Virus record (IMG/VR): IMGVR_UViG_2531839014_000003
Coordinates: 1-64,000 of that record
Source: a virus
Taxonomy: Duplodnaviria; Caudoviricetes
Length of the DNA stretch: 64,000 nucleotides
Direction: 5' to 3' (one strand)
Part shown: positions 1 to 64,000 of the stretch, one piece after another
Position numbering within the stretch: the stretch's first letter is position 1
How the letters are laid out: every line of letters begins with the position of its first letter
Program-made: the position numbers and the translations under genes
The notes under the pieces: generated by a model
The model's database searches: none
The model's input: the letters and a program-made list of their open reading frames with translations, nothing else
Told to the model about the DNA's origin: nothing

Positions 1-990
1 TTGAAAGACATCCGTCTTTTTACCTCTCAGCCTGTTGCCAAATTTTATGACTCGTTATTCCTCCGGCTTGATTTATCTTTTGTTCAGGAGCCATCCCTGG
101 AAGCGGGCCTGGATGAGGAAATTGCCTATACGAAGGAATTGCTTTCCGTCCTGGAGGAAGGGATTGCCGCCTGCGGGGACAAAAAGATACAGGACCTGGC
201 GGAAAGGATACGGGGATTATTAGATACGGATAAGATCCGGGAAATCAGATCAAAAGATGACGAAGATGCCCGGTTTGGGCACAAGACACCCACGAGTACA
301 TTTTATGGGTACAAGAACCATCTGGCAATGGCGGAGGAAAGGCTGATCGCGGGGATAAGCATAACGCCGGGAGGGGAACCTGACGGCCAGCAGTTGCCCG
401 GATTAATTGAAAAGGCCCAGAAAAACGGGATTGAAGTAACGGAAGTGATCGGGGACATGGCGTATGTCAGTGAGGACAACGTGGATGCTTGCGGGGAAAA
501 AATCACTTTAATAGCGAAAATAAATCCTGCGGCCGCGGCTGCTGCGGAAGCGAAACTTGAGGAAGGATTCAGTTTTAACAAAGATGCAAAGATGCTGCAA
601 TGTCCGGCAGGTGAACTGGCCATGCGGGTTGAGAAGCGGGAGGCAAAGAACGGGAACCAGTACCGGAATTACGTATTCAGCAAGAAAAAATGCGAAAAGT
701 GCCCTCTAAAAGGACAGTGTAAAGTAGGGAAGTGGAAAACCCACAGCTATAGTATTACCCAAGCAAGAGAAAAGAACCGGAGCAGGCTGGAATTTGAAGC
801 AAGCGAAGAATTTCAAGAACGCCTGAAGATACGGCACCGGATTGAAGAAAAGAATGGGGAATTAAAGGAAGCCCACGGATTAGGCAGAGCAGATTCAGTG
901 GGATTGTTTGCTATGGAATTGCAAATGAATTTTACGGCATTCGTAGCAAATATTAAGAGAATAACGAAGTTGATTGCACTGGCCGGATGA
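1..990 (+). CDS. IS1182-family DDE transposase, N-terminally incomplete or chimeric
   Basis: D-DARFGHK, FYGYKNHL, GDMAY, CPAG..C..CP..C zinc ribbon, RHRIEEKNGELK..HGL motifs. Confidence 0.85.
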   Translation: MKDIRLFTSQPVAKFYDSLFLRLDLSFVQEPSLEAGLDEEIAYTKELLSVLEEGIAACGDKKIQDLAERIRGLLDTDKIREIRSKDDEDARFGHKTPTSTFYGYKNHLAMAEERLIAGISITPGGEPDGQQLPGLIEKAQKNGIEVTEVIGDMAYVSEDNVDACGEKITLIAKINPAAAAAAEAKLEEGFSFNKDAKMLQCPAGELAMRVEKREAKNGNQYRNYVFSKKKCEKCPLKGQCKVGKWKTHSYSITQAREKNRSRLEFEASEEFQERLKIRHRIEEKNGELKEAHGLGRADSVGLFAMELQMNFTAFVANIKRITKLIALAG

Positions 991-1088
991 TAAAACAGCC
1001 CATATTTTTTAGTGAATCATAATCTCTGACACCATATTATAGAAGAAAGAAAAACTCCCACAAAAAACGGGAGTTTTTCAGTGCCCTC
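1..1088 (+). mobile_element. IS1182-family insertion sequence (right part); right end near 1088
   Basis: Transposase ORF 1..990 followed by hairpin AAAAACTCCC..GGGAGTTTTT and terminal TTTTTCAGTGCCCTC; GC content higher than the phage DNA. Confidence 0.75.
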
Positions 1089-1144
1089 ATAAAATAAGGA
1101 TTTCTCGACTCTCCTCGGGTTGGGCTATTCGTTAAAATAGTCAG

Positions 1145-1193
1145 CAGGGGAAGAGGGGCTCGAACCCCCATCTACGGTTTTGGAGACCGCTGC
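1145..1193 (-). pseudogene. 3' half of tRNA-Trp(CCA); prophage att core
   Basis: Minus strand GCAGCGGT-CTCCAAA-ACCGT-AGATG-GGGGTTCGAGCCCCTC-TTCCCCTG: anticodon arm, T arm and acceptor 3' strand, with no D arm or 5' strand. Confidence 0.85.
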
Positions 1194-1236
1194 AAAAGTC
1201 CAGATTATCCTTATTTTACTTACTTTTAGAAAAAGT

Positions 1237-1260
1237 GGGAACACTTTTGGGAACACTTTT
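1237..1260 (+). repeat. Tandem 12-bp direct repeat GGGAACACTTTT x2, probable integrase arm-type site
   Basis: Exact repeat about 45 bp inside the att core. Confidence 0.6.
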
Positions 1261-1448
1261 TATATTTTAAATTCCTTGTAAATATATGTATTTTCCCATT
1301 TCTTAAATGCATCAATCGGAATATAGTACTGTTTACCAATTTTTATTTTGGGAAATGACTTCTTCTTTATTATAGCATATGCCTTCTTCTCACTGCAATC
1401 TAATATTTTCTGTATGTCTTTCACTTTTAAGTATTTATCTACATTCAT
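1260..1448 (-). CDS. Excisionase / HTH_17 DNA-binding protein
   Basis: YLKVKDIQKILDCS..AYAII...FPKIKIGKQYYIP; GGAGGT SD before ATG at 1448; adjacent to att. Confidence 0.8.
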   Translation of the reverse strand: MNVDKYLKVKDIQKILDCSEKKAYAIIKKKSFPKIKIGKQYYIPIDAFKKWENTYIYKEFKI

Positions 1449-1515
1449 ACAATACCTCCAATACAATAGGGCCGGATTATATACCAGCCCAAAATAACCT
1501 CTTATATACACTCTT

Positions 1516-2151
1516 TCATCTTTTAATATAAACATCAGCCCAGTACACCCCCATCTCCAAAGCCTCCTGGTGTGTCTCTACAGCCATATCAATCTTGTGG
1601 CCCTTAATCATTCCCCCTGTGTCTTCTGCCTGGTACTCAACGCCATCTATAACAACCGTGCTGCCAAGAGGTATGACGCTTGGATCAACACTGATTAGTC
1701 CAGGATATACAGGTATTCCTGTCCGGGTAAGCCCTTTTCCATCGCCGCATATATGCTTATATGGTTCACAGCAATAGTGACTAATTTTAAATTGTCCAAT
1801 ATATTCAAGGGAAGTTTCTGTATCAGAAAGATACTCAGATTTGATATAGGCATAACCATCTTCTGTGGTAATCATGGACCATCCATCATATTCGCCAAAC
1901 ACTTCAAATGATGTATTCAGAAAGGTCTGACCAAGAACTATTGATTCAATATCAGGCTTCTCCCAGATGTTAACTCCATCTTTATTTGCATACATTGTCT
2001 TAGGTTCTAACGCCCCAATAAATGCTTCTTTCATTGTTTCTATCTGTGCCGTCATTGTAACGGTTTCTTTGTTTTCTTCTGCCCATGTCGCCATGGGCGT
2101 GACTAAGGATAGGAATAATACACTGATCCACATTATAGATAATTTCCTCAT
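1516..2151 (-). CDS. Secreted SH3 + 3D-domain cell-wall protein
   Basis: Signal peptide, SH3b-like segment, 3D motifs ISVDPSVIPLGS, AEDTGG.IKG.KIDM. Confidence 0.85.
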   Translation of the reverse strand: MRKLSIMWISVLFLSLVTPMATWAEENKETVTMTAQIETMKEAFIGALEPKTMYANKDGVNIWEKPDIESIVLGQTFLNTSFEVFGEYDGWSMITTEDGYAYIKSEYLSDTETSLEYIGQFKISHYCCEPYKHICGDGKGLTRTGIPVYPGLISVDPSVIPLGSTVVIDGVEYQAEDTGGMIKGHKIDMAVETHQEALEMGVYWADVYIKR

Positions 2152-2176
2152 ATGTTTCTCCTATTTTTATTAAATA

Positions 2177-2578
2177 TCAGTTTTGCGGATAAAGCAAATC
2201 CGGATTGTCAAAAATGTTGCCAACAACATCAGCATTTGCAAACATTTCAAGCGTATACTGTTGATAGCTATCGTCTATATCATCCACAGCAAATCCTATA
2301 TAATCTTCCGTATACCACATTACTTTTCCGACTGCCTTAATTGCATCATGGTAGATAATATCATTCTCCCAAATTTCTCTACCGTTCTTATCGGTTATTC
2401 CGGCATACTGACAGACGGTTTTAGGGTCTATTTCAATCCATTCCGCATAACGTTCGTCATATCCATGGTCATCATCATATACCGGCAAGATATAGTGATG
2501 TCCTCTGCATTTTACATAATAGCCTTTCTCCCACTCGGCATTGTCCAATCTCTTTGCCTTACATAAATATCTGTCCAT
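2177..2578 (-). CDS. YopX family phage protein
   Basis: TVCQYAGITDKNGREIWENDII and VVGNIFDNPDLL. Confidence 0.85.
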   Translation of the reverse strand: MDRYLCKAKRLDNAEWEKGYYVKCRGHHYILPVYDDDHGYDERYAEWIEIDPKTVCQYAGITDKNGREIWENDIIYHDAIKAVGKVMWYTEDYIGFAVDDIDDSYQQYTLEMFANADVVGNIFDNPDLLYPQN

Positions 2579-2597
2579 TTTGTTCCTCCGTTAAATA

Positions 2598-2783
2598 TTA
2601 ATTTATTGTATCCATCCACCTGCGAATATCGTCCGCCAGGGCTACATTATCTGTGGCATCCGCATAGGCCAATAAAGCCGCCTTTGCCGCCGGGTCCCTG
2701 TCCGGTCGAAGCACAAAACACTCATCCACGATGCTGTTATCCGATACTTTATACACATTGTATTTAACTTTCAATCCGTCCAT
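2598..2783 (-). CDS. Hypothetical phage protein
   Basis: 61-aa ORF with SD, co-oriented. Confidence 0.6.
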   Translation of the reverse strand: MDGLKVKYNVYKVSDNSIVDECFVLRPDRDPAAKAALLAYADATDNVALADDIRRWMDTIN

Positions 2784-2828
2784 AATGTCCTTCCCTCCGG
2801 TTCTCCCGGAAAATGTCAGTTTTGTAAA

Positions 2829-3128
2829 CTAAAGCTTTTGACCGCAGTATGGACAATACTCGTAATCCTCATCTATTGGCACATCACTATTACATTTTCC
2901 ACATTGGATACTATCCTCTGGGTCAGTTTCTGACGGTAAGCTGTTAGGTTTTAAGCGCGCTTCTAACTCGGCAATCCAATAATCCTTATCACACTCGCTA
3001 CACCGCTCATGGACGGTTCCAGTTGATACACTCCGACTACTGAACCGGCTGTATGTAAGTCCCTTTTTATACTTTTTGCAGTTATGCCGACTTGTTAAAT
3101 ATTCACAATCTCCATTACAATATCCCAT
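2829..3128 (-). CDS. Zinc-ribbon phage protein
   Basis: CGKC..YCPYCGQKL C-terminus. Confidence 0.6.
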   Translation of the reverse strand: MGYCNGDCEYLTSRHNCKKYKKGLTYSRFSSRSVSTGTVHERCSECDKDYWIAELEARLKPNSLPSETDPEDSIQCGKCNSDVPIDEDYEYCPYCGQKL

Positions 3129-3331
3129 CTATATTCCTTCCTCCGTCAATCTCGGAAATTCTTTGTCCGTCATATGTTTCCAGCAGATACAAAGTTCATG
3201 ATATTCTCTACTAAGTTTTTTTCTGCTTTATAATCCCAAATTTGCATATCACACCACTTATCTACATTCTTTTGCAAAACATTCATGTGTTTTTACATAT
3301 ACGCTTTTATACATAATTTTCTAACCTCATT

Positions 3332-3895
3332 CTAAATATAATATTCTGGTTTATCAGTTGACCCGAAACCACCATTTCGTACCGTGTTACACTCATCATC
3401 TACTGTAATTCCAAATGGTAAGAAGATACCTTGTGCCATCCCTTGCCATGTTGGTATATCTACTGTTTTACAGATGCACGAATCATTGATTAACTTTACA
3501 AAAATATGTCCTTCATTATTAGACAAAAAATAATCGCTATCAATTATTCCAAAAGTATTACTTAGGCGCACCCCATACTTAAATCCATGTCCGGAACGAG
3601 GTAATATACCTAAAAACCAACCAGGTTCAATCCTACATCTAATACCAGTGGGAATCTTAATTGTCATCCCTGGCTCAAGTATAATATGTACTGGTGTAAA
3701 AATATCATATCCGGCTGAACCCATTGTGGCTCTTTGCGGCAACTTGATTCTCTCGTAGATTTCTGAAAGTAATCCATCTCCCGGAACTCCATATTTCACT
3801 CCAAAGGAGTCAATCATATCTTTGAAAAACTGTTCTCTTGATACCTTTTCAAATTTTGCTATTCTTGTTTCCATCATCATCATCACCTTCCACAT
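3332..3895 (-). CDS. dut: dUTPase (true start probably one of the Met codons at 3874-3883)
   Basis: SAGYD, PRSG, GIIDSDY, RNGGFGST motifs. Confidence 0.95.
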   Translation of the reverse strand: MWKVMMMMETRIAKFEKVSREQFFKDMIDSFGVKYGVPGDGLLSEIYERIKLPQRATMGSAGYDIFTPVHIILEPGMTIKIPTGIRCRIEPGWFLGILPRSGHGFKYGVRLSNTFGIIDSDYFLSNNEGHIFVKLINDSCICKTVDIPTWQGMAQGIFLPFGITVDDECNTVRNGGFGSTDKPEYYI

Positions 3896-4211
3896 ACAAT
3901 ACTTCTCTTTTATCTAGCTCGTTTATCACTTCGCAAAATGTTTTGTATACCATATCCCTAACCAAATCCTTGCATGTGTTTGGTGTAAAATAGAATGTGT
4001 TGTAACTCATTCCGGTATTGTTATCAATTACATACCATTCAATCTGTTCATCGGGTTCCTTCGATAAGTCAATTCTGATTGATAATGAAATTGTATCTTT
4101 GTAAAGTCTCTCCCTCTTTCTAAATAGGCTCTTGTTCTCTGACTGTTGTTTAAATCCTGCCTTGATTAATTTCTCTGGTGTTACGTTGCAATGCAATTTT
4201 AATTTTATCAT
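3849..4211 (-). CDS. Hypothetical protein
   Basis: 120-aa ORF with SD. Confidence 0.55.
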   Translation of the reverse strand: MIKLKLHCNVTPEKLIKAGFKQQSENKSLFRKRERLYKDTISLSIRIDLSKEPDEQIEWYVIDNNTGMSYNTFYFTPNTCKDLVRDMVYKTFCEVINELDKREVLYVEGDDDDGNKNSKI

Positions 4212-4359
4212 TCTTCACGCTCCTTCAATAAATCAATGATATACCGGAACATAAGTAGTTTCCTACTTATATATTCTCTGTACTCTTTACTCAAAACTCC
4301 ATCTAACATTATCTTGTATTGGCGTACCTCCTCTTGGAAATACACCAAACACTTCTGAT

Positions 4360-4932
4360 TCATGCTGTCCATAAAACTAGTTCTCCATTAAGAAACGATT
4401 TTTGAACATCAATAACTCTTTGATTCTTACTGCCACGCCATTTAAGGGTTAAATCTCGCTTGTCCTCCATATATTTTCCATCTACAAGCACATCACATAA
4501 TTTAATGGTATTTTGTCTACATGTTTTAATTAAATCTGCTCTGCGTTCTAAAAGATTTTCACTAAATCTTAAGTCTGCTTTTTCTTGCCAGTTGTAATTA
4601 AATAATTCTTCCCATGTATAGCCTGTATATAGCCAAATGATTTTATCTCGAAAAGTATGTCGGATTTCATTTAGTAACATACAAATTTCATCTACATTTT
4701 CATCAGCCAATGGTTCACCACCAAGAATACTGACCCTTTTAACAAATGGTTTGCTAATAAGGTCTAAAAACTGTAATTTTGTTTCTTGGGTCCATTCGAG
4801 TCCACCTTGAAAGTCCCATGTTTCAGAGTTAAAACAATTGTAACAATGAAAATGACAGCCTTGGACGAAGAGGGCAACACCTATACCCTCTCCGTTGCTG
4901 ATGTCCATGTTGCGTATCTGAGCAAAGCGCAA
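4360..4932 (-). CDS. nrdG: Anaerobic ribonucleotide reductase activating protein
   Basis: DISNGEG, CxxxCxxC, LGGEP, WRGSKNQR. Confidence 0.95.
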   Translation of the reverse strand: MRFAQIRNMDISNGEGIGVALFVQGCHFHCYNCFNSETWDFQGGLEWTQETKLQFLDLISKPFVKRVSILGGEPLADENVDEICMLLNEIRHTFRDKIIWLYTGYTWEELFNYNWQEKADLRFSENLLERRADLIKTCRQNTIKLCDVLVDGKYMEDKRDLTLKWRGSKNQRVIDVQKSFLNGELVLWTA

Positions 4933-4944
4933 TGTAGTCTCCTC

Positions 4945-7197
4945 CTAATTCTCTATTGCATGGTCATCTACATGAACATATCTATTCTGAAATTCATCCA
5001 ATCGTCCTTGATTCCAGCCATTTGTTGCAGTTCCAATATATCCACATGTTCGTCTTGCAACGTTCATTTTATTAGTATCCTCATTACCACAATTTGGGCA
5101 TCTCCAGCCAAGTTTTCCATCGATATCTAATAACTGGATTTCACCATCATATCCACATACTTGACAATAATCACTCTTTGTATTTAATTCAGCATACATA
5201 ATGTTGTTATAGATAAACTTAAGAATCTCCAACACAGCAGGAATATTATCTTGCATATTGCATGTTTCAATATATGAAATAGCACCTCCAGGACTTAACT
5301 TCTGAAATTTTGACTCAAGTCGTAATTTCTCAAACGGATCGATTTCTTCAAATACTGGAATATGATAAGAATTAGTGACATAATCTCTATCTGTAATTCC
5401 TTCTATTACACCAAAACGCTCCTGAAGTTTTTGCGCAAATTTATATGTAGTAGATTCCAATGGAGTTCCATAAACACTATAATCAATATTTTCATTCTCT
5501 TTCCAGTGGTTACATTTATCGTTTAGAGCTTGCATTACCGCAAGTCCGAAAGCTTCTCCTTCACCTTCATCACTATGACTCTTCCCAGTCATATACTTTA
5601 CACATTCATATAATCCGGCATATCCTAAGGAAATAGTTGAATAACCATTATATAAAAGATTATCTATAGTTTCACCTTTGTCTAATCGTGCTAATGCACC
5701 GTATCTCCAAAGAATAGGAGCAACATCTGAAGGTGTTCCTTTTAAGTGTTCGTGTCTAATACGAAGTGCTTTATGGCAAAGTTCTGTTCTTTCATCAAAT
5801 AGTTCCCAGAATTTATTGAAATCACCACTTGATGATAATGCTATGTCTGGTAGATTAATAGTTACTACCCCACAATTAAATCTACCATAATACTTATGCT
5901 TTCCTTCTTCATAGTTCTTCGCTTTTGCGATATTTCCAACACCTTTTTCTGTGAAACGGTCTGGAGTAAGAAAACTGCGACACCCCATTGGGGTATAAAT
6001 ATCCCCCTTTAATTCAAACATTACTTTTTCAGAAACATAATCTGGAACCATACGTTTAGCTGTGCATTTTGCAGCCAATTCAGTCAAATACCAATACTTA
6101 CTATCTTTCGAAATATTATCTTCCTCTAACACATAAATCAATTTAGGAAATGCAGGAGTAATCCATACACCTTGCTCATTTTTAACGCCTTGATAACGTT
6201 GCTTTAATGTTTCTTCGATCAACATCGCCAAGTCAGCTTTTTCCTGCTCATTCTTAGCTTCATTAAGGTACAAGAAAACAGTAAGAAATGGTGCCTGTCC
6301 ATTAGTTGTCATCAGTGTAACAACTTGATATTGAATAGTCTGAATTCCTTTCTTTATTTCATCTATCAAGCGTTCATTCGTAACCTTTTCTACATAATCT
6401 GAATAATTAATATAACTGCCAACTGCATTAGACTTAAGTAAGGTATCGATCTCTTGCTTTACTTTTTTTCTAATTTTCTGTCTACTAATATCAACAAATG
6501 GTGCTAAGTGTGCCAAAGAAATACTTTGGCCTCCATATTGTGACGAAGCAACCTGGGCAATAATCTGAGTGGCAATATTACATGCCGTGGAAAAGCTACG
6601 CGGTTTCTCAATTAATGTTTCACTGATGACTGTGCCATTCTGAAGCATATCTTCAAGATTGATGAGATCGCAATTATGAGTTTTCATAGCAAAATAATCC
6701 ATATCATGGAAATGCAAGATTGCATCTTCATGAGCCTGAACAAGCTCTGGCGGAAGTAAAAATCTCCTAGATATATCTTTACTTGCAATTCCTGCCATAT
6801 AGTCACGCTGCGTTGTAACCAATCTTGGATTCTTATTAGAATTCTCACTATTCCAATAGTCGTTAATGCCACCTAATAGTTCTTGAATTTCTTCATCGGT
6901 TGTATTAGACATTTCTCTCTGAAATTCTCTGGTCTTACGGTATCCTTCATACGCTTGGGCTGTAAGTACAGCATCTTTTTCGATTAGCTTCTGAAAAACT
7001 ATATTTTCAATATCATAAATACTAATCGTTTCTTCGTTACAGCAAGATTTCTCAATTTCATCTGCTATGGTATCTGCAATCTTCGGTTGGATTACACCAC
7101 CATTTTTCATTGCTTTCATGATTGCTCTTGATATTTTAGCTTTATCAAAATCCACCTCTGAACAATCTCTTTTTAAAACTTTTACCATTTTATCCAC
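4945..7197 (-). CDS. nrdD: Anaerobic (class III) ribonucleoside-triphosphate reductase
   Basis: N-terminal ATP cone, MGCRSFL, RRTCGY glycyl-radical motif, zinc CxxC pairs. Confidence 0.97.
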   Translation of the reverse strand: MDKMVKVLKRDCSEVDFDKAKISRAIMKAMKNGGVIQPKIADTIADEIEKSCCNEETISIYDIENIVFQKLIEKDAVLTAQAYEGYRKTREFQREMSNTTDEEIQELLGGINDYWNSENSNKNPRLVTTQRDYMAGIASKDISRRFLLPPELVQAHEDAILHFHDMDYFAMKTHNCDLINLEDMLQNGTVISETLIEKPRSFSTACNIATQIIAQVASSQYGGQSISLAHLAPFVDISRQKIRKKVKQEIDTLLKSNAVGSYINYSDYVEKVTNERLIDEIKKGIQTIQYQVVTLMTTNGQAPFLTVFLYLNEAKNEQEKADLAMLIEETLKQRYQGVKNEQGVWITPAFPKLIYVLEEDNISKDSKYWYLTELAAKCTAKRMVPDYVSEKVMFELKGDIYTPMGCRSFLTPDRFTEKGVGNIAKAKNYEEGKHKYYGRFNCGVVTINLPDIALSSSGDFNKFWELFDERTELCHKALRIRHEHLKGTPSDVAPILWRYGALARLDKGETIDNLLYNGYSTISLGYAGLYECVKYMTGKSHSDEGEGEAFGLAVMQALNDKCNHWKENENIDYSVYGTPLESTTYKFAQKLQERFGVIEGITDRDYVTNSYHIPVFEEIDPFEKLRLESKFQKLSPGGAISYIETCNMQDNIPAVLEILKFIYNNIMYAELNTKSDYCQVCGYDGEIQLLDIDGKLGWRCPNCGNEDTNKMNVARRTCGYIGTATNGWNQGRLDEFQNRYVHVDDHAIEN

Positions 7198-7335
7198 CTC
7201 ACATATCTTTAATCCTAACCTTCAGTTCCTCCAGGTGCCTATACCTATCCGACTCATATTTTGTATGGTCCTTCACTATCATCTTTGTTTGTTCGTTACA
7301 TATCAGCTCTATAAGCAGTTTCTTATCTTCTTTAA

Positions 7336-7524
7336 TCATCTTCGAATGTATCCCTCTCCGCCATCCCTGATATCAAGACATCTATGTGATGTAGGCCCAT
7401 CTACACAATCCGGTACTCTACTAATGCTTTCAATAATATATTCTCTTCCACTTAATCTGACAGTTATAAAGTCATCTTCCTCTTTCAGCAATTCTCTTGC
7501 TAACATTCCGCCAGTTGTAATCAA
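7336..7524 (-). CDS. Hypothetical protein
   Basis: Short ORF in operon with SD. Confidence 0.45.
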   Translation of the reverse strand: MITTGGMLARELLKEEDDFITVRLSGREYIIESISRVPDCVDGPTSHRCLDIRDGGEGYIRR

Positions 7525-7536
7525 AATACTATTTCC

Positions 7537-8004
7537 TCACCTCGATTCTCCGTAATAGTCTTTAATATAAATCATTGCCTTTTTCATAGCGTTTTCGCCT
7601 GTTTCTATTCTGTCTATTTGGTTTCTAATCCACGTATGTAACTCAATACCTTCTGTACTGTTTTCTGTATCAAAAAAACCAATAACAGGAATGTTATTTT
7701 TCCATGCATCAAAAACTTCATCAATTGTTCCTGGGGATTTTTCAATATCTTTAAGATTAACAAGAATAACATCGGCAGACTCAACTTTACGTAAATCAAA
7801 CATCATAACTTCTTTTTCTGACTTGTGATAATCCCTACCGTATTCATAATAGCGGGTTGGGTCAATACAGTAAAAATCATAATCGTATGCATAGCCAGAA
7901 TATATTTCAAACCATTCGGATGCCATCTTGCGCCATAGTTTTGGATATTCAGCTCCTACACCATAACAGCCAATGGCTCCTGCTAAGTAAATTCTTACTT
8001 TCAA
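7537..8004 (-). CDS. Nucleoside 2-deoxyribosyltransferase-like protein
   Basis: IYLAG, FDL..V..ADVILV, SPGT..E motifs. Confidence 0.7.
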   Translation of the reverse strand: MKVRIYLAGAIGCYGVGAEYPKLWRKMASEWFEIYSGYAYDYDFYCIDPTRYYEYGRDYHKSEKEVMMFDLRKVESADVILVNLKDIEKSPGTIDEVFDAWKNNIPVIGFFDTENSTEGIELHTWIRNQIDRIETGENAMKKAMIYIKDYYGESR

Positions 8005-8555
8005 CTATTCTCCTCCAAATAGCTCCGCAGTTTATCTACTACATCACTAAACTCATCATTCTCGTTATTGTAAACAATTCTATCAGCCAGATTTTCAACA
8101 CCTTTAAAATCCTGGTAATCCTGTTTTATTCGGCGCTCGGCTTCTTCTTTTTTGTCTCCACGTTTCATCAGTCGATTTTTAATGGTCTGATTATTGGCAT
8201 AGATATAGACCAATCGGTACTCCAAGCTGGGATACTCTTTAACCACATCTCTATAACCTTCTGGCGTAAGTATGATAATATCCTTTTCGCCAGCACTCTC
8301 AATATCTTCTCTAGCTGACCCGTAATACCATATTCCTAATTCTGTTTTATAAACCTTATATTCAGCAAAGTAATTCTGATCAATTTTTTCTAAAAATTCT
8401 TCTTCGGATACAAAGTGATAATCGACGTTCTGTATTTCTTTCTCCCTCTTAGGTCTAGTTGTTGTGGTCAAAATCAAATGAAAGCCGTATTTCTTCAGTT
8501 CCTTTACTATAGTTGACTTACCAGAGCAAGTACGCCCCATGATTATAGTTAACAT
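8001..8555 (-). CDS. gmk: Guanylate kinase
   Basis: GRTCSGKS P-loop, TTTRPKRE.E...DYHFVS, YYG. Confidence 0.9.
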   Translation of the reverse strand: MLTIIMGRTCSGKSTIVKELKKYGFHLILTTTTRPKREKEIQNVDYHFVSEEEFLEKIDQNYFAEYKVYKTELGIWYYGSAREDIESAGEKDIIILTPEGYRDVVKEYPSLEYRLVYIYANNQTIKNRLMKRGDKKEEAERRIKQDYQDFKGVENLADRIVYNNENDEFSDVVDKLRSYLEENS

Positions 8556-9176
8556 TTATTCACCAGCCTTTATATTATAAAAATATTCATTATATAGATC
8601 ATATCGTTCCTGTATCGTCATATCACCTATAGGTATTTCTCTTTTCTCATAACACCAATCATAGAATTTATCATAAAAACCACATGACTTAAATTCTGGA
8701 CACCCCAAACGATATATACAATTCGGAACCAAAACGCCAGCTTCCAATGGATGAGTTTTATGTAGTTCATATTTAAAATCTTCAGCGAGTTCTCTTGCTT
8801 CTCTTGTTGCCTGAAAACATAATCGTTTTCTCCATGCATCAATAAGATTTTGCATGTTTGCATATCCATCAAAATTAACGAGGGCATCCTGTGTCTTTTT
8901 GTCTCTTGGTGTTTCGTCCTTCAAACGGTCATCTCTCTGACTACTTATAAACTTTTCAAATTTGTGGCGTGACCACTCCGTTGACACCCAATACTTTATA
9001 CTTTTCCAGGACCAATCAAATTCAAGAAGCCGAATTGGAGAATGTTCTGAAATCAGTAGCTTTTTCTTAAATATGTCACTTGCACTATTTTCCGTGAAAT
9101 CTTTATTGTCAGTAGTCCTACAGTGATTCTTTACCCTTTTCCAATCATCGAGAATTGTATTAAATACTGTTTTCAT
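8556..9176 (-). CDS. thyX: FAD-dependent thymidylate synthase
   Basis: EHSPIR, EWSRH...SQR, RLC..A. Confidence 0.85.
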   Translation of the reverse strand: MKTVFNTILDDWKRVKNHCRTTDNKDFTENSASDIFKKKLLISEHSPIRLLEFDWSWKSIKYWVSTEWSRHKFEKFISSQRDDRLKDETPRDKKTQDALVNFDGYANMQNLIDAWRKRLCFQATREARELAEDFKYELHKTHPLEAGVLVPNCIYRLGCPEFKSCGFYDKFYDWCYEKREIPIGDMTIQERYDLYNEYFYNIKAGE

Positions 9177-9414
9177 TATGTACCTCGTATACTTTGGTTT
9201 CTTTCATAAAATTTACAATCTCATCCTTATCGACTCCAAGCATCTCAACCTCGATTTCTTTACCCGCCTGGATTCCAAATACTCCTATGACAGATTTTGC
9301 ATCTACAACCACGCTACCGTCATATAGGTTAATGTCATTATTGTATTTCGCACAAAGATTAATAAAGTCAGTCACCTGTTCAGGCGACTCCAATTTGATT
9401 TTTGTTTTATTCAA
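9160..9414 (-). CDS. HPr-family phosphocarrier-like protein
   Basis: VVDAKSVIG (Ser46 motif); no His at the His15 position. Confidence 0.8.
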   Translation of the reverse strand: MNKTKIKLESPEQVTDFINLCAKYNNDINLYDGSVVVDAKSVIGVFGIQAGKEIEVEMLGVDKDEIVNFMKETKVYEVHNENSI

Positions 9415-9861
9415 CTACTATTCCTCCTGACTACCTTCTATGATTGATATTTTATAATTTTATATTGGACAGATTTCTCCTAATAAATATAAAATATCCT
9501 TCTCTTTTCATAATTTTATATTGGATATATTGTTGCAATATTCTTCTTTGATTTTAATATACATTGGACAGAATCAACTGTTTAGAACGAGTATCGTTCT
9601 GATTATCTTATTATCCTTATATTCATATTCCAACTGTCCAAAATTAAAGTTACGGATAATATGGAAATCTCTGACAAATATGATAGAGGGAGAATAAAGT
9701 ATTTAGCCCTCCCATTGAACCATACATATGAGTATCGTATATAGTTCTACAACTCATATTCCAACTTTAACTAAGTAATAAGGATAAAAGATTGAGCAGA
9801 CCAACTCCATCCATTATCCTATCCAATCTTTATAATGGAAGCGATCCTCTTTATCAATAAG

Positions 9862-10043
9862 TTAACTCGGCTTATGTAATGCTTCCGGCTTTTCGAAATA
9901 CTCATCAAGGCATTTATCTAAGAATCTTTCGACTGCTACTATCCTAGTCTGACCAGATTCTTCACAGAAACATTCGAGTTTTCATTAATCGCCGACTCCA
10001 ACTTAATATTTAAGATCTCAGCGTCTTTCTTTTTTCTTGACAT
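9862..10043 (-). pseudogene. Frameshifted small ribbon-helix-helix-like protein
   Basis: Adding one A near 9980 gives MSRKKKDAEILNIKLESAINEKLECFCEESGQTRIVAVERFLDKCLDEYF. Confidence 0.5.
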
Positions 10044-10044
10044 A

Positions 10045-11047
10045 TCAATCGTCTTCCTTGCCGGAAAGCGCAGGGAACAACTCTGCCAGCTTATCTTTCA
10101 AAGTACCATTTTTCGCATATTCCAGTGTATCGCATAATCTGATATTATGTCTTTCAATTGCTGTCTCATTACTAAATCCTAGGATATATGCCAGACAAAT
10201 CCGGTAAATGATTTCTGTAGGTGCACAGCCATATACCTGTTTCGCAAAGATATGATTGAGTCTTTGTGCTTCATCGGGATAAAGCTGCTTCATATGCTCG
10301 CTCTGGTAAAGCCGTGTTACGATTTCCGTAATATACATTCCGGATTTCATATACAAATCGGCAAATGTCTTGTCCGGGTCATCAAAGCAGCCTGGATTTT
10401 CCTGCTCCAGACGGTTTACCATATCCTTTACTACCCATTTGGGGGTAAATATCTGGTTTGTCTTCTGCGGAGGGATATAATCGAAAATATCTTCCAGGTT
10501 TTTCTCATCAAAATAATCAGCCAGGGCAACCTTTTTTGCAAGAAACTCCCTGATAGAATCATTAAAGACCACCGGATCGAATAAATGCCCGTAATAATCT
10601 TCCATCATTCCGGTTTCCGGATTCAGAACCTGTCCGCCATCCCGAAGGAGCCGGAATTGTTTCAGGGAAATACTGGTTACTTCCTGGAAAACCACATCCG
10701 GAATAATCTGATCAAATGTTTCCAGTGTGGTAGTTTCATCCCCGTAAGCCATGAGGAAGGAAGGGATTGTTCTTGAAAATCCGCGAAGATGATCCTTGAT
10801 TCCATCTTCGATGGTTCTCTTTTTCTGTTCCCTCTTTTCTGTTTCTACAGTTTCCACAACTGTCTGTCCTGCCGTATCAATAAAATCCGTTACAGATTCT
10901 TTGATTGTCTGCTGCAGTGTTTCAACTGCCTGTTTCTTTTGTTCCTCAATATGCTGATTAACTGCCTGCATTTCCTCCCTGGTCTTTGCATCCGCCAATT
11001 TTTCTTCTCTTTCTTTTTCAAGAATTCGCTGCTGAATCTGAAAATCT
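10045..11047 (-). pseudogene. 3' fragment of a large restriction-modification/helicase fusion gene
   Basis: DHLRGFSRTIPSFLMAYG, DIFDYIPPQKTNQIFTP, DLYMKSG; frame is open to about 11047 without a credible start; higher GC. Confidence 0.7.
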
Positions 11048-11186
11048 CCTAAAATTCGGTAGAAACTCCTATTTATACTGTTTTGTTAGATTAATGAGCA
11101 AAGTTGTCCAATATATATTATAAAATTATTTTGTTTTATCGAACCTCTTATCCACTATTAAATTATTATATCCAATCTAAAATTAT

Positions 11187-13136
11187 TTATTTAGATAAAA
11201 TTTTCAATAATTCTTCCTCATTTATAATTGGAATTCCTAATAACTTTGCTTTTTGGTTTTTACTGGATGTGCTCTTCAAATCATTGTTCACAAGATATGT
11301 TGTCTTTGCTGACACTGAACCTGATACCTTTCCACCCAAAGATTCTATTCTCTCTTTTGCTTCATCGCGATTAGAAAAATGTAAAAGCGAACCTGTAATA
11401 ACAAAAGTCTTACCAGATAAATCTACTAAGTTTGAACTTCGCAATGGAATTTTAAACCTGAATTCTTTAGCCAGTTTATATACATCGTTTTTATTCGTAT
11501 TCCACCATGTTATTAAAGATTTATTCATCTCTTTACCGAATCCTTCAAGACCTACAAAGGCATATTCGGCTTCTGAGTCTACTATTAGCCTAAATGAGTC
11601 CAAAGAATAATTGCTCGCTTTAGCTATATCCTTGCTTGTACTTTTACCAATTAGCGGAATAGATAATGCATATAAGAATCTATCCAGTGTTATATTTCTG
11701 CTTTTTTCAATTGCTTCCAAAAGATTATCTGTTGAACGTTCACCAAAACCATTAAGAATTGAAATCCTATCTGCATAATCTTTAAGATGATAAATATCCT
11801 GTATAGATGTTAACCAACCAAGATTAACGAATTTCTCAAGCGTTGCTTCTGATAATCCATCAATATTAAGAGCATTCCTGGATACAGCATGGACAAGTTT
11901 GCCTAGCAACTTTGCCTGACAACTGTTATTACAGCAATGTAGTGTTTTACTACCGTTTTCATTGTGTACCGCTACAATTCCTCCACAAGTAGGGCATTTT
12001 TCTGGAAGTTTCCAGGTATTACTTTTTGTAAGATTGATATGAACTTTTGGGATTACCATATTGGCCCGATAGACCTGAATTGTATCTCCGACGCCTAACT
12101 GAAGATCTTCGATATAAGAGATATTATGTAACGTAGCTTTTGTCGTAATAGCTCCGCCTAAGTCAACTGGTTCAAATATTGCTACAGGGTTTATTAGCCC
12201 CGTTCTTGATGTTTGCCATTCAATGTTGGTTAGCGTAGTCTCATATAAATCATCAGCCCATTTTAATGCAATCCGGCAGCACTCATGGTGAGAGGTTTTT
12301 CCCAACGATTCAGACAAGCTCTTACTATTTAGTTCAAAGATAATTCCATCTACAGGATATTTGTAATCAGTAGGACTCAGATATTTAATACATTCCTCCA
12401 CTGAGCGCCAGTACCTATCTACTGTCTCAAATCCTAAATAATCTAGGTAGGCCAAATCATCCCATTTGGAATCCTTATCTTCATACTTGTCAGTTTGGTT
12501 AAGTTTAGTTACTGATTCAAACACTACAAATGATAGTTTTCTATCTCTTACAATGTTCATGTCTAAATTTCGCAATGTACCAGCTGCCAGATTTCTTGGA
12601 TGACTATAAGGTTCATCTAATTCAGAATTAATTCTTTCAAATTCTTCCCAAGAGATGACGCACTCTCCTCTTAACTCCAAATATCCTTTGTAGGAAATTT
12701 TCATAGGAAGATTTGAAACATACTTACATGCCTCTGTGACATCCTCTCCAAAAATGCCATCACCTCTTGTAATTCCCTGTATAAATTCACCGTTGTTAAA
12801 TCGTACAACTGTAGTCAATCCATCAAGCTTAAAAGAGCCGTAGAAATCATTTGTCCCAATGATCCTCTTAATTTCATCGATAGATTTAGTTTTATCTGCA
12901 CTTAACATAGGTTTACTATGTTTTACTTTCTTCAATCCATCAATAACATAACCCTGTACTTTTTTAGTTGGTGACAAAGCCAACACAAAACCTGTCTCTT
13001 TCTCAAGTGATTCAAGTTCATCATATAAATCATCATACTGTTTATCACTCATAATTGGACTATCTTCTTTATAGTACGCAACGGATGCAGCATGAAGTAT
13101 TTTTGTTAATTCTTTGATTCTGTGTATTTTGTTCAA
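11187..13136 (-). CDS. ligA: NAD-dependent DNA ligase
   Basis: KLDG adenylation motif, TRGDG, OB fold, zinc finger, HhH, BRCT (FVITG..GGKVSGSVS). Confidence 0.96.
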   Translation of the reverse strand: MNKIHRIKELTKILHAASVAYYKEDSPIMSDKQYDDLYDELESLEKETGFVLALSPTKKVQGYVIDGLKKVKHSKPMLSADKTKSIDEIKRIIGTNDFYGSFKLDGLTTVVRFNNGEFIQGITRGDGIFGEDVTEACKYVSNLPMKISYKGYLELRGECVISWEEFERINSELDEPYSHPRNLAAGTLRNLDMNIVRDRKLSFVVFESVTKLNQTDKYEDKDSKWDDLAYLDYLGFETVDRYWRSVEECIKYLSPTDYKYPVDGIIFELNSKSLSESLGKTSHHECCRIALKWADDLYETTLTNIEWQTSRTGLINPVAIFEPVDLGGAITTKATLHNISYIEDLQLGVGDTIQVYRANMVIPKVHINLTKSNTWKLPEKCPTCGGIVAVHNENGSKTLHCCNNSCQAKLLGKLVHAVSRNALNIDGLSEATLEKFVNLGWLTSIQDIYHLKDYADRISILNGFGERSTDNLLEAIEKSRNITLDRFLYALSIPLIGKSTSKDIAKASNYSLDSFRLIVDSEAEYAFVGLEGFGKEMNKSLITWWNTNKNDVYKLAKEFRFKIPLRSSNLVDLSGKTFVITGSLLHFSNRDEAKERIESLGGKVSGSVSAKTTYLVNNDLKSTSSKNQKAKLLGIPIINEEELLKILSK

Positions 13137-13146
13137 TCATACCCTC

Positions 13147-13341
13147 CTACTCTTTCTCACAATATCTCTTGGCTAACTCTATTACCTGGTAATTCTCTTT
13201 TGACCGTAAAAAATCATCAAACATAATATTGATTTTCTCCTCAGCAGATAATTCCAAAATCATTTTTTCTCTGGCGGCATTAGCTTCTTGCGTTTTATCA
13301 TACCTACCATAATACTTTTCCCATTCATCTTCGTAATGCAA
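13147..13341 (-). CDS. Hypothetical protein
   Basis: AGGAGG SD, 64 aa. Confidence 0.5.
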   Translation of the reverse strand: MHYEDEWEKYYGRYDKTQEANAAREKMILELSAEEKINIMFDDFLRSKENYQVIELAKRYCEKE

Positions 13342-13385
13342 CTATTAAACCTCCTAAAAATGTGTTATAATATCCTCATCAATGT

Positions 13386-13721
13386 ATGAGGAGTGGTATA
13401 GATATGGATTCTAGCTTTAAGTTTGGTATTGACGTAAAAATATGGTGCTCACTATGTATTTTAGCTAACCTGTGCTCTATTTTTCTTTCCCAACATTCTG
13501 TGATCGGAATACTAACAACAATACTTTTTATCCTACTTTTAATTACCAAAAGAAAAATAACTTTTTATCTATTGAGCATCATGTACATAGTTCTACCACT
13601 GCTCACTGGAATCATAGTAAGATATCCGATTCCATTATTAATTGTATCGTTAATCAAAGATTCGATTACTCCTGCAATAACTTTTATCATTTTGAAAAAG
13701 TATTGGCGCTACATGAGATAA
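13386..13721 (+). CDS. Small multi-pass membrane protein, moron-like
   Basis: Hydrophobic helices; extended -10 TGTTATAAT upstream; terminator downstream; opposite strand to neighbours. Confidence 0.6.
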   Translation: MRSGIDMDSSFKFGIDVKIWCSLCILANLCSIFLSQHSVIGILTTILFILLLITKRKITFYLLSIMYIVLPLLTGIIVRYPIPLLIVSLIKDSITPAITFIILKKYWRYMR

Positions 13722-13734
13722 ATCGTCAATCGTC

Positions 13735-13767
13735 ATACCTGACTGAGTTTAAGTCAGGTATTTTTTT
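13735..13767 (+). terminator. Intrinsic terminator
   Basis: ATACCTGACT-loop-AGTCAGGTAT followed by T run. Confidence 0.8.
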
Positions 13768-13846
13768 ACGTCTAATCAATATATCGAACATATTTGTTCG
13801 TATAATCTTGTGGTATGCTAATACCAGAGTGGCAGAAAGGACCTTT

Positions 13847-14044
13847 ATGATCAATCAAGATCCAAAAGTAATAAACCTATTCAAAATGCAATCCAATAGA
13901 ACCATTCCATCTATCAAACTCGAAGGAACTTATCTTTATGAAACAAACTTTTTCCCTGGGAGATTATTAGCGGCTGAAGTCTATGAAGACCAGATTATTA
14001 TAAGACCTGTCTTTGAAAATGAACCTATGAGATTTAAAATATAA
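13847..14044 (+). CDS. SymE-family toxin-like protein
   Basis: IPSIKLEGTYL...F.PG......VYEDQIIIRP resembles SymE; GAAAGGA SD. Confidence 0.6.
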   Translation: MINQDPKVINLFKMQSNRTIPSIKLEGTYLYETNFFPGRLLAAEVYEDQIIIRPVFENEPMRFKI

Positions 14045-14082
14045 AAATACTATGTGCCACTCTAATGCCAAAAAATACTCGT

Positions 14083-14349
14083 TTAATATCTTGTAACTTC
14101 AAATACTCTATCTTTATCTTTTTTTAATTCCTCATTAGCTTCTAAAAAAGCTTCTTTGATTTTATTCTTTGTATCCTTATTTGCATCAAATAATATCATT
14201 GCAAATCCAGTACAATAACCGATAACCGTAATAATATCGCACACCCATTCAGTTACTGTCATTGGACGAATGTTGAACATTTTTCCATCAGGATGCCATA
14301 CCAGTAAGCTACTTACTAAGTTAAACATTAACGCGGTTCCAATAACCAC
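14083..14349 (-). CDS. Hypothetical membrane protein
   Basis: Two hydrophobic segments. Confidence 0.45.
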   Translation of the reverse strand: MVIGTALMFNLVSSLLVWHPDGKMFNIRPMTVTEWVCDIITVIGYCTGFAMILFDANKDTKNKIKEAFLEANEELKKDKDRVFEVTRY

Positions 14350-14429
14350 AACACATCTATATTTTTTTAGAACTTATTTTATCATTCTCTTTTTCCTTTC
14401 TGATGACTTAAAACCACTGTTTCTTCCGC

Positions 14430-15047
14430 TTATTCAACAATCAATTTATAGTGATATTCACTGCAACAGCGATTATATCCATCTCGTTTAACTTCATTTA
14501 CCATGGGGAATGTTAAATCTACACAGCGTATTAATTCTGTCAATTTCTTATTCCCTTTTAAAACATCAATATTATATGTTCCACGATATGTATTTATATT
14601 CAATATATTCTCTTTTATTTTATTATCTGGCCATTCCGCATTAACGTAAACAAAACAATGCCCTTCCGATATGTCATCGTGAGATCTGTAATAATCCTTC
14701 AATGTTACTTTTCGTTTTCCTAGGTAGATGTAAATTTGCCCATTATTGCACTCATAAATTCCACCCACTTGTAATTTACTCAATGGAATAGTAACCATCA
14801 ATTCTTTTTCTTTGCGCTTACTTTCTATTTCTAGTAATGATTTTTCAATCTCTTCTTTAATATCCAATTCTTCCTCGGAAGGATTGGCGACCAGAAATAC
14901 GTCACCCATAGAGCGTTTACCGCCACCTCTAAAGGCAATGGATTTACCGCTCCATACACCAACATCCATACCTACAACATATCTTCCAGTACCCTTACCT
15001 ACACAAATATCACCATCATGTAATTCTCTGCCTAATATGTCTTTGAT
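14430..15047 (-). CDS. Hypothetical protein with probable ATC start
   Basis: Frame open upstream of 14969 to ATC at 15047 behind AAAGGAG. Confidence 0.55.
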   Translation of the reverse strand: MKDILGRELHDGDICVGKGTGRYVVGMDVGVWSGKSIAFRGGGKRSMGDVFLVANPSEEELDIKEEIEKSLLEIESKRKEKELMVTIPLSKLQVGGIYECNNGQIYIYLGKRKVTLKDYYRSHDDISEGHCFVYVNAEWPDNKIKENILNINTYRGTYNIDVLKGNKKLTELIRCVDLTFPMVNEVKRDGYNRCCSEYHYKLIVE

Positions 15048-15110
15048 AAAATCTCACACTCCTTTACTAAAACACTTTATCCTGACATGAAGCTACTCTT
15101 TCATTGTGTT

Positions 15111-15395
15111 TTACCACAACTTATTATGTAGCCCCTTATTAATAACAGTTTCTTTCAGTCTGTAATATCGTGGGTTGTCTTTCTCAAGATGCTCTAAAAC
15201 TGTGTCCATGCAATGTTTGAGTTTTTTCTGGTTAGTGAACATATCTGATGTCTCAATTGAATAACTAATGCCTTTAATGGAAAGACATCTATAAATTCTA
15301 AAATACCAGTGATATTTACCAAACTCATCTTCACAGTCTTTTTCAAAATCATATATCTTTTTCTTATAAAATATTTTTGCCATACATACCTCCAC
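15111..15395 (-). CDS. Hypothetical protein
   Basis: ORF with SD between two junction sites. Confidence 0.5.
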   Translation of the reverse strand: MEVCMAKIFYKKKIYDFEKDCEDEFGKYHWYFRIYRCLSIKGISYSIETSDMFTNQKKLKHCMDTVLEHLEKDNPRYYRLKETVINKGLHNKLW

Positions 15396-15424
15396 CTATT
15401 TTTTAATCGGGATAAAAGAAAGGT

Positions 15425-15767
15425 TTACTCTGCTTTCTTCATCCTATCATAATGTTCTCTCAATGAATCCGTCATAGTGGCTGCAACAATATTTGTCCCA
15501 AGATATGCTTTTAATGCATCACCAATAATCACGCTTGCTTCATCCAATAGTACATTATCAGGAAGTCTTCTCCCCCCTTACTGAATCACTTTTGAAATCT
15601 TCTATACATAACGGCTCCGGAATTAAACATCCCATATCTCTCGCCATATTTTTTATGTAGTTAATCGATATTCTATTAAACGTAACAATAGGATATTGTG
15701 TCGCCTCGCTCGTATAAATAAGCCCTGTTGTTTTTCCACTTGCTCTATCTTTAATTAGTAAATTCAA
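15425..15767 (-). pseudogene. Small P-loop-like protein frameshifted in a G6 tract
   Basis: RASGKTT in the first frame; VLLDE in the second frame after CCCCCC at 15572-15577. Confidence 0.55.
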
Positions 15768-16311
15768 TATCTGTCCTCCTCATTTTCACCATTATATATT
15801 TCTTTACAAGTTTCAATCATCTTACAACCACCATTAAATTTTTTGCAAATATAGTCATCATTATAATTACATATAAAACACGCAGCATGGTCATTACTTT
15901 CATTATATTTCTTTGAAATCGTTTTACACTTTTGAAAGAAAGGCTTTAATTCAATCTGCAATTCATCACATCTTTTGCGAATAAAAGACATATTGAGTAT
16001 CTTTCGGCACTGCCTATTCCACTCATCAAATTTTTCTACAGTAATAGTCATTAAGTCCTCCACAATTTTACAATACGGGTATTGTTCATCGAGCATGATA
16101 ATTTCACCCATACCTTCCGATACCAAGGCAGCTTTACACCAGTAATAAATTCTATATATCTATCTGGGTTACGCTGCCAATATTGGATTTGTTCTGACAT
16201 TTTTGCAATTTGTTCCTGTGCTCTTTGAGACCGTTTGATTTCTGATGCATCACCAATACTCTCTATTTGGGAGCCATTTTTAAATTTAATCTTCATATAC
16301 ACCTCGGAATC

Positions 16312-16770
16312 TTAGCAAGGCGTATCTGTCTTTTTAAACAGTTCAATCTTTAGAGTAGTATCATCCCACGCAGCGACTTTGATAACATAATAAATCCACG
16401 TGTTATGCCATTCGTGAATCACAATACAACTGTCACACGATGCCAACTCTTCAATATTTCTCCTATTAAATGTTCCATTTTTCTTTCTTGGAAAAGTAGA
16501 TATTATTTTCTTCAAGGCATCTTCTGTGACATGTGATAGAAAGGCATTCATAAATTTGTCTATATTAGCATCAAACTCTTCCTTACTTACATATTTAAAA
16601 TCCGATTCACCAAATTCCGGACTGGTTCCATACCATACATATTGTTCGTCTTCATAATCATTTCTCATATTTTCTATGTAGCTTTTGATTCCGTCTATAT
16701 CTACAGAAATCTTTAAATTTCGCTTACCTTCCGAGATAACTACTTCCATTTTTATTAATCTCCTTTTCAA
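16312..16770 (-). CDS. Hypothetical protein
   Basis: 152-aa ORF; SD-supported ATG a few codons in. Confidence 0.55.
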   Translation of the reverse strand: MKRRLIKMEVVISEGKRNLKISVDIDGIKSYIENMRNDYEDEQYVWYGTSPEFGESDFKYVSKEEFDANIDKFMNAFLSHVTEDALKKIISTFPRKKNGTFNRRNIEELASCDSCIVIHEWHNTWIYYVIKVAAWDDTTLKIELFKKTDTPC

Positions 16771-17006
16771 ATTTAAGCAGGAAACATACGTTTCATTTGT
16801 TTTCTACATTTTTCAGCACATGAAATGTTTTCCACCCTGTATCTAATTTGTCATCATCTACTACCACAAACCCTTTGTTTTCAAGGGTTTCAATAACCTC
16901 TTTTGTTGATTTATCCGAATATCCCTTAATTTCCGCAAATTTCTCTAATTTTGTCATTTTTACCTTTTTTCTGCCCCGATGAAAGTCCTATTTCATTGCC
17001 ATTTTA

Positions 17007-17054
17007 TGTCTATATATAGTGGTTTTATTTTTAATTTACCGCTATATATAGACT
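17007..17054. promoter_or_regulatory. Tandem NrdR boxes
   Basis: CTATATATAG at 17010 and 17042, 32 bp apart. Confidence 0.7.
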
Positions 17055-17063
17055 ATTTTTCTG

Positions 17064-19319
17064 CTAAAATACCAATTTGGGATGCGCTGTATCATATAGA
17101 CACTGCTGCAGATGAGTTTGTTTCTTACTCACCCCCTCTTTACTAATTGCCATTCTCAATGCACCAATCTGTGCAACCATATCACACATTCTCTTTGCTC
17201 TTGTAATTCCTGTATATAATAATTCTCTTGTTAATAGTGAATACGAACCAAAATCAATACCAAATATGACATGATCAAATTGAGATCCTTGTGACTTATG
17301 AACAGTGATTGCATATCCAAGTTCAATACTGTTTACCAGAGTTCCCTCAACATATACTTCTCCAATTCCCATAAATGAAATAATCAATGCTTTATCTTCC
17401 GGAAAAACATCTTTGATAATGCCTAAATTACCATTGAAAATTGGTGGATTAGTTTTGTATGTGTTCTGTGTATTAATTACCTTGTCCCCTTGACGAAGAA
17501 TGGTAACTTTTCCTTGTGATACTACCTCAATCTGTGGTTTACTATCATCACTTGGATTATATAAATCCTGAATAGTATTATTGATATTGTAGGTACAAGC
17601 ATCACCATTATTCTTTACTGGCACTAATATCTGAGTCTCCATTATATTGAAATCTTCTATATTCATTGCTTCTGAAAATTTCTGCATAACCTTGTAAAAT
17701 GTATTGCTTTTATCTGAATAACAATCCAAAGACAAATCTTTTAATTCTCCACGAATATCTGTACCAACCCAATCCTTTTCTACAATCTGTATTCCTTGTC
17801 TGATCCGTCTTGCTTCTGTAACAATTGCTGAAGAAGCTGCTTGTCTATGTACTTGGCTAAGATATACTGTTGGGATTTCAGGCGAATGAATCATATCAAA
17901 TGCAATATTTCCACAACCAATAGACTCTAACTGTCCCATATCACCCAAACAAATCAACTTAGCTCCTGATGGAATTGCTCTAAGCAGATAATAAAACAGA
18001 TAAGCATCGACCATTGAAATCTCATCAACAATCACAATATCTACATCTAATGGGTTTTCGTCATGATAAGTAAAACCGTTCTTACCACCTTCGCCTTGAC
18101 ATGGATACTTTAGTAACCTGTGAATGGTATAACCTTCTTCTCCTGTAATCTCTGCCATTCTTGAACTCGCTCTACCAGATAATGCACATTGTACATATAC
18201 ATAATTCTTTAATGCTTCAAGAAAAGCTGATACAGATGAACTTTTACCGGTTCCTGCTTCTCCATGAATAACCACCACATTATTTTCAAGTGCTTCTTTT
18301 ACACCCAATTTCTGTTCTTCTGTAAATTGCCAACCATTCTTATGTTCAACATGCTTAATTGTATCTTCCCAATCTCCATAAGTAATTTCTGATTTTGCAT
18401 CTCGGATTCTGATTAGTTCTTTTGCAATTTTATCTTCTACATTAAAATACTTTCTAAGTCCAATTTGTGTTTTTTCGTCATTCCACCATAAATCTTCTTC
18501 CATTGCATGAATTGCTTCCGTAATATTGGCATCAGGGACTTCCTCACCTAACATTTCGATAATTGCACCCATTAATTCATCTGGTGTAACCCATGAACAA
18601 CCATTTTGTCCTGAATCGTCCAAATATTTATACATATAAGCACTAATACGCTCTATGCTATATTCTCCCATACCCCCTTCAAGAGCAATTTTATCAGCCG
18701 TTTTCCAACCAATACCTTTCACTTCATTACACAAAACATATGGATTATTTTTAACTTTTTCTATCACAAGATCGGGAGAATTATATTTTTCCATCAATCT
18801 TTGCACCATATTATTTGTCAAATTAAACTCTTCTAATTCGGAAAAAATCTTTGCCAAATGAATATTACGATTAAATCTGTCTATCCACCTTGCAGCCGTA
18901 TCTAGTCCACAACCTCTGACTTGAACCAAATCCTCTGCTCTATTATTCTTCAAAGACTCAAAAGGATTATCTAAAGCAGCATACATATTCTCAATCTGTA
19001 ATGGTGTAAACAAAGTGGACAAAAACTTTTTCTGTCCCACTTTGTCTTCATCACTAAAAGTAATGGCACTATAGATTGAAATAATATTATACTGACCTCC
19101 CCATTTGGGATCTTCTACATAATCAGCTACCAACATATAAGGATTACCCTCAACTAATTGAGGCATTGTTCCCTTAATAATTATCTGATTGTACTTATCT
19201 GTTTTAGGTTTTCCTTCTTTTACTTTATCTACAGAAACAACAGCAATACCAAATTCATTTTTGTAAAACCTGATTGTTTCTACGCTACAAATAACTTTAA
19301 TTCTATCTTCCAGTGCCAT
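17064..19319 (-). CDS. recD2: RecD2-like SF1 helicase
   Basis: HhH region, GEAGTGKS, IVDEISM, YAITVHKSQGS, LLYTGITRAK. Confidence 0.92.
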   Translation of the reverse strand: MALEDRIKVICSVETIRFYKNEFGIAVVSVDKVKEGKPKTDKYNQIIIKGTMPQLVEGNPYMLVADYVEDPKWGGQYNIISIYSAITFSDEDKVGQKKFLSTLFTPLQIENMYAALDNPFESLKNNRAEDLVQVRGCGLDTAARWIDRFNRNIHLAKIFSELEEFNLTNNMVQRLMEKYNSPDLVIEKVKNNPYVLCNEVKGIGWKTADKIALEGGMGEYSIERISAYMYKYLDDSGQNGCSWVTPDELMGAIIEMLGEEVPDANITEAIHAMEEDLWWNDEKTQIGLRKYFNVEDKIAKELIRIRDAKSEITYGDWEDTIKHVEHKNGWQFTEEQKLGVKEALENNVVVIHGEAGTGKSSSVSAFLEALKNYVYVQCALSGRASSRMAEITGEEGYTIHRLLKYPCQGEGGKNGFTYHDENPLDVDIVIVDEISMVDAYLFYYLLRAIPSGAKLICLGDMGQLESIGCGNIAFDMIHSPEIPTVYLSQVHRQAASSAIVTEARRIRQGIQIVEKDWVGTDIRGELKDLSLDCYSDKSNTFYKVMQKFSEAMNIEDFNIMETQILVPVKNNGDACTYNINNTIQDLYNPSDDSKPQIEVVSQGKVTILRQGDKVINTQNTYKTNPPIFNGNLGIIKDVFPEDKALIISFMGIGEVYVEGTLVNSIELGYAITVHKSQGSQFDHVIFGIDFGSYSLLTRELLYTGITRAKRMCDMVAQIGALRMAISKEGVSKKQTHLQQCLYDTAHPKLVF

Positions 19320-19334
19320 TATTCCTCTCTTTCT

Positions 19335-22300
19335 TTATTCCACCTTTGTCCTTTCAGATTGTAACAACAAAGTACCATCATCATATATTTCTTGGATTCT
19401 ATTAACTGTGTGTTGGTAAATTGTGTCTTTATATATCATTGGTCTAAAACTGTCTTCTCTCCTGATTCCTGCTATAACGATTTTAGACCCACGACTCAAC
19501 CAACTTTTTTCAAGAACTGTCTTTTTATCACTGTTTGGATCAAGTTTTGCCGAAATCTGTTTATTGTAAAAAGCATAATGTCCTTTATTAAATTTCACTT
19601 GTACAGCACCATATTTAGTCAAAAGGGTTACCATGCAATGCAAATTATCAGCATTTATCACTGTTCCAGCAATTCTTGAAATCTTAAATTTAGGAATTTG
19701 TTTAGGTGAACCATCTATATATCGAGTATAATAGTCATATGGTTCTGGCTCTTCTGGTAATTCAAAGAAATTAACTACACCATATAATTCTTCATTTATA
19801 TGCTCTAATTCATGTTCTCCGTCATAGAAACTTAGTGCTTGCATAGACCACGAAGGCAAAGTACCACTTGCATGTTTTTCCCAAATCGTGTTATATAAAG
19901 CATTGTTATAAAGTTCCAAAGTATCAGCATTATCAAACCAATCCTTTAATGGTTGAATTTTACTATCTACTTCTTTTGTAAATAACTTCTCCGAAACTAT
20001 GTAATAATCTCCTTTTATATCCACAACCGAATCTTCTGTAAAATGTTCTTTGAAGAATGGTTGAGAATTATTGTCTAAAATATAGTAGCCATCGTGATAA
20101 CCTCGTTTTGGTATCTTTTTACCTTCTTCAATATGCTTTTCATATAAACCTTCATCGTCTAATACATATTTCTTGAAATTCACCATTCTTACAGCTAAAT
20201 CCAATGAATCAGGAATAATCTTTAGTTCTCTTAATTTATCAAACTGTTGCATTGTAATCTTTTCGCTAGGTGTAAAAACATATTTTTTTAAGAACCAATG
20301 CATTGTGTCTCTTCTATCCTGTGAATGCAAATCAGTAAAACAACCGGCTTTTATTAACTGAACCATTTTAGAAGTGGTAATTAGCTTTGTATCTAACATC
20401 TTTTCAGCAAAATTTTCAATAGAATCAAATGCTCTATTCTGTACAATATTTTGTACAATCTCATCACCAATACCATTGATACCCTTTAAACCGAAAATAA
20501 TACGGTTATGATCCACATCAGGTTTAAAACCAAATTCGGCTGTGTTGATAAGTGGTAACTCTACTTTTACATTCTCTTTTTGTACGGATGCTATCGCTAC
20601 TGCCATCTTGCCATAATTGGTAGAATCACCAGCATTTTCATCAACGGCTCCTGAATCAACAATCAAATTCGCTGTCTGCCAATAAATAGGATTGTATTTA
20701 TAGCACAAATTCAATTCTTGTAAGCCAATAATTGAATAAGCAAGCGTATGTGATTTATTAAAACCGTATCCTCTCTGTGTGCAAATCAGTACATTCCAAA
20801 CATAGTTGGTTAAATTCTTTGATAAATTCTTCTCTTTTGCATTTGCAAAAAACTCTTCTTGTAACTGTAAAAACTCTTTAGGTTTTTTCTTTGCTACTGC
20901 TTTTCTTAATCTATCTCCCCAAGCCAGCGAAAAACCACCAATTTTAGGATGTTGTGTCAACAACACTAAATACTCTTGTGCTTCACAAATACCAAAAGAT
21001 ACACCAATAATGTCTTTTAAGATGTTCTGTTCTTCTTGTGTAAGACCATATTCAGCCATTTCATCATACCAACACTGGATATTTTCTCTGAATCTCGCAT
21101 ATTTTTGTAATGGCGACTCAGCCCCTTTTTCCTGTGCCATTAGTCGCAACACAGAGTTGATAGTTGCCAATTCATCAACAGAAGCAGGTTTTGCCAAAGC
21201 AACAGCCTGTACACCGCTTTCTTTCTCCATCTGGAAGAATGACATTACCTTATGATTCCATAACATCTCCCACATTTCTTTGGCTTCACGTTCAAGTGTA
21301 TATACACCAATATATTTTTCGTAAGTAGATTTCAAAGAGCCTTGCCACTCAATCAAATTGTTCTCCAATAGCAATTCTAATTCTGCTTGCATTTTATCTA
21401 ATGCATCAATACACAGCAGATCCACTTTAATCAAGGAGCAGTCCTCACACATATGTAAGTCAAACTGCGTAATAATATCACCAGAATTTGTTTTCATCAG
21501 TGCTGTAGTATCAGTAAATGGTTTATCTACAAGAATAACGCCTCCTGCATGTGAGCCGACACCATTAACCAATCCTTCTATCTTTTGTGCAGCTTCCCAT
21601 AATTCAGGGTATCTATCCATTTCTGTAACAAATTCTCTTACTGGTGGATTATCATCGTCCCCATAGTACATTTGAGACAATGTTCTTAATTGTCCTCTAT
21701 CAGCTACAATCAAAGAACTGATATATTGTGCAATATCATTATCAATTTTCAAGCCACGAGCTGCTGTTAGGATAGCACTTCTACTCTTTTCAGTAGATAA
21801 AGTCATAACTTTACTAACTCTATCTTCTCCATAAATGTCTTTCATTGCTTGAATAACTGTTTCTCGCTTTGAACCACATATATCTATATCTATATCCAAT
21901 ACAGAAGCACGTTCTGGGTTCAAAAATCTCCAAGGATATGTTTTTGTCTTCTCCCTTAAAGGATTGATCTGTGTAATTCCAAGTATGTTTAACAGACAAA
22001 AGCCAACACCTGAACCACGACCTGCTCCTACCAACGTTCCAGCATTCCAGGCAATCTCTACATCAATCGCAATCTGTAAAAGATATTTAGACCAACGTAC
22101 TTCCATTTTTTCGGAAGAATCTTTAATATAATGTAAACACTCATTGATTTTTTCATATGCTTCTTCTGTACGGTAGTATTCATCTGTATCAATTTCTTCT
22201 ATAATTTCCCTTACTAAATGTCTGTCGCAATCATGTTCTGACTCATAAAATGCCTTTAATAAAGGGATATTATTTTTATATTTTTCATATAGTGCTTTAT

Positions 22301-23273
22301 CAGGTTCATTTGTATTTAAAGGAATATATGGTATATCCAAATCTTTTGTTAATTTGTAATATTCTGCTTTTTCATATATAAGCATTGTATTATCTAAACT
22401 CTTTTGCACTTCTTCATGTCCATAATATTCATCCATATATTCGTGAATCTCTTCTTCGCTCATAATGTATGTAGTTGAATAAAAATCATCGACTTCCCTA
22501 TCGCCCTCTTGTGATTCAAGAAAAATTTTATGAATCTCTCTATCTTCTTTCTTCAAATAATGGGCATCAGTTGTTATGATATAAGGTGTGTTTGTTTCTT
22601 TCGATAACTGTATAAGTTTATGATTAACATATATCTGTTCTGCCATATGAGAAGGCTGTAATTCTAAAAAGAAATAACCTTCACCAAATATCTCGTTCAT
22701 ATAGGCAATCCAATCTTTACAAGATTGCCAAATTTCAGCATATTGTTTTGGATTGTTTCGCTCTAAATCTTGAAACTGCAATAATCTATGTGGTAACGCC
22801 CCTCCAAGACAAGCACTGCTTCCTACAATATCTCCTTTATAGTTCGTCATTATTTCTTCGAGATCACTATAATATGTAGGAACTCGCATCATAACATGCA
22901 TAAAAGAGTTTTGAATCCATGCCTTTGTACTTAATTCTCTTATACCCTTATGACCGTTTGCATTAAGTGCTACCAAAATAAAATGAGGATAACGATTATT
23001 AAATTTATTCTCAGCCGTTACATCTTCTGTGCATAAATAAATCTCGTTACCAAGTACAACCTTAAAACCTTTCCATTCTTCTAAATCTTTTTTACTGTCA
23101 TAGTATTTTAGTGCGTCTAATGAGGAAGTAATAGATTCATGCTCTGTAAAGCAAATACCAGAATGCCCCAATGAGTGAGCATATTCAATCATTTCTGGTA
23201 TTTTATTGATAGAATCTCTTAATCTTAGATTACTTCCCTCCGCACTATGGTTGTGTACTCCAAAAAAACTCAC
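19335..23273 (-). CDS. dnaE: DNA polymerase III alpha subunit
   Basis: PHP domain HNHS/TEH/DAHY, GRGSG, DIDID, GSHAGG, YGFNKSH. Confidence 0.95.
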   Translation of the reverse strand: MSFFGVHNHSAEGSNLRLRDSINKIPEMIEYAHSLGHSGICFTEHESITSSLDALKYYDSKKDLEEWKGFKVVLGNEIYLCTEDVTAENKFNNRYPHFILVALNANGHKGIRELSTKAWIQNSFMHVMMRVPTYYSDLEEIMTNYKGDIVGSSACLGGALPHRLLQFQDLERNNPKQYAEIWQSCKDWIAYMNEIFGEGYFFLELQPSHMAEQIYVNHKLIQLSKETNTPYIITTDAHYLKKEDREIHKIFLESQEGDREVDDFYSTTYIMSEEEIHEYMDEYYGHEEVQKSLDNTMLIYEKAEYYKLTKDLDIPYIPLNTNEPDKALYEKYKNNIPLLKAFYESEHDCDRHLVREIIEEIDTDEYYRTEEAYEKINECLHYIKDSSEKMEVRWSKYLLQIAIDVEIAWNAGTLVGAGRGSGVGFCLLNILGITQINPLREKTKTYPWRFLNPERASVLDIDIDICGSKRETVIQAMKDIYGEDRVSKVMTLSTEKSRSAILTAARGLKIDNDIAQYISSLIVADRGQLRTLSQMYYGDDDNPPVREFVTEMDRYPELWEAAQKIEGLVNGVGSHAGGVILVDKPFTDTTALMKTNSGDIITQFDLHMCEDCSLIKVDLLCIDALDKMQAELELLLENNLIEWQGSLKSTYEKYIGVYTLEREAKEMWEMLWNHKVMSFFQMEKESGVQAVALAKPASVDELATINSVLRLMAQEKGAESPLQKYARFRENIQCWYDEMAEYGLTQEEQNILKDIIGVSFGICEAQEYLVLLTQHPKIGGFSLAWGDRLRKAVAKKKPKEFLQLQEEFFANAKEKNLSKNLTNYVWNVLICTQRGYGFNKSHTLAYSIIGLQELNLCYKYNPIYWQTANLIVDSGAVDENAGDSTNYGKMAVAIASVQKENVKVELPLINTAEFGFKPDVDHNRIIFGLKGINGIGDEIVQNIVQNRAFDSIENFAEKMLDTKLITTSKMVQLIKAGCFTDLHSQDRRDTMHWFLKKYVFTPSEKITMQQFDKLRELKIIPDSLDLAVRMVNFKKYVLDDEGLYEKHIEEGKKIPKRGYHDGYYILDNNSQPFFKEHFTEDSVVDIKGDYYIVSEKLFTKEVDSKIQPLKDWFDNADTLELYNNALYNTIWEKHASGTLPSWSMQALSFYDGEHELEHINEELYGVVNFFELPEEPEPYDYYTRYIDGSPKQIPKFKISRIAGTVINADNLHCMVTLLTKYGAVQVKFNKGHYAFYNKQISAKLDPNSDKKTVLEKSWLSRGSKIVIAGIRREDSFRPMIYKDTIYQHTVNRIQEIYDDGTLLLQSERTKVE

Positions 23274-23291
23274 TCATTTCCTCCTTGTTTC

Positions 23292-24041
23292 TCATAATTG
23301 TTTTAATAAACTTCTAAGTGGTTCTCTACCATAATTCTCTTTTAGCCAGTCGATATATCCCCTATCTTCAGATGCAACTTCTACCAATCGCTTATCTTTA
23401 TACTTGCCGAAATTTAAAATAAAGGTATCTATTGGTGGTAATTCTGGCTTTTTCCAATCATCAAATTCCATCTCTAAAGGTTTTCTGGAAGCAAGATAAT
23501 CAGCTAAATGTACTATCTCTTGATATTTGTCATTTGGTTTTGGTAAAATAATTCCTTTATCTTTTACCTTATTTGAAGTGTTCCATTGTCCCATGTGACT
23601 TTCAATACTATGAGCTATAATCTCTATTTCTTCATCTGAAATAATATTGTTTCCCTTATATGCCCTAACTGCATCAGCCATTAATAATGGATGATCAAAA
23701 ACAGTAAACACTTCTTTTACATCATCACTTGCACCTGATTTCCTACCATCGTGAACTAAACCGGCGCATCTTAATAAATCTCGCTCTCTGTCTGTATAAT
23801 ATTTTTGATACTGTTCTAAATCGAAAAACCAATTTAAAAACCGTACAACTGATATACTGTGTCTCATCAAACCACCTTCACCCAATGCATATGATGGATG
23901 ATACTTGCCTGTTGAAGATGCAGGTACTTCCCACCAATACAAAGGAAGATTTTCAATCAATACTTGACAAAATTCTTTTATATCTGCATTTTCAAAACTA
24001 TCAAGAATAGGTTCTATCATTTTCATTTGTTCTTCTGTCAT
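23292..24041 (-). CDS. HD-domain protein
   Basis: PASSTGKYHP..GGLMRH, VHD, SHMG, HLADYLASR. Confidence 0.8.
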   Translation of the reverse strand: MTEEQMKMIEPILDSFENADIKEFCQVLIENLPLYWWEVPASSTGKYHPSYALGEGGLMRHSISVVRFLNWFFDLEQYQKYYTDRERDLLRCAGLVHDGRKSGASDDVKEVFTVFDHPLLMADAVRAYKGNNIISDEEIEIIAHSIESHMGQWNTSNKVKDKGIILPKPNDKYQEIVHLADYLASRKPLEMEFDDWKKPELPPIDTFILNFGKYKDKRLVEVASEDRGYIDWLKENYGREPLRSLLKQL

Positions 24042-25012
24042 TAAAACACCAACTTTCTTTTAGGAGTTGATCCTATATTCTCTAAAGCATTCCACTTTTT
24101 ATTTACCTCAAATGTCTTCTGTGTCGGAGTCCATTTAGAGAAAAATTCACACTCATTTCTATAAATCGTTGCTTCTGGATTAGTTTGGCAGAAATTACAC
24201 CAATGACATAAAGGAGATGGTTTTGGAATAAAAATTTCTTTCTTTTCACTTACTTCTATTTCTCCAAATACTTTGTCTAATGCTTTTATTAAACGCTTCT
24301 CCCATCCTTTTGTAAGAGCATATTGCTCATCATCAATAAGGATAAACCTATATATTGATTCAATAGGCAATACTCCAAACTCACTTAAAATTGCCAAAGC
24401 ATAAATACCAAACTGTAAAGATGTAGCCAATTTACTTTGCTCATAAATCTTTTTTGATGTTTTATAATCTACAGTTCTATATTGATCGCCTTTTACATCT
24501 ATTCGATCTATAAAACCCTTCAAAATCACTTTATCGTCCCAAACAAATTCAAAAGGCTTCTCAAAATATGTAGGCTTCCATTCAGTATCTTCCATTTCTT
24601 CATGTAATACCTGATTAAATAACCTGACTTTTTCATCATATGAAGCACCACTAGCATTATCAGCTTCGTGCCATACTTCAAAATATTTTTTCTTTAGTTG
24701 ATATACACCTAACAGTTTTTCTTTTGTTTTTTCATCTGTTTCGGTTGTGCCATTCATCAAAATATCATTCAGCTTATCGTAGTTCACAGCTTGCCCATCG
24801 GCAACCATTCTCCCTTTTTGTTCCAAAACATAATGGCATAAACTACCAAGTTCTAATGCAATTGAAGTGTCCTGCGAATACTTCTTTTCAATATATTTGT
24901 ATCTATATTGCAACGGACAATTTTTAAAAACTTCTATTTTACTATATGAAAATACTGAAAGTTCTTTATCATTCTCCGTTACAGGTCTGATTCTATTTAA
25001 TAATTCTTGCAA
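24041..25012 (-). CDS. PD-(D/E)xK RecB/AddB-like nuclease
   Basis: SYS..F..CP, GFIDRID, DYKTS, Q..IY, C.WC.F...C. Confidence 0.88.
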   Translation of the reverse strand: MQELLNRIRPVTENDKELSVFSYSKIEVFKNCPLQYRYKYIEKKYSQDTSIALELGSLCHYVLEQKGRMVADGQAVNYDKLNDILMNGTTETDEKTKEKLLGVYQLKKKYFEVWHEADNASGASYDEKVRLFNQVLHEEMEDTEWKPTYFEKPFEFVWDDKVILKGFIDRIDVKGDQYRTVDYKTSKKIYEQSKLATSLQFGIYALAILSEFGVLPIESIYRFILIDDEQYALTKGWEKRLIKALDKVFGEIEVSEKKEIFIPKPSPLCHWCNFCQTNPEATIYRNECEFFSKWTPTQKTFEVNKKWNALENIGSTPKRKLVF

Positions 25013-26179
25013 TTATTTCTCCTTCTTCATTTCTTTTAATACTCTGTTGACTTCATCCATTGTAATAACAATCTTTTCATCAAGTAGTTCTAATAAAACA
25101 TCTTTCCCCATATCTGTCGGACTTGCTTTATACGGTAATCTATTTTCACTATCCAAAAGAAGACATACCTTGCAATACGGAACAATATTTGCTACCTTTT
25201 TTACCAATTTGTTATAGTAAATCTCAGCCTCAAAAGAATGTGGATCATGATATTCTCTATCAAAAGCCAAAATAATTTCTTCACATTTTAAATAATGAAG
25301 TAGCAATTTCTGTTGAGTTAAAGTAATATTGCTGCCACAAGTTGCCAAGGTAAATGAATCATCTCCAAAATAAGAATAATTCTGCATACAACCTTTCTCG
25401 GACTCTAGTATCATTGCTTTTCTAATACTTTTAATTTTGTCTTGTGTTACATTAATGCCATATAAATTAGACCCTAATTGATGACTTAAAAATCTACCAT
25501 TGATTTGTAAAGGAACATATTTGCCAACTCTTTCAATATCACTTTCATCAAGATATCTACCCCTTATGCCAATTAAACGATTATCTTTATCTCGATGAGG
25601 TATCACAATCTGATTTGTCAATCCATAGTAACCAATTTCATATCTGCTTAATGCCTCACGAGAAATATTGTCATTTAACCAATCTTCATGAGGAGCATAA
25701 TAAAAAGTATCTAGCACATTTTCATTTATTTCTGATAATGTAGGTACTTCTTTTTTATTCTTTTTAACCGACTTCAAACGATTTATCCATTCAAAATCAT
25801 TGATACGCTTCTTTTCTTTTTCTATCTCTTCTGCACTGGTAACTGTCAATTTATTTGTCAATTGACCAATATATTTCAGTGCCTTATACCAAGTAATTGT
25901 TTTTCCTTTTACTCGATTTGCTCTAATAACTAACTCAACAATATTAAAACTATCTGAACATCTGGAATAACAATGAAAAGTTCTGCCCTTATATTCCTTT
26001 TCTATATTTGGTTCGTGATAGTAATATAATTTCCACGAATCTGATCCGTGACACACTGATTGAAAAATCAAATCACCATTACTATCTGCTTTTGGATAAG
26101 CTGATCCAAGATTTATAACAATTTTTATAATATCTTCTTTGGTAAGTGAGTTAAGAATTGCATCTTTATCTAAATACAT
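25013..26179 (-). CDS. Phage DNA primase
   Basis: CH..HCY..C zinc finger, IPH, GIRGR, ESEK, AFD TOPRIM motifs. Confidence 0.85.
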   Translation of the reverse strand: MYLDKDAILNSLTKEDIIKIVINLGSAYPKADSNGDLIFQSVCHGSDSWKLYYYHEPNIEKEYKGRTFHCYSRCSDSFNIVELVIRANRVKGKTITWYKALKYIGQLTNKLTVTSAEEIEKEKKRINDFEWINRLKSVKKNKKEVPTLSEINENVLDTFYYAPHEDWLNDNISREALSRYEIGYYGLTNQIVIPHRDKDNRLIGIRGRYLDESDIERVGKYVPLQINGRFLSHQLGSNLYGINVTQDKIKSIRKAMILESEKGCMQNYSYFGDDSFTLATCGSNITLTQQKLLLHYLKCEEIILAFDREYHDPHSFEAEIYYNKLVKKVANIVPYCKVCLLLDSENRLPYKASPTDMGKDVLLELLDEKIVITMDEVNRVLKEMKKEK

Positions 26180-26192
26180 ATCATCACCTCAC

Positions 26193-27821
26193 TTACCAAT
26201 TTCCCCAACTTTTCTTATCAGTTGGTTCTTCCTCTGTTTCTTCACCCGTTGGACTATCTGGCACTTGTGATAACAATACAGAATGTTCTTTTATTTTTTC
26301 TTCTACCTGTTCAATCTTGGTAAAATCCATGTCAATCAATTCAAAATCATAATTTGTAACAAACAGACATTGTTCTGTCATTGTTCCCAAATCAATTTTT
26401 GTCCATATAATAATTCGTGTTAATCTCCCTCGCCTGACCTTATATACCCAATGACACATATTTGGAACTGGCATATTAACCATCTTATGTAATACTGCTT
26501 CAATCTTTTTTCTTTCAGCCTTTGTTGGAGCCATTGAAATAACACCCATATCCAGTTTATTTGCCAATGCTTTAGAACCAGCCAGCAAATTTTGGTCTTT
26601 ATATAAAGCGTTTTGTGCTTCTCCATTCAACTGTGAAGCCGTGTAAATAAATATGTCTAATTGCTGTGCTATTGTTTTTAATTCTGTTGCAAATACCAAC
26701 AATAATTGATGTTCCTTTAGTCCCATTCCAGATTTACCATTAACTTCTGCCATCAATCTTAATGAAGTATGAATGTAATCAAAGAAAAAATATCTGACTG
26801 AAAACTCTCTATTGTACTTCTTTATCTGGTTTTTAATATCCTCAATAGAAAAATCTGGAATATGAACTATGTATAATGGACTGGATTCTATGTAAGAAAT
26901 GGCTTGTTCTACTCTTTCAAGTTCTCCTTTTTCATAATCACCATATAAAATATGCTCTTCATTTACTTTACTAACAGCAGCAATAAGCAATGTTTGGATC
27001 TCATCTACTGGCATTTCTGTTGAAAAAATAGTAGTCGGTTCACAATTGCCTGTATAAATATATTGTTTTTTAACCACATCATAAACGTATGGGACTGCTA
27101 TTTTACTAGCATCTCCTGCCGCCATTCTTGTTTTACCTCCACCTTGGGGACAGGAACGCATAAACAAACATCCTAATCTTGCTCCTCTTGATACCGTATT
27201 AAGACCATCATTATTCAGAGCCATGCCAACATCAGGAACTTCCATCAATTCATTTACTAAATCTGTCATGCCTTCACCAGCTTGTACATCGGTACTTAGG
27301 GTGTTAGTACAATATTTCATATTAGGATTAATAACGAAAGTAGTTTCAACCATTTCAATGATGTCTTGCTCTGTATAATTATCAAACTTAATTTGCTCTG
27401 CTTCCATTTTTGAAGTGTCAGCAATGGTACTATCAAAAATAAATCTGGTATCTAAACCTTGTTTCTCGTAGTATCTAAGCAAAGAATACTTTCTCAATCT
27501 GTGATAGTAATATTCATAATTTTCAAGTGTTGCCATTTCTCTAGCATTAGATAAATATTCAATGCCTTGATTCTCTTGAAAAATAGAATATTGCTCTTTA
27601 TAATTGCTTAAATAAGAATCTATGCTAAACTCATCAATCGTGCTGCAACCTTGCATATGCAGATTGTAAACAGCAACAAAAAGCAGTTCATAAAAGTTTT
27701 CTGTATTGAAATCTGTTCTGTCTAATGGTCGGTCTATATCGTCTATCAATGATGAATCTTGTAACAAACACCCTATTGTATTCAAATATGCTCTTTTGTC
27801 TACAAGCCCTTCATGAGCCAT
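26193..27821 (-). CDS. DnaB-like replicative helicase
   Basis: GGGKTR, STEM, FDYI, SQLN, KVRRG. Confidence 0.88.
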   Translation of the reverse strand: MAHEGLVDKRAYLNTIGCLLQDSSLIDDIDRPLDRTDFNTENFYELLFVAVYNLHMQGCSTIDEFSIDSYLSNYKEQYSIFQENQGIEYLSNAREMATLENYEYYYHRLRKYSLLRYYEKQGLDTRFIFDSTIADTSKMEAEQIKFDNYTEQDIIEMVETTFVINPNMKYCTNTLSTDVQAGEGMTDLVNELMEVPDVGMALNNDGLNTVSRGARLGCLFMRSCPQGGGKTRMAAGDASKIAVPYVYDVVKKQYIYTGNCEPTTIFSTEMPVDEIQTLLIAAVSKVNEEHILYGDYEKGELERVEQAISYIESSPLYIVHIPDFSIEDIKNQIKKYNREFSVRYFFFDYIHTSLRLMAEVNGKSGMGLKEHQLLLVFATELKTIAQQLDIFIYTASQLNGEAQNALYKDQNLLAGSKALANKLDMGVISMAPTKAERKKIEAVLHKMVNMPVPNMCHWVYKVRRGRLTRIIIWTKIDLGTMTEQCLFVTNYDFELIDMDFTKIEQVEEKIKEHSVLLSQVPDSPTGEETEEEPTDKKSWGNW

Positions 27822-28411
27822 TAATCCACCCCTTTCTTAATTGATTCAATATCAATCTGTTTTACTTTTCTCTTTTTGGGTTGGACTCTAATCGTCTTTT
27901 CTTTGTACATGTTTGAAACATCTACACCCTCATTCAGTTCCAGTACCTTATTTATAGAGTCATAATATTGCATCGCTTCGCTGTAATAATATGGAATGAT
28001 CCCTACAATATCGCCAGTTAAATCTTTTTCAATAATCTCATGTAAATAAACCAATGTCTGATACATGGTTTCATAAGTAAAACTGTAACGCTTAATATAG
28101 TCTTCTGTTAACGCATATACCTTTGCACTTAACTCTTGTTCTTCAACAATACTTCTTAAATACTTATAATATTGTTGTTTCTTTTCATATTCTTCTTCTG
28201 ATAATGCTTCTTTTAATTCGGCTTGAGGTTTTGGTTTTCTGCCACGTTTCTTTTTTTCAGCAACCTTGTCTATCTGTTTACTTTTATCTTTCTGTAATGT
28301 TTTAATCGCAATATTAAAACACTTTTGATGAGCATAGCGTCCTTTATATGGAACGCTTTGCTCATCTGTAATTAGTTCATTGCATATACAACATTTATTT
28401 AGTTGAGTCAT
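27821..28411 (-). CDS. Conserved phage replication-operon protein (possible helicase loader)
   Basis: CxxC..HxxC N-terminus; directly upstream of helicase. Confidence 0.5.
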   Translation of the reverse strand: MTQLNKCCICNELITDEQSVPYKGRYAHQKCFNIAIKTLQKDKSKQIDKVAEKKKRGRKPKPQAELKEALSEEEYEKKQQYYKYLRSIVEEQELSAKVYALTEDYIKRYSFTYETMYQTLVYLHEIIEKDLTGDIVGIIPYYYSEAMQYYDSINKVLELNEGVDVSNMYKEKTIRVQPKKRKVKQIDIESIKKGVD

Positions 28412-28423
28412 TCACAATTAACC

Positions 28424-29410
28424 TTATAAATTATTTTCTTCAATAAAACTTTCAATGTCATAGATGATAGATTCGATAAGCTGTTCCTGACCCTTTTTTA
28501 GATCACTTGCTTTCTTGCCCTCGCCTAACTGATTAGCCACAATTGACTGTAAATCTTCAAGATAACCATTATCAGCTAACTTCTCACCTAATGACTGTAA
28601 CTGATCCATCAAATCATCATATGTCTTTACAGCAACCGTTCTCTGTGCCTTCTGCTCTGCAAAAGTTACAGCCGTAATTCCTTCTTCTCTCTCCTGAATC
28701 TCAATCGCCTTAACAATCACATCTTCAAGAGCTTCTGCTGTAAACTCTTCAATATAAGTTGTAGGAAGATAATCGAAACGAGAACGAGCAAAAAACTCAT
28801 CAGTCTGTGCCAAATAACCGGAAGACTTTACAACCTTACCATCCTTATCAACACCATTAGAACGCACATATACGCATAAATCTGTATTATTGATAATAGG
28901 TGACAATGCTCTCTTATCTGCTTTAGGAGAAATAAAACCTTCCTTTTCCTGTGCATGAGCTATAAAATAACAACAATATCCAGCACCTACCAACTTATTA
29001 ATCTGCTTCCAAAACTCAGTCTCATACTCTTTCCAAAGACCATATCCACCATTTCCTTCTCCAATAGAAGGTGCCTTATACTTCTGACAAATGAACTCCT
29101 GACAGTAATTAGCAGCCGCCTCAATCTCATCAAAGATGATTGTAGAATACATCTCTCTAGCTTTTTCTACTGTTGCAGGATCGGTCAACTGCTTATTAAT
29201 CTTGATAAAATCAGACCACTTAGTAATAGGGCAGAATGGAACACCAGGGATGGCATTAAGTCCTGCTTCAAACGGAAGATAAAACGGCTTCTTCATGCGT
29301 GTAGCCTGTTTCGTCTTTCCCAAGTTATTGCCACCATACACCAAAATTACCTTTCCCTCTAAACCTTTTGCAACTGTACTGACCTGTGGATTAAAAATAT
29401 CTAATTCCAT
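28424..29410 (-). CDS. AAA ATPase, Sak4-like single-strand annealing protein
   Basis: YGGNNLGKT, FEAG, IIFDE, FIAH. Confidence 0.75.
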   Translation of the reverse strand: MELDIFNPQVSTVAKGLEGKVILVYGGNNLGKTKQATRMKKPFYLPFEAGLNAIPGVPFCPITKWSDFIKINKQLTDPATVEKAREMYSTIIFDEIEAAANYCQEFICQKYKAPSIGEGNGGYGLWKEYETEFWKQINKLVGAGYCCYFIAHAQEKEGFISPKADKRALSPIINNTDLCVYVRSNGVDKDGKVVKSSGYLAQTDEFFARSRFDYLPTTYIEEFTAEALEDVIVKAIEIQEREEGITAVTFAEQKAQRTVAVKTYDDLMDQLQSLGEKLADNGYLEDLQSIVANQLGEGKKASDLKKGQEQLIESIIYDIESFIEENNL

Positions 29411-29502
29411 TAAAATGTTTTCCTCCTGATTTTTATGTATTTACTGTAATCAAAATGGTACATATTTTCATACTGTTTCATTTGTACCTACTGTCCGTTT
29501 CC

Positions 29503-30384
29503 TTAAAATCCTAAACTTCTACCATGTGCTGCCCCACTAGGCTTTGCGGTTCCATTGGGCTTTGCGCCACTCTGGGCTTTCGCTTTTGCTTCTTCAAGCT
29601 TATTCTTTCTTTCCTGAATAGCGGCTTCAATTGTTTCGGCTACATAAGGAAGCTCCGGTGTAATACCCTCTTCATAAGCTTCAGAAGCACCTGTAATAAT
29701 AAGATCACTCTTAAACTCTACAGAAACTTTCTTTCTCGGTTTGCCAATCTTTACAGGAATTTCAGTAACCGTTTCAATTCTGTTATTGATAATATCCCCA
29801 TAAAACTCTACAGTCTGTCCAGGTTCAAACCCAGAATCAACAGCCTGTGCAACTTCACCTTCAGCTACCAAATCAATCGGTTCAATTCCGTTATATGTAG
29901 GCATCCAACCACTAACAACTGTTCTTCCAGTTTCTATACCCTCTGTATCAAGTTCAGGATTGATACCAGAAATGAACATTTCTACTGAAAACTCTGCCTT
30001 TGGCTCAAGTTCCTCATCAACCTTTAATCTGTTAAAGAAATTGCTTCTGTAAGAAACAATCTTCTCACCATTCTTACCAGTAAACGGACTAAGATCACCA
30101 CTCACCTTAACCCTAGTAGCTTCTTCTTCTCCAACTTCTGCAATAGACTTGTACTCATTCATTACCGTCTGAATACCTGCGTAGGTCTTGTTGTCAGTAC
30201 CAGCATTTGTCTTTTCATTAACATTCACATTAAACTTAACAAAATTAACATCAGAAGTTTTTACTGTCAGACTACCTGTAATCTTTGTTTTTCCTTCCTC
30301 TGTTACAACCTTCAAATCCTTCTCGCTAACTACTCCGTGTACAAATGCCTTTGCGTTTGCCTGTCTTAAATTTGTTTCTGTCAT
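29503..30384 (-). CDS. Putative single-stranded DNA-binding protein
   Basis: Two OB-fold-like halves and low-complexity tail ending in Phe; first gene of the replication operon. Confidence 0.55.
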   Translation of the reverse strand: MTETNLRQANAKAFVHGVVSEKDLKVVTEEGKTKITGSLTVKTSDVNFVKFNVNVNEKTNAGTDNKTYAGIQTVMNEYKSIAEVGEEEATRVKVSGDLSPFTGKNGEKIVSYRSNFFNRLKVDEELEPKAEFSVEMFISGINPELDTEGIETGRTVVSGWMPTYNGIEPIDLVAEGEVAQAVDSGFEPGQTVEFYGDIINNRIETVTEIPVKIGKPRKKVSVEFKSDLIITGASEAYEEGITPELPYVAETIEAAIQERKNKLEEAKAKAQSGAKPNGTAKPSGAAHGRSLGF

Positions 30385-30533
30385 TAAAATAATCTCCTCC
30401 TAAATAAAAATTTGTAAAATAAATTAATAACTAACAAAACTAAAAATATGATAAACAGCCCTTTCAGACTGGAACATAGAAAGTCACTCTATATGAACAT
30501 CTATGATGAAACAGCTCTTTCATTGTGATTCAA

Positions 30534-30580
30534 TGACTATATATAGTATGCGCAAGCGCTCATCCATCTATATATAGTAA
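30534..30580. promoter_or_regulatory. Tandem NrdR boxes upstream of replication operon
   Basis: CTATATATAG at 30537 and 30568, 31 bp apart. Confidence 0.7.
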
Positions 30581-30693
30581 TATAGACACACCATAGGCAG
30601 GCTGTATCTTGCCTAAACAAATATTCTATGCTTAGTTATTTTTATTTGTGGGAATTTGGTCTGAAATGACCATTGAATAAGAAATTAGTCAAA

Positions 30694-31035
30694 CTATTCT
30701 GGTATTGGCATCCATGCAATAGGTTTCATACCAGTTCTCGAACTTCCTCTAGCCGTTAGACAATGATATTCAATCTTCTTTTCTCCACTGGGGTGAATAT
30801 ATGTATATTTATGTCCTACATACTTTCGCCCGTTGAGCTTTGCTTTGAATAAAACGTCTACACCGTCATCTGGTAGACTATCTTTACACAAAATCCAACT
30901 TTCACTAGTACCATTAAGCAACTTCTTAAATCCTTCAATAGTATCTTCTCTATTTTCATAATTCACTAAACTTTTAAAATTTACATTGTGCGGATTATCG
31001 ATTTGATACTGTATAAAATCTTTTGCTAAGTCCAT
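30694..31035 (-). CDS. DUF551-like phage protein
   Basis: WILCKDSLP...DVL and IAWMPIPE. Confidence 0.65.
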   Translation of the reverse strand: MDLAKDFIQYQIDNPHNVNFKSLVNYENREDTIEGFKKLLNGTSESWILCKDSLPDDGVDVLFKAKLNGRKYVGHKYTYIHPSGEKKIEYHCLTARGSSRTGMKPIAWMPIPE

Positions 31036-31043
31036 ATGGCACC

Positions 31044-32018
31044 TTACTTTCCGGAATTCTCCCTATCAAGAATCTTCACACCGCCATTACATTTAACAGT
31101 ATCTGTGGCAAGTTCTCTCATCTGTGCATAAGCAGAATCCAGTTTTTCCTGTAGCGTAGCGATAGTATCCTTAGCTTCCGTTAAATCTGTCTCTAAGCGC
31201 TTAATCTTATCATTTAGCGCTTTCTGCTCATATTCATTCTTCTGCTCGATAGCCCGCTTTTCAAACCCCCAAGACTTACTAGCATCGGACTTTCCCTTCT
31301 CATAACCATCAGTTGTTGCAGATTCAATCAACGAAGGAATTTCAGCTACCTTCTGTTCAAGGTCACTAATATGGTTCTCCTGTGCAATAACAGATAATTC
31401 TCTTTCTTCAATAGAATTATTCCACGCTTCCAGCTCTTTGCGCTTCACAACCTCTTCATCTGCCCATTTATCTTCGGCAATCTTTCTTGCTCTATCACGA
31501 TTATATGTATATTCCTCTTCTTCACGCTGCCGCTCCTGTTTTAACTGTGCTTTTAAATCTGCGGCTTCTTTTCTAATTGTGTCCAGTGCTTCAGCCTTTT
31601 CTTTGTTGAGAGCATCAATCTCATCTTTAATAGCAGCCTTTGTGTCCTGAAGATTTTTCTCTGCTTCAACTTTAACCAGCTTATACTGTTCATCCAACTC
31701 ATGAGCCTTGTCTTTATGTGCGTTTACCAGGGCAACAAGTGTGTTTAACTCTGTTTCAATATCATATAATTCGCATAATTCTGCCTTTTTAATATCAACT
31801 GCCTCACAGATGTCATTGTACTGCTTAACAATTGAATCATTCAGAATACCCGCGCCTGCAATCTCCGCTGCCGAATCAAGAGTCAACTTCTGCTTTTTTA
31901 ATTTCTCCTGGGCAACCGGATCGTCCTTTGCTGCCATCAACTTATCAAGTTGCTTCTTCTGGGTCATATATGCCTCCATGATTTCTGCCTTTGTGCTCTT
32001 TGCGTTAATGTCTGTCAT
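31044..32018 (-). CDS. Coiled-coil protein
   Basis: 324 aa of heptad-rich E/K/A sequence. Confidence 0.65.
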   Translation of the reverse strand: MTDINAKSTKAEIMEAYMTQKKQLDKLMAAKDDPVAQEKLKKQKLTLDSAAEIAGAGILNDSIVKQYNDICEAVDIKKAELCELYDIETELNTLVALVNAHKDKAHELDEQYKLVKVEAEKNLQDTKAAIKDEIDALNKEKAEALDTIRKEAADLKAQLKQERQREEEEYTYNRDRARKIAEDKWADEEVVKRKELEAWNNSIEERELSVIAQENHISDLEQKVAEIPSLIESATTDGYEKGKSDASKSWGFEKRAIEQKNEYEQKALNDKIKRLETDLTEAKDTIATLQEKLDSAYAQMRELATDTVKCNGGVKILDRENSGK

Positions 32019-32228
32019 ATAATTATCTCCTTTTTTTAATTTATATTTTGTACAGCTATTGCTGTATTTTTTATTTTGATAGAATTAGACTGCTCCCAAT
32101 TCTTTTGTTCTCTTGCGTTCATTCTTTACCTTTTTCTCTATCTTCTCCTCTGCTAACTTATTCTCCATTTTTCTCATTACGCTTGCGAAATTGCCAATCG
32201 GCTTACAAGTTAATCCCAAATTTTTACC

Positions 32229-32588
32229 TCACTCTTTCCTCAAATATTTCCCCGATTTACTAACACTCTCCATCCGACCATTATGTAAATCATCATAAAA
32301 CGCCTGATTAGGATTTAGAATTGTATATGCCAGTCTTTCTCCAAAAAACACTCCACACCTGCCAGTACAGTTATCAACTATGACCGTTGTATAGGCAGAC
32401 GTCATAGCCTGACCACCAATGCCGCCGAAGCCTAATGATGTATCTCCCCATACTTGAGGAAACGTATAGAATTCAAACTCTGGCCAACAACAATTACCTC
32501 TCCCATATTCTTCTTTATTTTTTACCTTATTCCAAAATCTCTCTTGGATAAGTGGTAAACATGGTAGTTCTGTTCTTATTTTGCTCAC
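32229..32588 (-). CDS. Hypothetical phage protein
   Basis: FPQVWGDTSLGFGGIGGQAMTSAYT conserved-looking block. Confidence 0.6.
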   Translation of the reverse strand: MSKIRTELPCLPLIQERFWNKVKNKEEYGRGNCCWPEFEFYTFPQVWGDTSLGFGGIGGQAMTSAYTTVIVDNCTGRCGVFFGERLAYTILNPNQAFYDDLHNGRMESVSKSGKYLRKE

Positions 32589-32800
32589 CCTCTCTCAATT
32601 AATATTCCCAACATCCATATACAAAGTGCCCTAAATACTTATCACACTTTGCGCAGTGTAAATCATACTCCACTTCTCCAATCTCATCGTAATAAGGATT
32701 TTTATGTATTGTACTTTCGGAGCCACAGTCACACGTTAGCGGTAAATCTTCCATGGTTTTCACCTCACATAATCACATAAAATAGGAATTTCATTTTGAA

Positions 32801-33133
32801 TTATAAAGACTGTGCTTTCTTAATAGACTTGCTATTATTAGATGAGATTTGCTTAAGATTCTTTAGAAGCTGAATATTGTCATTAATCATAAGTGCTAAC
32901 GCCTGGTCACCAGTAAATCCAACCTCCACATATGCATCATAGAGATTCTTCTTGGTCTTTGCAATTATGGCAGGATGCTCTGTATTATTTGAGTAGTCCT
33001 TATAAATCTCCACAACTTCCTGGGCCAGTTCATAAACCATAGGTTTATACTTTTCAATATACTCCCTTACAACAGGCATAATTAACTCCGGGTTGCTTGC
33101 TAATAATTCTAAAATCTTCTCCATACTATTCAT
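32801..33133 (-). CDS. Hypothetical protein
   Basis: SD-supported ORF between junction sites. Confidence 0.55.
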   Translation of the reverse strand: MNSMEKILELLASNPELIMPVVREYIEKYKPMVYELAQEVVEIYKDYSNNTEHPAIIAKTKKNLYDAYVEVGFTGDQALALMINDNIQLLKNLKQISSNNSKSIKKAQSL

Positions 33134-33181
33134 TCTCCTTTTATATATATTTTTTTTATTTATCGCTTTGAAATAAGATTT

Positions 33182-33913
33182 TCATTTCCAATTCAATTTA
33201 CAGTTTTCAATAATTTCTTTTTCCTCAAACGGTAAAGACTCCTTCAAAACATCCATTAATTTTCTTTGAATTTTTAATAGTCTTACACCATTATTATATT
33301 CGAATTCAAACAAACACAATTTAAACCTTTTGTCCCTTACATACTTCACTATATTTTTTCGGAGATATATACGTTCCTTATTTTCTCTTCTTGCAAAATC
33401 TCCATACTTATTAACCATGAACGGATATCGTTCACCGTCAATAACAACTGGATACCATTTATACTGAAGTTTGGACCACTCTTCTATTTCATAATACTCA
33501 TATTCTTTTTCTCTTGAGTAGTAATCATCTAACATTTTCTGGAAAGTTGCTTTATTGATATTGTACCCACTATATACATAACATCGTTGTAGACTCTCAA
33601 GAGTTCCACCACCTATATCAATAAATTCTCCATGTTTCTTATAGTATCCCCAATCATACCAATAATTTTTAATTTTTTGAGTAGTTCCATCTTTCATATG
33701 TAAAGTTAATTCTCTGCCAGCAAATGCCTTTCCCCAAGAATCATATCCTAAATAATCGCTAAAAATTATATTACCATCCTGATCCGTTGCGGAGCCTACA
33801 TAATTGCATCCAATTTTTTCATATGTAATCTCTGGAATCTCGTCAAACATACAGTAATAATGCGGTTCACTCCAGTTTCTATTAACATACATTTTAACTA
33901 TTTTTATATTCAA
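33182..33913 (-). CDS. Hypothetical protein
   Basis: 243 aa; stop codon lies inside a junction site. Confidence 0.6.
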   Translation of the reverse strand: MNIKIVKMYVNRNWSEPHYYCMFDEIPEITYEKIGCNYVGSATDQDGNIIFSDYLGYDSWGKAFAGRELTLHMKDGTTQKIKNYWYDWGYYKKHGEFIDIGGGTLESLQRCYVYSGYNINKATFQKMLDDYYSREKEYEYYEIEEWSKLQYKWYPVVIDGERYPFMVNKYGDFARRENKERIYLRKNIVKYVRDKRFKLCLFEFEYNNGVRLLKIQRKLMDVLKESLPFEEKEIIENCKLNWK

Positions 33914-34150
33914 TCACCTCCTCGATCGAAACTTGGTTTTCATGGTCTATAAAACAACCACGTCTCCCCATTTTGTATGTTTAATTTCAATGTCAGATTC
34001 ACATAAATCTTCTGTTCCTTCGTAGCATCCTCCACTGTCTCTATATTGAATCTCTACATCAAAATCTTTAGCGTTATTTTTTATTGCCCACTCATATAAT
34101 TCCTGAATTGTCACATTTATCACCTCCAATGAAACGTGGGTTTATTCCTA

Positions 34151-34483
34151 TTACGTAATATCATCATCATTGTGACATTCCATATAAGTTATTAATTTTC
34201 CTTGAGATTTTGCATACTCAATTTCTGATCTAGTAGAAGTTCCAATATATCCATCACTATTAATCACATAAATCCCATCCGCCATATCAATTTTTCTCTT
34301 GTGCATATCATCTAACATTTCCTTAGTTCCTTCTGACCATACCTCATCATCGCCAGAATGACCAAATAAACCTACAGAAATCACAATGTCCCCCTGAAGC
34401 GTTAATATCTTTTGCATTCGTATAAAATCATCTTTAAATCTCGTGCTACCGCATAGCGTAATAACTCTGTATTTCCCTACCAT
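34151..34483 (-). CDS. Hypothetical protein, deoxyribosyltransferase-like fold
   Basis: ITLCGSTRF, HKRKIDMAD, GYIG.ST..EIEYA. Confidence 0.6.
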   Translation of the reverse strand: MVGKYRVITLCGSTRFKDDFIRMQKILTLQGDIVISVGLFGHSGDDEVWSEGTKEMLDDMHKRKIDMADGIYVINSDGYIGTSTRSEIEYAKSQGKLITYMECHNDDDIT

Positions 34484-34687
34484 ACATTCTCCTCTCTGCA
34501 ATCCCAAGGAAAGCAAACTTTATATGGAATCTTTGACGGTTTTACATCCACCTTACCATGCGGATGAGTTTTGTCCTACCCAGGTTACTTTGAGACGCGT
34601 CACTTCACAAAGACAATCAGATGGAGTCGAGCCACCACCCCGTCGCACCATGCCCTCAACTACCGAGACGGAATTGAACCGTCCTTA

Positions 34688-34761
34688 TGGATTCTCTGGG
34701 ACTCGGACACAGAATCTTTCGGTTATGATCCGAATGCTGTAACCAACTCAGCTAAGAATCC
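34688..34761 (-). tRNA. tRNA with CAT anticodon (Met or Ile2), degenerate
   Basis: Full cloverleaf, but T-loop TCCGAGT, a T-stem mismatch and A at position 32; no encoded CCA. Confidence 0.7.
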
Positions 34762-34765
34762 TAAA

Positions 34766-34837
34766 CTGGGCATGTTGGATTTGAACCAACGAATGCAGGA
34801 GTCAAAGTCCTGTGCCTTACCATTTCACCAATGCCCA
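34766..34837 (-). tRNA. tRNA-Gln(TTG)
   Basis: TGGGCAT/ATGCCCA acceptor, CAGGA-CTTTGAC-TCCTG, GTTGG-TTCAAAT-CCAAC; weak D stem; no encoded CCA. Confidence 0.85.
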
Positions 34838-35536
34838 TTATCATGTAAGGTCATTACCGGCTTACCCTTACATATTTTATTTATACTCGGAAAACCTGCT
34901 TCAACCGAGTTGTTGGCTCATAGAACTTCATGTGTGAACAGTATTCCCTGGCATTCTGTTTCAGCTCAGCACAGTCAGAGTTTAATTTCTATGATTTAAT
35001 TGCCACCAATCAGTCTGACAAACCAATATTATGTCACATTAAATAGATGCTTAATTTTTAAATCTTCAAGTTCTCTCAAAACAATTCTATCGCCCACTGG
35101 CCAGAACCCTATACCATTTATTTCTCTAGTTTCGATGTTACAAAATATATCTAATGCTCCAACACTTATTTTGTAATCATAATTCATTTTAACAAAACCA
35201 AAGTTAGCAAGCTGTTCTATTTTTACCTCATCTTTTAATTTAACCATCCTTACCTTTCTTCGCAGGAAATCGAAGTTTCAACTTAAATTGAAATATACTC
35301 TACTTCATCATATCCTTCCTTTGCCAGCTCAATCCCATATCTTACCGCTCTAAGATAATCGTCTGCATCAAATAAATCTCTATTAATGGTTGCATCTTCT
35401 GGATATTCAGTTAAGTCGTATACACTAAAAAGCTCATCATCTGTTTCTGGATCGTAAACTGACTGTTCACGCATTCCCCAATCACTTTGTTTGTCTGCAA
35501 TTTCTAAAATTTTCTTCTTCATTCACATATTCTCCT

Positions 35537-36307
35537 TTACTCTAACCACTTATTATCAATATAGTAGAATCCAAACACACAACCGCCCGTCAATACAATC
35601 CATAATATCCAAAATATAATTACTACACCGCCAGATTCAAGGTTCTCAACTGTTTCTTCTATATTTTTGCCATTATAAAATTCTGTGTTATTGATTGTTT
35701 TATCTTTTAAACTTGTGAAAATCGTTCCGGTATATTCTGTGTCGCTACCATAATAAACATATCTTATATGAGACGATTCTTTTTGAGTATCAATATGGTG
35801 CTCACTCGGCTTATAAATCTGTCCATAGTCAAACTCAATACCTAAGAAAGTCACTTTATTACAATGCTCTGACCATCTATCAACAACATCCCATGTCCAA
35901 TATACTTCTGTTTCTGTATATGTCTGAGATTTACCATTTACAGTTCTTGTTTTCGTAACGGTTCTTGTATGTCTGGTATACCTTTCTTTTACTTTTTCTA
36001 CAGACATATATTCTCCGCCAATTTCGGGATATGCAACAGTATCGACTGCTTTTAAATCGCCATATACAAAGGCGTTACCTACGTTAGTGTCCATACCATA
36101 TTGAAATAATTCTTGATTATCTATCTTGACAGCCTTATTGTATATCTCATTCTTATCCATCTGGTGTTCTGAAATCTTTGCGGAAATCAAAACACCGATA
36201 AGCAGCATAACAGCTATAATAGAGATACTTGCTAGAATTTCACGTTTAGTAATTTCAAAATCACCAAAATCAAATCCTTTTCTATTTCTTTTACAATAAC
36301 CACTCAT
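35537..36307 (-). CDS. Two-TM membrane protein paired with LemA
   Basis: N- and C-terminal hydrophobic helices; directly downstream of the LemA gene. Confidence 0.65.
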   Translation of the reverse strand: MSGYCKRNRKGFDFGDFEITKREILASISIIAVMLLIGVLISAKISEHQMDKNEIYNKAVKIDNQELFQYGMDTNVGNAFVYGDLKAVDTVAYPEIGGEYMSVEKVKERYTRHTRTVTKTRTVNGKSQTYTETEVYWTWDVVDRWSEHCNKVTFLGIEFDYGQIYKPSEHHIDTQKESSHIRYVYYGSDTEYTGTIFTSLKDKTINNTEFYNGKNIEETVENLESGGVVIIFWILWIVLTGGCVFGFYYIDNKWLE

Positions 36308-36312
36308 ATACT

Positions 36313-36864
36313 CTATTCTCCAAAGAGATTCTGAGGAGCGTCCACAGGAGCATTATAGTCAAGGTATGTATATTCCTGCATTTCATACCCAAGCATGTCT
36401 AAAAACATTCTTGTTGGAAACTTACGGACATATCTGTTGTATTCCTTTATCTGCTTATTGTAATTGCTACGATATTCAGCAATAAGATTCTCCGTCATTG
36501 ATAATTCGGTCATAAGCTGCTTATAATTTTCATTCGACTTTAACTCCGGATATGCCTCACTTACCGCCGCAATGGCAGTTGTAACATTTTCAATATCTCC
36601 AGTAGAACCACGTCCATCTACGATAGCTTTCAGTGTATCCGCTTCATGTTTGTCATACTGTTTTACGCAATCAGCCAGATTATATACAAGATCTACTCGA
36701 CGCTTTTCTTGTACTTTGATATCTGAAGAGGCCGTGTTCACCTGCTCCTCAAAAGCGATTGCCTTATTCTGTGAACTCTGTATTCCAAAGACACAGAGTA
36801 AAATTACAGCAATTACACCCGCTCCAATAATTAATAGTAACTTCCAATTTGTTTTCTTGTTCAT
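36313..36864 (-). CDS. lemA: LemA family protein
   Basis: N-terminal TM, Q.KRR.DLV.NL, EAYPELKS, YN...R.FP. Confidence 0.85.
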   Translation of the reverse strand: MNKKTNWKLLLIIGAGVIAVILLCVFGIQSSQNKAIAFEEQVNTASSDIKVQEKRRVDLVYNLADCVKQYDKHEADTLKAIVDGRGSTGDIENVTTAIAAVSEAYPELKSNENYKQLMTELSMTENLIAEYRSNYNKQIKEYNRYVRKFPTRMFLDMLGYEMQEYTYLDYNAPVDAPQNLFGE

Positions 36865-36880
36865 ACTTTTAATCTCCTTT

Positions 36881-37261
36881 TTATAACACAATCATGTATA
36901 ACCACGTCCATAAAATCTGTAGCATATGAATACTCTGATCTTGTATTAAATTTATTCTCTTTTTATTTGCCTTCAAATCATCCACAAACATATGAATCAT
37001 AACGTTTCCAGCAAATAGCAATGGATACCATGTCCCACCAAACAACACCACACGTACTGTCGGCACCAGCATAACCATGAACGTCCAACTGAAACTGTGC
37101 ATAAACAGTGCTGCTATATAATCATATTTAAATAATTTCTCTGGTGCATTTTGTTCCCACCATGATTTCTGTTTTGCTGATGCTAACCAACCTTGTAAAT
37201 AGTAATCATCTACTATATGACAGAAAATCATTGATATGAGAATTATAAACTTTATTGCCAT
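36881..37261 (-). CDS. DUF3307-family membrane protein
   Basis: H..DDYYLQ..LA..K, H..VD..K, DQSIH. Confidence 0.8.
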   Translation of the reverse strand: MAIKFIILISMIFCHIVDDYYLQGWLASAKQKSWWEQNAPEKLFKYDYIAALFMHSFSWTFMVMLVPTVRVVLFGGTWYPLLFAGNVMIHMFVDDLKANKKRINLIQDQSIHMLQILWTWLYMIVL

Positions 37262-37863
37262 CTATGTATTCTCCTTAAGCATGAAAGGTTTATAATATTT
37301 TCGTATCTCCTCAAAAACCATATAGTATAACTGATTACATAACGCATAAAATTTTATACAATGACAATTCAAATCATCTCCAAGCAAATTTTCTACTACA
37401 TGCCTCAACACAAACGAAATGATTGAATACCTGTTTAGTGGAATATTGTGATTAACATGTGCTTGAATTAAATATATTAGTTCATCTTCTGTTTCTTCTA
37501 GTTCATGCTTATACACATGTTTAATTAATTCTCCATTCTCGTCTCTGGAGTCTCCAATAAGCATTTCAAACATAAAATTTTGAAAATCATATGAACGAAA
37601 ATGTTCTCTAATCTTATTTTCTGTTATTTTATCTAACAGCAACTAATTCTCTCCTTTCCAGATGAAACCGATTTTTCTTCTGCCTATTAAAATTTAATCC
37701 ATCCGTCAGTAATACCAGTCATCCAATAAATATGCTCGTATCTATCGTTTGAAAGACAACCTCTGCTTATTTTATCCATTATTATTTTTCCCAATAATGA
37801 ATGGCAACGTGGTCAGACTTTAGTCTCATTGTTTTATTTATATCTTCTGTAGTAATTGCAAGT

Positions 37864-38271
37864 TTAATGAATTTTCGTCTTTTCATGCTTAATCGCTTCT
37901 TCCTCAGTCAAGAATACTGTTTTACCAATACTGCTTTTTACAAAATTTCCAATGTAAAAGCCGTCTCCGCGTACAGTAAATGTATATTTCTTTTTGATTG
38001 TTTTCCTATGCACATAACACTTTTTGATTACCTTTGAGAATTTCTGTGTATCAAAGTCATATTCTCCATCTGTAATCACCCACACAGTTTGTCCTATTTC
38101 AACATCCGGAACTACTGTCGCAACAAATTTTTCTACCTCTTTTCTCAAGCTTTCTTCAAAAGCGTCTCTATAGTAATCGTCACCAATATACACTTCGGTC
38201 TTATATAAGAGAAAATCAAGCATCTCATCTACATCCACCATCCTCTTTTTTACTAATCTTTCTTTCACCAT
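37864..38271 (-). CDS. Hypothetical phage protein
   Basis: IGKTVFLTEEEA C-terminal phage motif. Confidence 0.6.
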   Translation of the reverse strand: MVKERLVKKRMVDVDEMLDFLLYKTEVYIGDDYYRDAFEESLRKEVEKFVATVVPDVEIGQTVWVITDGEYDFDTQKFSKVIKKCYVHRKTIKKKYTFTVRGDGFYIGNFVKSSIGKTVFLTEEEAIKHEKTKIH

Positions 38272-38417
38272 ATCACCTCATCTCTGCCAGTATCCATAAG
38301 CCCAATGTCCAAGGATCTAATAAGGGTTGTATCTTTTCTTAAACCTGTAAATTCTGTATCAAAAAATATCTTAATATTGTTCACTCTTCCTTTCACACGT
38401 AAACTAGATTTAATCCA

Positions 38418-39233
38418 TTATCCCTCTCCCACATAAACCAGCCTGTCAATATATTCTCTACCTTCATCTTTAAAAATCGGAATATTCATATCAATAATCC
38501 ACTCATTCTCAGATTTAGACGAATCACGTAACTGACATAATTCCGTAGAACCATTTGACTTAACTACAATTTTATTTTTTACAACACAATTCCCACGTTT
38601 CTGATATGTAGGTAGAGCGTTCCAGTTGATGCCTTTCTGTACCATAAGCATATCCTGAATCTCATTACATGATTTATTCTGTAATTCTTTATGAGAGAAA
38701 TTAGCCTGACCGACCATTTGAATTGAATTGCGACTAGCATCTAATTGCCGCCAATACAGGCAATTCGTAACTTCTTCTTTGGGAACGTTAAAGCAGCGCG
38801 CATCGAACATCGCCTTATCAAACTTTTTCATATATACTTCTGCATCTGAATCATATTCATATACGTTCTCTTTAAATATTTTATTAAAAGCCATCGTCGC
38901 TATACTCGCTGCTATGCTACACATTTTCTGCACTTCATAATCAAACCATGCTGAAGAAGTAAGTTTTTTATAATCCACAAGCACTAAAGTAATTTCATCA
39001 GACTGAGTATAGCCGAGTACACACCCCTGAATATTTTCACATAGATACTTTGTTGTATCCTGCATTGTTCTAATTAGAATCTCATCAAAAGGTCTTTTAA
39101 AACCTCTTGTAAAGGTATGAAAGCTGCGCCCATCTAACCTCACCAGTACAGGGCAACGTCTCATAAGTTTTGTTTTGGGAATCTGTTCGTAAAATGTTTT
39201 CATACGAACGCCTAAATCGTCTTTTACTGACAT
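38418..39233 (-). CDS. tRNA(His) guanylyltransferase Thg1-like protein
   Basis: RLDGRSFH.FT, YTQSDEI, FDAR, WRQ.DA.RN. Confidence 0.92.
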   Translation of the reverse strand: MSVKDDLGVRMKTFYEQIPKTKLMRRCPVLVRLDGRSFHTFTRGFKRPFDEILIRTMQDTTKYLCENIQGCVLGYTQSDEITLVLVDYKKLTSSAWFDYEVQKMCSIAASIATMAFNKIFKENVYEYDSDAEVYMKKFDKAMFDARCFNVPKEEVTNCLYWRQLDASRNSIQMVGQANFSHKELQNKSCNEIQDMLMVQKGINWNALPTYQKRGNCVVKNKIVVKSNGSTELCQLRDSSKSENEWIIDMNIPIFKDEGREYIDRLVYVGEG

Positions 39234-40428
39234 ATGTATATATCCTTTCCTATTTTAATTTTATCTCCGAAATTTAGTCCATATAGCCCATGACTCCATT
39301 CAACCCACGGCCTTTTACAATCTGCTTTGCAACTGACACTGGAATGTAATTTTCAAAACCCTCTCCCTCGCAGCGGAGCAATCCTTTGTATTTTCCGTAA
39401 TCCTCAAGTTGCTCCAAAACCATGTCAATATTATATGCACTTGAAGCAATCTGACGCTCAGCCAACCTTATCTGGTCTTTATTCAGCCAGGTAATCCACT
39501 TACCGCAATCACCGCAATACAATCCTGTGTTACTATCAGATTTCTCAATAAAAATGTCCTTACTATGACATTTACTACATTCAAATTCTTTCATCTATTT
39601 ATCATGCCTCCCTTGAAATTCCAAAGCTATCCCTATATACTTTTCCATTTTTATATCAATATTAGATGGATACTGTTTAATATCTCCAACTAATTCTGTT
39701 GAAAAAGATATTTTAGTTATTATGTTATTATTGTCCACTTCAATATTTCCAGTAGTTCTTCCAGGAACACGAATTGCTAAGGTTTTATCCCATAAATCTC
39801 TTGCATCGTAAATGTAATGCTTATATCTGGGATTACTAACCGTATAACCACACACATCATCAAGTTTTCTTGTAAGATCGCAATAATATTCTTTATTATT
39901 CTTATTATATTTTTTCTCTAACTTCATTTTAAATACTCCGAAAGTCGCATTTTATCTGTTACCATATTCCATATTGAATTTTCATCCATAACCCATTGTC
40001 TACAGTAATTTCATAGGGCTTATAGTCATTCTCTTTAAATTCAAATTGATAACCATATTTTAGGATCTCAATACAATTCGCAATTTGTCTGTGTTTTTCT
40101 TCCTCAGTGTATGTATTACTACTAAAAGTTAACCACTCATACTTATCAATCTCTTTCTGTATATCCGTTTTATTTCCACAGAATTTTCCCTTTTCTCCTA
40201 ATACTGTTGAGAATTCTAATGTAAATATATTAGATGATGAAAAATCATGTTCACCCTCTTCTACAGTTGCCCAATAGCCACAAGAGAAACATTGAATTTT
40301 AATTATTGTTTTATTTGTTGAGATATTATGCCCTTCAAAGCGTTTCATATAATCTCTTCTGCAATTAGGACACCTTATTTTGCTCAATCTACCTCACCCT
40401 CCTATTCCCTTGAAATTCACGTTTCCTA

Positions 40429-40908
40429 TTAAAACCTTGTAATTAAATCCTCTATCATACCAGAATAAGCAAATGGACTATCAATAACTCTCTTTGAGTA
40501 TTCAAACCTCTTTAGAAACTGCGCCACTTCTCTTATATCTGAATGATTTAATGGCACGAATTTTATAAAATCCATTTTTCCATGAATACATACAACTGCC
40601 CAACTATGATATTTATCCCTGGCAACATCAACACCAACATCGCATATATCATTCATTAGTTTTCTGCAATCGTCAGCAAGTTTTACTGTATTCTCTGCTA
40701 CACTTTCTGCCTTTAAATAATTACCATATGCTTTATGTAATAAGTCTTCTGCTCTTGCTACAGAATCTTTTAACTCATTATATTTACTTTCAATATCTTG
40801 AATCTTCAGTAATTCATCAGCAAGCAGCCATTTTTTCAACTTGTCCTTTATCTTAATAATTTCACTTCCCTTCACACGAAAGATTTGTTTCCTCATTTCC
40901 ATAATCAA
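40429..40908 (-). CDS. Hypothetical protein
   Basis: 159-aa ORF. Confidence 0.5.
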   Translation of the reverse strand: MIMEMRKQIFRVKGSEIIKIKDKLKKWLLADELLKIQDIESKYNELKDSVARAEDLLHKAYGNYLKAESVAENTVKLADDCRKLMNDICDVGVDVARDKYHSWAVVCIHGKMDFIKFVPLNHSDIREVAQFLKRFEYSKRVIDSPFAYSGMIEDLITRF

Positions 40909-41906
40909 AAATACTTTACACTAATATATCTGAGTACTCTAGCCATTCCTAATCCACCATACCTCACAGGTTTCATACAATAGAGCCAAAGTCTTGGGTG
41001 AGTCTTAAGTAGTCGCTGAAATCGGTTAACACCTTTCTCTAAATTACAACCATAGGCGCAAAATACACATCCCGTTCTAGTGTATCCTGTGCAATAATAC
41101 TTACCATCCTCATCAATACATATTTCTCCATACACTGATGGATATGGTACATCAAAACGATATAGATATTCCAGGACATCATTTTCGGTCCAAAAGCTAA
41201 TCGGCTGGCTGCTAGATTCCCCTTTATCAAAAGCATTGCAACCATTGTGTAACCACTCCGTTTTACGTTGTTTGCTCTCACAGGCCATGGTGCCAATTAT
41301 AGGTATTCTCCTACTACTCTTGTTAAATCTTTTGGCCGGATTCTTCTTCATAATCTGACAGCACTTATTGGAAATATTAAATGGAGCATTGATAAGATAC
41401 TTCCATTTCTGCATATTATAAACGCCTGTTTCACTGCCATTGAAACATCCGTAAGCCCAACAATCTTTACCAAGCTTCTTGACATCGTGAACCTGGCGGC
41501 TGACAGTTTTAGAGATAAGCGGATATCCTTCAGTCAACACCACATCTCTAAATGATATACGCTTACCAGATTTATCTCTCGGATAATCTACCATCACTTC
41601 AACTTCAATACCATATCTGTTTCTTAAATAAGTTGGAAACTCTTTGACATGTTTTTTGACTTCTGGAAATTCAAGACCTGTATCCGAGAACCATAGAACC
41701 AATTTACAGTTTAGTACTTTACATACCCTGGCTGTCAAATCAGCCAATACGCTACTATCCTTGCCTCCACTAAAGGAGACGTAACACATATTCTTATATA
41801 TTTTATATGCTTCTAATATCCTGGTCTGGCTTACCTGAATTTTTCTTTCCAGACTCCAGGACTGCATAATCTTTAAATCTGTTGCTGTATATTTGCTTTC
41901 TACCAA
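40905..41906 (-). CDS. PAPS reductase-family protein
   Basis: SFSGGKDS PP-loop, DTGLEFPE, CC..MKK.P, RTGCVFC; probable TTG start at 41906. Confidence 0.85.
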   Translation of the reverse strand: MVESKYTATDLKIMQSWSLERKIQVSQTRILEAYKIYKNMCYVSFSGGKDSSVLADLTARVCKVLNCKLVLWFSDTGLEFPEVKKHVKEFPTYLRNRYGIEVEVMVDYPRDKSGKRISFRDVVLTEGYPLISKTVSRQVHDVKKLGKDCWAYGCFNGSETGVYNMQKWKYLINAPFNISNKCCQIMKKNPAKRFNKSSRRIPIIGTMACESKQRKTEWLHNGCNAFDKGESSSQPISFWTENDVLEYLYRFDVPYPSVYGEICIDEDGKYYCTGYTRTGCVFCAYGCNLEKGVNRFQRLLKTHPRLWLYCMKPVRYGGLGMARVLRYISVKYF

Positions 41907-42880
41907 TATGTACTTTGCCTCACGCAATTTATTACGCTTGCATGAGGCAAAGCCATACTTAGCGGGTGTCTTTTTATGTCACTACCGCATATCTTTTTCG
42001 ATTATTTATCTCAGCGTTCCAGCTTCATAATCTCGTGACAACCTTTATCTACTAAAGGCGTTAAATACATCTGGTGAAGACCTACCCAATTGGTAGCACA
42101 GCGTCACAAACGAATTCAATATTTTTAATCATATAATCTAGCATCGGATTCTTTGGATTAGCCGAGTTATAGGAATCACATTCCATTTGCACATTTGATT
42201 CAACATAGAAATTAAATGAGTCTGATGATTCTAGATGTGAGTTGTCTAAAACAATATACTTTTCCGTATGGCGAAGATTACCTTTTATTGTGCTATATGA
42301 AATTGTAATCTTAAAAACCGGAAGCGTAACCCGTGTTTTAATAAAATTCAACGGATGTACATTTTTAAGTTGCTCCTTAACATAAGGGTCGTATTGTTCA
42401 AACACATCCATGTGAGTCCTACAACCTACCTCCTCAAAGAATTTGCTCGGATGCACTATTTTTCACCACCTTTCCATTATAAATGGGATTTGTTTTATTT
42501 TCTTGTATATTCTGAAATCCATAATCCAATTACCAATTTTTACAGTCGGAAGTTTGTAGGAGTATAATTGAATCATTTGTAGAGCACAATCAATTCGTAT
42601 CATTATACACCTCCTTGACATACGCTGAATCTAACCACTCAATACAATCTTCAATAGCTTCTTGCTGTCCATGTCCAACATAGTCCTGAAAATAGTTACC
42701 ACTTGGAGAGTACCAAAATGTCACATAATATGGAATCGGATTCTCATTTCAATCATAATCACCTATATCTTCTTCTGTTGAATGAACGAGCAACGGTGCC
42801 AGTTCTTCTAACGACATCTGTCTGATTTTATCTATATTTCTCATAATCATTCATTCTCCAATGAAACGATGGTTTATTCC

Positions 42881-43308
42881 CTATAACAAATACCGTAAAC
42901 CACTCAAATACTTTTCTTTAAGTTTATCCGTCAAAGTATCTGTTAGATTCAAATGGTCCTTAATATCAGCCAACTTCACCCAATATGCACATATTTTCCA
43001 ACTTGTATTTTTTGTGTCACGAAGTCTATTACAATAGCATTCGTATGATATGTTAATTGGTTTTGTCAAGGATTTAAGTGCTAGTTTAAAATTGTCAGGC
43101 AAACCACCCCATCATAGCGTGTGTCCTCCAACAAATCATGCATAATGGCAAGTGCTATGCATTCGTCTTTATAAGCAATTGGCATTGTATCATTTTCAGA
43201 TATATATCCAGCCACTCGCATCGCGTGATTAAATGTATCATCATCATAGTATTTTTTAGCTATTCTTATAGCGTCACTGATTTTTACTGGTTCTTTGTCT
43301 AAGGTCAT
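42881..43308 (-). pseudogene. Frameshifted HD-domain (RelA/SpoT hydrolase-like) gene
   Basis: MHDLLEDT in 43081..43308 and VKLADIKDHL in 42881..43102. Confidence 0.7.
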
Positions 43309-43984
43309 TATGTATATCTCCTCTCCGTTTAGCTCAAATCCAATTCATGATGCCATTCCAATGTTATAATCAATATATCAATATCATCATCGTTTAATAG
43401 TTCAAGCTTATTTTCACCACATTTCCCTACGTATGTACCATACTTGTGACGCAAACATTCTAATAAATATTTTTTTACTTCAGGTAATTCTTGTTTCTTC
43501 ATGGCGGCCTCCTATTACACAACCTGAAACCAAGATTTTCTCCTATTTTTGTGGCATGTCATATATTCTTTATAAATTCATAATCATTACAATTCCAAAA
43601 ACTATTATTCCAACGCAGTATACAACTGCCTCAGGCCAACTCATTTATATAATCACCTCACTCCACTTCTATATCTAACGGTACCCCTCGTCTCCAGCTC
43701 AGTTTAATCTCACCGCTTTGTAATTTCTTCAATTGTTCCTGACATTGTTCGTCAGTATCATAGCCAGAGCAAAATACCCTATCATCTGGCGCTCTCCATT
43801 TATCTTTTAAATCAATGATGAAATACAAAACAGTGTGCTTAAGGTTAAACGGCTTCGTACAAATTATGTATCTATTGTCTCTGGCCTTGACCGTATATGG
43901 CCGTTTGTCTGTAGGAATATAAATTTTGTCTTCTACTTCAACTCTCATTTTTAACACCTCACGAATCCAAAGTTTCCTTCCAGC

Positions 43985-44380
43985 TTAGTAATTGACCACA
44001 TACACATCTAACCCATATCTCTTAGCTAAATCAATCATATGTTTAGTTCCTCGACTCTTACCATCCCAGAACGCAATCAGAATACCAATGTTCCCCTCTT
44101 CAGAAGCAAACTTTGCCATATCGGCATTTCTCCTGTAACCAGCACTCTTTCCATAGATATCCCATGCAGCGGGAAATCTTGACACATCATAATGTGCTAT
44201 CTGTGCATATTGTTCACCCAGTTTGTCAGCTCCTCTTGCACTCCCACTAACAATCCGTATTTTATCTATAGTATTATCTTCTTTTGTTACTGTTGCAATA
44301 ATTCCAATGCACTTATTCATTAGTAATGGGAAATCATTAAAATCTCTCCCACCAGCCACAATAATCCTTAACTCTTTCAT
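43985..44380 (-). CDS. DUF2493 / SLOG-family protein
   Basis: IIVAGGRDF, SGSARGAD, AGYRRN..M, AFWDGKSRGT. Confidence 0.8.
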   Translation of the reverse strand: MKELRIIVAGGRDFNDFPLLMNKCIGIIATVTKEDNTIDKIRIVSGSARGADKLGEQYAQIAHYDVSRFPAAWDIYGKSAGYRRNADMAKFASEEGNIGILIAFWDGKSRGTKHMIDLAKRYGLDVYVVNY

Positions 44381-44423
44381 TACTCCTCCCATCATCGCTG
44401 AAAACTCGACTTTCATCTTTTTA

Positions 44424-44537
44424 TGTGGGCGGCAGGACTCGAACCTGCTCTTACTCTGTGTCGGCTACTCCCGATTTACAAGACTTGCACTTGATTGGTT
44501 CTATCGAACTAACGCCAGCTTATGCAAATGCACCCAC
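44424..44537 (-). ncRNA. tRNA-like RNA with canonical acceptor stem and T arm but non-tRNA interior
   Basis: GTGGGTG/CGCCCAC-A, GCAGG-TTCGAGT-CCTGC; 114 nt. Confidence 0.6.
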
Positions 44538-44996
44538 GTTTACACAATTCTTACGAAACCGAAATTTCAGCCTATATCAGAATTCTAACTGTACTAAAAT
44601 CCGAATCTTTAAAGGTTTTATTCCTATACTGAGCCAAACACATCCTATTACTATATAACCCGACAGTAAAAGTTTGTTCATCTTTTAACTTTGAAACGAT
44701 GTTAATATATAAATTTGGATAGAAAGGTTTATCATTTTCTTTGCACCATGCCAATACCTCATATACATTTTCGTCTTCTAAAAACTCGTCTGCTACCACG
44801 TCACCATTGGCGTCTTCACCCTCAACGATTTCAAAATACCTTTCAAATTCATCGTATGACATACACCCTAAATGAACACCCTCACCAAATTTAAAACTAA
44901 TAATGCCATCTTCTGAAATGTCAACTATATCGCACACCTCACCAACATTTGTGAATGCTCCCATAGGTTTTACTAATTTAATTTTATCTTCCTTAG

Positions 44997-46130
44997 TCAT
45001 GTTGCTACCTCTTCTTTCTTGTTTGAAAATTTCTTGTTCCAATTATCAATCACCTTTTGTTCTTCATCCGTCACATCGTCATTAAATCTTCGTTTTGCTT
45101 GCACAATTCTATCGTTTCTAATTTCTATCGTTACAAGGCTTTCATCTGGAGCGGATTTCTTTCTTAAAAACATAATATGACATTTTCCATCAATAACCTT
45201 ATCGATGTACGATGATACGCAATTATTTTGCTGTACAGATTCATCCTTAATATCCTGTATATTTTCTGGATAAATGAATTGATAATCCCCAAAAGTACAT
45301 TCGTACTTTTTCATAATTCTCTTTTTAAAAAGATCTTCTGAAAATTCTTTTTTCATTCTGTTGTAATTTCTACAAGCAATCTTATGAGTCGTAAGAAAAT
45401 GACGAGGATATTTATCAAATTTATCGCTGATAGTGTTCATCATTTTTGCGTAATCATATAATTCTTTGATAAGATACCCCATATCCTCCATAGCTTCATA
45501 AGTTTTAAGTTGATCAGCATATAAGAACAATGCTTTCGCAGTATATCCAAAATTATTTATAAGTAAATCAAAATATGTATAACAATCATAACTTAATGTT
45601 TCTCTATTATATTCCGACTCATCTCTTGTCCATAATTTATAAATATCTCTATCATCTAAGCTCATATATTCAAGATGGTATCCTAAAATAATAGCATTTG
45701 GATTTTTCTTATAATATTCCAAGATACTATTTGACAACTGGATTGCATGCGTTCTACATAATTTAATTAACGCTTTAGGAATATCATTTATTTTATACTT
45801 AAAATTTCTTCCGCTACACAAAATATCATCAATCCCAGCAGAAAATAACTGTTCGTAATTTTCATATCGTTGGACTCTATCAAGAATTGTTCCTATATTT
45901 TCTATAGGATAAGGCTCTTGTCTCTGAACAAAAGCTAAGAATTTAGCATATTTTTGATCATCACAACAAGCAAATAAATTCTCGATTGATAGTCCTCTTA
46001 ATTGTCCACACAGTTTCCCTACTGGCTTACCCTTAATTCCAATTGCAGTTTTAGTAGCAAAATCATATTTTGCAGTTCTTCCATCTTCAAAGTCAAAGAT
46101 GAGATATTGTTTCTCTTTATAAACCCTCGT
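44997..46130 (-). CDS. PcfJ-like domain protein with probable ACG start
   Basis: DYAKM, E...Q.NCV.SY, I.FLR, TIEI...IVQ; frame open to ACG at 46130 behind AAGGAGGT. Confidence 0.75.
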   Translation of the reverse strand, partial: TRVYKEKQYLIFDFEDGRTAKYDFATKTAIGIKGKPVGKLCGQLRGLSIENLFACCDDQKYAKFLAFVQRQEPYPIENIGTILDRVQRYENYEQLFSAGIDDILCSGRNFKYKINDIPKALIKLCRTHAIQLSNSILEYYKKNPNAIILGYHLEYMSLDDRDIYKLWTRDESEYNRETLSYDCYTYFDLLINNFGYTAKALFLYADQLKTYEAMEDMGYLIKELYDYAKMMNTISDKFDKYPRHFLTTHKIACRNYNRMKKEFSEDLFKKRIMKKYECTFGDYQFIYPENIQDIKDESVQQNNCVSSYIDKVIDGKCHIMFLRKKSAPDESLVTIEIRNDRIVQAKRRFNDDVTDEEQKVIDNWNKKFSNKKEEVAT

Positions 46131-47300
46131 TGGTAACGACCTCCTTCTGAATATTTTTTGAAATACTACATGCGGTTGTGAAGCCGCACGTAGCCCATTA
46201 CTTTTTTATTCAGTGATACTTATAATAGGAGTAGAGCCACCCTGAACCTTTGGAACCTTACCATCTCTGCCTCCCTCTATACTTTATTCTCTTAAAACTC
46301 AGTCTAAATGTTTGTTTTAACTGCTCTCTTCATTTTTACTATCTTGTTCGTACCAAGCATCCAGAACTGTCAGATACATATCCCCTAATTTGGTCAACCA
46401 ACATCCTCCGATTCCACTTCCATGCTCTAAAATATCTTTTGAATCTAACATGTATAAAATGAACTGTAACACTCCATAATCCAGGTCATTTACTGTATCC
46501 AAGTTAAGATCGCTATAATATTTTTCTTGTACTGATTCAAATGCTACTTTTTTATTTTGCCAATCCTTCCTGATATGAAGAACCCTCCGGATCACCTCAT
46601 GAGTATCTTCAGGAACACCACAACCGCACATACCTACAATTTCGTATGAAAAGAAATCCATCAGTTCCTTAATGAGAGATTCTTCATACCATTCTTCTCT
46701 ACAGCCATTTATCACAACATTGTTACATGATATACAACTGCCTGGATATTTCTCTATTATCCATTCTGTTATTTCGCTTAATTTCATACTTCTCCCTTCT
46801 TTTCACGGAAGAAATGAAAATTTCATTGCTCAATAACTTTTAACATACTAATAGGAATTTTTCTAATCTCACCGCCAGCCAATTGAACAATTCCATATGT
46901 ACCCCAAAAATTACTCGTCGTATCAATCCACTCTCCTGTTTCGTTATTGCAGGCATGACACGGTGGCAGTTCATTACAATATACCGCCATGTCAAGACAC
47001 ATTCGACACTCACTACTTGATTTTTGAATCTCTACATTCTTCATTCACAATCTCCTTGAATCTCTTTCTATTTCCTGCAACACACATAGTGCATAAATCA
47101 TTTTTAGGTTTACATTTAGGCGGTTTGTTTTCAAACCATTCCATGTATGGACACATTATTTAACCCCTTTCCGATCTGCTTTTGTCTTCTTCCTTGCTTC
47201 CTTCTCGGCTTTTAACTGATTGTCCAGTTTTGCCATAATACTCGTCATCTTTGCAAATTCTGTTCTCGGTTTTCTTTTACTGTTGTTCTTTCCCATTGTT

Positions 47301-47984
47301 TTATTCTCCTTTATTAATCCACTCTTCTACTTTCTTATCGTTTAACTCATCATAGAAATACTTATACCCAAGCAACCTCGGATAATCGCAATTATCCATG
47401 CGTTCCCACATTAGATATTCACACCAGTTTGGTTCATTGAACTCTATTTCCGGATGATATTTCTCCAATTTCTTATTCAGTTTCCAGTTATTGTGATTTT
47501 CCGTCCTATACCATGAAGGATTTTCATGCATATTACCATAACAGTCATTATTATTACGAATGATTGTACTTTGCTCATAATCTTTGATTTCAACAAGTAC
47601 ATCTTCTACGGATATTCTTTTTGCCAAACGACATATCCACTTCTGGAACTGTTTATAAGTCTGTTCAAATTCTCTATCACGCAAAGAACCATCCACAACT
47701 AAAATGTATTCAGATTGAACCCGCAACCAACCTCGTTTCCGACTCCTATCGCCGGAACTATCTCTTAGATTGTTCGTTACTCGCCCAAACTCATCGCAAG
47801 AACATGAACTATCAGTTCCTTCTTTTTGAATCACATAAACATTCATATCTCGTTCCGATCCAGATACCACCGGAAGATGTTCTAAAACGGTATCAAGTAT
47901 ATACCTCTTTTCTGCTTGAGTCCTTCCCATTGGACTGACTACTATTGTCCCATGTACATATGTCCACCAACTCATATTTATCAA
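47301..47984 (-). CDS. Hypothetical phage protein
   Basis: 227-aa ORF with SD. Confidence 0.6.
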   Translation of the reverse strand: MINMSWWTYVHGTIVVSPMGRTQAEKRYILDTVLEHLPVVSGSERDMNVYVIQKEGTDSSCSCDEFGRVTNNLRDSSGDRSRKRGWLRVQSEYILVVDGSLRDREFEQTYKQFQKWICRLAKRISVEDVLVEIKDYEQSTIIRNNNDCYGNMHENPSWYRTENHNNWKLNKKLEKYHPEIEFNEPNWCEYLMWERMDNCDYPRLLGYKYFYDELNDKKVEEWINKGE

Positions 47985-48031
47985 CTCCTCTTTGATTATT
48001 TATTCTCCAAATAAAAGATTCATTTAATGCC

Positions 48032-49279
48032 TTAATATTCCCAATTTTCTTCTCTCAACTGAAATGCGTCACCACACTCAATTATGTCTGAATAATTCTT
48101 CAAAGCCACTTTCATTGCATAAGAATCAATTTCATATGCCTTGTATGTAATGTTTGTATATCCTAATTTCTCTAAACAATATCTGCCTGTTGCGATACCG
48201 TCATACATTGACAGAACTTCGATTGGATAATCTTTTGGAAAATCAATGTAAGATAAGATATGAATAATAACTTCTGCTGTCCAACCGTTACCGATACACT
48301 TATACCTCTGCGCATTAGAAATTCCATCTGTGTAGTTGTCAGGGAGAGTTTGTAGTCTTTCGCACTCAATCGGTGTCAATTTACGAATTGTATAATATCC
48401 ATCCAGAAGGTTTATTTTATATTTTTCATCCCTATAACAGATGTATCCGCCTTTGACGCAGTAAATTAACTTGCCACCTATCTCAATATTTCCACTTTCA
48501 TGTATTATTACATTTTCATACTCTGATAAATTAAAATCTGTCAACTCAGCAACCATAGTTCTTCTATATTTTTCAAGAGTTTGTTTTGGGTTAAAACCTT
48601 TATAATAATTTGCGTCTATACAGTGTGCTTTACCATTTGAATCAATACCAAATGGAAATACTGGAGCTGCATATAATCCTGTTTTTGCGCCTTGTCCACC
48701 ACCATTTGCAACAAGATTTACCGATTTACCGTATGGAGAATAAACTCTATGTGCCTGAGAATTACTACCTATATCTCCGATTCTTACTGGTTCTGCAACC
48801 ATTGTATGTCTATGACGTTTCAATGTATCAGAAATAATCGCACCAGAGCATATCGTAGTTAATGCATATGATTTTTCCAACCACGTTGCACCACTTTCCA
48901 GAATATCAATTAAATATATTTCTCTATCTTTCGGCTGTTCAACACCAGGAATGTTGTGTGCATAAAATCTCTGCCTATTCTGTGCAGAAACTAAAGCTGA
49001 ATTTATGTACTGTAAACCAACACCAAGTTCATGACTAATCTGGTCTTTAATTGCTTGTACTGCCGATTTATTATTTTCATATAAGAAAAAGTCTGGTTTA
49101 AACTTCTCTTTCGCAATGAGATAATTCTTAAACAGTTCCCATCCTAAACCTTCTGCTTCTGTCTCTCGGTTATTTTTTTGTGCGATAGACCAATATGTAC
49201 ATGGACTACCACCAATCAGTATCCGTAATGGTCTTCCATTTAGTCTATCTTTTAAACTATTTCTTTCCTCTGTATTCAT
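48032..49279 (-). CDS. C5-cytosine DNA methyltransferase, circularly permuted
   Basis: GGSPC (IV), ENN (VI), QNRQR (VIII), R.LTP.ECERLQ (IX), GNG (X), then LSMYDG and YEID (I-II) at the C-terminus. Confidence 0.9.
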   Translation of the reverse strand: MNTEERNSLKDRLNGRPLRILIGGSPCTYWSIAQKNNRETEAEGLGWELFKNYLIAKEKFKPDFFLYENNKSAVQAIKDQISHELGVGLQYINSALVSAQNRQRFYAHNIPGVEQPKDREIYLIDILESGATWLEKSYALTTICSGAIISDTLKRHRHTMVAEPVRIGDIGSNSQAHRVYSPYGKSVNLVANGGGQGAKTGLYAAPVFPFGIDSNGKAHCIDANYYKGFNPKQTLEKYRRTMVAELTDFNLSEYENVIIHESGNIEIGGKLIYCVKGGYICYRDEKYKINLLDGYYTIRKLTPIECERLQTLPDNYTDGISNAQRYKCIGNGWTAEVIIHILSYIDFPKDYPIEVLSMYDGIATGRYCLEKLGYTNITYKAYEIDSYAMKVALKNYSDIIECGDAFQLREENWEY

Positions 49280-50599
49280 TAAACCATTGAATTACAAGGA
49301 TATGCATATCACTTTAACCGGTGTTATTGTAAAAATTCCTTTCTTTTCATTTTGATTTACTATATAAAAATGTTTGCAACCATTGATATATAGCCACTTA
49401 GTTATTCTCTTTTACCTTATAAGATAAAAGAAATATTTATTATCTTTTATATATTCTCTTTGTTGTCTACGTATTCTTCTGTTAATCAATTCATTATGGA
49501 ATCTCTTTGAGTGGTCTGAGTCCATAATAGGTTCTAATGACCCGTCTTTTCTTAATTTGAAAACTGCGTAGCCATCCTTTATTGGATCACACTGTTTATA
49601 ACAAAATTTACCAACTTTCTGCTTTATATAAACAGAGGGGGTATGGTAAAATCCGAACTCTTTTCTGAATGAAATATATTCCCAGTATGGATGATTCATT
49701 TGTAGCAAATTCTCTCTTGCTGTTTTTCTTACTTCTTTTAATTTCAAAACTACCAACTCCATTTTCGACTTGAGTAACATTTCTTCTTATTTAACATCTA
49801 CTTCTCCGAAATCTAATTTATTGCATATGGCAATCGGAATCCCATAAAATTCATCAAATGTCCTTTCACTCCCTATCTCCTTACTAACATGTCCATCATT
49901 ACACTTGGTCATTAACGCACATCTAGTAGCTGAACTCATAACCAAATAAGAATCATCTTTTCTGTAATTTGTCATATTTGTATAGTCTACAATAGCAGCC
50001 ATCAATTTACTTACATCTATACTTCTTTTAATATCAACTCTCAATTTTTACCTCCGCTACGCCGTCTCTAACACGTTACAAACGCCCTCAATAATCTTGT
50101 CTCTCAAGTCCTTGCAAAATTCTTCAAGTAACACAACATCTTTTTCCCAATCATGAATCATCAGTTCATCCCACGAAAAAATTGTCCCTGATTTATTTAA
50201 ATTTTAATTCTCCTTCCTTCAAAATGGTTCAACCACCTTTTCAAAATCCTCATTACTAATTCCAAATGCTTCATAATCGTACATCCAATGAGAGATGTCA
50301 GCCCTCTTACCTCTGATAACAGGGTCGTTTTTAGTTGGTTTCAATATATCTATATGGCTACCATTTTTGAAGTTAATTACCGTCTTCCCAACTTCTGATA
50401 TTTCTCTTTTAACAATTTCATATTTATTAATAATTCTCTTAATTTCATCAAAATATTCTTTTGAATATTCCTCACATGAAAATGCTATTCCGATACAAGA
50501 TTCAGAATAAAGGATAGCTCTAAAAACTGCTTCTATTCCTTTAATATACATACAATCGCCATTTTCTTACTCAAAATGAAAGTCATATTTCATGACTAA

Positions 50600-51559
50600 C
50601 TATTCTATTTTTACTCCTATATATTCTAACACTTCTCTCATACCAAGGCCGCCATCTGATACAGGTTTCATGCAAAAATACCATAGTTCCGGATGAGTTT
50701 TCTTCAACATCTGAAATCTATTTGGCTCTTTTTCTAAATGGCAACCATAGCCACAGAAAATACAACCGGTTCTTTTATATCCTGTCGTATACCATTTACC
50801 AGTTTCATCCTGTTTAATTTCTCCATATACTGATGGATATGGTAAATGGTATGTAGCTATGTATTCTAATACATTTTGTTCAGTCCAAAATGACATTGGC
50901 TGACTTCTTTGTTCTTTTCCTTCAAAAGCATTGCACCCATATTTTATCCAATTTAATTTTCTATTAACGCTCTCTTCTGTCATTGTACCAAATATTGGTT
51001 TTAATCCTGTTCTTTTAGCAAAATTTTTGTTAGGAGTTTTCTTTAGTTTTGTACAACAATAGTCAGATATCTTAAAAGGTGCATCTACAAGAAACCACCA
51101 TTTACCATTTCCTCCAAACAAAGTATTTTCTATTTCCCCACTTAAATATTTTGCTCTTGTACACGTCTGATCATTTTTTGCGCTATTGACATATCCAGAT
51201 ATTCTCTTACTAATAATTGGATAACCGTAATTCAAAACAACATCTTTAAATAATATTCTTTTTCCTTTTCTGTCTCTTGGGTATTCTATTATTGTTTCAA
51301 CATCTAATCCTTCAAATTCTTTTTTCAAGAAATCACCATATGTCTTTACGTGTTCTCGTAATTCAGGAAATTCTAATCCTGTATCTGAAAACCACAATAC
51401 TAATTTACAATGGAACATGTCACAAACTTGTGCAGCTATATAAGCCAATACTGTACTATCTTTCCCACCACTGAATGATACATAACACTTTTTATCATTT
51501 CTCAAATACCACTCCATCAGTCTTGCTTGTGTGACTCCAACCTTTTCACCTAAGGTCAT
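50600..51559 (-). CDS. PAPS reductase-family protein (start may lie further upstream)
   Basis: SFSGGKDS, CC..LKK.P, RTGCIFC; paralog of 40905..41906. Confidence 0.85.
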   Translation of the reverse strand: MTLGEKVGVTQARLMEWYLRNDKKCYVSFSGGKDSTVLAYIAAQVCDMFHCKLVLWFSDTGLEFPELREHVKTYGDFLKKEFEGLDVETIIEYPRDRKGKRILFKDVVLNYGYPIISKRISGYVNSAKNDQTCTRAKYLSGEIENTLFGGNGKWWFLVDAPFKISDYCCTKLKKTPNKNFAKRTGLKPIFGTMTEESVNRKLNWIKYGCNAFEGKEQRSQPMSFWTEQNVLEYIATYHLPYPSVYGEIKQDETGKWYTTGYKRTGCIFCGYGCHLEKEPNRFQMLKKTHPELWYFCMKPVSDGGLGMREVLEYIGVKIE

Positions 51560-51762
51560 TGATTGAAGTGCTTTAAGTTGTTCAAGAGTGTGCTTATTAT
51601 CATATGAATTAAAATTTTCAACAGAGTTTTAGCGGTTGCAAACGCTGTAAATTCAATGATTATAAGGAAGGGAATACAAGTATTACCGGTAAAGATGAGA
51701 ATATTCTCCTTGTAAATTAAAGAGATTTGAATAGAGAAGAAGATAAAAATTTTATTTTCTAC

Positions 51763-52491
51763 CTACTTATTCTCTTTTTCTTCTCTAAATTTCTTTTCAA
51801 AATACTCAATGCCCTTGCCTTTATACGGAACCTGGCATGTATCTTCGTACCATTTCAGTTTATCCCAATATCCCGGCAGTTTCTCGTAAATATTACGAAG
51901 CTCTTTCTGATTCTTATTCCCACAACACCAACAAGAAACCCTATCCAAAAGCACATATAACTCATATCCATTTTCCTGCCAGCTCCATCCGTTTTCATAA
52001 CAATATTGCAAACAGTCTTTCTCCGACATATTTCATTCAGAAAGTGGATAAACTTTTATATTCTTGTCACGCTTAGTTCTATACTTCTCTATTCGCTGTG
52101 GTTCATCAGCAGCTACGCCAACATATTCTACAATTACTTCATTACCATAATTCTCTTTGTAGTGTTTTTTAATTGCAGATAATTTTCCAGAAGTTCCCCA
52201 TCTAGCCATTCCACCACACCAATTATACCCGCGTTTAATAAGTCCACTTCTGGCCTTTACTTCTTTTTCAAATGCACGATATGTAAAAGGAAGAACATCT
52301 TTTAACACTGTAAACTTAATTTTCTTTTCTTCTAAAATCTTAGATAGTTTATCTCTATTATTATAAATTGCCTGGAACTCCATTTCCGTGTCATAAAAGA
52401 TAACCTCATCTAACGGATATCCTTTTTCAATCAACAATAGAACCATTGCTAAACTATCTTTCCCAAAACTACAGCTTGCTATATACTTCAT
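51763..52491 (-). pseudogene. PAPS reductase-family gene interrupted by an in-frame TGA
   Basis: SCSFGKDS; PLSE*NMSEKDCL versus PLSEWNMSEKDCL in the neighbouring paralog; RVSCWCC. Confidence 0.8.
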
Positions 52492-52631
52492 ACCAGCCAC
52501 TTACCTTATGGTGCGTGGTAAACGATATACCCTCCCATGCCCACAATTAAGTGGGCGCTGCTATTATCGTCTTTATGTTGAGTTATGCAGTCTCACAACA
52601 ACCGGTTTCACCGTATAGGTATTACTCCTTC

Positions 52632-53348
52632 CTATTTTTTATTTTCATTTTCAACTTCTCTCTTAAACCTTTCTTCTAGTTCAAACACTGATTTACCTTC
52701 GCCTTTCATAGGCTCGTCAATCCTGCTTTGCAACCCTTTCAGCATCTTCCAATATTTAGGAAGATATAAATACATATTTTTAAGTTCTTTAAGATTTTTG
52801 TTTCTACACGACCAGCAACTTACACGGTCTAATATAGAATACAAATCAACTCCGTCCTCTTCCCAAGTGATATCGTGCTTGTAACAATAATCAAGACAAT
52901 CCTTTTCAGACATATTCCACTCTGATAAAGGAGCTATTTTGTTGTAATCTAACTTCTGAAGTCTCTTAGTTTCATCTGATGCTATACCAACGTACACAAT
53001 AGAATCTTTCGTATATTTGTTGCATATTGCTTGTTTTTTAAATGTATGCCATCTACAAGTTCCACCACAATATCCATCTCCATATACTATTTCTCCAGTT
53101 CTCTTTTTCTTTTCACGAATAAGCATGTCTATCCAAAACGGATTTTCGGGTTTTAATTCTGTATATTTAATGTTATTCTCTTCTAACACCGGAATAATTT
53201 TATCTCTCACATCATAAACTGCTTTAAACTCCATGCCAGTATCGTAAAATATCACTTCGTCAAGAGGATATTTTTTCTCAATTAACATCAATATCATAGC
53301 TGTGCTGTCTTTCCCCCAGCTACAACTTGCAATATATTTTTCTTTCAC
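52632..53348 (-). CDS. PAPS reductase-family protein
   Basis: SCSWGKDS, YDTGMEF, RVSCWSC; probable GTG start at 53348. Confidence 0.85.
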   Translation of the reverse strand: MKEKYIASCSWGKDSTAMILMLIEKKYPLDEVIFYDTGMEFKAVYDVRDKIIPVLEENNIKYTELKPENPFWIDMLIREKKKRTGEIVYGDGYCGGTCRWHTFKKQAICNKYTKDSIVYVGIASDETKRLQKLDYNKIAPLSEWNMSEKDCLDYCYKHDITWEEDGVDLYSILDRVSCWSCRNKNLKELKNMYLYLPKYWKMLKGLQSRIDEPMKGEGKSVFELEERFKREVENENKK

Positions 53349-53534
53349 ACCAACCACTAACCATATTCTAGTCAATGGTAATTATCTTCTGCTGACAAAT
53401 CGGCCAATTGTTATACTTTTACTATCACACACATTAATCTGAATTGTGATAAACCTAGTTTCACTAGGATAAGGTGTTACTCCTTTCTTTTCTTCTCATT
53501 GTCTTATTCCTACTTTCTTACTTTTCCAATTAAA

Positions 53535-54271
53535 TTGAATTTTCAAGCGATACCACTTAAAAAAATCAAAAACTATGTAATCTATTGTGATATCCCTTAT
53601 CGTGGAACTACTAAATACGCTACTAATTCGTTCTCATATGAAGAATTTTATGAATGGGTAAAAGTAGCGAGCATGAATAATACAGTTTTGATAAGTGAAT
53701 ATTCAATGCCTGATGATTTTACTTGCATTTGGCAAAAAGAAACCAAGACATTATTGGATAGTAACAAAAATAAGGATGATAAAAACAATATAAGGGTTGA
53801 AAAGTTATTTACGTATATTAGATAAAAATTCAAATTTATAAACTTTACATCTTTGATGTTTGGTATCTGTTTTTTTAAGTTTCTAATAGCACCAGCAGAC
53901 CATTTCCCGCTATTATCACCTTTAGAATCTCTTGCATAACCACCGAAATATTTTGCACCGAAACTTGCACAAAATCCTACAAGACCTAAGTACCAATCTG
54001 GATAATTTTCTTTGTTCTGCTGAACTTCCTTATATTCATTCTCTAAGATTCTTTCTGGCAATTCAGTTTCATGTTCCTGTGCATATTTTAATAATTCGAT
54101 CAACTGTTTATGTATGTCACAACCTATTCTTTTCTTATGCTTAATCTTATCAATCATGTTTGCACCACCAACAAAAGGCTCTAGATAACCATTTGTGTCA
54201 TCAGTTATATAAGACTGAATAATTGGCGCTAAATCCTTACTTAATTTGTTCTTACTTCCAACGTATCTTAT
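53535..54271 (-). pseudogene. Dam/D12-class N6-adenine methyltransferase split by an internal inversion
   Basis: YVGSK and EPFVGG on minus strand (54271-53825); YCDIPY, ISEY, EKLF on plus strand (53544-53825); re-inversion gives a 242-aa ORF. Confidence 0.88.
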
Positions 54272-54360
54272 TTTTTATTTCCCAGAAAGTGACATGTCCT
54301 TAGTAGCTACCTAACTTTTTCCTTTCTGATTTTCTTTTATAAAGACTTAAAATCAACCTT

Positions 54361-54906
54361 TTATCTAGTCATCAACGGTCTTTCATATGTAACCAATTTT
54401 TCTACAATGAGATCCTTTGGCAACAAATCTCTGCAAAAATATGCAGTCGCAAAAGGACTACCTTTTACCACACTATCCATATGATTTTTATCATGGTAAC
54501 AAACTCTTGCATCAAAACTAAGAATCTGGATACCTTGTTTGAAATATTTGTATCTCGTTTTGCCTTGTAATGAGTTCAATGGCAACAAGATAGCAAATGG
54601 TTTATTGAATGAATATAACCGTTCTAATACCTTGTCTTTAATTGAGAAAGGCGGATTACTAACAACAATATCCCACTCATCCGGTTCATATTCAAAGAAG
54701 TCTTCTCCTTCTTCTAATGAACTTCTTACTACTTTAAATCCTTCTTCTTTTAATCTCTGATAAAATGCTGACCATTCACAGTCCCAGGGACACCAAATTA
54801 TTTTATCTTTAGATAGGTATTTAATAATCGGATCTACCGCATAGGCAGGAGTAAATAAATCATCCTGCTTTTTATTCGAAGTCAAATACCCTATATTTAA
54901 TCCTAT
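54361..54906 (-). CDS. Amino (N6-adenine) DNA methyltransferase
   Basis: FTP, IWCPWD, DFF, SNPPFS; probable ATA start. Confidence 0.75.
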   Translation of the reverse strand: MGLNIGYLTSNKKQDDLFTPAYAVDPIIKYLSKDKIIWCPWDCEWSAFYQRLKEEGFKVVRSSLEEGEDFFEYEPDEWDIVVSNPPFSIKDKVLERLYSFNKPFAILLPLNSLQGKTRYKYFKQGIQILSFDARVCYHDKNHMDSVVKGSPFATAYFCRDLLPKDLIVEKLVTYERPLMTR

Positions 54907-55052
54907 AAATATCACTCCTTTGCTATTTAATTCTCTTTTATTGGAAATTACACACTAGATTAAGTATGTTTAGAATTGTATGATAACCTTAATCGTCGGA
55001 TTATCAGTCGTAATTAGGAGTAGATCAGACTATCTACTTTTTAATTCTCTGT

Positions 55053-55511
55053 TTAATATTCACTCAATGCATAGAACCATTCAATCTTTCCATCAAGTTC
55101 CTGCACCTGTTTTCTCAATTCATTTTCTTTCTTCTTACTATCTGTTCTCCGACATTTCTTCCACAAATCGTCTCTCTGTTTCTTCAGTTCAAGGTATTCT
55201 TCCGTCCTGTCTTCCTCACCAATCACAACAATCTCAATAGGTTCTCCACAATGAGGACAGAACTTAATCGGATAATAATATTCATTCTCCCATTCATCTT
55301 CCCAATCTTTAACTGTTTCAGAAAGCCAAGAAGCAAAATGAGGAAGTGTAATATTGTCATCGTCATAAGTGTCGTAGAAATCATACGTAGATGATTCTTC
55401 CGTAAATTCTATTGTTCTGTTTTTAGTAATTGCTTCACAGCAATATTTGAATGGTTTGTACTTATATGATACAGAGCCATCGAATTTTAGTTTAATCAAT
55501 TCAATTTTTAT
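55053..55511 (-). CDS. Hypothetical protein with FCPHCG zinc motif
   Basis: YCC..FCPHCG; probable ATA start behind GGAGGT. Confidence 0.55.
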   Translation of the reverse strand: MKIELIKLKFDGSVSYKYKPFKYCCEAITKNRTIEFTEESSTYDFYDTYDDDNITLPHFASWLSETVKDWEDEWENEYYYPIKFCPHCGEPIEIVVIGEEDRTEEYLELKKQRDDLWKKCRRTDSKKKENELRKQVQELDGKIEWFYALSEY

Positions 55512-56073
55512 CTTTCTCACCTCCAGTAAGTATCTCATCCAATGTTACAGGTTCATAATTCCATAGCATACACCCGACATTGTGAATTTGATTTGTAAAT
55601 CCTTTATCATTCAGTTCTTTTGCTATCCTCAATTCCTCATAATGCTCTTTCGTATTATGTGAATGACCATGAAGTAAAATGGAACCATAATAATGTGCGT
55701 TATAGAACGGCATAAAATAATGACTCAAGATACATCTCTTAACTTCTCCGTTTTGAAGAGTTACCTTAATGTCATCATAATCTTTAATTGCTTCAAACAA
55801 ATCCTTATACTTCCTACTTGCATTTCTAAAATCATGGTTTCCAAGAACTAATCTCTTATGTCCATTGAGTTTCTTTAAGAACTCAATATGTTCATCACCT
55901 TGTTTCCACGTATAATCACCTAGAATGTATACAGTATCATCTTTCGATACTTTACTATTCCAACGTTTTAACATTTCATTACACATGTCTTCCATTGTAT
56001 TCCACGGTCTATTATCAAAACGCAGCACATTATTATGAAAGAAATGAGTGTCACTAGTAAAAAGTACCGCCAT
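55501..56073 (-). CDS. Calcineurin-like metallophosphoesterase
   Basis: SDTHF.H, LGD, GNHD, HGHSH. Confidence 0.9.
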   Translation of the reverse strand: MAVLFTSDTHFFHNNVLRFDNRPWNTMEDMCNEMLKRWNSKVSKDDTVYILGDYTWKQGDEHIEFLKKLNGHKRLVLGNHDFRNASRKYKDLFEAIKDYDDIKVTLQNGEVKRCILSHYFMPFYNAHYYGSILLHGHSHNTKEHYEELRIAKELNDKGFTNQIHNVGCMLWNYEPVTLDEILTGGEKDKN

Positions 56074-56088
56074 CTAAACACCTTCTTT

Positions 56089-57450
56089 CTATTCCTCAAT
56101 CCAACCGTCTGTAATTCCAGTCATATAATAAATCAAATCTTCTTTTGTATTATTTAATTCTCCGTCTATGACTTTATTTAGAATTACGTTTAACCAATAA
56201 CCGATATCTTTTCCTTCTTTTATCATCATTGTTTTCTTGACATCATTACCATTAATGACTAAATCTTTCAATGAAAAACATGGTTTCTCTGATAATACTT
56301 CTTCTAATAATGCTTTAATATCAAATACTTTCTGTAATCTTCCATTCTCGTAATCAGGATTTTGACCTTTAATATCTGCTTTTCGTACTTGAAGAAGTCT
56401 TCTAAACTGCAATTCTCCTATCTTATTTAACCATCTCTTGATATACTTTTTGCCAACTTCAAAAGTAGCGTCATGATAATAAATCAGTTCTACAACAGAA
56501 TTTCTAGTATCATTGTCAAATCTCATACGTTTCATAATTTCATCTGTCATATCCGCACTAACTCTACCATGACCTTTGAAATGCCTTGTTCCATCTTCAT
56601 CGTCTTGATATGAATGTGGTTTACCAATATCGTGAAATAATACAGCTAATTTTATAATTAACTCTTCATCTTCACAGTTCTCAATCGCATGAATTGTATG
56701 TTCCCACACATTGTAATTATGATATGGATTGTTCTGTTTAAACTCAAACATATCTTTTAACTCTGGAATAAATAATGCAAATACTTCATTATATAAAACC
56801 ATCTGTACACAAAAACTATTTGAAGATACTATTTTGCAGAACTCGTTATTGATTCTTTCAATAGATATATTCTCTAAATTTTTATATTGTTTATGAATTT
56901 CCCAATCTGTATCAGGCATCATTACAAAATCAAGTTGAGAAGCAAATCGAATTGCTCTAAGTATTCTTAGAGCATCTTCCGAAAATCTATCTTTTGCAGA
57001 ACCAACACAATTTATCTTGTTATATTTAATATCTTCCATTCCACCAAAAGGGTCAATCAAACCAGCTTCGTCATTATAAGCCATTGCATTGATTGTAAAA
57101 TCCCTGCGCTTCAAATCTTCAATGAGATTATCTGTAAAAGTTACGATATCTGGTCTTCTATGATCAGAATAATCTCCATCCAGTCGATAGGTTGTAATTT
57201 CATATGGTTCGCCATTCGCAACAACTGTAATTGTTCCGTGTTGCAATCCAGTTTCAATTACCTTCTTATTTTTAAAAATGTCTAACATCTCCGAAGGAGT
57301 TGCTGACGTACAAATATCCCAATCACTAGGTGCTCTACCTAAAATACTATCTCTAACACAGCCTCCGACTACATATGCCTCATAGCCATGTTCTTGTAAA
57401 ATATGAATCAAATCATATGCATCTTGCGGTATGCTTATTTTAAAATTCAC
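56089..57450 (-). CDS. cca: CCA-adding tRNA nucleotidyltransferase with HD domain
   Basis: VGGCVRD, DWDI, RRDFTINA, EDALRILRA, ERI, HDIGK. Confidence 0.92.
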   Translation of the reverse strand: MNFKISIPQDAYDLIHILQEHGYEAYVVGGCVRDSILGRAPSDWDICTSATPSEMLDIFKNKKVIETGLQHGTITVVANGEPYEITTYRLDGDYSDHRRPDIVTFTDNLIEDLKRRDFTINAMAYNDEAGLIDPFGGMEDIKYNKINCVGSAKDRFSEDALRILRAIRFASQLDFVMMPDTDWEIHKQYKNLENISIERINNEFCKIVSSNSFCVQMVLYNEVFALFIPELKDMFEFKQNNPYHNYNVWEHTIHAIENCEDEELIIKLAVLFHDIGKPHSYQDDEDGTRHFKGHGRVSADMTDEIMKRMRFDNDTRNSVVELIYYHDATFEVGKKYIKRWLNKIGELQFRRLLQVRKADIKGQNPDYENGRLQKVFDIKALLEEVLSEKPCFSLKDLVINGNDVKKTMMIKEGKDIGYWLNVILNKVIDGELNNTKEDLIYYMTGITDGWIEE

Positions 57451-58468
57451 CTTTTACCACCCTTTCATTAACACTTGCAGTAAATTCCTTAATTCTATCA
57501 TAATCAGGATTGTCTGGTAAACTTGTATTCTCTTTTGCATATTCCAATTTCTTTTCAAAATCATCTACCATTTCATAGAATTCTGGAATAGGTTGGTTAT
57601 TGTCGTCAAGATATTTGCCATTACGAATATCCATAAGCACGTCATGATCTGCTTCTCTATATGTTATTATCTTCTCTTTTTCAAGAATATCTAAGCACAT
57701 AAGATATAAACGAATTAGATGCATCATATGCTTTCCGAGTTTACCATGTTCGATTGCGTTTTTATTTCTCTTTCCAATCTTGGAGTAATCATTAACAACA
57801 TTATTCATTTCAGACCACATGGCTTTGTAATCTCTCAATGGATAATGATGTAAATTCACATCCATAAAGATTTCAGAATCATATTCTTCCTGTTCTGACT
57901 TATCAATATACAATTTGATACTGTCTTCACTAAACGAAAAATACTTTTCTGGAAATGTATGATAAGCGTTCATAATACTGTTCAGTATATGTTTCTCTCT
58001 TTGTTCTTGATTTACAAGTCTTACTGCTTTGTTATCGAGTCTACGAAGCTGCGCTGTCGCATATCCTCCAAATGAATAAACCGCTCTCTTAGATAAGAAT
58101 AAATGTGCATTATCAAGTAATTCCTGACCTATATGAGATACATAGAAATAGTGTTCTGGCTTATTACCAAGCATCTCAATTGTATTAGGATTTACATTAC
58201 TCAATAATGCAACAAGTTTATTGAATGAATAAATCGTGGTATCAGTCGCTTCATTTACAAACTGCTCAAAATTCTCATTAGTAAGAATCTGCATTTTACT
58301 ATTCAAAGAACAACCACGAATATCCAAATCACTATTCTCATTGTTTGTTCCATAAGCATAACTGCCACCTAATGTAAGAAGTATGATGTTATTACCTAGA
58401 TTTCTGTCAGTTTTAAGGAATCCATACTCATCTGATCGTAATTTTTCTTTAATCTTTTCTAATGTCAT
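57440..58468 (-). CDS. Pol-beta-superfamily nucleotidyltransferase, RlaP-like
   Basis: GSYAYG.N...SDLDIRG, NPN.IE, K.MMHLIRL. Confidence 0.8.
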   Translation of the reverse strand: MTLEKIKEKLRSDEYGFLKTDRNLGNNIILLTLGGSYAYGTNNENSDLDIRGCSLNSKMQILTNENFEQFVNEATDTTIYSFNKLVALLSNVNPNTIEMLGNKPEHYFYVSHIGQELLDNAHLFLSKRAVYSFGGYATAQLRRLDNKAVRLVNQEQREKHILNSIMNAYHTFPEKYFSFSEDSIKLYIDKSEQEEYDSEIFMDVNLHHYPLRDYKAMWSEMNNVVNDYSKIGKRNKNAIEHGKLGKHMMHLIRLYLMCLDILEKEKIITYREADHDVLMDIRNGKYLDDNNQPIPEFYEMVDDFEKKLEYAKENTSLPDNPDYDRIKEFTASVNERVVKGEF

Positions 58469-58613
58469 ATTCTTTTCTCACTTTCTGCTTGTATTGTTAT
58501 CTATTTTACATTATAATTATCATTAATGGTAGTCACCTAGACATGCTTTACTTATTAGAAACGAGCCTCCCATTCAGCTTACAATGCTACTCATACAAAG
58601 GAGGTGATAAGAC

Positions 58614-58715
58614 ATGGGCAATGTACCTATGGCGCATGTCCGTGCGTACTGGCGGTTCCGCTGTTATCAGTGGGAATTCGTACATGAACACCTGCGTCAC
58701 TATCCAACCCGATAG
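58614..58715 (+). CDS. 33-aa basic/aromatic small protein with own promoter
   Basis: TTGTAT-17-TATAAT (58489-58517), AAAGGAGGT SD, MGNVPMAHVRAYWRFRCYQWEFVHEHLRHYPTR. Confidence 0.6.
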   Translation: MGNVPMAHVRAYWRFRCYQWEFVHEHLRHYPTR

Positions 58716-59009
58716 ATGATTGCAGTGGTGACTATCTATAACATGGTTCATTTCCCATATTACGAATCCATCTCAGGACTTAAAATGTGGCTTTTAAGGT
58801 ACTAATAGAAATCTAAGCGAATTAATAATGTTTACCACTAATGCCAATATGCAAACCACTAAACTATAAAGTGTTCCATCCATTATAGATTCTTTTTTAA
58901 TCTTTTTGTACACCGGATATCCAATGAGCCAAATTATATAAATCAATACACTAATCCAAAATATCACCTGCATTTTCTTTTCCTTTCAAATATATACAAA
59001 ATCGTTAAT

Positions 59010-60047
59010 TCATTCCTTTAACACCACCACAATATATTTGTCCATCTCATGTCCCAATTTCACACAATTTCCATGAGATATGTGATTTTTCCATGCGTTA
59101 TATGATTCATCAAACTTTTCTCTATTTAATTTTCCTTTTTTAACCAAATAAGCCATTCTCTTAAATCTCTTTTTAGCAACTCTTTTATTTTCGTTTTTCA
59201 ACTTTCGTATAACCTTACCATCAATTGTAACGTATGTATGAAATCCACAAAATTTAATACCATTCTTGAAAGGTATAATCTGTGTCTTTCCATTTAACTC
59301 AAGTCCGAGACTATGAGCAAATTCATATATTGTAGACAGACACCATTTCGCATATTCTTTTGATTCAACAATCAAGTAGAAATCGTCCATATACCTTCCA
59401 TAATATTTCACACCTAATTCTCCTGTGATAAAATGGTCAAGTCCCGATAAATATAAAAGTGCAAACACTTGACTTAATTGATTTCCCAATGGAAGACCGA
59501 ACCCCTTAGTGCTATCAATAAACTTCTCACATAACCAGTATACATCGTCATCCTTTAAAAAATATCGCACCATATCCTTCAATATGTCATGGTCAATACT
59601 GTAAAAGAATTTGCTAATATCAGCTTTTACAATCCAACAATCATATCCGTATTTATGATATGCTAGATACATTTGTGCTCTAAGCCAATCCAAACCAAAT
59701 AAAGTCCCCTTTCCCACTTGTCCAGCAAAGTTATTTGGTACAAATTCAGTTTTTAAACACGGCAAGAGTACGTTGTCACATAAACTATGTTGCACTATTT
59801 TATCTACAAATGAACCAGATTTTATTATTCTTTCTTTTGGTTCATAAACCGTAAACTCATTATACTTTCCAACTTCATATGTCTTTGTTTCCAATCTTCT
59901 CTTTATCTGATGAATTCCATCAAGTGCAGTAATTTGAAATCGTTGTCTACTTTTAGAAAATCCTTTACCCGATTTAGATTTTATATATGCTTGATACAAA
60001 TTGCCAAAATCAGTTATCTTCTCGAAATCAGTTTTACTTTCTATCAT
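59010..60047 (-). CDS. DGR reverse transcriptase
   Basis: KADISKFF, GLPLGNQLSQ, RYMDD, F.GF. Confidence 0.96.
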   Translation of the reverse strand: MIESKTDFEKITDFGNLYQAYIKSKSGKGFSKSRQRFQITALDGIHQIKRRLETKTYEVGKYNEFTVYEPKERIIKSGSFVDKIVQHSLCDNVLLPCLKTEFVPNNFAGQVGKGTLFGLDWLRAQMYLAYHKYGYDCWIVKADISKFFYSIDHDILKDMVRYFLKDDDVYWLCEKFIDSTKGFGLPLGNQLSQVFALLYLSGLDHFITGELGVKYYGRYMDDFYLIVESKEYAKWCLSTIYEFAHSLGLELNGKTQIIPFKNGIKFCGFHTYVTIDGKVIRKLKNENKRVAKKRFKRMAYLVKKGKLNREKFDESYNAWKNHISHGNCVKLGHEMDKYIVVVLKE

Positions 60048-60070
60048 AATATTGTATTCCTTTATATTTA

Positions 60071-60092
60071 TCCTGCCTCTTGCGAGACAGGA
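60071..60092 (-). other. GNRA-capped hairpin in the TR-RT spacer
   Basis: TCCTGTCTC-GCAA-GAGGCAGGA on the minus strand. Confidence 0.6.
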
Positions 60093-60166
60093 AGGGTTGT
60101 CTATTCTTTTGATGATGGGACTCTAATTTCGGTGTTTCTCCTACTTTCTTTCGTCTTCCATCCCAG

Positions 60167-60250
60167 AACGGGCGAACACCCCTATCGTTCCAACCACAGT
60201 CGTTGTAGTTCACGTTGCCGTTGGAGTTGACATACTGGATGTAAGAGGCC
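60167..60250 (-). repeat. DGR template repeat (TR)
   Basis: 84-bp AAC-rich copy of 60755-60838. Confidence 0.96.
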
Positions 60251-60273
60251 ATACAATAGACAACCCGCAAAGC

Positions 60274-60636
60274 TCATCTCTGTTTATCTTTCGAGCGCCA
60301 AGCTATGGTCATGTACTTTATATCATCAATTTGCTTTTGCCAATATGACACCGTGTCAGTTCCAATCAAATTCATGTTCATTGATAGTTCTACATAACAC
60401 GATAATTTGTCGCAGCAAGATATTGCTTTAGTCTGAAGCTCTAGTCGTTCTGATTTTGAGGTTTCTAATTTCAGTCTATTTGCATCAAGCAAGTATTCAT
60501 AAATATCCATACAACGATTTTGAATACGTTTTATTAAAATCGAGTGTTTGACTGGATATCTTTTTCTGTTTGATGTAATTGTCATAGTATATTCCATAAG
60601 TTTTATAGATTTTACAATGACATCAAGTTCTGCCAT
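60274..60636 (-). CDS. avd: DGR accessory variability determinant (four-helix bundle)
   Basis: 120 aa, YP..H..L..RI, AN, W motifs; lies between target and TR. Confidence 0.88.
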   Translation of the reverse strand: MAELDVIVKSIKLMEYTMTITSNRKRYPVKHSILIKRIQNRCMDIYEYLLDANRLKLETSKSERLELQTKAISCCDKLSCYVELSMNMNLIGTDTVSYWQKQIDDIKYMTIAWRSKDKQR

Positions 60637-60675
60637 GAATAAGTTCCTACCTCCATTTGTTATTGTCCAGCCACC

Positions 60676-60694
60676 GGCACGGCTTCGCCATGCC
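60676..60694 (-). promoter_or_regulatory. DGR target-recognition hairpin
   Basis: GGCATGGC-GAA-GCCGTGCC downstream of VR. Confidence 0.75.
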
Positions 60695-61500
60695 TAGTGC
60701 ACTTGCCTCCCGCTAGTTTTTTCAGATACAAAGATTGAAGATTTAATGATGCAAAACGGGCGAACACCCCCATCGTCCCAACCACAGTCGCCGAAGCCCA
60801 CGTCGCCGCCGGAGTCGACACACCGGACGTAAGAGGCCCCGGTGCCTGAAGGTGTACTGTCTGGTGTAGCAAGCCACCACCAGCTATCACTCTTAGGAAT
60901 ACTCTTCCTACATTCCCTATATAAATCCAGTGTTGGGATTGCAAGAATATCTCCCTCAACAATGCCATAATCATCTAACCCGTCAAGAGATAATAAATCT
61001 AAAGCAATTGGCACGAGTCTGTCTCCAAACTCTTTTCTTAAGTCTTTAGCTAGCTCACTATCCACAAGCTCATTGCGAATGTTGGATTCTGCATAATTGT
61101 TATTTTTTCCAAAAGTAGATTCCTCAAGAAAACCATCAAGCAAATAGTATGTACCTTTTTCATCGCTCTTAATTGGTGTCCACGCACGTCCACACATAAC
61201 AACAAATTTATCTTTAAGATACTCTTTTACTGCTACACGAAAGTCAGCCTCGTATCTTCCAGGATCATCGTCGTACCAATCCGGAGTAATATCCTGATCA
61301 ACGATATATTCCCATTTGCCAATATCGACTGCCTTGTTTCCATCAGGTGGTACAAGTTCCGCTCTAACAAATGTCTTCGAAGCGTTAAAATGAGTATCTT
61401 CAATTCCAAGACTTTCTAACAAATCTGAATGACTATCGTTTCCTTCTGGTGCTAAGACTACTCTGTTCTTTAAAATAATTCCTGATTTAAATTTACACAT
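60694..61500 (-). CDS. DGR target protein with C-terminal CLec-like (DUF6273-like) domain
   Basis: WWWLATP...VRCV..GVRP C-terminus encoded by VR. Confidence 0.9.
   Translation of the reverse strand: MCKFKSGIILKNRVVLAPEGNDSHSDLLESLGIEDTHFNASKTFVRAELVPPDGNKAVDIGKWEYIVDQDITPDWYDDDPGRYEADFRVAVKEYLKDKFVVMCGRAWTPIKSDEKGTYYLLDGFLEESTFGKNNNYAESNIRNELVDSELAKDLRKEFGDRLVPIALDLLSLDGLDDYGIVEGDILAIPTLDLYRECRKSIPKSDSWWWLATPDSTPSGTGASYVRCVDSGGDVGFGDCGWDDGGVRPFCIIKSSIFVSEKTSGRQVH
60755..60838 (-). repeat. DGR variable repeat (VR)
   Basis: 70/84 identical to TR; all 14 differences at TR adenines. Confidence 0.96.
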
Positions 61501-62263
61501 ATTATTTATCTCCTTCTTTTATTTTCTATTTATTTTATTCTCTCTTATGACGGACAAAAATCCTGATTTCTTCCTATTCGCTTTTAATTATAGTAGTTCC
61601 ATTTTTCAATCACTTTATCCCCTCTAATTCTTAATTCTTGCTACATATTTAGTGTCAATCAAAGCAACAAGATTTTCCGTTGATTTTCCATTCACATAAA
61701 TGCTTCTCATAATATTTAATGGAATTGATACACAATCTCCATTACTGAGAAACCAAATGTAAAACTTATCATTCAAAACCTTTATGGAATGAATTCTTTT
61801 ATAGAACTGTTTTAAATCTGATTCTAATTCTCTTTGCATCCAATGATAAAAATCATATCTGTCCATACTCAATTCGTTCATATTATATGCTCCTTTGCTC
61901 TTTTCATAATAATCACCCTGTTCTTTGTGATAATATTTTAGTTCATATAAAATATTCGTTTCTTCCGTTTTTAGGCATCAAGGGTATTTGGCGAAATCTT
62001 CATCACCTTCAAAAACATCCAGGAACACATTTTCAATAGCCTGTTCAATATGGCTCATACCAGTTTCAGTATCACATTGTTCCATTAACTGTTGTGCAAC
62101 GTACTCAGCAAATTCCTGTCTTTTTCCTTTCTTGACTTTAATGTAATTTTCTCCATCTTCACTATAATTTTCTGGGCTATTATTAAAAGCATTGATAAGA
62201 TTACTAATCGGAATTTCCCATCTTACAACCTTGTCCGTTACCGTTGCTGTAAATCCATTTTCT

Positions 62264-62950
62264 TCAAATTTTTTCATTGCATATCTCCTTATAACTTAAA
62301 ATTTTAATATTTAATGGAATATACTCATAGTCTTTGAAAAAATGTTCCTTGTCATTTGGTGTCACATGGAATACCCAACATGGGCAACTCCGTTTATGTT
62401 CTTCATATTCCAGCCACCATCCAACACAACATTCACCATCTTCACTCTGTTTTTTTCTTTCAACAGTAGACAGAATAATCACATAGTTCTTGTTTGGTTT
62501 AGTTAATAAATCTTTATGATACTCTAAAACTTGCTCATAATTATCACACACACCATAACAACCACCATTTAATAATTTTTCTTCACAGTTATTTTTAATA
62601 AACGCATCCCCATTGAAAATATATCCATCATGTCTATATACACCTTTGTCATATCTTTCAAAATATGATTTCTCGCTACTTAAATCTACACCGTTTATTT
62701 GTGCAATCATTCCACAAATATCATCTGGTTTTACTGTATAATACATTAAATCTTTTAACATCTTTACTTCCTCCTTTGAAATCGAACATTTATATGTTAT
62801 TGTCTTTTTCTCTTTTAACTTTCTCTTTCTCATTTCTTTTTCTTCACACATGTCGCAGCGAGACAAATAATGAGGGCACGGTTTATCATCAATTCCACAT
62901 ATTGGATAATCTAAATCAAGAGTCCAATCACCAGGCATTTTTACCTCCAA
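62264..62950 (-). CDS. Hypothetical protein
   Basis: 228-aa ORF. Confidence 0.5.
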   Translation of the reverse strand: MEVKMPGDWTLDLDYPICGIDDKPCPHYLSRCDMCEEKEMRKRKLKEKKTITYKCSISKEEVKMLKDLMYYTVKPDDICGMIAQINGVDLSSEKSYFERYDKGVYRHDGYIFNGDAFIKNNCEEKLLNGGCYGVCDNYEQVLEYHKDLLTKPNKNYVIILSTVERKKQSEDGECCVGWWLEYEEHKRSCPCWVFHVTPNDKEHFFKDYEYIPLNIKILSYKEICNEKI

Positions 62951-63025
62951 TCTACTATAAAAGTAAAGATTCTTTTTGTTAATTATCTAGTATTTTTTAA
63001 AGTAATCTACAGAGTAATAGCACTC

Positions 63026-64000
63026 TATAGTGGCTCAGTTGTCAAGACAAAAATCTAAGATTTTTATAATGAACTGATATGGTTGATATGTAACGAGGAA
63101 CATGGGGAGGATAATGGAACACTCCCCAGATCCATATATGCATTAAGCTACATAAGGCAGAAGCATTGCCGGGTAGTAGCACTCAGCAGGCGTTTTGTAA
63201 TCAAGGGCAGAATGGCATCTCTCAAAGTTGTAGGTGTGGACATAACGTCCAATAGCAGATCTGGCTTCCTTGATGTTGTTATACAGTGTCAGATAAGCTT
63301 CTTCATACTTGAAGCTGCGGAACCAACGCTCAATCATGATGTTGTCAGCCCAACGGCTTTTTCCATCCATACTCTGACGGATACCATTTTCTTTTACAAA
63401 GTCAACATATTGTTGACTTGTGAACTGACAACCCTGATCAGAGTTCAAAATCTGTGGTTTTGACACAGCAAATGCTTTTTTAAGAGCATTGATAACCATT
63501 CTGGTATCAAGTGTATCATCGACTTCCCAGCCTACGATACAGCGGCTGTACCAGTCGATTACAGCAGTCAGATACAGAAATCCGTGTCTGATTGGAATAT
63601 ATGTAATGTCAATAGACCACCCCTGATTTGGAGCGTCTATGGCAGCATTTCGCAGAAGATAAGGACATACCTTTGCCTGTTGCATCCGCTTGGAAAGATT
63701 CATCTTAGGATAGATTGGGTAAATATCCATTTCATTCATATAGCGATGTGCTTTACGCCGTCCGACATGATAACCTCTATTCTGGAGCTGTGCAGACATT
63801 TGTCTTGCTCCCCATGTTGGATTGTCCGTATGAAGATGGTCGATAATCTCTTTACAAGCTAGTTCTTCATCTGATACAGGTGAAGTCTTGTAATAGATGC
63901 TTGTACGGTTGATATCAAGCAGTTTTGCTCCTACGGATGCCGGGATTTCTTTAGTCGTCAAAAGGTTTTGGACTAAACTTACTCTCGTAGTCAGGTCCAC
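63026..64000 (-). mobile_element. IS3-family insertion sequence (runs off the window)
   Basis: orfB plus terminal TATAGTGGCTCAGTTGTCAAGACA. Confidence 0.85.
63143..64000 (-). CDS. IS3-family transposase OrfB
   Basis: WSIDITY, NSDQGCQFTS, SMDGK..DN..IERWFRSFKYE. Confidence 0.93.
   Translation of the reverse strand: MDLTTRVSLVQNLLTTKEIPASVGAKLLDINRTSIYYKTSPVSDEELACKEIIDHLHTDNPTWGARQMSAQLQNRGYHVGRRKAHRYMNEMDIYPIYPKMNLSKRMQQAKVCPYLLRNAAIDAPNQGWSIDITYIPIRHGFLYLTAVIDWYSRCIVGWEVDDTLDTRMVINALKKAFAVSKPQILNSDQGCQFTSQQYVDFVKENGIRQSMDGKSRWADNIMIERWFRSFKYEEAYLTLYNNIKEARSAIGRYVHTYNFERCHSALDYKTPAECYYPAMLLPYVA

Follow-up and report, generated by a model that had tools for sequence, protein, structure and literature searches.

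What is the short interrupted palindrome that recurs between the genes of this phage, and does it serve recombination or regulation? The DNA analyzed here, referred to as the window, is a stretch of 64,000 nucleotides from the 165-kb genome of an SPbeta-like temperate gut phage. The element is a palindrome of 16–20 bp, TGAAA-N6-TTTCA, located at approximately 45 gene junctions of this genome. The closest isolates are SPbeta phages, and the polymerase shares 38% identity with YorL along its whole length.

Enrichment and placement of the palindrome

The exact sequence TGAAA-N6-TTTCA occurs four times in the window, compared to an expected 0.48, and 22 copies are found when up to one mismatch is allowed, compared to 9.6 ± 3.0; neither count was reached in any of 100 shuffles. 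Across the genome, GAAA-Nn-TTTC is present in 32 copies at n = 6 and in 4–10 copies at each other spacing from 0 to 12, and GAAA-N6-TTTC was the top outlier (z = 9.1) among all 4-mer palindromes at 13 spacings. The palindrome extends weakly outward as C-A-TGAAA...TTTCA-T-G. A position weight matrix (PWM) scan with shuffled controls, the check that the initial annotation had proposed, was performed at a cut-off of 10 bits and returned 50 sites in the genome, compared to 9.2 in shuffled sequences (maximum 15). The junction palindrome described in that annotation is thus real and dependent on its spacing, and it continues outside the window. Twenty of the 25 sites listed there score between 9.5 and 20.4 bits, but those at 46304, 48012, 54348, 58997 and 61556 fall below 8 bits and are indistinguishable from background. 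Sites at 40877, 43525 and 53530 were absent from the earlier list and were found by the scan (Table 1).

In terms of placement, 19 of the 32 exact GAAA-N6-TTTC cores are intergenic, compared to an intergenic share of 14% of the genome, as are 33 of the 50 sites scoring at least 10 bits. Nearly all of the intergenic sites (45 of 46) lie at 11–93 kb, in the minus-strand early/accessory block. They follow a stop codon and precede the next Shine-Dalgarno sequence, lying 0–8 nt past the stop or, in long gaps, approximately 11–45 nt ahead of the next start. At 16780, 33169 and 46810 the TGA of the arm doubles as the stop codon of the gene before it, as had been suggested for the last two, and the replication operon (17.06–30.38 kb), described as site-free, does contain no intergenic site. 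Only the sites at 16980 and 30507 are in long, promoter-like gaps.

Table 1. Junction sites and associated features in the window.
Feature	Position	Score (bits)	Basis	Context
Junction site	14409..14424	10.2	PWM scan	Intergenic, upstream stop 5 nt before
Junction site	15088..15103	12.8	PWM scan	
Junction site	16780..16795	19.3		Arm TGA is upstream stop; homology to L173 (a relative) ends at 16791
Perfect site	16980..16995	20.4		Downstream edge of replication module; homology to 3 closest relatives ends at 16977-16979
Two CTATATATAG boxes	17010-17019, 17042-17051			14 nt upstream (transcription direction) of site 16980
Perfect site	30507..30522	18.9		Upstream edge of replication module; homology to relatives L001, L004, L011 and L012 ends at 30504-30519
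Two CTATATATAG boxes	30537-30546, 30568-30577			Arranged as the pair at 17 kb
Junction site	32778..32793	13.5	PWM scan	
Perfect site	33169..33184	14.4		Stop codon of gene 33182-33913
Junction site	33927..33942	16.7		Next start codon 13 nt on
Junction site	34130..34145	12.4	PWM scan	
Junction site	35265..35280	18.7		Core CTTCGA, 1 substitution from linker family B (TTTCGA) of relatives
Junction site	37663..37678	18.3		Core AATCGG, 1 substitution from linker family H (TATCGG)
Weak junction site	39939..39954	9.7	PWM scan	
Junction site	40411..40426	17.1	PWM scan	
Junction site	40877..40892	16.3	PWM scan	Missing from earlier list
Weak junction site	42862..42877	9.7	PWM scan	
Weak junction site	43525..43540	9.6	PWM scan	Missing from earlier list
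Weak junction site	43962..43977	9.5	PWM scan	
Junction site	44400..44415	12.9	PWM scan	
Junction site	44554..44569	14.5	PWM scan	
Junction site	46810..46825	17.3		Stop codon of gene 46823-47044
Perfect site	50577..50592	18.8	Exact motif, PWM scan	
Site	53530..53545	10.6		Hybrid created by inversion; exists only as such
Inverted segment	53535..53833			3' part (residues ~109-204) of N6-adenine methyltransferase gene
Weak junction site	61948..61963	10.0	PWM scan	

The sites are always within transcribed intercistronic RNA, 1–25 nt upstream of the Shine-Dalgarno sequence, a position in which a small mRNA hairpin just 5' of the ribosome-binding site might act in processing, stabilization or translational control. 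However, no compensatory changes were found among 45 sites: at none of the nine arm positions do Watson-Crick counts exceed the independent-arm expectation, and arm defects fall in one arm or the other. The folding energies are only −0.3 to −6.4 kcal/mol and are close to those of shuffled sequences (z −2.2 to +0.7), several of the folds leave the palindrome arms unused, and an Rfam search returned no family matching the element. A hairpin acting at the RNA level is already disfavored by these results, and we regard it as very improbable.

It is also very unlikely that the sites are promoter elements read by a sigma factor or RNA polymerase of the phage, with transcription starting separately at each accessory cassette. 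Many small genes are preceded by sites, as with T4 early promoters, and the phage has a divergent sigma-70-like gene on the minus strand at 67971–68645 (phrog_351 at E 7e-12; Sigma70_r2 at 22.4 bits, just under the cut-off). Each of the three near genomes tested has this gene, which was undetected in relative G007. On the other hand, the site is symmetric with halves 11 bp apart rather than approximately 23, there is no second conserved element at −10 distance, and some sites end 13 nt ahead of the start codon and leave no room for a leader. The identity of the sigma-like protein is also just 29–38% between genomes with the same arms. Sigma-70-like elements near the sites were neither enriched nor at a fixed offset. 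Taken together, the lack of pairing covariation, the weak RNA fold and the lack of a sigma-70 promoter make the element look like a double-stranded DNA site, putatively for a symmetric protein.

Exchange of gene blocks between related phages

At least 40 related phages carry the motif in the corresponding regions, and 42 relatives were compared for linkers and gene order. In these genomes six sites act as position-specific linkers, each with its own core and each present in zero or one copy per genome, and their order, D-C-H-B-A-I, is never violated. The slots between consecutive linkers hold 6–12 unrelated alternative gene blocks. Within a linker family the core is nearly invariant (three core variants were seen) while the outer arm bases vary with the neighboring gene, and the conserved island of identity is 18–22 bp (the site and 2–3 flanking bases). 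That the boundaries of swapped blocks coincide with sites was borne out, as identical 16-mers, core included, join up to eight left and eight right unrelated flanks, and in the window the homology of relatives stops at 16980, 16780 and 30507. Because the core address is fixed and the order is invariant, the cassettes do not move between positions.

The proposal that breakpoints fall at the sites holds for 98% of the junctions with a site, but 88% of the junctions without one are breakpoints as well. Other short intergenic sequences also act as seams, and only 19% of the homology-block ends are at sites. Since seams are also found at site-free junctions, a general homology-driven process fits better than a dedicated enzyme.

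As stated in the initial annotation, no recombinase is visible in the window, and the additional tyrosine recombinases that it suggested seeking were found as three PF00589 genes elsewhere in the genome, far from the array, with intact R..HxxR..H/W..Y motifs. The relatives carry 2–4 PF00589 genes each. The 272-aa protein is missing from five relatives, the 346-aa protein is either absent or shows 49% or 29% identity, and the 331-aa protein is 24–35% identical. No conserved tyrosine recombinase was found among the motif-bearing phages, and no serine recombinase was found. An integron with a conserved integrase beside the array was therefore rejected, the PF00589 genes being distant and unconserved in these relatives; one with attC sites was rejected because the island is just 18–22 bp and the arms lack pairing covariation; and one with position-changing cassettes was rejected because the linker order is never broken. 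What stands of the integron-like array proposed initially is that the sites bound swapped blocks, but the order is fixed, and neither a conserved recombinase nor an attC-like structure is present.

The inversion cited in favor of that array, between two sites with the same core, is real and the core TTGAAT is shared, but the parental ends score below 6 bits as sites. A perfect 9-bp inverted repeat, TTGAATTTT / AAAATTCAA, flanks the 300-bp inversion and is one of five perfect 9–11 bp repeats in that 1.2 kb. The inversion was rejected as support for an integron-like system because two poor sites were joined through the 9-bp repeat.

Site-specific recombination addressed by the core would take another form, in which a phage or host tyrosine-type recombinase binds the inverted arms and carries out strand exchange within the 6-bp core. 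Recombination would require matching cores and thus be limited to sites of one address, so that co-infecting relatives would swap slot contents while keeping the gene order and losing none of their own genes. The 5–7 bp arms around N6 agree with the layout of two inverted arms and a 6–8 bp overlap noted initially, which we take to match Xer/dif-type core sites, but the same layout is also the geometry of HTH-dimer operators. This form of exchange is favored by the uniqueness of each core within a genome and the invariant order, the near-invariant cores between varying outer arms, the unrelated flanks joined by identical 16-mers, and the end of module homology a few bases from sites 16980 and 30507. 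The intact PF00589 genes and the methylase inversion, which joined motif-like sequences with a common core, also favor it. Nevertheless, we consider it unlikely: the arms are conserved without any co-varying recombinase, while replication proteins are 77–95% identical; the frequent breakpoints at site-free junctions and the few homology-block ends at sites argue against it, as do the low-scoring parental ends of the inversion; some crossovers (L006/L026) occurred between sites with differing cores; and arms of this length are short for a recombinase-binding element.

The replication module and a proposed function of the sites

Two perfect sites, 16980 and 30507, bracket the replication/recombination module, which encodes a RecD-like helicase, a PD-(D/E)XK nuclease, a Sak4-like protein and a 196-aa protein. 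Eight proteins of this module (77–95% identity) are the only highly conserved proteins between this genome and its motif-bearing relatives, and in G007, from which the motif is absent, the module is just 36–65% identical. This co-occurrence of the motif with a single conserved block across otherwise unrelated genomes, and the bracketing sites, would be compatible with a recombination or replication hot spot, in which a nuclease, nickase or other DNA-transaction protein tied to the module would act specifically on the palindrome and breaks made there would seed recombination. We find this improbable, as no homing-type nuclease is tied to the sites, a break-prone site beside approximately 45 genes would be costly, and the confinement of sites to intergenic gaps looks regulatory. 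None of the protein families of the module is known to recognize a 16-bp palindrome.

The explanation that we favor, tentatively and with a probability of about 0.42, is that the sites are dispersed operators, or resemble stoperators, and that their conserved 18–22 bp islands double as crossover points, as do the promoter-early stem-loops (PeSLs) of T4. A symmetric, dimeric protein would bind the two inverted arms of 5–7 bp, (CA)TGAAA and TTTCA(TG), which are separated by one turn of the helix, and the 6-bp center is probably uncontacted; this 4/5-N6-4/5 geometry is shared by 434-type and CRP-type operators. The sites would be operators of a phage- or host-encoded regulator that damps or blocks transcription through the long, mostly promoter-less accessory operons. 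The alternative of dispersed repressor operators, named in the initial annotation, fits the data at least as well as its integron-like reading. Each site would also be an island of identity between otherwise unrelated neighboring genes, so that crossovers between co-infecting relatives may resolve there. The presumed agents are the Sak4-like annealing protein and the PD-(D/E)XK exonuclease of the phage itself, both encoded in the module adjacent to sites. We infer that this recombination is homology-driven and not enzyme-catalyzed, and that the sites end as seams of a slot-and-linker mosaic.

Some observations count against this explanation. The first of the eight conserved module proteins is a double-OB SSB and not a double-stranded DNA binder, and the HTH_3 proteins of the genome, as candidate binders, are not conserved in relatives. 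An island of 18–22 bp is short for homologous recombination, yet one such island joins as many as 8 × 8 unrelated flanks. Tightly packed conserved operons are without sites, although the gaps there are too short for one.

Comparison with known systems

The SPBRE of SPbeta is bound by MrpR (YopR), which has a tyrosine-recombinase fold and acts as a repressor (PMC10516654). SPBRE, ATACA-N7-TGTAT, lies directly upstream of the Shine-Dalgarno sequences of early genes. The two phages are of one broad lineage, and both elements are interrupted palindromes just before the Shine-Dalgarno sequence. In contrast to the present element, with approximately 45 copies away from promoters, SPBRE has a constant spacer and approximately 10 copies, all at promoters. 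Promoter-region sites of the SPBRE type were rejected on the basis of the sigma-70 results above, and the location of the sites away from sigma-70-like promoters, unlike SPBRE, counts against reading them as operators. No homolog of MrpR was matched in the genome at E <= 1, and BLASTP of YopR and YopP against the recombinases of the phage was not significant.

Stoperators are repressor sites present in 20–30 copies per genome, mostly away from promoters (PMC6550527). Those of Cluster A mycobacteriophages (L5 gp71; PMC6550527, PMC9283540) resemble the present sites in their tens of dispersed copies in short intergenic gaps, and the non-promoter placement of the L5 type is found here as well. 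However, stoperators are 13-bp, asymmetric, monomer-bound, oriented with transcription and located in both genome arms, whereas the present sites are palindromic and limited to the early block; the difference in symmetry and orientation also counts against an operator function.

The PeSLs of T4-type phages (Arbiol et al. 2010, PMC2839356; PMC4122927) are likewise short conserved cassettes that separate a stop codon from the following Shine-Dalgarno sequence. They cluster in hyperplastic regions of small ORFans and serve as joints of modular shuffling. They consist of sigma-70 promoters and G+C-rich terminator hairpins and recombine within one genome to give mini-circles, whereas the present sites have no promoter or stable hairpin, private cores and an unchanging order.

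Tyrosine-recombinase core sites (Xer/dif, lox, integron attC) share the inverted arms, the asymmetric 6-bp center and the location at cassette boundaries, but here the arms are just 5–7 bp, no recombinase is conserved and the cassettes keep their position. The attC site is an imperfect palindrome of 57–141 bp with a single-strand fold and R''-L''/L'-R' boxes, compared to 16–20 bp for the present site. The modular theory of phage evolution (Susskind and Botstein) places crossovers between interchangeable modules at linker or boundary sequences, as in lambdoid phages. The present linkers are similar in being short conserved sequences between such modules, and differ in that they share one palindromic motif, putatively a protein site, with position-specific centers.

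A palindromic site at gene junctions

The initial annotation reported TGAAA-N6-TTTCA (two inverted arms around a 6-bp core) at about 30 gene junctions, and its enrichment over background was borne out. Exact copies in the window numbered 4 versus 0.48 expected, and copies with one mismatch numbered 22 versus 9.6. Across the whole genome, GAAA-Nn-TTTC occurred 32 times at n = 6 and 4 to 10 times at every other spacing, and with z = 9.1 GAAA-N6-TTTC was the leading outlier among all 256 four-mers at 13 spacings. When a symmetrised weight matrix was applied, 50 sites scored at least 10 bits versus 9.2 in shuffled sequences, and 33 of these 50 were intergenic although the intergenic share of the genome is only 14%. 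At a threshold of 8 bits there were 46 intergenic sites, 45 of which were located within 11-93 kb. The remaining strong intergenic match (161820-161835), the sole one outside this early block, looks like a terminator and not a junction site because a T-run follows its 7-bp stem and 4-nt loop. The reported pattern is confirmed and is larger than originally described. Of the 25 positions listed, 20 hold, five (46304, 48012, 54348, 58997 and 61556) are at background, and three good sites were missing from the list.

The sites lie 0-8 nt past the upstream stop codon, and in long gaps they keep approximately 11-45 nt from the next start codon. As had been proposed, some supply the stop codon of the upstream gene (at 16780, 33169 and 46810 the arm's TGA serves as that stop), and no site was found inside the tightly packed replication operon. 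The palindrome extends weakly outwards to CA-TGAAA...TTTCA-TG.

In terms of the level at which the site acts, an RNA element is the least probable reading. The arms did not covary, with Watson-Crick combinations at or below the independent-column expectation at each paired position, and weak sites carried their defect in either arm but not in both. The RNA folds of eight of the best sites ranged from -0.3 to -6.4 kcal/mol (z -2.2 to +0.7), several of them leaving the arms unused, and an Rfam search matched only tRNAs, with no family at the sites. An RNA hairpin was rejected on these three grounds. An association with sigma-70 promoters was likewise rejected, since such promoters were not enriched (73 observed versus 87 expected) and the sites had neither a -10 nor a -35 element at a fixed offset. 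What remains is a double-stranded DNA element whose half-sites are separated by one helical turn and would be read by a putative symmetric protein. This arm-spacer-arm geometry is common to operators of the 434 and CRP types and to the core sites of Xer-type recombinases.

The phage and candidate binding proteins

The record (165,423 bp, classified in IMG/VR as a provirus, 91% complete) carries early, replication or accessory genes on the minus strand at approximately 1.2-95 kb and a late and structural block on the plus strand at approximately 100-164 kb. Genes in the window, its first 64 kb, include those for a DnaE-type polymerase, a RecD/Dda-like helicase, DnaB, a primase, NrdD, an NAD ligase, a Sak4-like annealing protein and a PD-(D/E)XK exonuclease, together with two tRNAs. 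The nearest isolates are SPbeta phages, and full-length comparison of the polymerase with YorL gives 38% identity. One window protein was letter-for-letter identical in 387 assembly blocks, three of these with contigs >1 Mb, which marks the phage as a common prophage. The first 2000 nt of the window have a G+C content of 0.425 versus about 0.34 in the remaining genome, and this segment may be a prophage end or host flank. The 920-aa protein listed in the table occupies the position of SPbeta yonO, upstream of an exonuclease and the terminase, and could be a single-subunit RNA polymerase of the YonO kind.

Features of the window and of the whole genome of the record
Feature	Position	Strand	Remarks
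Open-ended ORF	window 1-990	plus	
Excisionase-like HTH gene, 62 aa	window 1260-1448	minus	
tRNA-repair and DNA-modification toolkit	window 38418-39233, 56089-57450, 40905-41927, 50600-51559, 52632-53375, 59010-60047		Thg1-like tRNA-His guanylyltransferase, CCA-adding enzyme, three PAPS-reductase-family genes, DGR-kind reverse transcriptase
Paired perfect palindromes CTATATATAG, two pairs	window 17010-17051 and 30537-30577		sole four copies in the genome
476-aa protein, GmrSD_N-like domain	genome 66520-67950	minus	adjoins sigma-70-like gene
Divergent sigma-70-like gene	genome 67971-68645	minus	phrog_351, E 7e-12; Sigma70_r2 just below cut-off
MazF-like growth-inhibitor PHROG match, 124 aa	genome 70023-70397	minus	37-58% identity in near relatives
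Small HTH_3 gene and 414-aa transposase (phrog_2331)	genome 72691-74301	plus	within minus-strand early block; probably an inserted IS-like element
Tyrosine recombinase, 272 aa	genome 80955-81773	minus	PF00589, catalytic motifs intact-looking; among early accessory genes
920-aa protein	genome 105855-108617	plus	phrog_8308 (no assigned function); no Pfam match
Tyrosine recombinase, 346 aa	genome 114793-115833	plus	PF00589, catalytic motifs intact-looking; between exonuclease and terminase
Tyrosine recombinase, 331 aa	genome 158598-159593	plus	PF00589, catalytic motifs intact-looking; among tail-fibre-like genes

Several phage proteins were considered as the binder and set aside. HTH_3 proteins were not conserved in relatives; a 126-aa protein downstream of site 37663, about 50% conserved in relatives, was acidic and had no DNA-binding features; and the 293-aa product of the first gene of the replication operon was a double-OB single-stranded DNA-binding protein and no site-specific binder. 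The sigma-70-like and GmrSD_N-like proteins were present in near relatives at only 29-38% identity, and the reading of the site as a promoter for a phage sigma factor is very improbable. It is possible that the putative binder is a host protein.

Linker families, module edges and recombination

With the replication operon's first gene as query, 74 loci were retrieved from IMG/VR. The replication module of relatives was collinear at approximately 82% nucleotide identity, while the accessory DNA upstream of it was almost wholly different. In 40 near relatives, the accessory DNA held 169 sites versus 21 in shuffles and the replication genes 31 versus 27, and in 30 relatives the 10-kb stretch downstream of the helicase held 103 versus 27. 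Among whole genomes, GAAA-N6-TTTC was also the leading palindrome in the near genomes G002 (z 9.7) and G005 (z 9.2) and was missing from G007, which is more distant. In relatives at about 50% identity there were zero sites, and no clear analogous motif was found in them.

A few exact 16-mers, cores included, recurred in 42 near relatives at junctions with unrelated left and right flanks; GTAAATTTCGATTTCT joined 8 types of left flank to 8 types of right flank, with 12 different pairings in all. Six such linker families were defined (order D-C-H-B-A-I), with the cores TTTTTC, GATTCG, TATCGG, TTTCGA, CTGACA and TCACTG. Every family had 0 or 1 copy per genome, and none of the 42 genomes broke the order of the linkers. 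The intervening DNA from one linker to the next, here termed a slot, took 6-12 unrelated forms of 182-5436 bp, and the conserved linker island measured 18-22 bp. Cores were near-invariant within families, the variants being CATCGG in the TATCGG family (n = 3) and ATTCGA in the TTTCGA family (n = 1); the outermost left-arm bases varied with the stop codon of the upstream gene. Sites 35265 and 37663 of the window are one substitution from families B and H, respectively, and keep the same relative order. An unbiased 'joint 14-mer' screen was noisy, with A+T-rich intergenic and Shine-Dalgarno-like words recurring in many contexts besides the sites. The same is true of the ACTATATATAGT boxes, which precede some linker sites in relatives.

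The replication module is delimited by sites at both ends. Homology to the three closest relatives stopped at 16977-16979, the edge of the perfect site 16980-16995, and homology to locus L173 stopped at 16791, within site 16780-16795. At the other end, homology stopped at 30514 (L001), 30519 (L004/5), 30505 (L011) and 30504 (L012), in or at site 30507-30522. Each of these two perfect sites (16980, 30507) is preceded, 14 nt upstream, by a pair of CTATATATAG palindromes whose copies are 31-32 bp apart in the same arrangement at both loci, and the two composite elements form direct repeats that bracket the 13.5-kb module. The CTATATATAG pairs could be a promoter, a second operator or an origin element. 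Only 21 of the 265 proteins of this genome had homologues in all three near genomes (G002, G003, G005), and only the eight replication-module proteins (window 17064-30384) were 77-95% identical to theirs, with structural genes not shared. With almost nothing else in common, the replication/recombination module appears, from these sequence comparisons, to have been passed horizontally en bloc.

The initial interpretation is partly supported, in that the sites are module seams. The expectation that breakpoints coincide with sites was upheld at 16980, 16780 and 30507, but only 19% of homology-block ends fell within 20 nt of a site. Site-capable junctions broke in some comparison in 144 of 147 cases with a site and 296 of 336 without; the odds ratio was 6.5 for sites, but the baseline was 88% and the genomes are non-independent. 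A nuclease or replication-linked hot spot is a quite improbable reading of the sites.

The main rival to the reading favoured below, and a rather unlikely one, is core-addressed site-specific exchange, in which a recombinase would read the common arms and strands would be swapped only between matching 6-bp cores. Several observations weigh against a recombination system: seams are not restricted to the sites, and some crossovers were found between sites with unlike cores. Tyrosine recombinase genes, which the initial annotation had proposed to seek elsewhere in the prophage, were indeed found (three PF00589 genes), and no serine recombinase was found in the genome. Relatives carry their own 2-4 PF00589 genes. 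The 272-aa recombinase was rejected as the cognate enzyme because it is absent from five motif-bearing relatives. Nor were the other two conserved as orthologues, the 346-aa protein being 49% or 29% identical or absent in relatives and the 331-aa protein 24-35% identical. The sites stand as seams, but an integron-like or enzyme-driven mechanism is unproven. None of the recombinase genes follows the motif across relatives.

A gene for a 204-aa N6-adenine methyltransferase (motif YCDIPY), intact in relatives, is split by an inversion of its 3' part (about 97 codons) at 53535-53833. This inversion, previously cited as support for recombination between sites, is real: flipping the segment restores the 204-aa protein, with an end-to-end match to relatives. 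Its value as proof of site-specific recombination is weakened, since both ends score <6 bits as sites in the restored arrangement, and it was the inversion that created the 10.6-bit site at 53530. The exchange point falls in a perfect inverted repeat of 9 bp; five perfect repeats of 9-11 bp, this one included, occur in that 1.2 kb.

The favoured reading and known systems

The reading we favour, at a probability of roughly 0.4, is that the motif is a dispersed operator or roadblock site, with its conserved islands also serving as points of crossover. It has long been debated whether phage mosaics arise by recombination at conserved linkers or by random illegitimate recombination whose joints selection then sifts. 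The large, widespread gut prophages of this clade have an unusually clean slot-and-linker layout, in which a single palindromic motif with position-specific centres keeps a fixed order and each slot holds up to 12 unrelated gene blocks; the linker model becomes testable through this system, whatever protein binds. If the binder were a recombinase, a new type of gene-exchange machinery would be at work. Under core-addressed exchange, related phages in one cell could trade slot contents, even the whole replication module, with the order kept; modular evolution would then be driven by an enzyme, in a way distinct from that of integrons, shufflons and PeSLs. If the binder were a repressor, the stoperator and SPBRE idea would extend to Firmicute jumbo-sized prophages.

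The SPBRE copies examined in SPbeta have the form ATACA-N7-TGTAT and lie just upstream of Shine-Dalgarno sequences; GAAA-N6-TTTC is absent from SPbeta itself. The protein that binds the SPBRE is the repressor MrpR, which has the fold of a tyrosine recombinase (PMC10516654); no MrpR homologue was detectable in the present genome. Cluster A mycobacteriophages carry 20-30 stoperators, mostly off promoters, at which the repressor blocks elongation (PMC6550527). PeSLs of T4-type phages, regulatory cassettes that lie after a stop codon and ahead of the next Shine-Dalgarno sequence, mediate modular shuffling (PMC2839356). The element described here combines features of SPBRE, stoperators and PeSLs but fits none of them: it is palindromic, has no promoter link and no hairpin, and carries position-specific centres.

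Follow-up and report, generated by a model that had tools for sequence, protein, structure and literature searches.

The window analysed here is a 64,000-nt stretch taken from the 165-kb record of a phage. On its minus strand, a tRNA-like unit of 114 nt occupies most of the 188-nt gap that runs from a 156-aa gene (44572-45042) to a gene of the SLOG/YAcAr family (43985-44383). The neighbouring genes all lie on the minus strand, the same strand as the unit. Positions within the element (p) correspond to window coordinates 44538-p, and the element therefore runs 44537→44424. The features of the locus are as follows.

44572..45042, minus: upstream gene of 156 aa, unknown function (open reading frame)
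44555..44568, minus: junction hairpin J1, GAAAUUUCGGUUUC, just past the stop codon of the upstream gene
44424..44537, minus: tRNA-like unit, 114 nt (fold and shuffle test; ARAGORN and Rfam silent)
44531..44537, minus: 5' strand of the acceptor, GUGGGUG (partner at 44425-44431)
44474..44529, minus: possible nested mini tRNA-shaped module, element 9-64 (suggested by the layout)
44494..44513, minus: hairpin GUU-A-GUUC-GAUA-GAAC-C-AAU, inside the oversized module at the D position (MFE and centroid folds)
44479..44493, minus: hallmark hairpin CAAG-UGCAAGU-CUUG, element 45-59 (sequence comparison)
44461..44474, minus: hairpin UCGG-GAGUAG-CCGA at the anticodon-arm position (6-nt loop, no U33)
44432..44448, minus: perfect canonical T arm GCAGG-UUCGAGU-CCUGC (G53-C61 closing pair present)
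44424..44431, minus: 3' strand of the acceptor, CGCCCAC, with discriminator A at 44424 (sequence)
44400..44414, minus: junction hairpin J2, GAAAGUCGAGUUUUC, ~16 nt ahead of the SLOG start codon
43985..44383, minus: downstream gene of 132 aa, SLOG/YAcAr family (PF10686, 9.7e-10; phrog_289, 1e-30)

The acceptor stem GUGGGUG/CGCCCAC contains 7 bp (six Watson-Crick pairs and one G.U), and its 3' strand is directly abutted by the T arm. CCA is not encoded; UAA comes right after the discriminator A. An earlier sequence-only reading had described a 114-nt tRNA-like unit with a 7-bp acceptor, a discriminator A and a perfect T arm, and this description is confirmed, on the minus strand at 44537..44424. 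Between the two halves of the acceptor, position 8 is C instead of U8, and the D position is taken up by a module of 47-56 nt that retains a D-loop-like AGCUGG. The hallmark hairpin has a T-loop-like loop with U55 changed to G, a 13-nt core (AAG-UGCAAGU-CUU) and a stem of 4 bp, the fifth pair being U.U. With a loop of 6 nt and no U33, UCGG-GAGUAG-CCGA is unable to serve as an anticodon loop.

The unit had been thought to hold no credible reading frame, and our results agree: no minus-strand ORF of at least 20 aa was found inside it, and the plus-strand ORFs at this position are antisense to the entire gene array and have no PHROG match. Local GC content is 44-47% at the unit versus 34% across the genome. 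The likely start of the SLOG gene is the ATG at 44383, which is preceded by GGGAGGAG.

Junction hairpins and cassette swapping

Junction sites had been placed at 44400 and 44554 by the sequence-only reading. Both proved to be real small hairpins (44400-44414 and 44555-44568) that conform to the motif GAAAnUUCGrUUUC, and J1 and J2 are true swap boundaries. Related phage contigs of ~156 kb retain both hairpins with other contents, one holding a single ORF (L005) and another holding two (L009), between or after them. In contig X17, exactly 44413-44552 is swapped for 257 other bases. In metagenome contig L062, the stretch from J1 through the RNA to J2 is letter-for-letter identical to that of the window, and divergence sets in from 44401 onward. 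The different contents found between the same two hairpins in L005, L009 and X17 support the idea that the unit is a cassette, as had been proposed.

In strains X12 and X14 the unit is unchanged, and the nine SNPs that distinguish them all fall within upstream genes. The copies found (X12, X14 and L062) are 100% identical in the unit, with flank divergence too low for this identity to show purifying selection. No promoter-like or terminator-like sites flank the unit. Folding of 192 nt produced a long-range pairing between J1 and J2, which arises because both hairpins are near-palindromic; it is absent from L005 and L009 and was set aside.

The GAAAnUUCGrUUUC hairpin recurs beyond this locus. 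Minus-strand matches in the window lie at 35279, 37677, 44414, 44568 and 62791, with a plus-strand match at 39940; further copies occur at genome positions 79761 and 91123 and in relatives L005, L009, L048, L050 and L062. These recurrent hairpins, at which entire cassettes are exchanged, are situated right after stop codons and 10-20 nt 5' of ribosome-binding sites.

The closest published analogue of the cassette is the PeSL of T4-type phages, an intergenic motif that includes an early promoter and a terminator stem-loop (Arbiol et al. 2010, PMC2839356; Comeau et al. 2014, PMC4122927). In both cases, short repeated intergenic motifs flank small variable genes and close phages differ by replacement of whole cassettes. 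Unlike PeSL, the junction described here is merely a 14-15-nt AU-rich hairpin with a UUCG-type loop, at which no sigma-70-like promoter or terminator was found.

Fold, decoding ability and homologues of the unit

The strict definition of a tRNA top half used here comprised a T stem with at least 4 GC pairs, a G-C closing pair, a UUCRANN loop and an abutting 7-bp acceptor with at least 5 GC pairs. When the 165-kb genome was shuffled 1000 times with dinucleotides preserved, such a structure never appeared, by criteria that were set after the element had been seen. With looser criteria (a T arm and an abutting 7-bp acceptor), 0.145 are expected per shuffled genome. In the MFE fold, the 114 nt form a cloverleaf-like four-way junction in which every helix is intact (-35.0 kcal/mol, z = -2.07).

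Two pairings, UUUGCA/UGCAAG and UCGG-GAGUAG-CCGA, both occur within the MFE fold. The second had been assigned to the anticodon position and is present as described. The first belongs to a long stem-loop (ATTTGCA..TGCAAGT) that was said to replace the D arm; the pairing itself stands, but AGCUGG is kept and the stem uses the loop of the hallmark hairpin, so that two folds compete. In the nested fold, a stem formed by AUUUGC (element 9-14) and GUAAAU encloses AGCUGG, a hairpin and then the hallmark hairpin. Fold energies are -26.7 kcal/mol for the nested-module fold, -30.9 for the fold of the sequence-only reading and -35.0 for the MFE fold, which places the nested form 4-8 kcal/mol behind (4 relative to the former and 8 relative to the MFE). 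The nested-module fold is a possible one, suggested by homology of layout and not by energy. Removal of the inner module from the unit gives a 58-nt D-armless minihelix, not a tRNA.

ARAGORN identified four ordinary tRNAs in the 165-kb record, and the unit was not among them. A search of the unit against Rfam 15 gave no match, and no tRNA even at E<=10; chance matches to sn2991 and U6 lay beside the unit only. ARAGORN runs on the unit in default, intron (-i), mitochondrial and tmRNA modes produced no credible call, and relaxed settings yielded low-scoring calls only. When 1817 single deletions of the unit were scanned, five low-value tRNA calls resulted, all on an alternative acceptor and none on the outer acceptor, and in these scans no anticodon arm (5-bp stem, 7-nt loop and U33) was found on the outer acceptor. 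Neither removal of the extra hairpin nor any of the 1817 deletions restored a tRNA on the outer acceptor, and the unit is therefore not an ordinary tRNA with one insertion; here too the sequence-only reading, which took the unit for something other than such a tRNA, was borne out, with Rfam and ARAGORN both silent.

That the unit might nevertheless be a decoding tRNA of unusual shape, or one with an intron, is very improbable. The relaxed ARAGORN calls can be cited in its favour, as they use an alternative acceptor of 5/7 bp and read the hallmark loop as a CAA anticodon, but such calls require that 19-26 nt be deleted or that thresholds be lowered to 80-90%, and the hallmark loop has G at position 33. 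A 5-bp stem with a 7-nt loop and U33 is present nowhere in the unit, and the Rfam tRNA model is silent. This explanation is already close to refuted, and the unit stands apart both from decoding tRNAs and from ordinary tRNAs that carry one insertion.

The top half of the unit clearly descends from a tRNA. A canonical tRNA (RF00005) shares with it the 7-bp acceptor, the discriminator A, the 5-bp T stem with its UUCGAGU loop, and AGCUGG; in having no encoded CCA, the unit is the same as the phage's own four canonical tRNAs. Canonical tRNAs differ in having an anticodon arm, U8 and a normal D arm, and in being detected by ARAGORN and Rfam. The tRNA-like domain of tmRNA and that of YrlA are similar to the unit, from which an anticodon is absent, in their acceptor stem and T arm. 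However, tmRNA carries a tag ORF, whereas the unit amounts to 114 nt only and ARAGORN -m finds no tmRNA, and YrlA is distinguished by an Rfam match and a Ro partner, both of which are missing here.

BLAST of the unit against 50,697 phage records returned T-arm matches only. The exact inner pattern had 0 loci in IMG/VR and 0 in GTDB genomes, and in metagenomes it was represented by one identical copy, that of L062. A single-sequence covariance model of the unit found nothing in 10 related phage records; applied to the collected loci, it retrieved mostly ordinary tRNAs, the top match being an odd tRNA-like gene in L004. Ten related phages of ~150 kb lack the unit, which is therefore dispensable. 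Matches to a 25-mer that covers the T arm and acceptor were confined to three unrelated viral contigs and two archaeal MAGs, in which they are att-like repeats, and no host parent tRNA was identified by this search. An origin as an att site or duplicate was rejected, since a search of the 165-kb genome that allowed <=3 mismatches gave no second copy of any part of the unit.

Several tRNA-related loci were encountered during these searches. The odd tRNA of L004 (878-964, minus strand, on an unrelated 29-kb viral contig) is 87-89 nt long; its acceptor 3' strand and T arm are identical to those of the unit, its D arm is normal, and its anticodon position is taken by a 9-bp stem with a 12-nt loop. 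Two Methanosarcinales MAGs (L063 and L064) have the same 25-nt tRNA 3' end, consisting of T arm, acceptor strand and A, and in L063 the last bases of this end recur ~70 nt upstream, in the manner of an integration scar. The window itself contains, at ~1145-1200 on the minus strand, the 3' two-thirds of a tRNA-Trp(CCA) with the anticodon arm GCGGU-CUCCAAA-ACCGU, the T arm GGGGG-UUCGAGC-CCCUC and an acceptor 3' strand, and with no 5' acceptor strand. GC content climbs to 42% over window positions 1-2000. The fragment is probably the att site of the prophage in a host tRNA-Trp gene.

Two other kinds of small tRNA-like elements were seen in intergenic regions of phage contigs, both of them missed by ARAGORN and Rfam. 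The first is a D-armless tRNA-like minihelix of ~67 nt with little variation, carried by 150-177-kb phage contigs of another lineage (L010:378-445, L011, L065, L069, L071-L073 and L077); it has the acceptor GUGUAGA/CCUACAC, an 8-bp hairpin with a GGAGAA loop, the T arm UAGGG-UUCGAUU-CCCUA and a discriminator A. The second is a 69-nt mini tRNA-like unit ending in ACCA, located at the 3' end of a conserved, GC-rich, structured region of ~230 nt in small phage contigs (L053, L055 and L057-L061; for example L053 ~5028-5113, minus strand). A GG-GAGUAG-CC hairpin beside the T arm is common to the L053-type units and the 114-nt unit. This likeness of the GAGUAG loops may be chance and serves as a lead only, as it comes from a pattern search in which a few chance matches are expected.

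Comparison with tRNA-shaped introns

Element 41-59 of the unit matches, at 19 of 20 positions, the variable-loop/T-arm region of the insert in L078, a phage tRNA-Gln gene whose tRNA-shaped insert is 122 nt long (the score is 33, against 25 for the best of 2000 shuffles). In addition, the T arm of the unit together with the next base is identical at 18/18 positions to the T arm in exon 2 of the L078/L084 tRNA, which has an intron. The gap from the 19/20-match region to this identical 18-mer is 25 nt in L078 and 30 nt in the unit.

IMG/VR was searched for the 13-nt core followed within 16-46 nt by the T-loop pattern GGUUCGANUCC, and 12 loci were recovered, with chance matches estimated at ~0.1. 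Eleven of these are tRNA genes with introns of 37-737 nt according to ARAGORN -i, and the twelfth is truncated by the end of the locus. Among the seven distinct sequences of this class, the 13 nt are invariant and the two outer stem pairs covary (0.40 vs 0.167 shuffled, 0/500). Covariation among homologues, which had been put forward as a check on the unit, was thus obtained for the two outer pairs of the hallmark hairpin in the intron class; all copies of the unit being identical, they offer no such test for the whole fold. In L078, L079 and L088, a 7-nt strand complementary to the first bases of the insert comes straight after the hallmark hairpin, and N-CCA comes next. The equivalent of this strand in the unit could form 5-6 bp (AUUUGC/GUAAAU), the stem of the nested fold.

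Within the 165-kb genome the 13-mer core has a single occurrence, and it is absent from ten related phages at <=1 mismatch. BLAST of the hallmark region against cultured phages gave chance-level matches only. The phages that carry the intron class are not close kin of the present phage, no RtcB or Rnl2-type ligase gene was found in its genome, and its own four tRNAs are intron-free. Together, these three observations fit acquisition of the unit as a cassette.

To our knowledge, tRNA-shaped inserts in phage tRNA genes have barely been described, and their removal and spread have never been demonstrated. The closest known system is that of the tRNA-shaped ('enigmatic') introns of Lak megaphages (Devoto et al. 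2019, PMC6784885). The unit has in common with such introns the invariant 13-nt hairpin AAG-UGCAAGU-CUU and a canonical T arm 16-46 nt downstream; the strand after the hairpin could likewise fold back onto the 5' part of a possible small tRNA-shaped module. It differs in that it lies outside a tRNA gene, is flanked by J1 and J2, and has 'exons' that make no tRNA. The N-CCA end is missing from both the inner module (next bases CGGGAG) and the outer unit (A, UAA), the inner stems stack 9 bp (4 + 5-6) as opposed to 12 (5 + 7), and the module occupies the D-arm position, not the anticodon. The presence of the invariant hallmark hairpin points to descent from, or kinship with, mobile inserts and not to a purpose-built mimic. 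The unit is most likely a free-standing relative or relic of phage tRNA-shaped introns.

Two further loci illustrate the range of these inserts. A 111-nt tRNA-Trp-like gene in L089 (around 816-873, minus strand) has one 5' acceptor strand, AUGGGAG, and two alternative 3' halves, UUCCUAU after a hallmark UGCAAGU hairpin and CUCCUAU after a canonical T arm. In L088 (1601-2413), a tRNA-Gln(UUG) contains a 737-nt tRNA-shaped insert that starts with GGUAGAA, finishes with UUUUACC-A-CCA and includes the hallmark T arm. This insert bears an HNH-type reading frame (HH...CANCH, read from the sequence) with in-frame TAG codons, which suggests either a TAG-recoded phage or a broken gene.

Proposed processing and alternative explanations

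Our best reading, to which we give about an even chance, is that the unit may be an RNA cassette that derives from a tRNA but cannot decode; it would be transcribed along with its neighbours, and RNase P and RNase Z would probably trim it before a CCA tail is added. Its intact top half encloses an oversized module with the hallmark hairpin and, at the anticodon position, a short hairpin with a 6-nt loop. The unit would be related to, or derived from, a locus of the type 'tRNA plus tRNA-shaped insert', but free-standing, and would have landed as a cassette in a hyperplastic stretch of the prophage. We infer that it is transcribed and processed and that it may benefit the phage. Given that no promoter or terminator lies beside it, transcription is expected together with the neighbouring minus-strand genes; among RNA-library contigs, X19 covers 43822-43991 only and X17 is the variant that lacks the unit. 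For RNase P, RNase Z and CCA-adding enzymes, the acceptor/T-arm minihelix is the substrate shape that is recognised, and in the unit this stack amounts to 12 bp with a canonical T loop. RNase P would cut at the 5' end before G1, and RNase Z would cut at the 3' end after A73, because no CCA is encoded. A CCA-adding enzyme encoded by the phage would then tail the RNA to give a stable product of ~117 nt. Genes for a CCA-adding enzyme (56089-57450), a Thg1-like protein (38418-39233), RlaP and a phosphoesterase are present in the phage. As a side effect, excision would separate the upstream and downstream mRNAs. In plant mitochondria, non-decoding t-elements are cut by RNase P and RNase Z and thereby define mRNA ends (Forner et al. 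2007, PMC1920247). Together with mascRNA-type signals, they resemble the unit as non-decoding tRNA-like structures between genes in a longer transcript, and we propose them as a working analogy, although kingdom and origin are unrelated. Against a processed RNA cassette stand the folding z-score of only -2.07, the nested-module fold at 4-8 kcal/mol above the MFE, the lack of a diverged homologue and the absence of the unit from 10 relatives.

The departures from tRNA constraints, C8 and the 6-nt 'anticodon' loop, fit decay as well as repurposing, and the unit could instead be a dead relic without a selected RNA product that is carried along as a cassette. Deletion or recombination would have stripped the D and anticodon arms from a phage tRNA gene with an intron, or from a tRNA-shaped insert, and left the present remains. 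We consider this a tentative alternative. The missing CCA end, the failure of any single deletion to restore a tRNA, the inner-module stems shortened to 4 + 5-6 bp (5 + 7 in the class) and the lack of an RtcB/Rnl2-type ligase that could splice all speak for it, as do the absence of the unit from 10 relatives and the unrelated ORFs that fill the slot elsewhere; identity among copies would then follow from their being recent. However, random decay should strike stems as often as loops, yet pairing is complete in all five helices and the T loop keeps its canonical form. High local GC content has also been retained within a 34%-GC genome, and in at least three phage backgrounds recombination exactly at the borders of the unit has left it intact.

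Explanations that would give the RNA an active role of its own are less probable. It is unlikely that the unit is an exon-less, free-living member of the intron family, in which case it would be a resting or progenitor form of a mobile RNA, its 13-nt hairpin, unchanged among unrelated phages, would be recognised by a dedicated enzyme responsible for cutting, joining or mobilising such elements, and the RNA would be no fossil but active, for example as a decoy or guide for this enzyme. A decoy or sponge is doubtful as well. Here the CCA-tailed top half would titrate host enzymes or toxins whose targets are the acceptor ends or elbows of tRNAs, or would be a dedicated substrate of the phage CCA-adding or Thg1-like enzymes. 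The minihelix is intact while the decoding parts are missing, and the phage carries the CCA-adding enzyme, RlaP, phosphoesterase and Thg1-like genes, all of which would suit such a role. On the other hand, the unit has no anticodon-like loop and so cannot mimic the targets of anticodon nucleases, the repair genes lie 6-12 kb away and are unlinked, and the unit is missing from relatives that keep the neighbourhood. The sequence-only reading had also suggested a Y-RNA-like molecule, and a Y-RNA/YrlA-like RNA that works with a Ro (Rsr) protein has a general resemblance to recommend it, YrlA RNAs having a tRNA-like domain. This suggestion did not hold up and is highly improbable: there is no Rfam match to Y_RNA or YrlA, no TROVE/Ro or RtcB gene was found in the phage, and the ends of the unit form an acceptor stem instead of a Ro-binding helix.

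The feature is real, and a free-standing form of this barely described kind of element is new. Because this copy lies outside any tRNA gene and the prophage is present in isolate-sized assemblies of organisms A-E, it could be tractable. The unit could show whether the top-half shape alone suffices for processing by RNase P, RNase Z and the CCA-adding enzyme in vivo, whether the UGCAAGU hairpin binds a specific factor, and whether such elements move as cassettes. For this phage group, the short intergenic hairpins provide concrete marks of recombination boundaries. Even if the unit is a silent relic, it still records a route by which tRNA-shaped inserts decay.

Follow-up and report, generated by a model that had tools for sequence, protein, structure and literature searches.

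How a ribosome can be directed to a start codon whose Shine-Dalgarno (SD) sequence lies far beyond the usual spacing is the question raised by two leaders of a virus belonging to the Caudoviricetes. Bacterial ribosome-binding sites are usually treated as contiguous, and to our knowledge the structure-bridged sites that are commonly cited are only two small examples from phage T4. The window considered here, i.e., the whole 64-kb stretch of DNA analysed (positions 1 to 64,000 of the viral record IMGVR_UViG_2531839014_000003), carries on its minus strand two paralogous genes together with their leaders:

52632-53348, minus strand: gene B, with a GUG start (53348), encoding a 238-aa PAPS-reductase-like PP-loop protein (phrog_424)
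51763-52491, minus strand: gene A, with an AUG start (52491), PAPS-reductase-like, tandem paralogue of gene B

Most of the other genes in the window display an SD match of at least 5 nt located about 5-9 nt before the start codon. Genes A and B have no SD match of at least 5 nt within 20 nt of their starts, and their strong SD is found, as stated in the initial annotation of this DNA, at a distance of 133 nt (A) and 131 nt (B), counted between the final G of AGGAG and the start codon. The distal SD has no start codon within working linear distance, nor has the start codon an SD within working distance.

The two leaders (52489-52630 and 53346-53485) had been described as sharing a series of features, all of which were found again in both of them by sequence reading. 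Their common 5′ end is AAGGAGTAA(T/C)ACCT, i.e., AAGGAG-UAA-(U/C)ACCU in the RNA, and it is followed by a GTGAAAC-capped hairpin and then by GUU, the stem of this hairpin being CGG/CCG in leader A and CCTAG/CTAGG in leader B. A second hairpin precedes ATAAAG (A) or GTAAAAG (B), after which a variable middle section leads to the sequence TACCA...GGT(A/T)AGTGG(C/T)TGGT, which abuts the ATG (52491) or the GTG (53348). The MFE fold of each leader is closed by a 5-bp helix, AUACC/GGUAU in leader A and ACACC/GGUGU in leader B, with folding z-scores against shuffles of -2.2 and -2.8, respectively. When no mismatch is allowed, no place in the 64-kb window other than these two carries either the 13-mer or the 14-mer end motif, and the covariance model of the family (see below) matches only leaders A and B in the whole 165-kb record. 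The 200-nt leader of a third PAPS-reductase gene (50600-51559) shows neither significant structure (z = -1.5) nor a covariance-model match. Neither leader contains a terminator-like site, which makes transcription attenuation unlikely. Part by part, the two leaders are organized as follows:

53480-53485, minus strand: leader B, distal Shine-Dalgarno AAGGAG within AAAGAAAGGAG, unpaired in the MFE fold
53477-53479, minus strand: leader B, UAA directly after the SD, read from the sequence
53473-53477, minus strand: leader B, 5′ strand of P1, ACACC, the first A of which doubles as the last base of the UAA
53454-53468, minus strand: leader B, P2 hairpin CCUAGU-GAA-ACUAGG with the GUGAAAC cap (MFE fold, family alignment)
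53423-53451, minus strand: leader B, P3 hairpin UAUCACA...UGUGAUA (MFE fold; 7/7 pairs covary in the family)
53416-53422, minus strand: leader B, GUAAAAG directly after P3
53380-53415, minus strand: leader B, variable central (P4) region, from family comparison
53353-53379, minus strand: leader B, P5 hairpin ACCAUUGACUA...UGGUUAGUGGU (MFE fold, family alignment)
53347-53351, minus strand: leader B, 3′ strand of P1, GGUGU, overlapping the GUG start codon (53346-53348)
52625-52630, minus strand: leader A, distal Shine-Dalgarno AAGGAG (sequence, MFE fold), starting 1 nt past the TAG stop of gene B (52632-52634)
52622-52624, minus strand: leader A, UAA directly after the SD, read from the sequence
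52618-52622, minus strand: leader A, 5′ strand of P1, AUACC (MFE fold, family alignment)
52603-52613, minus strand: leader A, P2 hairpin CGGU-GAA-ACCG (MFE folds)
52577-52599, minus strand: leader A, P3 hairpin GUUGUGAG...CUCAAC (MFE folds, family alignment)
52571-52576, minus strand: leader A, AUAAAG directly after P3
52522-52570, minus strand: leader A, long P4 hairpin of the 'type 2' kind, with internal motifs AGCAGCG and GCAUGGGAGG
52497-52518, minus strand: leader A, P5 hairpin CCAC...GUGG (MFE folds, family alignment)
52490-52494, minus strand: leader A, 3′ strand of P1, GGUAU, overlapping the AUG start codon (52489-52491)

No family of Rfam 15 matches either leader, in keeping with the novelty that had been supposed for the element. 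At gathering thresholds the whole window yields only two tRNAs, and a permissive scan of 52300-53700 gave no match with E below 3 and none overlapping more than about 17 nt of either leader. In the literature searched on PAPS reductase in connection with RNA motifs, riboswitches or structured RNA, no account of the element was found, and the one paper that combines all of these subjects deals with Aca-binding motifs. In IMG/VR viral contigs, about 40 further genuine copies were found among the matches of three pattern scans, which used both ends, the 5′ end only or the 3′ end only. A metagenome scan, the pattern of which began at AAYACC and required neither the SD nor the 3′ end, matched 96 stretches, and a covariance model built from 17 sequences gave 75 matches in 80 of these 96, with scores up to 140 bits. 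The metagenome copies come from gut and rumen contigs, many of them human gut assemblies according to the contig names, and a further 3′-anchored scan added variants with the P2 loops GUAGAC or GUGAAGC. Among species-representative prokaryotic genomes, the strict 5′ motif pattern gave 10 matches, none of which passes the covariance model, and they are attributed to chance. When 50,697 GenBank phages were searched by blastn, the leader found no match and the gene region only the neighbouring methylase. Since GenBank phages gave no match to the leader and species genomes only chance ones, the RNA seems to be confined to uncultured phages. A locus search with the gene B protein retrieved a single remote stretch only. 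The family is new relative to Rfam 15 and to the literature searched, and it is widespread in gut phages. The SD-led gene starts, together with the gut and rumen origin, suggest that the phage host may belong to the Firmicutes.

The element measures from about 125 nt to about 260 nt, nearly all of this variation coming from P4, the central region, whose size ranges from about 10 to more than 120 nt, and the gap between SD and start codon spans roughly 120-255 nt in the relatives. Although it was not required by the metagenome pattern, the SD is kept as AAGGAG, AGGGAG or GAGGAG in nearly every metagenome match; it ends 1-5 nt, usually 2, before P1, and it is frequently extended to AGAAAGGAG. 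As the sequences were mostly gathered with motif-anchored patterns, the conservation of P1-P2 and of the 3′ motif is overstated, a collection bias that leaves the SD, P3, P5, the junctions and the pseudoknots unaffected.

The element appears inserted into a standard AAGGAG-UAA...AUG gene junction, and it had been suggested initially that the RNA could be excisable. It would then resemble an intron that splices itself or is processed, its removal rebuilding a normal ribosome-binding site. A precedent for the assembly of a ribosome-binding site by splicing is said to exist in Clostridioides difficile, in the allosteric group I ribozyme with a c-di-GMP-II riboswitch reportedly described by Lee et al. 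in 2010. There too, SD and start codon are separated by a structured RNA, whose action is required before the ribosome-binding site becomes functional; the RNA is, however, spliced out there, whereas the leaders studied here are without intron features and most likely operate by folding alone. No Rfam model of a group I or group II intron core matches them, their ends depart by eye from the splice-site consensus, and a group I or II core would not fit into the smallest members, which measure about 125 nt. In addition, after a cut at the base of P1, SD and start codon would be only about 2 nt apart, the element is limited to one gene family instead of being scattered, and the sole variant lacking most of it (L032/L110) has lost it through an imprecise deletion, which fused the GGAGAA-N7-AUG pseudoknot strand to the gene. 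Excision is therefore disfavoured, and we regard it as highly improbable.

The fold itself is well supported by covariation, which had been named at the outset as the check on the structured RNA. In a model-based alignment of 58 distinct sequences, standard pairs form in 96.6% of the modelled cells. When the letters of the 3′ strands are shuffled, 80.3% of the cells pair and none of 500 shuffles reaches the observed value, while sliding the 3′ partners by 1-3 columns leaves 32-44% of the cells paired. The seven P3 pairs all covary, showing up to six pair types each; in P2, the pairing reaches 100% in the family and three pairs covary; and P1, which closes the whole insert in the MFE folds, is 99% paired across the 58 sequences and covaries as well. 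Independent MFE folds recovered the same layout of P1, P2, P3 and P5, with the SD unpaired, in 15 of 17 diverse members. The frequent G-U pairs in P3 and P5 imply that the structure forms on the sense strand only, which points to RNA. The presence of a structured RNA between SD and start codon, initially reported for the two leaders, is thus conserved across the family.

Covariation extends to the start codon. The P1 pair that holds its first base is U-A (AUG) in 33 of 57 sequences, C-G (GUG) in 23 and another combination in the remaining one, and the compensatory change in the start codon, which had been noticed between leaders A and B, consequently holds family-wide. Since the start-codon base covaries with its P1 partner, the choice between AUG and GUG follows a base located 120-250 nt upstream. 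On a maximum-likelihood RNA tree built without the two start-pair columns, each of these columns changes at least seven times, always together with the other, although only two of these switches fall on well-supported branches.

A scan of all column pairs revealed that three successive positions in the 5′ part of the P3 loop pair in antiparallel fashion with J4/5. These columns (45-47 with 306-308) are 92.8% paired, all three pairs covary, and the combinations found comprise GGA/UCU, GGA/UCC, AGU/ACU, CGA/UCG, GAU/AUY and AGG/CCU. Emerging from such a scan of columns, this pairing indicates a candidate pseudoknot between the P3 loop and J4/5, which is not evident at the family columns in leaders A and B. 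The P3 loop has a second pairing in members of 'type 1', its 3′ part (RAUG) being joined to J3/4 (CAUY), with covariation that includes GAUG/CAUC, AAUG/CAUU, GUUG/CAAC and GAC/GUC. This second pseudoknot was rejected as a family-wide trait, 59% of the cells being paired overall, and is considered a subtype feature only. The conserved junction bases are GUU, GUAAAAU, GUGG, AAUCU and AUU-ACCAC. P2 ends in a GAAA-like loop, and the long P4 variants carry UAAGG...CCUAAAC, which we take to resemble the 11-nt tetraloop receptor.

Two other candidate start codons were discarded. The GGAG-N7-AUG of the P3 loop is not conserved as a start, its AUG becoming AUA/UUG or being absent in some members and its frame being shifted by an extra base in L097; its bases covary instead with J4/5 and J3/4 as pseudoknot strands. 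An in-frame GUG located 9 nt upstream falls out of frame in the 1-nt-shorter members L019, L051 and L055.

These leaders probably act in cis on translation, by a fold that unites the two halves of a split ribosome-binding site. The RNA folds into a junction of several helices (P1-P5), which at least one pseudoknot would hold together, and P1 pairs the bases just 3′ of the unpaired SD (AAGGAG-UA-AYACC) with GGURU, the last two bases of which are the first two of the start codon. The linear distance between SD and start would be too long to function unless the RNA folds, and the fold would put both of them at the base of one helix. P1 would set the base after GGAG-UA opposite the U of the start codon, and fraying of its last one or two pairs would create the path SD - UAAY - (end of helix) - RUG. 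The effective spacing would then be about 5-9 nt, so that an SD-docked 30S subunit could capture the start codon, and the natural variation of 1-5 nt between SD and P1 would presumably remain inside the usual spacing tolerance. With this geometry, translation would depend on the fold. The initial annotation had proposed that folding either joins or hides a split site; P1 is predicted to do both, joining the halves and partly burying the start codon.

The closest known mechanism is that of T4 genes 38 and 25, whose translation-initiation regions are split (Nivinskas et al. 1999; Malys & Nivinskas 2009; reviewed in PMC3014915). A hairpin cuts the 22 nt between SD and AUG to 5 nt in gene 38 and the 27 nt to 11 nt in gene 25, it is required for efficient initiation, and destabilizing it lowers initiation (PMC3014915). 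As in T4, the present case concerns a phage cistron junction where SD and start are too far apart linearly and an intervening structure closes the gap, with P1 enclosing the whole insert, gaps of 131 and 133 nt, and no SD nearby. The T4 structure is, however, a simple hairpin over 22-27 nt, whereas that of the present family spans roughly 120-255 nt and contains five helices, pseudoknot(s), conserved junctions and a start codon inside the closing helix. It is, moreover, found in many unrelated phages and always with one enzyme family.

It can be noted that five helices, pseudoknots and conserved junctions exceed the needs of plain bridging, for which a hairpin would suffice. The selected pairing of the first two start-codon bases in P1 argues, at face value, for occlusion. 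Simple bridging is probably not the whole story.

Several translational riboswitches, such as SAM-II and preQ1-II, have the ribosome-binding site in P1 or in a pseudoknot. They resemble the present leaders in being cis-acting 5′ leaders with an aptamer-like core and a pseudoknot, in placing bases of the ribosome-binding site in a closing helix, and in their strict association with one gene family. The element could be an OFF-type translational riboswitch or a protein operator, in which a ligand-stabilised P1 hides the start and the upstream AGGAG serves an upstream ORF or acts as a standby site. The inclusion of the first two bases of the start codon within P1, with a strictly kept Y:R pair, is in line with this possibility, as are the junctions GUU, GUAAAAU, GUGG and AAUCU, which together with the pseudoknots look aptamer-like, and the strict tie of the RNA to one enzyme family. 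Nevertheless, once P1 is open no SD would be in reach of the start, so that an SD-dependent host would have no ON state, and the distal SD is fixed 1-5 nt from P1 whatever lies upstream, even where there are only mini-ORFs. While the known classes hide a contiguous ribosome-binding site by folding, folding appears here to assemble one, and pure occlusion is in our estimation unlikely.

The UAA that overlaps P1 calls to mind a different use of the fold. In the shunt of the cauliflower mosaic virus 35S RNA and in the bypassing of T4 gene 60, translation resumes beyond a compact structure, and both share with the present leaders a short ORF or a stop codon at the foot of that structure. By a shunt-like termination-reinitiation mechanism, ribosomes would stop at the P1-overlapping UAA, be held by the SD and reinitiate at the opposed RUG. 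Consistent with such a course, an upstream ORF crosses the SD and ends at this UAA, or no more than 12 nt further on, in 53 of 53 assessable contexts; 17 of these ORFs are genes of at least 60 aa and 36 are mini-ORFs, 20 of them with an SD-like site of their own. An ORF end at this place is, however, expected by chance, given that only one of the three frames is left open by the conserved bases of the structure. The UAA is replaced by GAA or absent in L076, L145, L120, L092 and L118, and a ribosome standing on it would unwind P1 and P2. The parallels with the two systems are also incomplete, as the eukaryotic scanning on which the viral shunt relies is absent here, and so are the retained peptidyl-tRNA and the matched take-off and landing codons of gene 60: the upstream ORFs are unrelated or mini-ORFs, and no matching GAG landing codon precedes the start. 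Reinitiation of this kind has, in our view, a small probability compared with direct initiation on a site assembled by P1.

The proteins encoded downstream of the RNA belong to one family. All 40 distinct ones match phrog_424 (PAPS-reductase-like, PP-loop), as do the products of genes A and B, which also match Pfam PF01507 (PAPS_reduct). Their subfamilies share only 14-20% identity, the RNA subtypes are mixed across them, and the upstream genes vary, being another PAPS reductase, YopX or unknowns. The PP-loop motif occupies residues 7-15 of the downstream protein, which begins at the RUG. The AF2 model of the gene B protein (pLDDT 90) displays an ordinary PP-loop / PAPS-reductase fold, the neighbours of which are PAPS reductases at Z about 12, with tRNA thiolases and TilS close behind. 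The closest solved relative is PDB 21fy 'PptA' (profile E = 1e-56), which shares 45% identity with the CWFSCGISS subfamily. The gene A product reaches 242 aa only with readthrough of an in-frame TGA (52033-52035) that occupies a conserved Trp position. The 'DNA-modification' role initially ascribed to the leader-bearing genes is a guess, the genes being phrog_424 / PAPS_reduct PP-loop enzymes.

Many PP-loop enzymes act on tRNA, and TilS, TtuA and NcsA are among the fold neighbours. It is conceivable from this that the element is a stable non-coding RNA with an independent function that only happens to be on the same transcript, for instance as a tRNA-like substrate of the PP-loop enzyme, as its cofactor or decoy, or in anti-defence; the compact multi-helix fold, the GNRA-like loop and the receptor-like motif would suit such a function. 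Such an RNA would, however, have no need for a closing helix made of the SD flank and the start codon and covarying with the choice of start, and we consider this explanation rather improbable.

A conserved structured leader of five covarying helices placed before related genes is what is expected of a riboswitch aptamer. More specifically, the combination of a conserved and complex RNA, a single downstream family and varied upstream genes is a riboswitch- or autoregulatory-like pattern, from which we suspect that the folding of the split site is gated. Judged from its aptamer-like complexity, the fold may respond to a signal, and either a riboswitch or an autoregulatory element, both proposed from the start, would fit the conserved junctions and the pseudoknot. 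Such a gate might consist of a metabolite related to the PP-loop enzymes, of the enzymes themselves, or of ribosomes that complete translation of the upstream ORF at the P1-overlapping UAA. A more specific version, which we put forward only tentatively, is that a metabolite or the PP-loop enzyme stabilises the pseudoknotted fold, whereupon P1 assembles the split ribosome-binding site and switches translation ON. In this ON-by-folding mode, the fold may also let post-termination ribosomes cross the 120-250 nt of RNA.

The same bridged geometry as in T4 is found here at a much larger scale, in more than 100 copies in gut and rumen phages, with covariation that extends into the start codon and a complexity comparable to that of a riboswitch aptamer. 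If its folding is indeed gated, the element would qualify as an orphan riboswitch candidate with an expression platform of a new kind. On a practical level, gene callers and start predictors based on ribosome-binding sites will mis-call the starts of the leader-bearing genes. With gated folding, the RNA could also offer a clue to the substrate of the phrog_424 / PptA-like 'PAPS reductase' enzymes, which are widespread in phages. There, these enzymes sit among methylases and suspected anti-defence genes.

Truncated copies of the leader RNA, found at viral or metagenome loci outside the window, fall into two forms.

L032, about 6990-7060, minus strand: natural deletion variant of the RNA
L110, 12645-12758: natural deletion variant of the RNA
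L156, 1589-1675, minus strand: second copy of the RNA, a mini-copy of 87 nt

The deletion variant at L032 and L110 retains the Shine-Dalgarno sequence (SD), the 5′ strand of P1, P2 and half of P3, and its P3-loop GGAGAAC-GACG-AUG is fused directly to the PP-loop gene. Due to this fusion, the strand that would otherwise form the pseudoknot becomes a putative ordinary ribosome-binding site, and the element is bypassed. The L156 mini-copy, which has the SD, P2, P3 and GUAAAG and lacks P4 and P5, lies just 3′ of the first PP-loop gene, with nothing but an ORF of 9 codons after it, and probably represents a decayed remnant.

At the other extreme, the long P4 arms of the variants at L051, in the L011 family and at L018/L093 carry UAAGG...CCUAAAC, a motif that we take to resemble the 11-nt GAAA-tetraloop receptor, and GUGAAAC is found at the end of P2. 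Judging from these motifs, a tetraloop-receptor contact between the P2 cap and the P4 arm may be formed, limited to the larger variants.

The window holds a further PAPS-reductase-like gene in addition to genes A and B.

50600-51559: third PAPS-reductase-like gene, 319 aa
51560-51762: its leader

This 200-nt leader starts with AAGGAG, distant from any start codon, and is devoid of the RNA, as it gave no covariance-model match and a fold z-score of -1.5; a relative at L135, 45% identical to the third gene's protein, does have the RNA.

Codon 153 of gene A is an in-frame TGA (52033-52035, minus strand), so that under table 11 the gene is split into two ORFs of 155 and 88 aa. The TGA falls on a conserved Trp position, where gene B has PLSEWNMSEKDC and W is present in L003, a close relative. 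It could be a recent nonsense mutation, a read-through codon or a case of TGA=Trp use. No suppressor tRNA was found in the window, whose only tRNAs are tRNA-Met and tRNA-Gln(UUG). A GC-rich tRNA-like sequence with GGTTCGAGTCCTGCCGCCCACA at its end is present at 44400-44570 (minus strand); ARAGORN called no tRNA there.

As for the enzymes, the CWFSxGxSS subfamily (L007, 3461-4162, and relatives) is about 45% identical to chain C of the recent PDB entry 21fy ('PptA'), which represents the best lead to the substrate of the PP-loop enzyme.

Finally, a Dam-type methylase at 53499-54260 appears to be broken by an inversion: the minus strand carries its N-terminal half (EPFVGGANM...FINLNF), as far down as about 53830, and the plus strand its C-terminal half (YCDIPY...), at 53540-53825, directly upstream of leader B.

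What the first reader, a model, noticed from the sequence alone, without database searches (positions are those of the whole stretch)
53530..53838. 300-bp inversion that switches off a Dam-type methylase, bounded by two sites with the same 6-bp core
Seen: the gene reads ..FINLNF on the minus strand and continues QAIPLKK..YCDIPY.. on the plus strand. Breakpoints are TTAAA-TTGAAT-TTTCA (53530-53545) and TAAAA-ATTCAA-ATTTA (53823-53838), with a perfect 9-bp inverted repeat TTGAATTTT. Flipping restores a 242-aa ORF and a normal post-stop junction site. The SAM-binding and catalytic motifs are currently separated. Inference: direct trace of recombination at the junction motif, either accidental use of a cryptic site or a reversible methylation switch.
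Basis: partly seen in the sequence, partly recalled or inferred. Interest (0 to 1): 0.85.

Follow-up and report, generated by a model that had tools for sequence, protein, structure and literature searches.

The report
Flip switch in phage methylase gene
A large gut-bacterial prophage carries a DNA adenine methylase gene whose last third lies backwards here, and public assemblies hold the same phage with that 281-base piece in either orientation, so this is a real and probably reversible on/off DNA switch caught in the off position.

Summary
The first 149 codons of a D12-class ("Dam-type") N6-adenine methylase run on the minus strand (54271->53826). The last 93 codons run on the plus strand (53544->53825). 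The 281-bp segment between them is bounded by perfect 9-bp inverted repeats.

It is not a misassembly or a private accident. The exact OFF product is listed in 150 blocks of the public collection, and the exact ON product is on at least 9 contigs. ON and OFF loci differ only by a precise flip. Each state occurs on two flanking backgrounds that differ at about 173 sites.

A second natural flip lies 1.8 kb away (51619-51745) and has the same site layout: T(G/A)AAA, an identical 6-bp core, then TTTYA. Of 434 perfect 9-bp inverted-repeat pairs in the genome, these two fit the junction motif best. That points to site-specific recombination, probably by one of three phage tyrosine recombinases.

The in-gene site is lineage-specific; a 95% relative lacks a matching partner. 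OFF predominates, and IS insertions also hit the gene.

The scan reported invertible switches in phage C5 methylase genes on other DNA (e1-5781226, e1-5686072); I did not test those. This is a new variant of known gene-altering invertons.

The parts
53826..54271 (-). 5' part of the D12-class adenine methylase gene. It starts at ATA (54269-54271) and covers residues 1-148, including the SAM-binding motif EPFVGGAN.
   Evidence: Translation. Pfam PF02086 positions 1-88, E 2.5e-10. Start-codon column ATG/TTG/ATA/ATT in relatives. Protein P0124, on record from NCBI, starts MRYVGSK.
53823..53838 (.). In-gene recombination site. It reads TAAAA-ATTCAA-ATTTA on the plus strand and TAAAT-TTGAAT-TTTTA on the gene strand. 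The 9-bp repeat arm is 53825-53833.
   Evidence: In the ON state the gene strand reads TAAAT-TTGAAT-TTTCA, coding I-N-L-N-F-Q.
53544..53824 (.). Invertible 281-bp segment. It holds the last 93 codons of the methylase, including the catalytic DIPY (DPPY-type) motif. Here it is in the OFF orientation.
   Evidence: The segment is identical (0 differences) in 11 loci, 6 ON and 5 OFF, and the flip is precise. The ON product is P0002 and the OFF product is P0121.
53544..53825 (+). 3' part of the methylase gene as it lies now: QAIPLKK..YCDIPY..TYIR, with stop TAA at 53823-53825.
   Evidence: Translation. tblastn places it directly after the N-part on the same strand in relatives, for example KT588072 at 12417-12842 followed by 12873-13121.
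53530..53545 (.). Junction-type recombination site between the methylase gene and the next gene's leader: TTAAA-TTGAAT-TTTCA. The 9-bp repeat arm is 53535-53543.
   Evidence: One mismatch from TGAAA-N6-TTTCA. Relative L003 has a perfect TGAAA-TTTTGG-TTTCA just after its methylase stop codon.
54282..54328 (-). Leader of the methylase gene. The Shine-Dalgarno-like AGAAAGGA lies about 50 nt upstream of the ATA start. It is paired (CAGAAAG/CTTTCTG) with a stretch just before the start.
   Evidence: Read. The pairing partners recur in relatives L002, L040, L041, L037 and L084. No folding was run.
51605..51759 (.). Second natural inverton. Its sites are TGAAT-TAAAAT-TTTCA (51605-51620) and TAAAA-ATTTTA-TTTTC (51744-51759), around a 127-bp segment (51619-51745) in the leader of the PAPS-reductase-like gene 50600-51559.
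   Evidence: L117, L118 and L120 carry the exact reverse complement of the segment. In the flipped state the gene call grows from 319 to 345 aa, and an SD-like AAGGAAGGG faces the gene.
54361..54915 (-). Upstream neighbour: an NPPF-motif methyltransferase, weakly EcoRI-methylase-like.
   Evidence: PF13651, E 4e-5, below the curated cut-off.
52632..53375 (-). Downstream neighbour: a PAPS-reductase-like (PP-loop) gene.
   Evidence: PF01507, E 3e-9.

Best explanation
This is a gene-altering inverton. One recombination site lies inside the gene and the other lies just after it.

SHOWN: a 281-bp segment holding the catalytic third of an orphan D12-class adenine methylase is flipped precisely between two 16-bp sites that share the same 6-bp core (TTGAAT) plus TTT. 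In the ON orientation the gene encodes a 242-aa methylase with both the SAM-binding motif (FVGG) and the catalytic motif (DIPY). In the OFF orientation, found in this window, translation runs from the SAM-binding half into 59 antisense codons, and the catalytic motif is on the other strand. Both states occur in nature with identical sequence.

INFERRED: a phage-encoded tyrosine recombinase does the flipping. The provirus has three such genes and no serine recombinase. The enzyme would bind T(G/A)AAA / TTTYA arms and exchange strands across the 6-bp core, which must match between partner sites. Both products keep intact sites, so the reaction can run either way. The in-gene site arose recently in this lineage from a look-alike coding sequence. 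The switch would give phage or lysogen populations with and without adenine methylation. That could be a hedge between methylation-sensitive and methylation-dependent restriction. OFF is the common state in lysogens.
For: Both states are real and precise.
- The exact ON product P0002 is on at least 9 contigs from independent samples.
- The exact OFF product P0121 is listed in 150 blocks of the collection (at least 80 contigs counted in its cluster), on contigs up to 110 kb in the index, and NCBI is among its sources.
- The 11 loci differ by an exact flip between TTGAATTTT and AAAATTCAA, with 0 differences inside the segment.

The flip is fast relative to point mutation.
- L119 (ON) against the window, L123 and L124 (OFF): 0 differences in 6.5 kb outside the flip.
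- L125 (OFF) against L118, L120 and L121 (ON): 0-1 differences.
- The two backgrounds differ at about 173 sites, and each carries both states.

The flip is site-specific.
- A second polymorphic inversion at 51619-51745 has the same layout.
- Of 434 perfect 9-bp inverted-repeat pairs spaced 100-400 bp in the genome, only these two pairs have 4 or fewer arm mismatches to TGAAA-N6-TTTCA. The next best has 6.
- The motif is enriched: 53 sites with at most 1 mismatch against 23 expected, about half of them in the 18% of the genome that is non-coding.

Recombinase candidates: three PF00589 genes and no PF00239 gene.

Effect on the protein: Pfam matches the ON product across the join and does not match the OFF product. 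All other relatives are collinear.

Relevance of methylation: GATC is the most avoided 4-base palindrome in the phage, observed/expected 0.30.
Against: - No reads were available, so mixed orientations within one sample or one clone are not shown.
- The two flank backgrounds differ only upstream of the methylase gene; the region is mosaic. One ancient inversion followed by homologous recombination between strains could also place both states on both backgrounds.
- The in-gene site is not conserved. The 95% relative L038 has no matching pair, so there is no sign of long-term selection for a switch.
- OFF far outnumbers ON.
- OFF copies carry further IS256-family insertions at several points, and relatives carry nonsense and frameshift lesions. 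This fits a gene that is often simply lost.
- No recombinase could be assigned. Relatives hold no close orthologue of the two recombinases tested.
- The methylase's target sequence is unknown. It scores below NCBIfam's Dam cut-off: 49 bits against 114.85.
Confidence: 0.7

Rival explanations
1. One-off inactivating inversion. A single accidental inversion, recombinase-mediated or not, knocked the methylase out in one ancestor. The OFF allele then spread and was moved onto other backgrounds by homologous recombination between co-resident phage strains. It is a loss-of-function allele and not a working switch.
For: - OFF predominates: 150 collection blocks against about 9 contigs.
- The flanks are mosaic, with identity from just upstream of the gene onward, which allows allele transfer.
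- The in-gene site is absent from the 95% relative.
- The gene is inactivated in other ways elsewhere: IS insertions, a nonsense codon in L003, and frameshifts in L091 and L008.
Against: - ON and OFF pairs are identical over 6.5 kb on two backgrounds.
- The OFF copies examined here show no decay: neither the segment nor the N-part differs in the 11 loci.
- A second flip with the same site layout segregates independently nearby. L125 is OFF with state 1, L118 is ON with state 2, and L119 is ON with state 1.
- Both products keep perfect sites, so reversal is chemically open.
Confidence: 0.22
2. Recombinase-independent flipping. Replication template switching or microhomology recombination between the 9-bp inverted repeats produces the inversion, with no site recognition involved.
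For: The repeats are short (9 bp) and AT-rich. Inversions between short inverted repeats are known as rare spontaneous events (own knowledge).
Against: The genome holds 434 equally long perfect inverted-repeat pairs at similar spacing. The two pairs seen flipped are the two that best fit the junction-site arms. Such events are far too rare to give both states on near-identical backgrounds at two loci.
Confidence: 0.05
3. Assembly artefact. The inverted orientation exists only in this record.
For: None was found.
Against: The exact OFF product is on contigs from many independent samples and assemblers (Logan, ENA metaSPAdes and MEGAHIT-style contigs, NCBI genomes, JGI), and the ON product likewise. 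A 9-bp repeat is below any assembler's k.
Confidence: 0.01

Closest known systems
Partial-intergenic and intragenic invertons of the premature-stop kind (Chanin et al., PMC10028968; Milman et al., PMC9881135)
   Same: Short inverted repeats, one of them inside a coding sequence. A site-specific flip recodes or truncates the gene. Both orientations occur in natural populations. The repeat length is similar: the thiC inverton has 11-bp repeats.
   Different: - The target is an orphan D12 adenine methylase of a prophage.
- No alternative cassette is swapped in, so the switch is pure ON/OFF.
- The outer site doubles as one of the phage's gene-junction sites.
- Within-population switching is not yet shown here.
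Phase-variable methyltransferases: Type I hsdS 'epigenetic invertons' (PMC7672463) and phasevarion mod genes (own knowledge)
   Same: A DNA rearrangement changes the methylation state of a population.
   Different: Those systems change specificity by shuffling hsdS halves, or switch by repeat slippage, and they belong to restriction-modification systems of the cell. Here the catalytic domain of a solitary phage methylase is disconnected.
Tyrosine-recombinase switches: E. coli fimS with FimB/FimE, C. difficile cwpV with RecV, and the R64 shufflon with Rci (own knowledge; fimS in 10.1101/2022.09.20.508701)
   Same: Conservative inversion of a roughly 130-300 bp segment between short inverted repeats. 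The recombinase is encoded elsewhere in the element. One enzyme can serve several sites.
   Different: Those switches flip promoters, leaders or C-terminal cassettes. The sites here are only about 16 bp as recognisable, with a variable 6-bp core that seems to decide which sites pair. The enzyme is not identified.
Phage Mu Gin/gix and P1 Cin/cix tail-fibre inversion (own knowledge)
   Same: A phage-encoded inversion that creates two phage subpopulations.
   Different: Those use serine invertases, 26-bp sites with a 2-bp core, and an enhancer. This provirus has no serine recombinase, and its target is a methylase.

Membership tests
D12-class N6-adenine DNA methyltransferase (Pfam PF02086) | Score above Pfam's gathering cut-off | tested here: met
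   N-part alone: 41 bits against a cut-off of 22. ON product P0002: 32.2 bits across the join. The 95% relative L038, full length: 56.3 bits.
D12-class N6-adenine DNA methyltransferase (Pfam PF02086) | SAM-binding motif I (FxGxG) and catalytic motif IV (DPPY-type) in one polypeptide | tested here: not met
   In this window's OFF state, EPFVGGAN is on the minus strand and YCDIPY is on the plus strand. Both lie in one chain only in the ON state, P0002.
Dam subfamily (NCBIfam TIGR00571; GATC-specific orphan methylases) | Score above the curated cut-off of 114.85 bits | tested here: not met
   49.2 bits for L038 and 43.7 bits for L039. 'Dam-type' therefore means the class only. GATC specificity is not established.
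Inverton (reversible site-specific DNA inversion) | Segment bounded by inverted repeats | tested here: met
   Perfect 9-bp repeats, 13 of 15 when extended.
Inverton (reversible site-specific DNA inversion) | Both orientations observed in otherwise identical sequence | tested here: met
   6 ON and 5 OFF loci, with 0-1 differences between ON and OFF pairs.
Inverton (reversible site-specific DNA inversion) | Both orientations within one clonal population (phase variation proper) | not testable with these tools
   No reads are available. Long contigs in either state suggest that one state dominates in each sample.
Inverton (reversible site-specific DNA inversion) | A dedicated or shared invertase | tested here: inconclusive
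   Three tyrosine recombinases lie in the provirus at G000 80955-81773, 114790-115833 and 158568-159593, and there is no serine recombinase. None could be linked to the sites.
Junction-motif sites of this phage (TGAAA-N6-TTTCA) | Arms within about 1 mismatch, and a position between a stop codon and the next gene's ribosome-binding site | tested here: met
   Site 53530-53545 has 1 mismatch and lies between the methylase gene and the next leader. The in-gene partner has 3 mismatches now and 2 in the ON state, and it is coding, so it is a look-alike and not a junction site.

The most novel reading that the evidence does not exclude
One phage tyrosine recombinase reads minimal 16-bp sites (T(G/A)AAA-N6-TTTYA). 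The 6-bp centre of each site acts as an address. With these sites the enzyme runs several independent switches in a 165-kb gut prophage: the adenine methylase, the leader of a PAPS-reductase-like DNA-modification gene, and perhaps the tail-fibre shufflon, whose sites read CTAAA-TAGCAA-TTTAG. The same sites also mark the boundaries of exchangeable gene cassettes. Under this reading the phage would vary its own DNA-modification state as a hedge against restriction of GATC-type sites.
Probability: 0.3. Interest if true: 0.8.

Novelty: new variant of a known kind. Interest (0 to 1): 0.62.

Why it matters
Phage methylases are usually treated as fixed anti-restriction equipment. Here the same prevalent human-gut prophage is found with its adenine methylase connected or disconnected by a clean 281-bp flip. 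A second flip sits in the same DNA-modification gene cluster. If switching occurs within populations, the phage, and the lysogen whose chromosome the enzyme would also methylate, exists as epigenetically different subpopulations. That bears on host range, on restriction escape, and on how metagenomic methylation signals are read. The two natural flips also give a direct, testable handle on a very small recombination site whose core seems to decide which sites pair. Practically, automated annotation calls the OFF state as two meaningless ORFs.

Tried and rejected
- **In-frame TAA upstream.** A TAA lies seven codons after an upstream ATG (MSLSGK*KIRYVGSK) and looked like a second lesion. I rejected this: the family starts at the codon before RYVGSK (ATG, TTG, ATA or ATT in relatives), and a protein on record from NCBI (P0124) begins at the ATA.
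- **TGA at a Gly position in L003.** This suggested genetic code 25. I rejected it because sister contigs L039 and L084 have GGA there, so it is a plain nonsense mutation.
- **Contigs ending just past the breakpoint** (P0122, P0126, P0130-P0132, P0001; L130-L137, L139). These looked like further recombination partners or signs of mixed orientation. They are junctions with the terminal repeat of an IS256-family element that is also present at G000 72972-75011.
- **Exact-pattern scans of IMG/VR.** Scans for the segment and for the odd junction of L047 found nothing.
- **The other orientation of L035.** L035 carries an independent inversion in a 50% homologue. The best relative found is only 76% identical, so its other orientation could not be checked.
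- **Orthologues of two of the three recombinases.** A search in five related phage records gave no close match.
- **Promoter and terminator scan** across the segment gave nothing above chance.
- **PDB sequence search** with the ON product gave no hit.
- **Pfam on L039 full length** returned no family, although close relatives match. I treated this as a filter miss.
- **Alignment of the second inverton's segment** with the leaders of the two neighbouring PAPS-reductase genes is weak: score 46 against 24 for the two orientations. It only suggests which state is 'on'.

Full report
**1. What is in the sequence**

The window is the first 64 kb of a 165,423-bp IMG/VR provirus record with 35% G+C.

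On the minus strand, from 54271 down to 53826, lies the first part of a D12-class N6-adenine methyltransferase gene, IRYVGSKNKL..EPFVGGAN..KFINLN. It matches Pfam PF02086 profile positions 1-88 with E 2.5e-10. After ..NLNF the frame runs into 59 codons that match nothing.

The rest of the gene, QAIPLKKIKNYVIYCDIPY..TYIR*, lies on the plus strand at 53544-53825.

The perfect 9-bp repeat TTGAATTTT is at 53535-53543 (+) and 53825-53833 (-).

In phage and metagenome relatives the two parts follow each other on one strand. This holds for 34 of 35 viral loci and for all 73 further loci that hold both parts.

The in-frame TAA upstream of KIRYVGSK is not a lesion. The family starts at the codon before RYVGSK, which is ATG, TTG, ATA or ATT in different lineages. 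A protein on record from NCBI begins MRYVGSK at the ATA (P0124).

**2. Both orientations exist in nature**

A protein search with the OFF-state ORF returned P0002, a 204-aa protein that begins at the internal ATG. It is letter for letter the window's N-part joined to its C-part. It is encoded on at least 9 contigs from independent samples, in the same gene neighbourhood.

The OFF-state ORF itself (P0121) is listed in 150 blocks of the collection, on contigs up to 110 kb in the index, and has NCBI, JGI, ENA and Logan among its sources.

In 11 loci (6 ON and 5 OFF, counting the window) the only difference at the site is a precise flip of 281 bp between the two 9-bp repeats. There are no differences inside the segment. 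This excludes misassembly and a private accident.

**3. How the two states are distributed**

After both flips are normalised:
- L119 (ON) is identical to the window, L123 and L124 (all OFF) over 6.5 kb.
- L125 (OFF) differs from L118, L120 and L121 (all ON) at 0-1 positions.
- The two backgrounds differ from each other at about 173 positions.

Each state therefore sits on each background, and the flip is fast relative to point mutation.

There is a caveat. All 173 differences lie upstream of the methylase gene, and from there on the strains are nearly identical. Homologous recombination between strains could also have moved one inverted allele between backgrounds.

**4. A second flip, and a control**

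The same alignment showed a block at window 51619-51745 that is the exact reverse complement in L117, L118 and L120. I found it from the alignment pattern, without using any motif.

Its boundaries are GAAAA-TAAAAT-TTTTA and, in reverse complement, TGAAT-TAAAAT-TTTCA. That is an identical 6-bp core plus TTT between T(G/A)AAA-like and TTTYA arms, the same layout as at the methylase.

It lies in the leader of the PAPS-reductase-like gene 50600-51559. In the flipped state the gene call grows from 319 to 345 aa, and an SD-like AAGGAAGGG faces the gene. The two flips segregate independently: ON with state 1, ON with state 2, and OFF with state 1 are all seen.

As a control I listed every perfect 9-bp inverted-repeat pair spaced 100-400 bp in the 165-kb genome and scored the four arms against TGAAA/TTTCA in every register. 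There are 434 such pairs. Only two have 4 or fewer mismatches, the next best has 6, and the bulk have 10-14. Those two are exactly the two pairs seen flipped. The chance that two given pairs rank first and second is about 1 in 94,000.

The motif itself is enriched in the genome. There are 6 perfect sites against 1.6 expected, and 53 sites with at most one mismatch against 23 expected. About half of these lie in the 18% of the genome that is non-coding, typically between a stop codon and the next ribosome-binding site. Relative L003 has a perfect TGAAA-TTTTGG-TTTCA directly after its methylase stop.

I conclude that the flips are made by an enzyme that recognises these sites and not by generic repeat recombination.

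**5. The enzyme**

The provirus encodes three tyrosine recombinases and no serine recombinase:
- G000 158568-159593, XerA/XerC/XerD/integron-integrase-like, lying among the tail-fibre cassettes;
- G000 114790-115833;
- G000 80955-81773.

A short variable core that must match between partners, flanked by inverted binding arms, is how tyrosine recombinases work (established knowledge for Cre, FLP and XerCD).

The tail-fibre cassette sites (CTAAA-TAGCAA-TTTAG and variants) share the xxAAA-N6-TTTxx layout, so one enzyme might serve all of them. This is inference. I could not tie any of the three genes to the sites.

**6. Origin of the in-gene site**

The 95%-identical relative L038 is collinear. 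At the same codons it reads TAAAT-TTAAAT-TTTCA, which is already arm-like but has a different core. After its stop codon it has a different neighbour and no matching partner.

In the window's lineage a synonymous TTA-to-TTG change, together with the junction site of the PAPS-reductase cassette (core ATTCAA), created a matched inverted pair. The switch is therefore young and lineage-specific: a look-alike coding sequence that became a partner for a real junction site.

**7. Consequences**

- **ON:** a 242-aa enzyme with motif I and motif IV. Pfam matches across the join, and full-length L038 scores 56 bits.
- **OFF:** the SAM-binding half fused to a 59-residue hydrophobic antisense tail, with no catalytic motif and no Pfam match.

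The enzyme is below NCBIfam's Dam cut-off, so its target sequence is unknown. Even so, GATC is by far the most avoided 4-base palindrome in this phage: 176 observed against 596 expected. GATC-directed restriction has therefore shaped the genome.

A plausible role is bet-hedging between hosts that cut unmethylated sites and hosts that cut methylated sites, or relief of the lysogen from chromosome methylation. The predominance of OFF in assemblies fits the second idea. It also fits plain loss of the gene.

**8. Signs that the gene is often dispensable**

- Several contigs end a few dozen bases past the breakpoint region. They are junctions with the end of an IS256-family element (Mutator-family transposase, PF00872, E 3e-116; terminal repeats at G000 72972 and 75011). 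The junctions fall at six or more different points of the gene, always in the same orientation, and mostly in OFF-state copies.
- Close relatives carry a nonsense codon (L003) and frameshifts (L091, L008).
- One 50% homologue, L035, has an independent inversion of its 5' part between perfect 15-bp repeats. Its other orientation could not be found.

**9. Comparison with what is known**

Gene-altering and intragenic invertons are established (PMC9881135, PMC10028968). So are phase-variable methylation through hsdS inversion (PMC7672463) and phage tail-fibre inversion.

An ON/OFF flip of the catalytic third of a solitary phage adenine methylase, using one of the phage's own gene-junction sites, did not turn up in my four full-text searches.

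Within this scan, notes e1-5781226 and e1-5686072 report invertible switches in phage C5 methylase genes on other DNA. Note e1-5758281 reports the junction palindrome as a recombination site in this genome. I did not test the first two. The third agrees with my.

**10. Verdict**

The inversion is real, precise and polymorphic (near certain). It is very probably made by site-specific recombination at junction-type sites. Reversible switching within populations is likely but not shown, and adaptive value is open. I rate it a new variant of a known kind, with moderate to high interest.

Noticed in passing
window 51605-51759: A second natural inverton. A 127-bp leader segment of the PAPS-reductase-like gene 50600-51559 is found reverse-complemented in L117, L118 and L120. 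It lies between sites with the identical core TAAAAT. The flipped state extends the gene call from 319 to 345 aa.
   Followed up: partly
G000 72972-75011 (outside the window); junctions in L130-L137 and L139: An IS256-family element (426-aa Mutator-type transposase) with terminal repeats GAGAGTATGAAA... In other samples its 75011 end abuts the methylase gene at six or more different positions, always in the same orientation. This is why many contigs stop there.
   Followed up: partly
window 54269-54330, minus strand: The methylase gene starts at ATA. Its Shine-Dalgarno-like AGAAAGGA lies about 50 nt upstream and can pair (CAGAAAG/CTTTCTG) with a stretch just before the start. The same arrangement recurs in relatives L002, L037, L040, L041 and L084. 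It resembles the split initiation regions that another note (e1-5758275) describes for the neighbouring genes.
   Followed up: no
L035:3509-4267 (IMGVR_UViG_3300000297_000024): An independent inversion in a 50%-identical homologue. The 5' part of the gene, with its start, is flipped between perfect 15-bp repeats AATAAAACACTTTTT, next to a C5 methylase gene. The other orientation was not found in public data.
   Followed up: partly
whole provirus G000: GATC is the most under-represented 4-base palindrome: 176 observed against 596 expected from a second-order model, ratio 0.30.
   Followed up: no
L003:4150, L091, L008: Close relatives of the methylase carry other inactivating lesions: GGA-to-TGA nonsense in L003, and frameshifts at A-runs in L091 and L008.
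   Followed up: partly
L047:3448-3483 (ERZ773108 NODE-8420): In a 95% relative the gene breaks at the same codons (..FINLN|SL*) and continues into unrelated sequence for 35 nt until the contig ends. The partner sequence was not found in this genome or in IMG/VR.
   Followed up: partly
G000 157776-161810 (outside the window): The tail-fibre cassette sites read CTAAA-TAGCAA-TTTAG and variants. This is the same xxAAA-N6-TTTxx layout as the two inverton sites. A XerA/integron-integrase-like recombinase gene lies among the cassettes (158568-159593).
   Followed up: no
window 53651-53825, minus strand: In the OFF state the antisense of the flipped segment stays open for 59 codons and encodes a hydrophobic tail (..FSTLILFLSSLFLLLSNNVLVSF..). 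By base composition a run this long is expected about 1% of the time. It is probably incidental.
   Followed up: no
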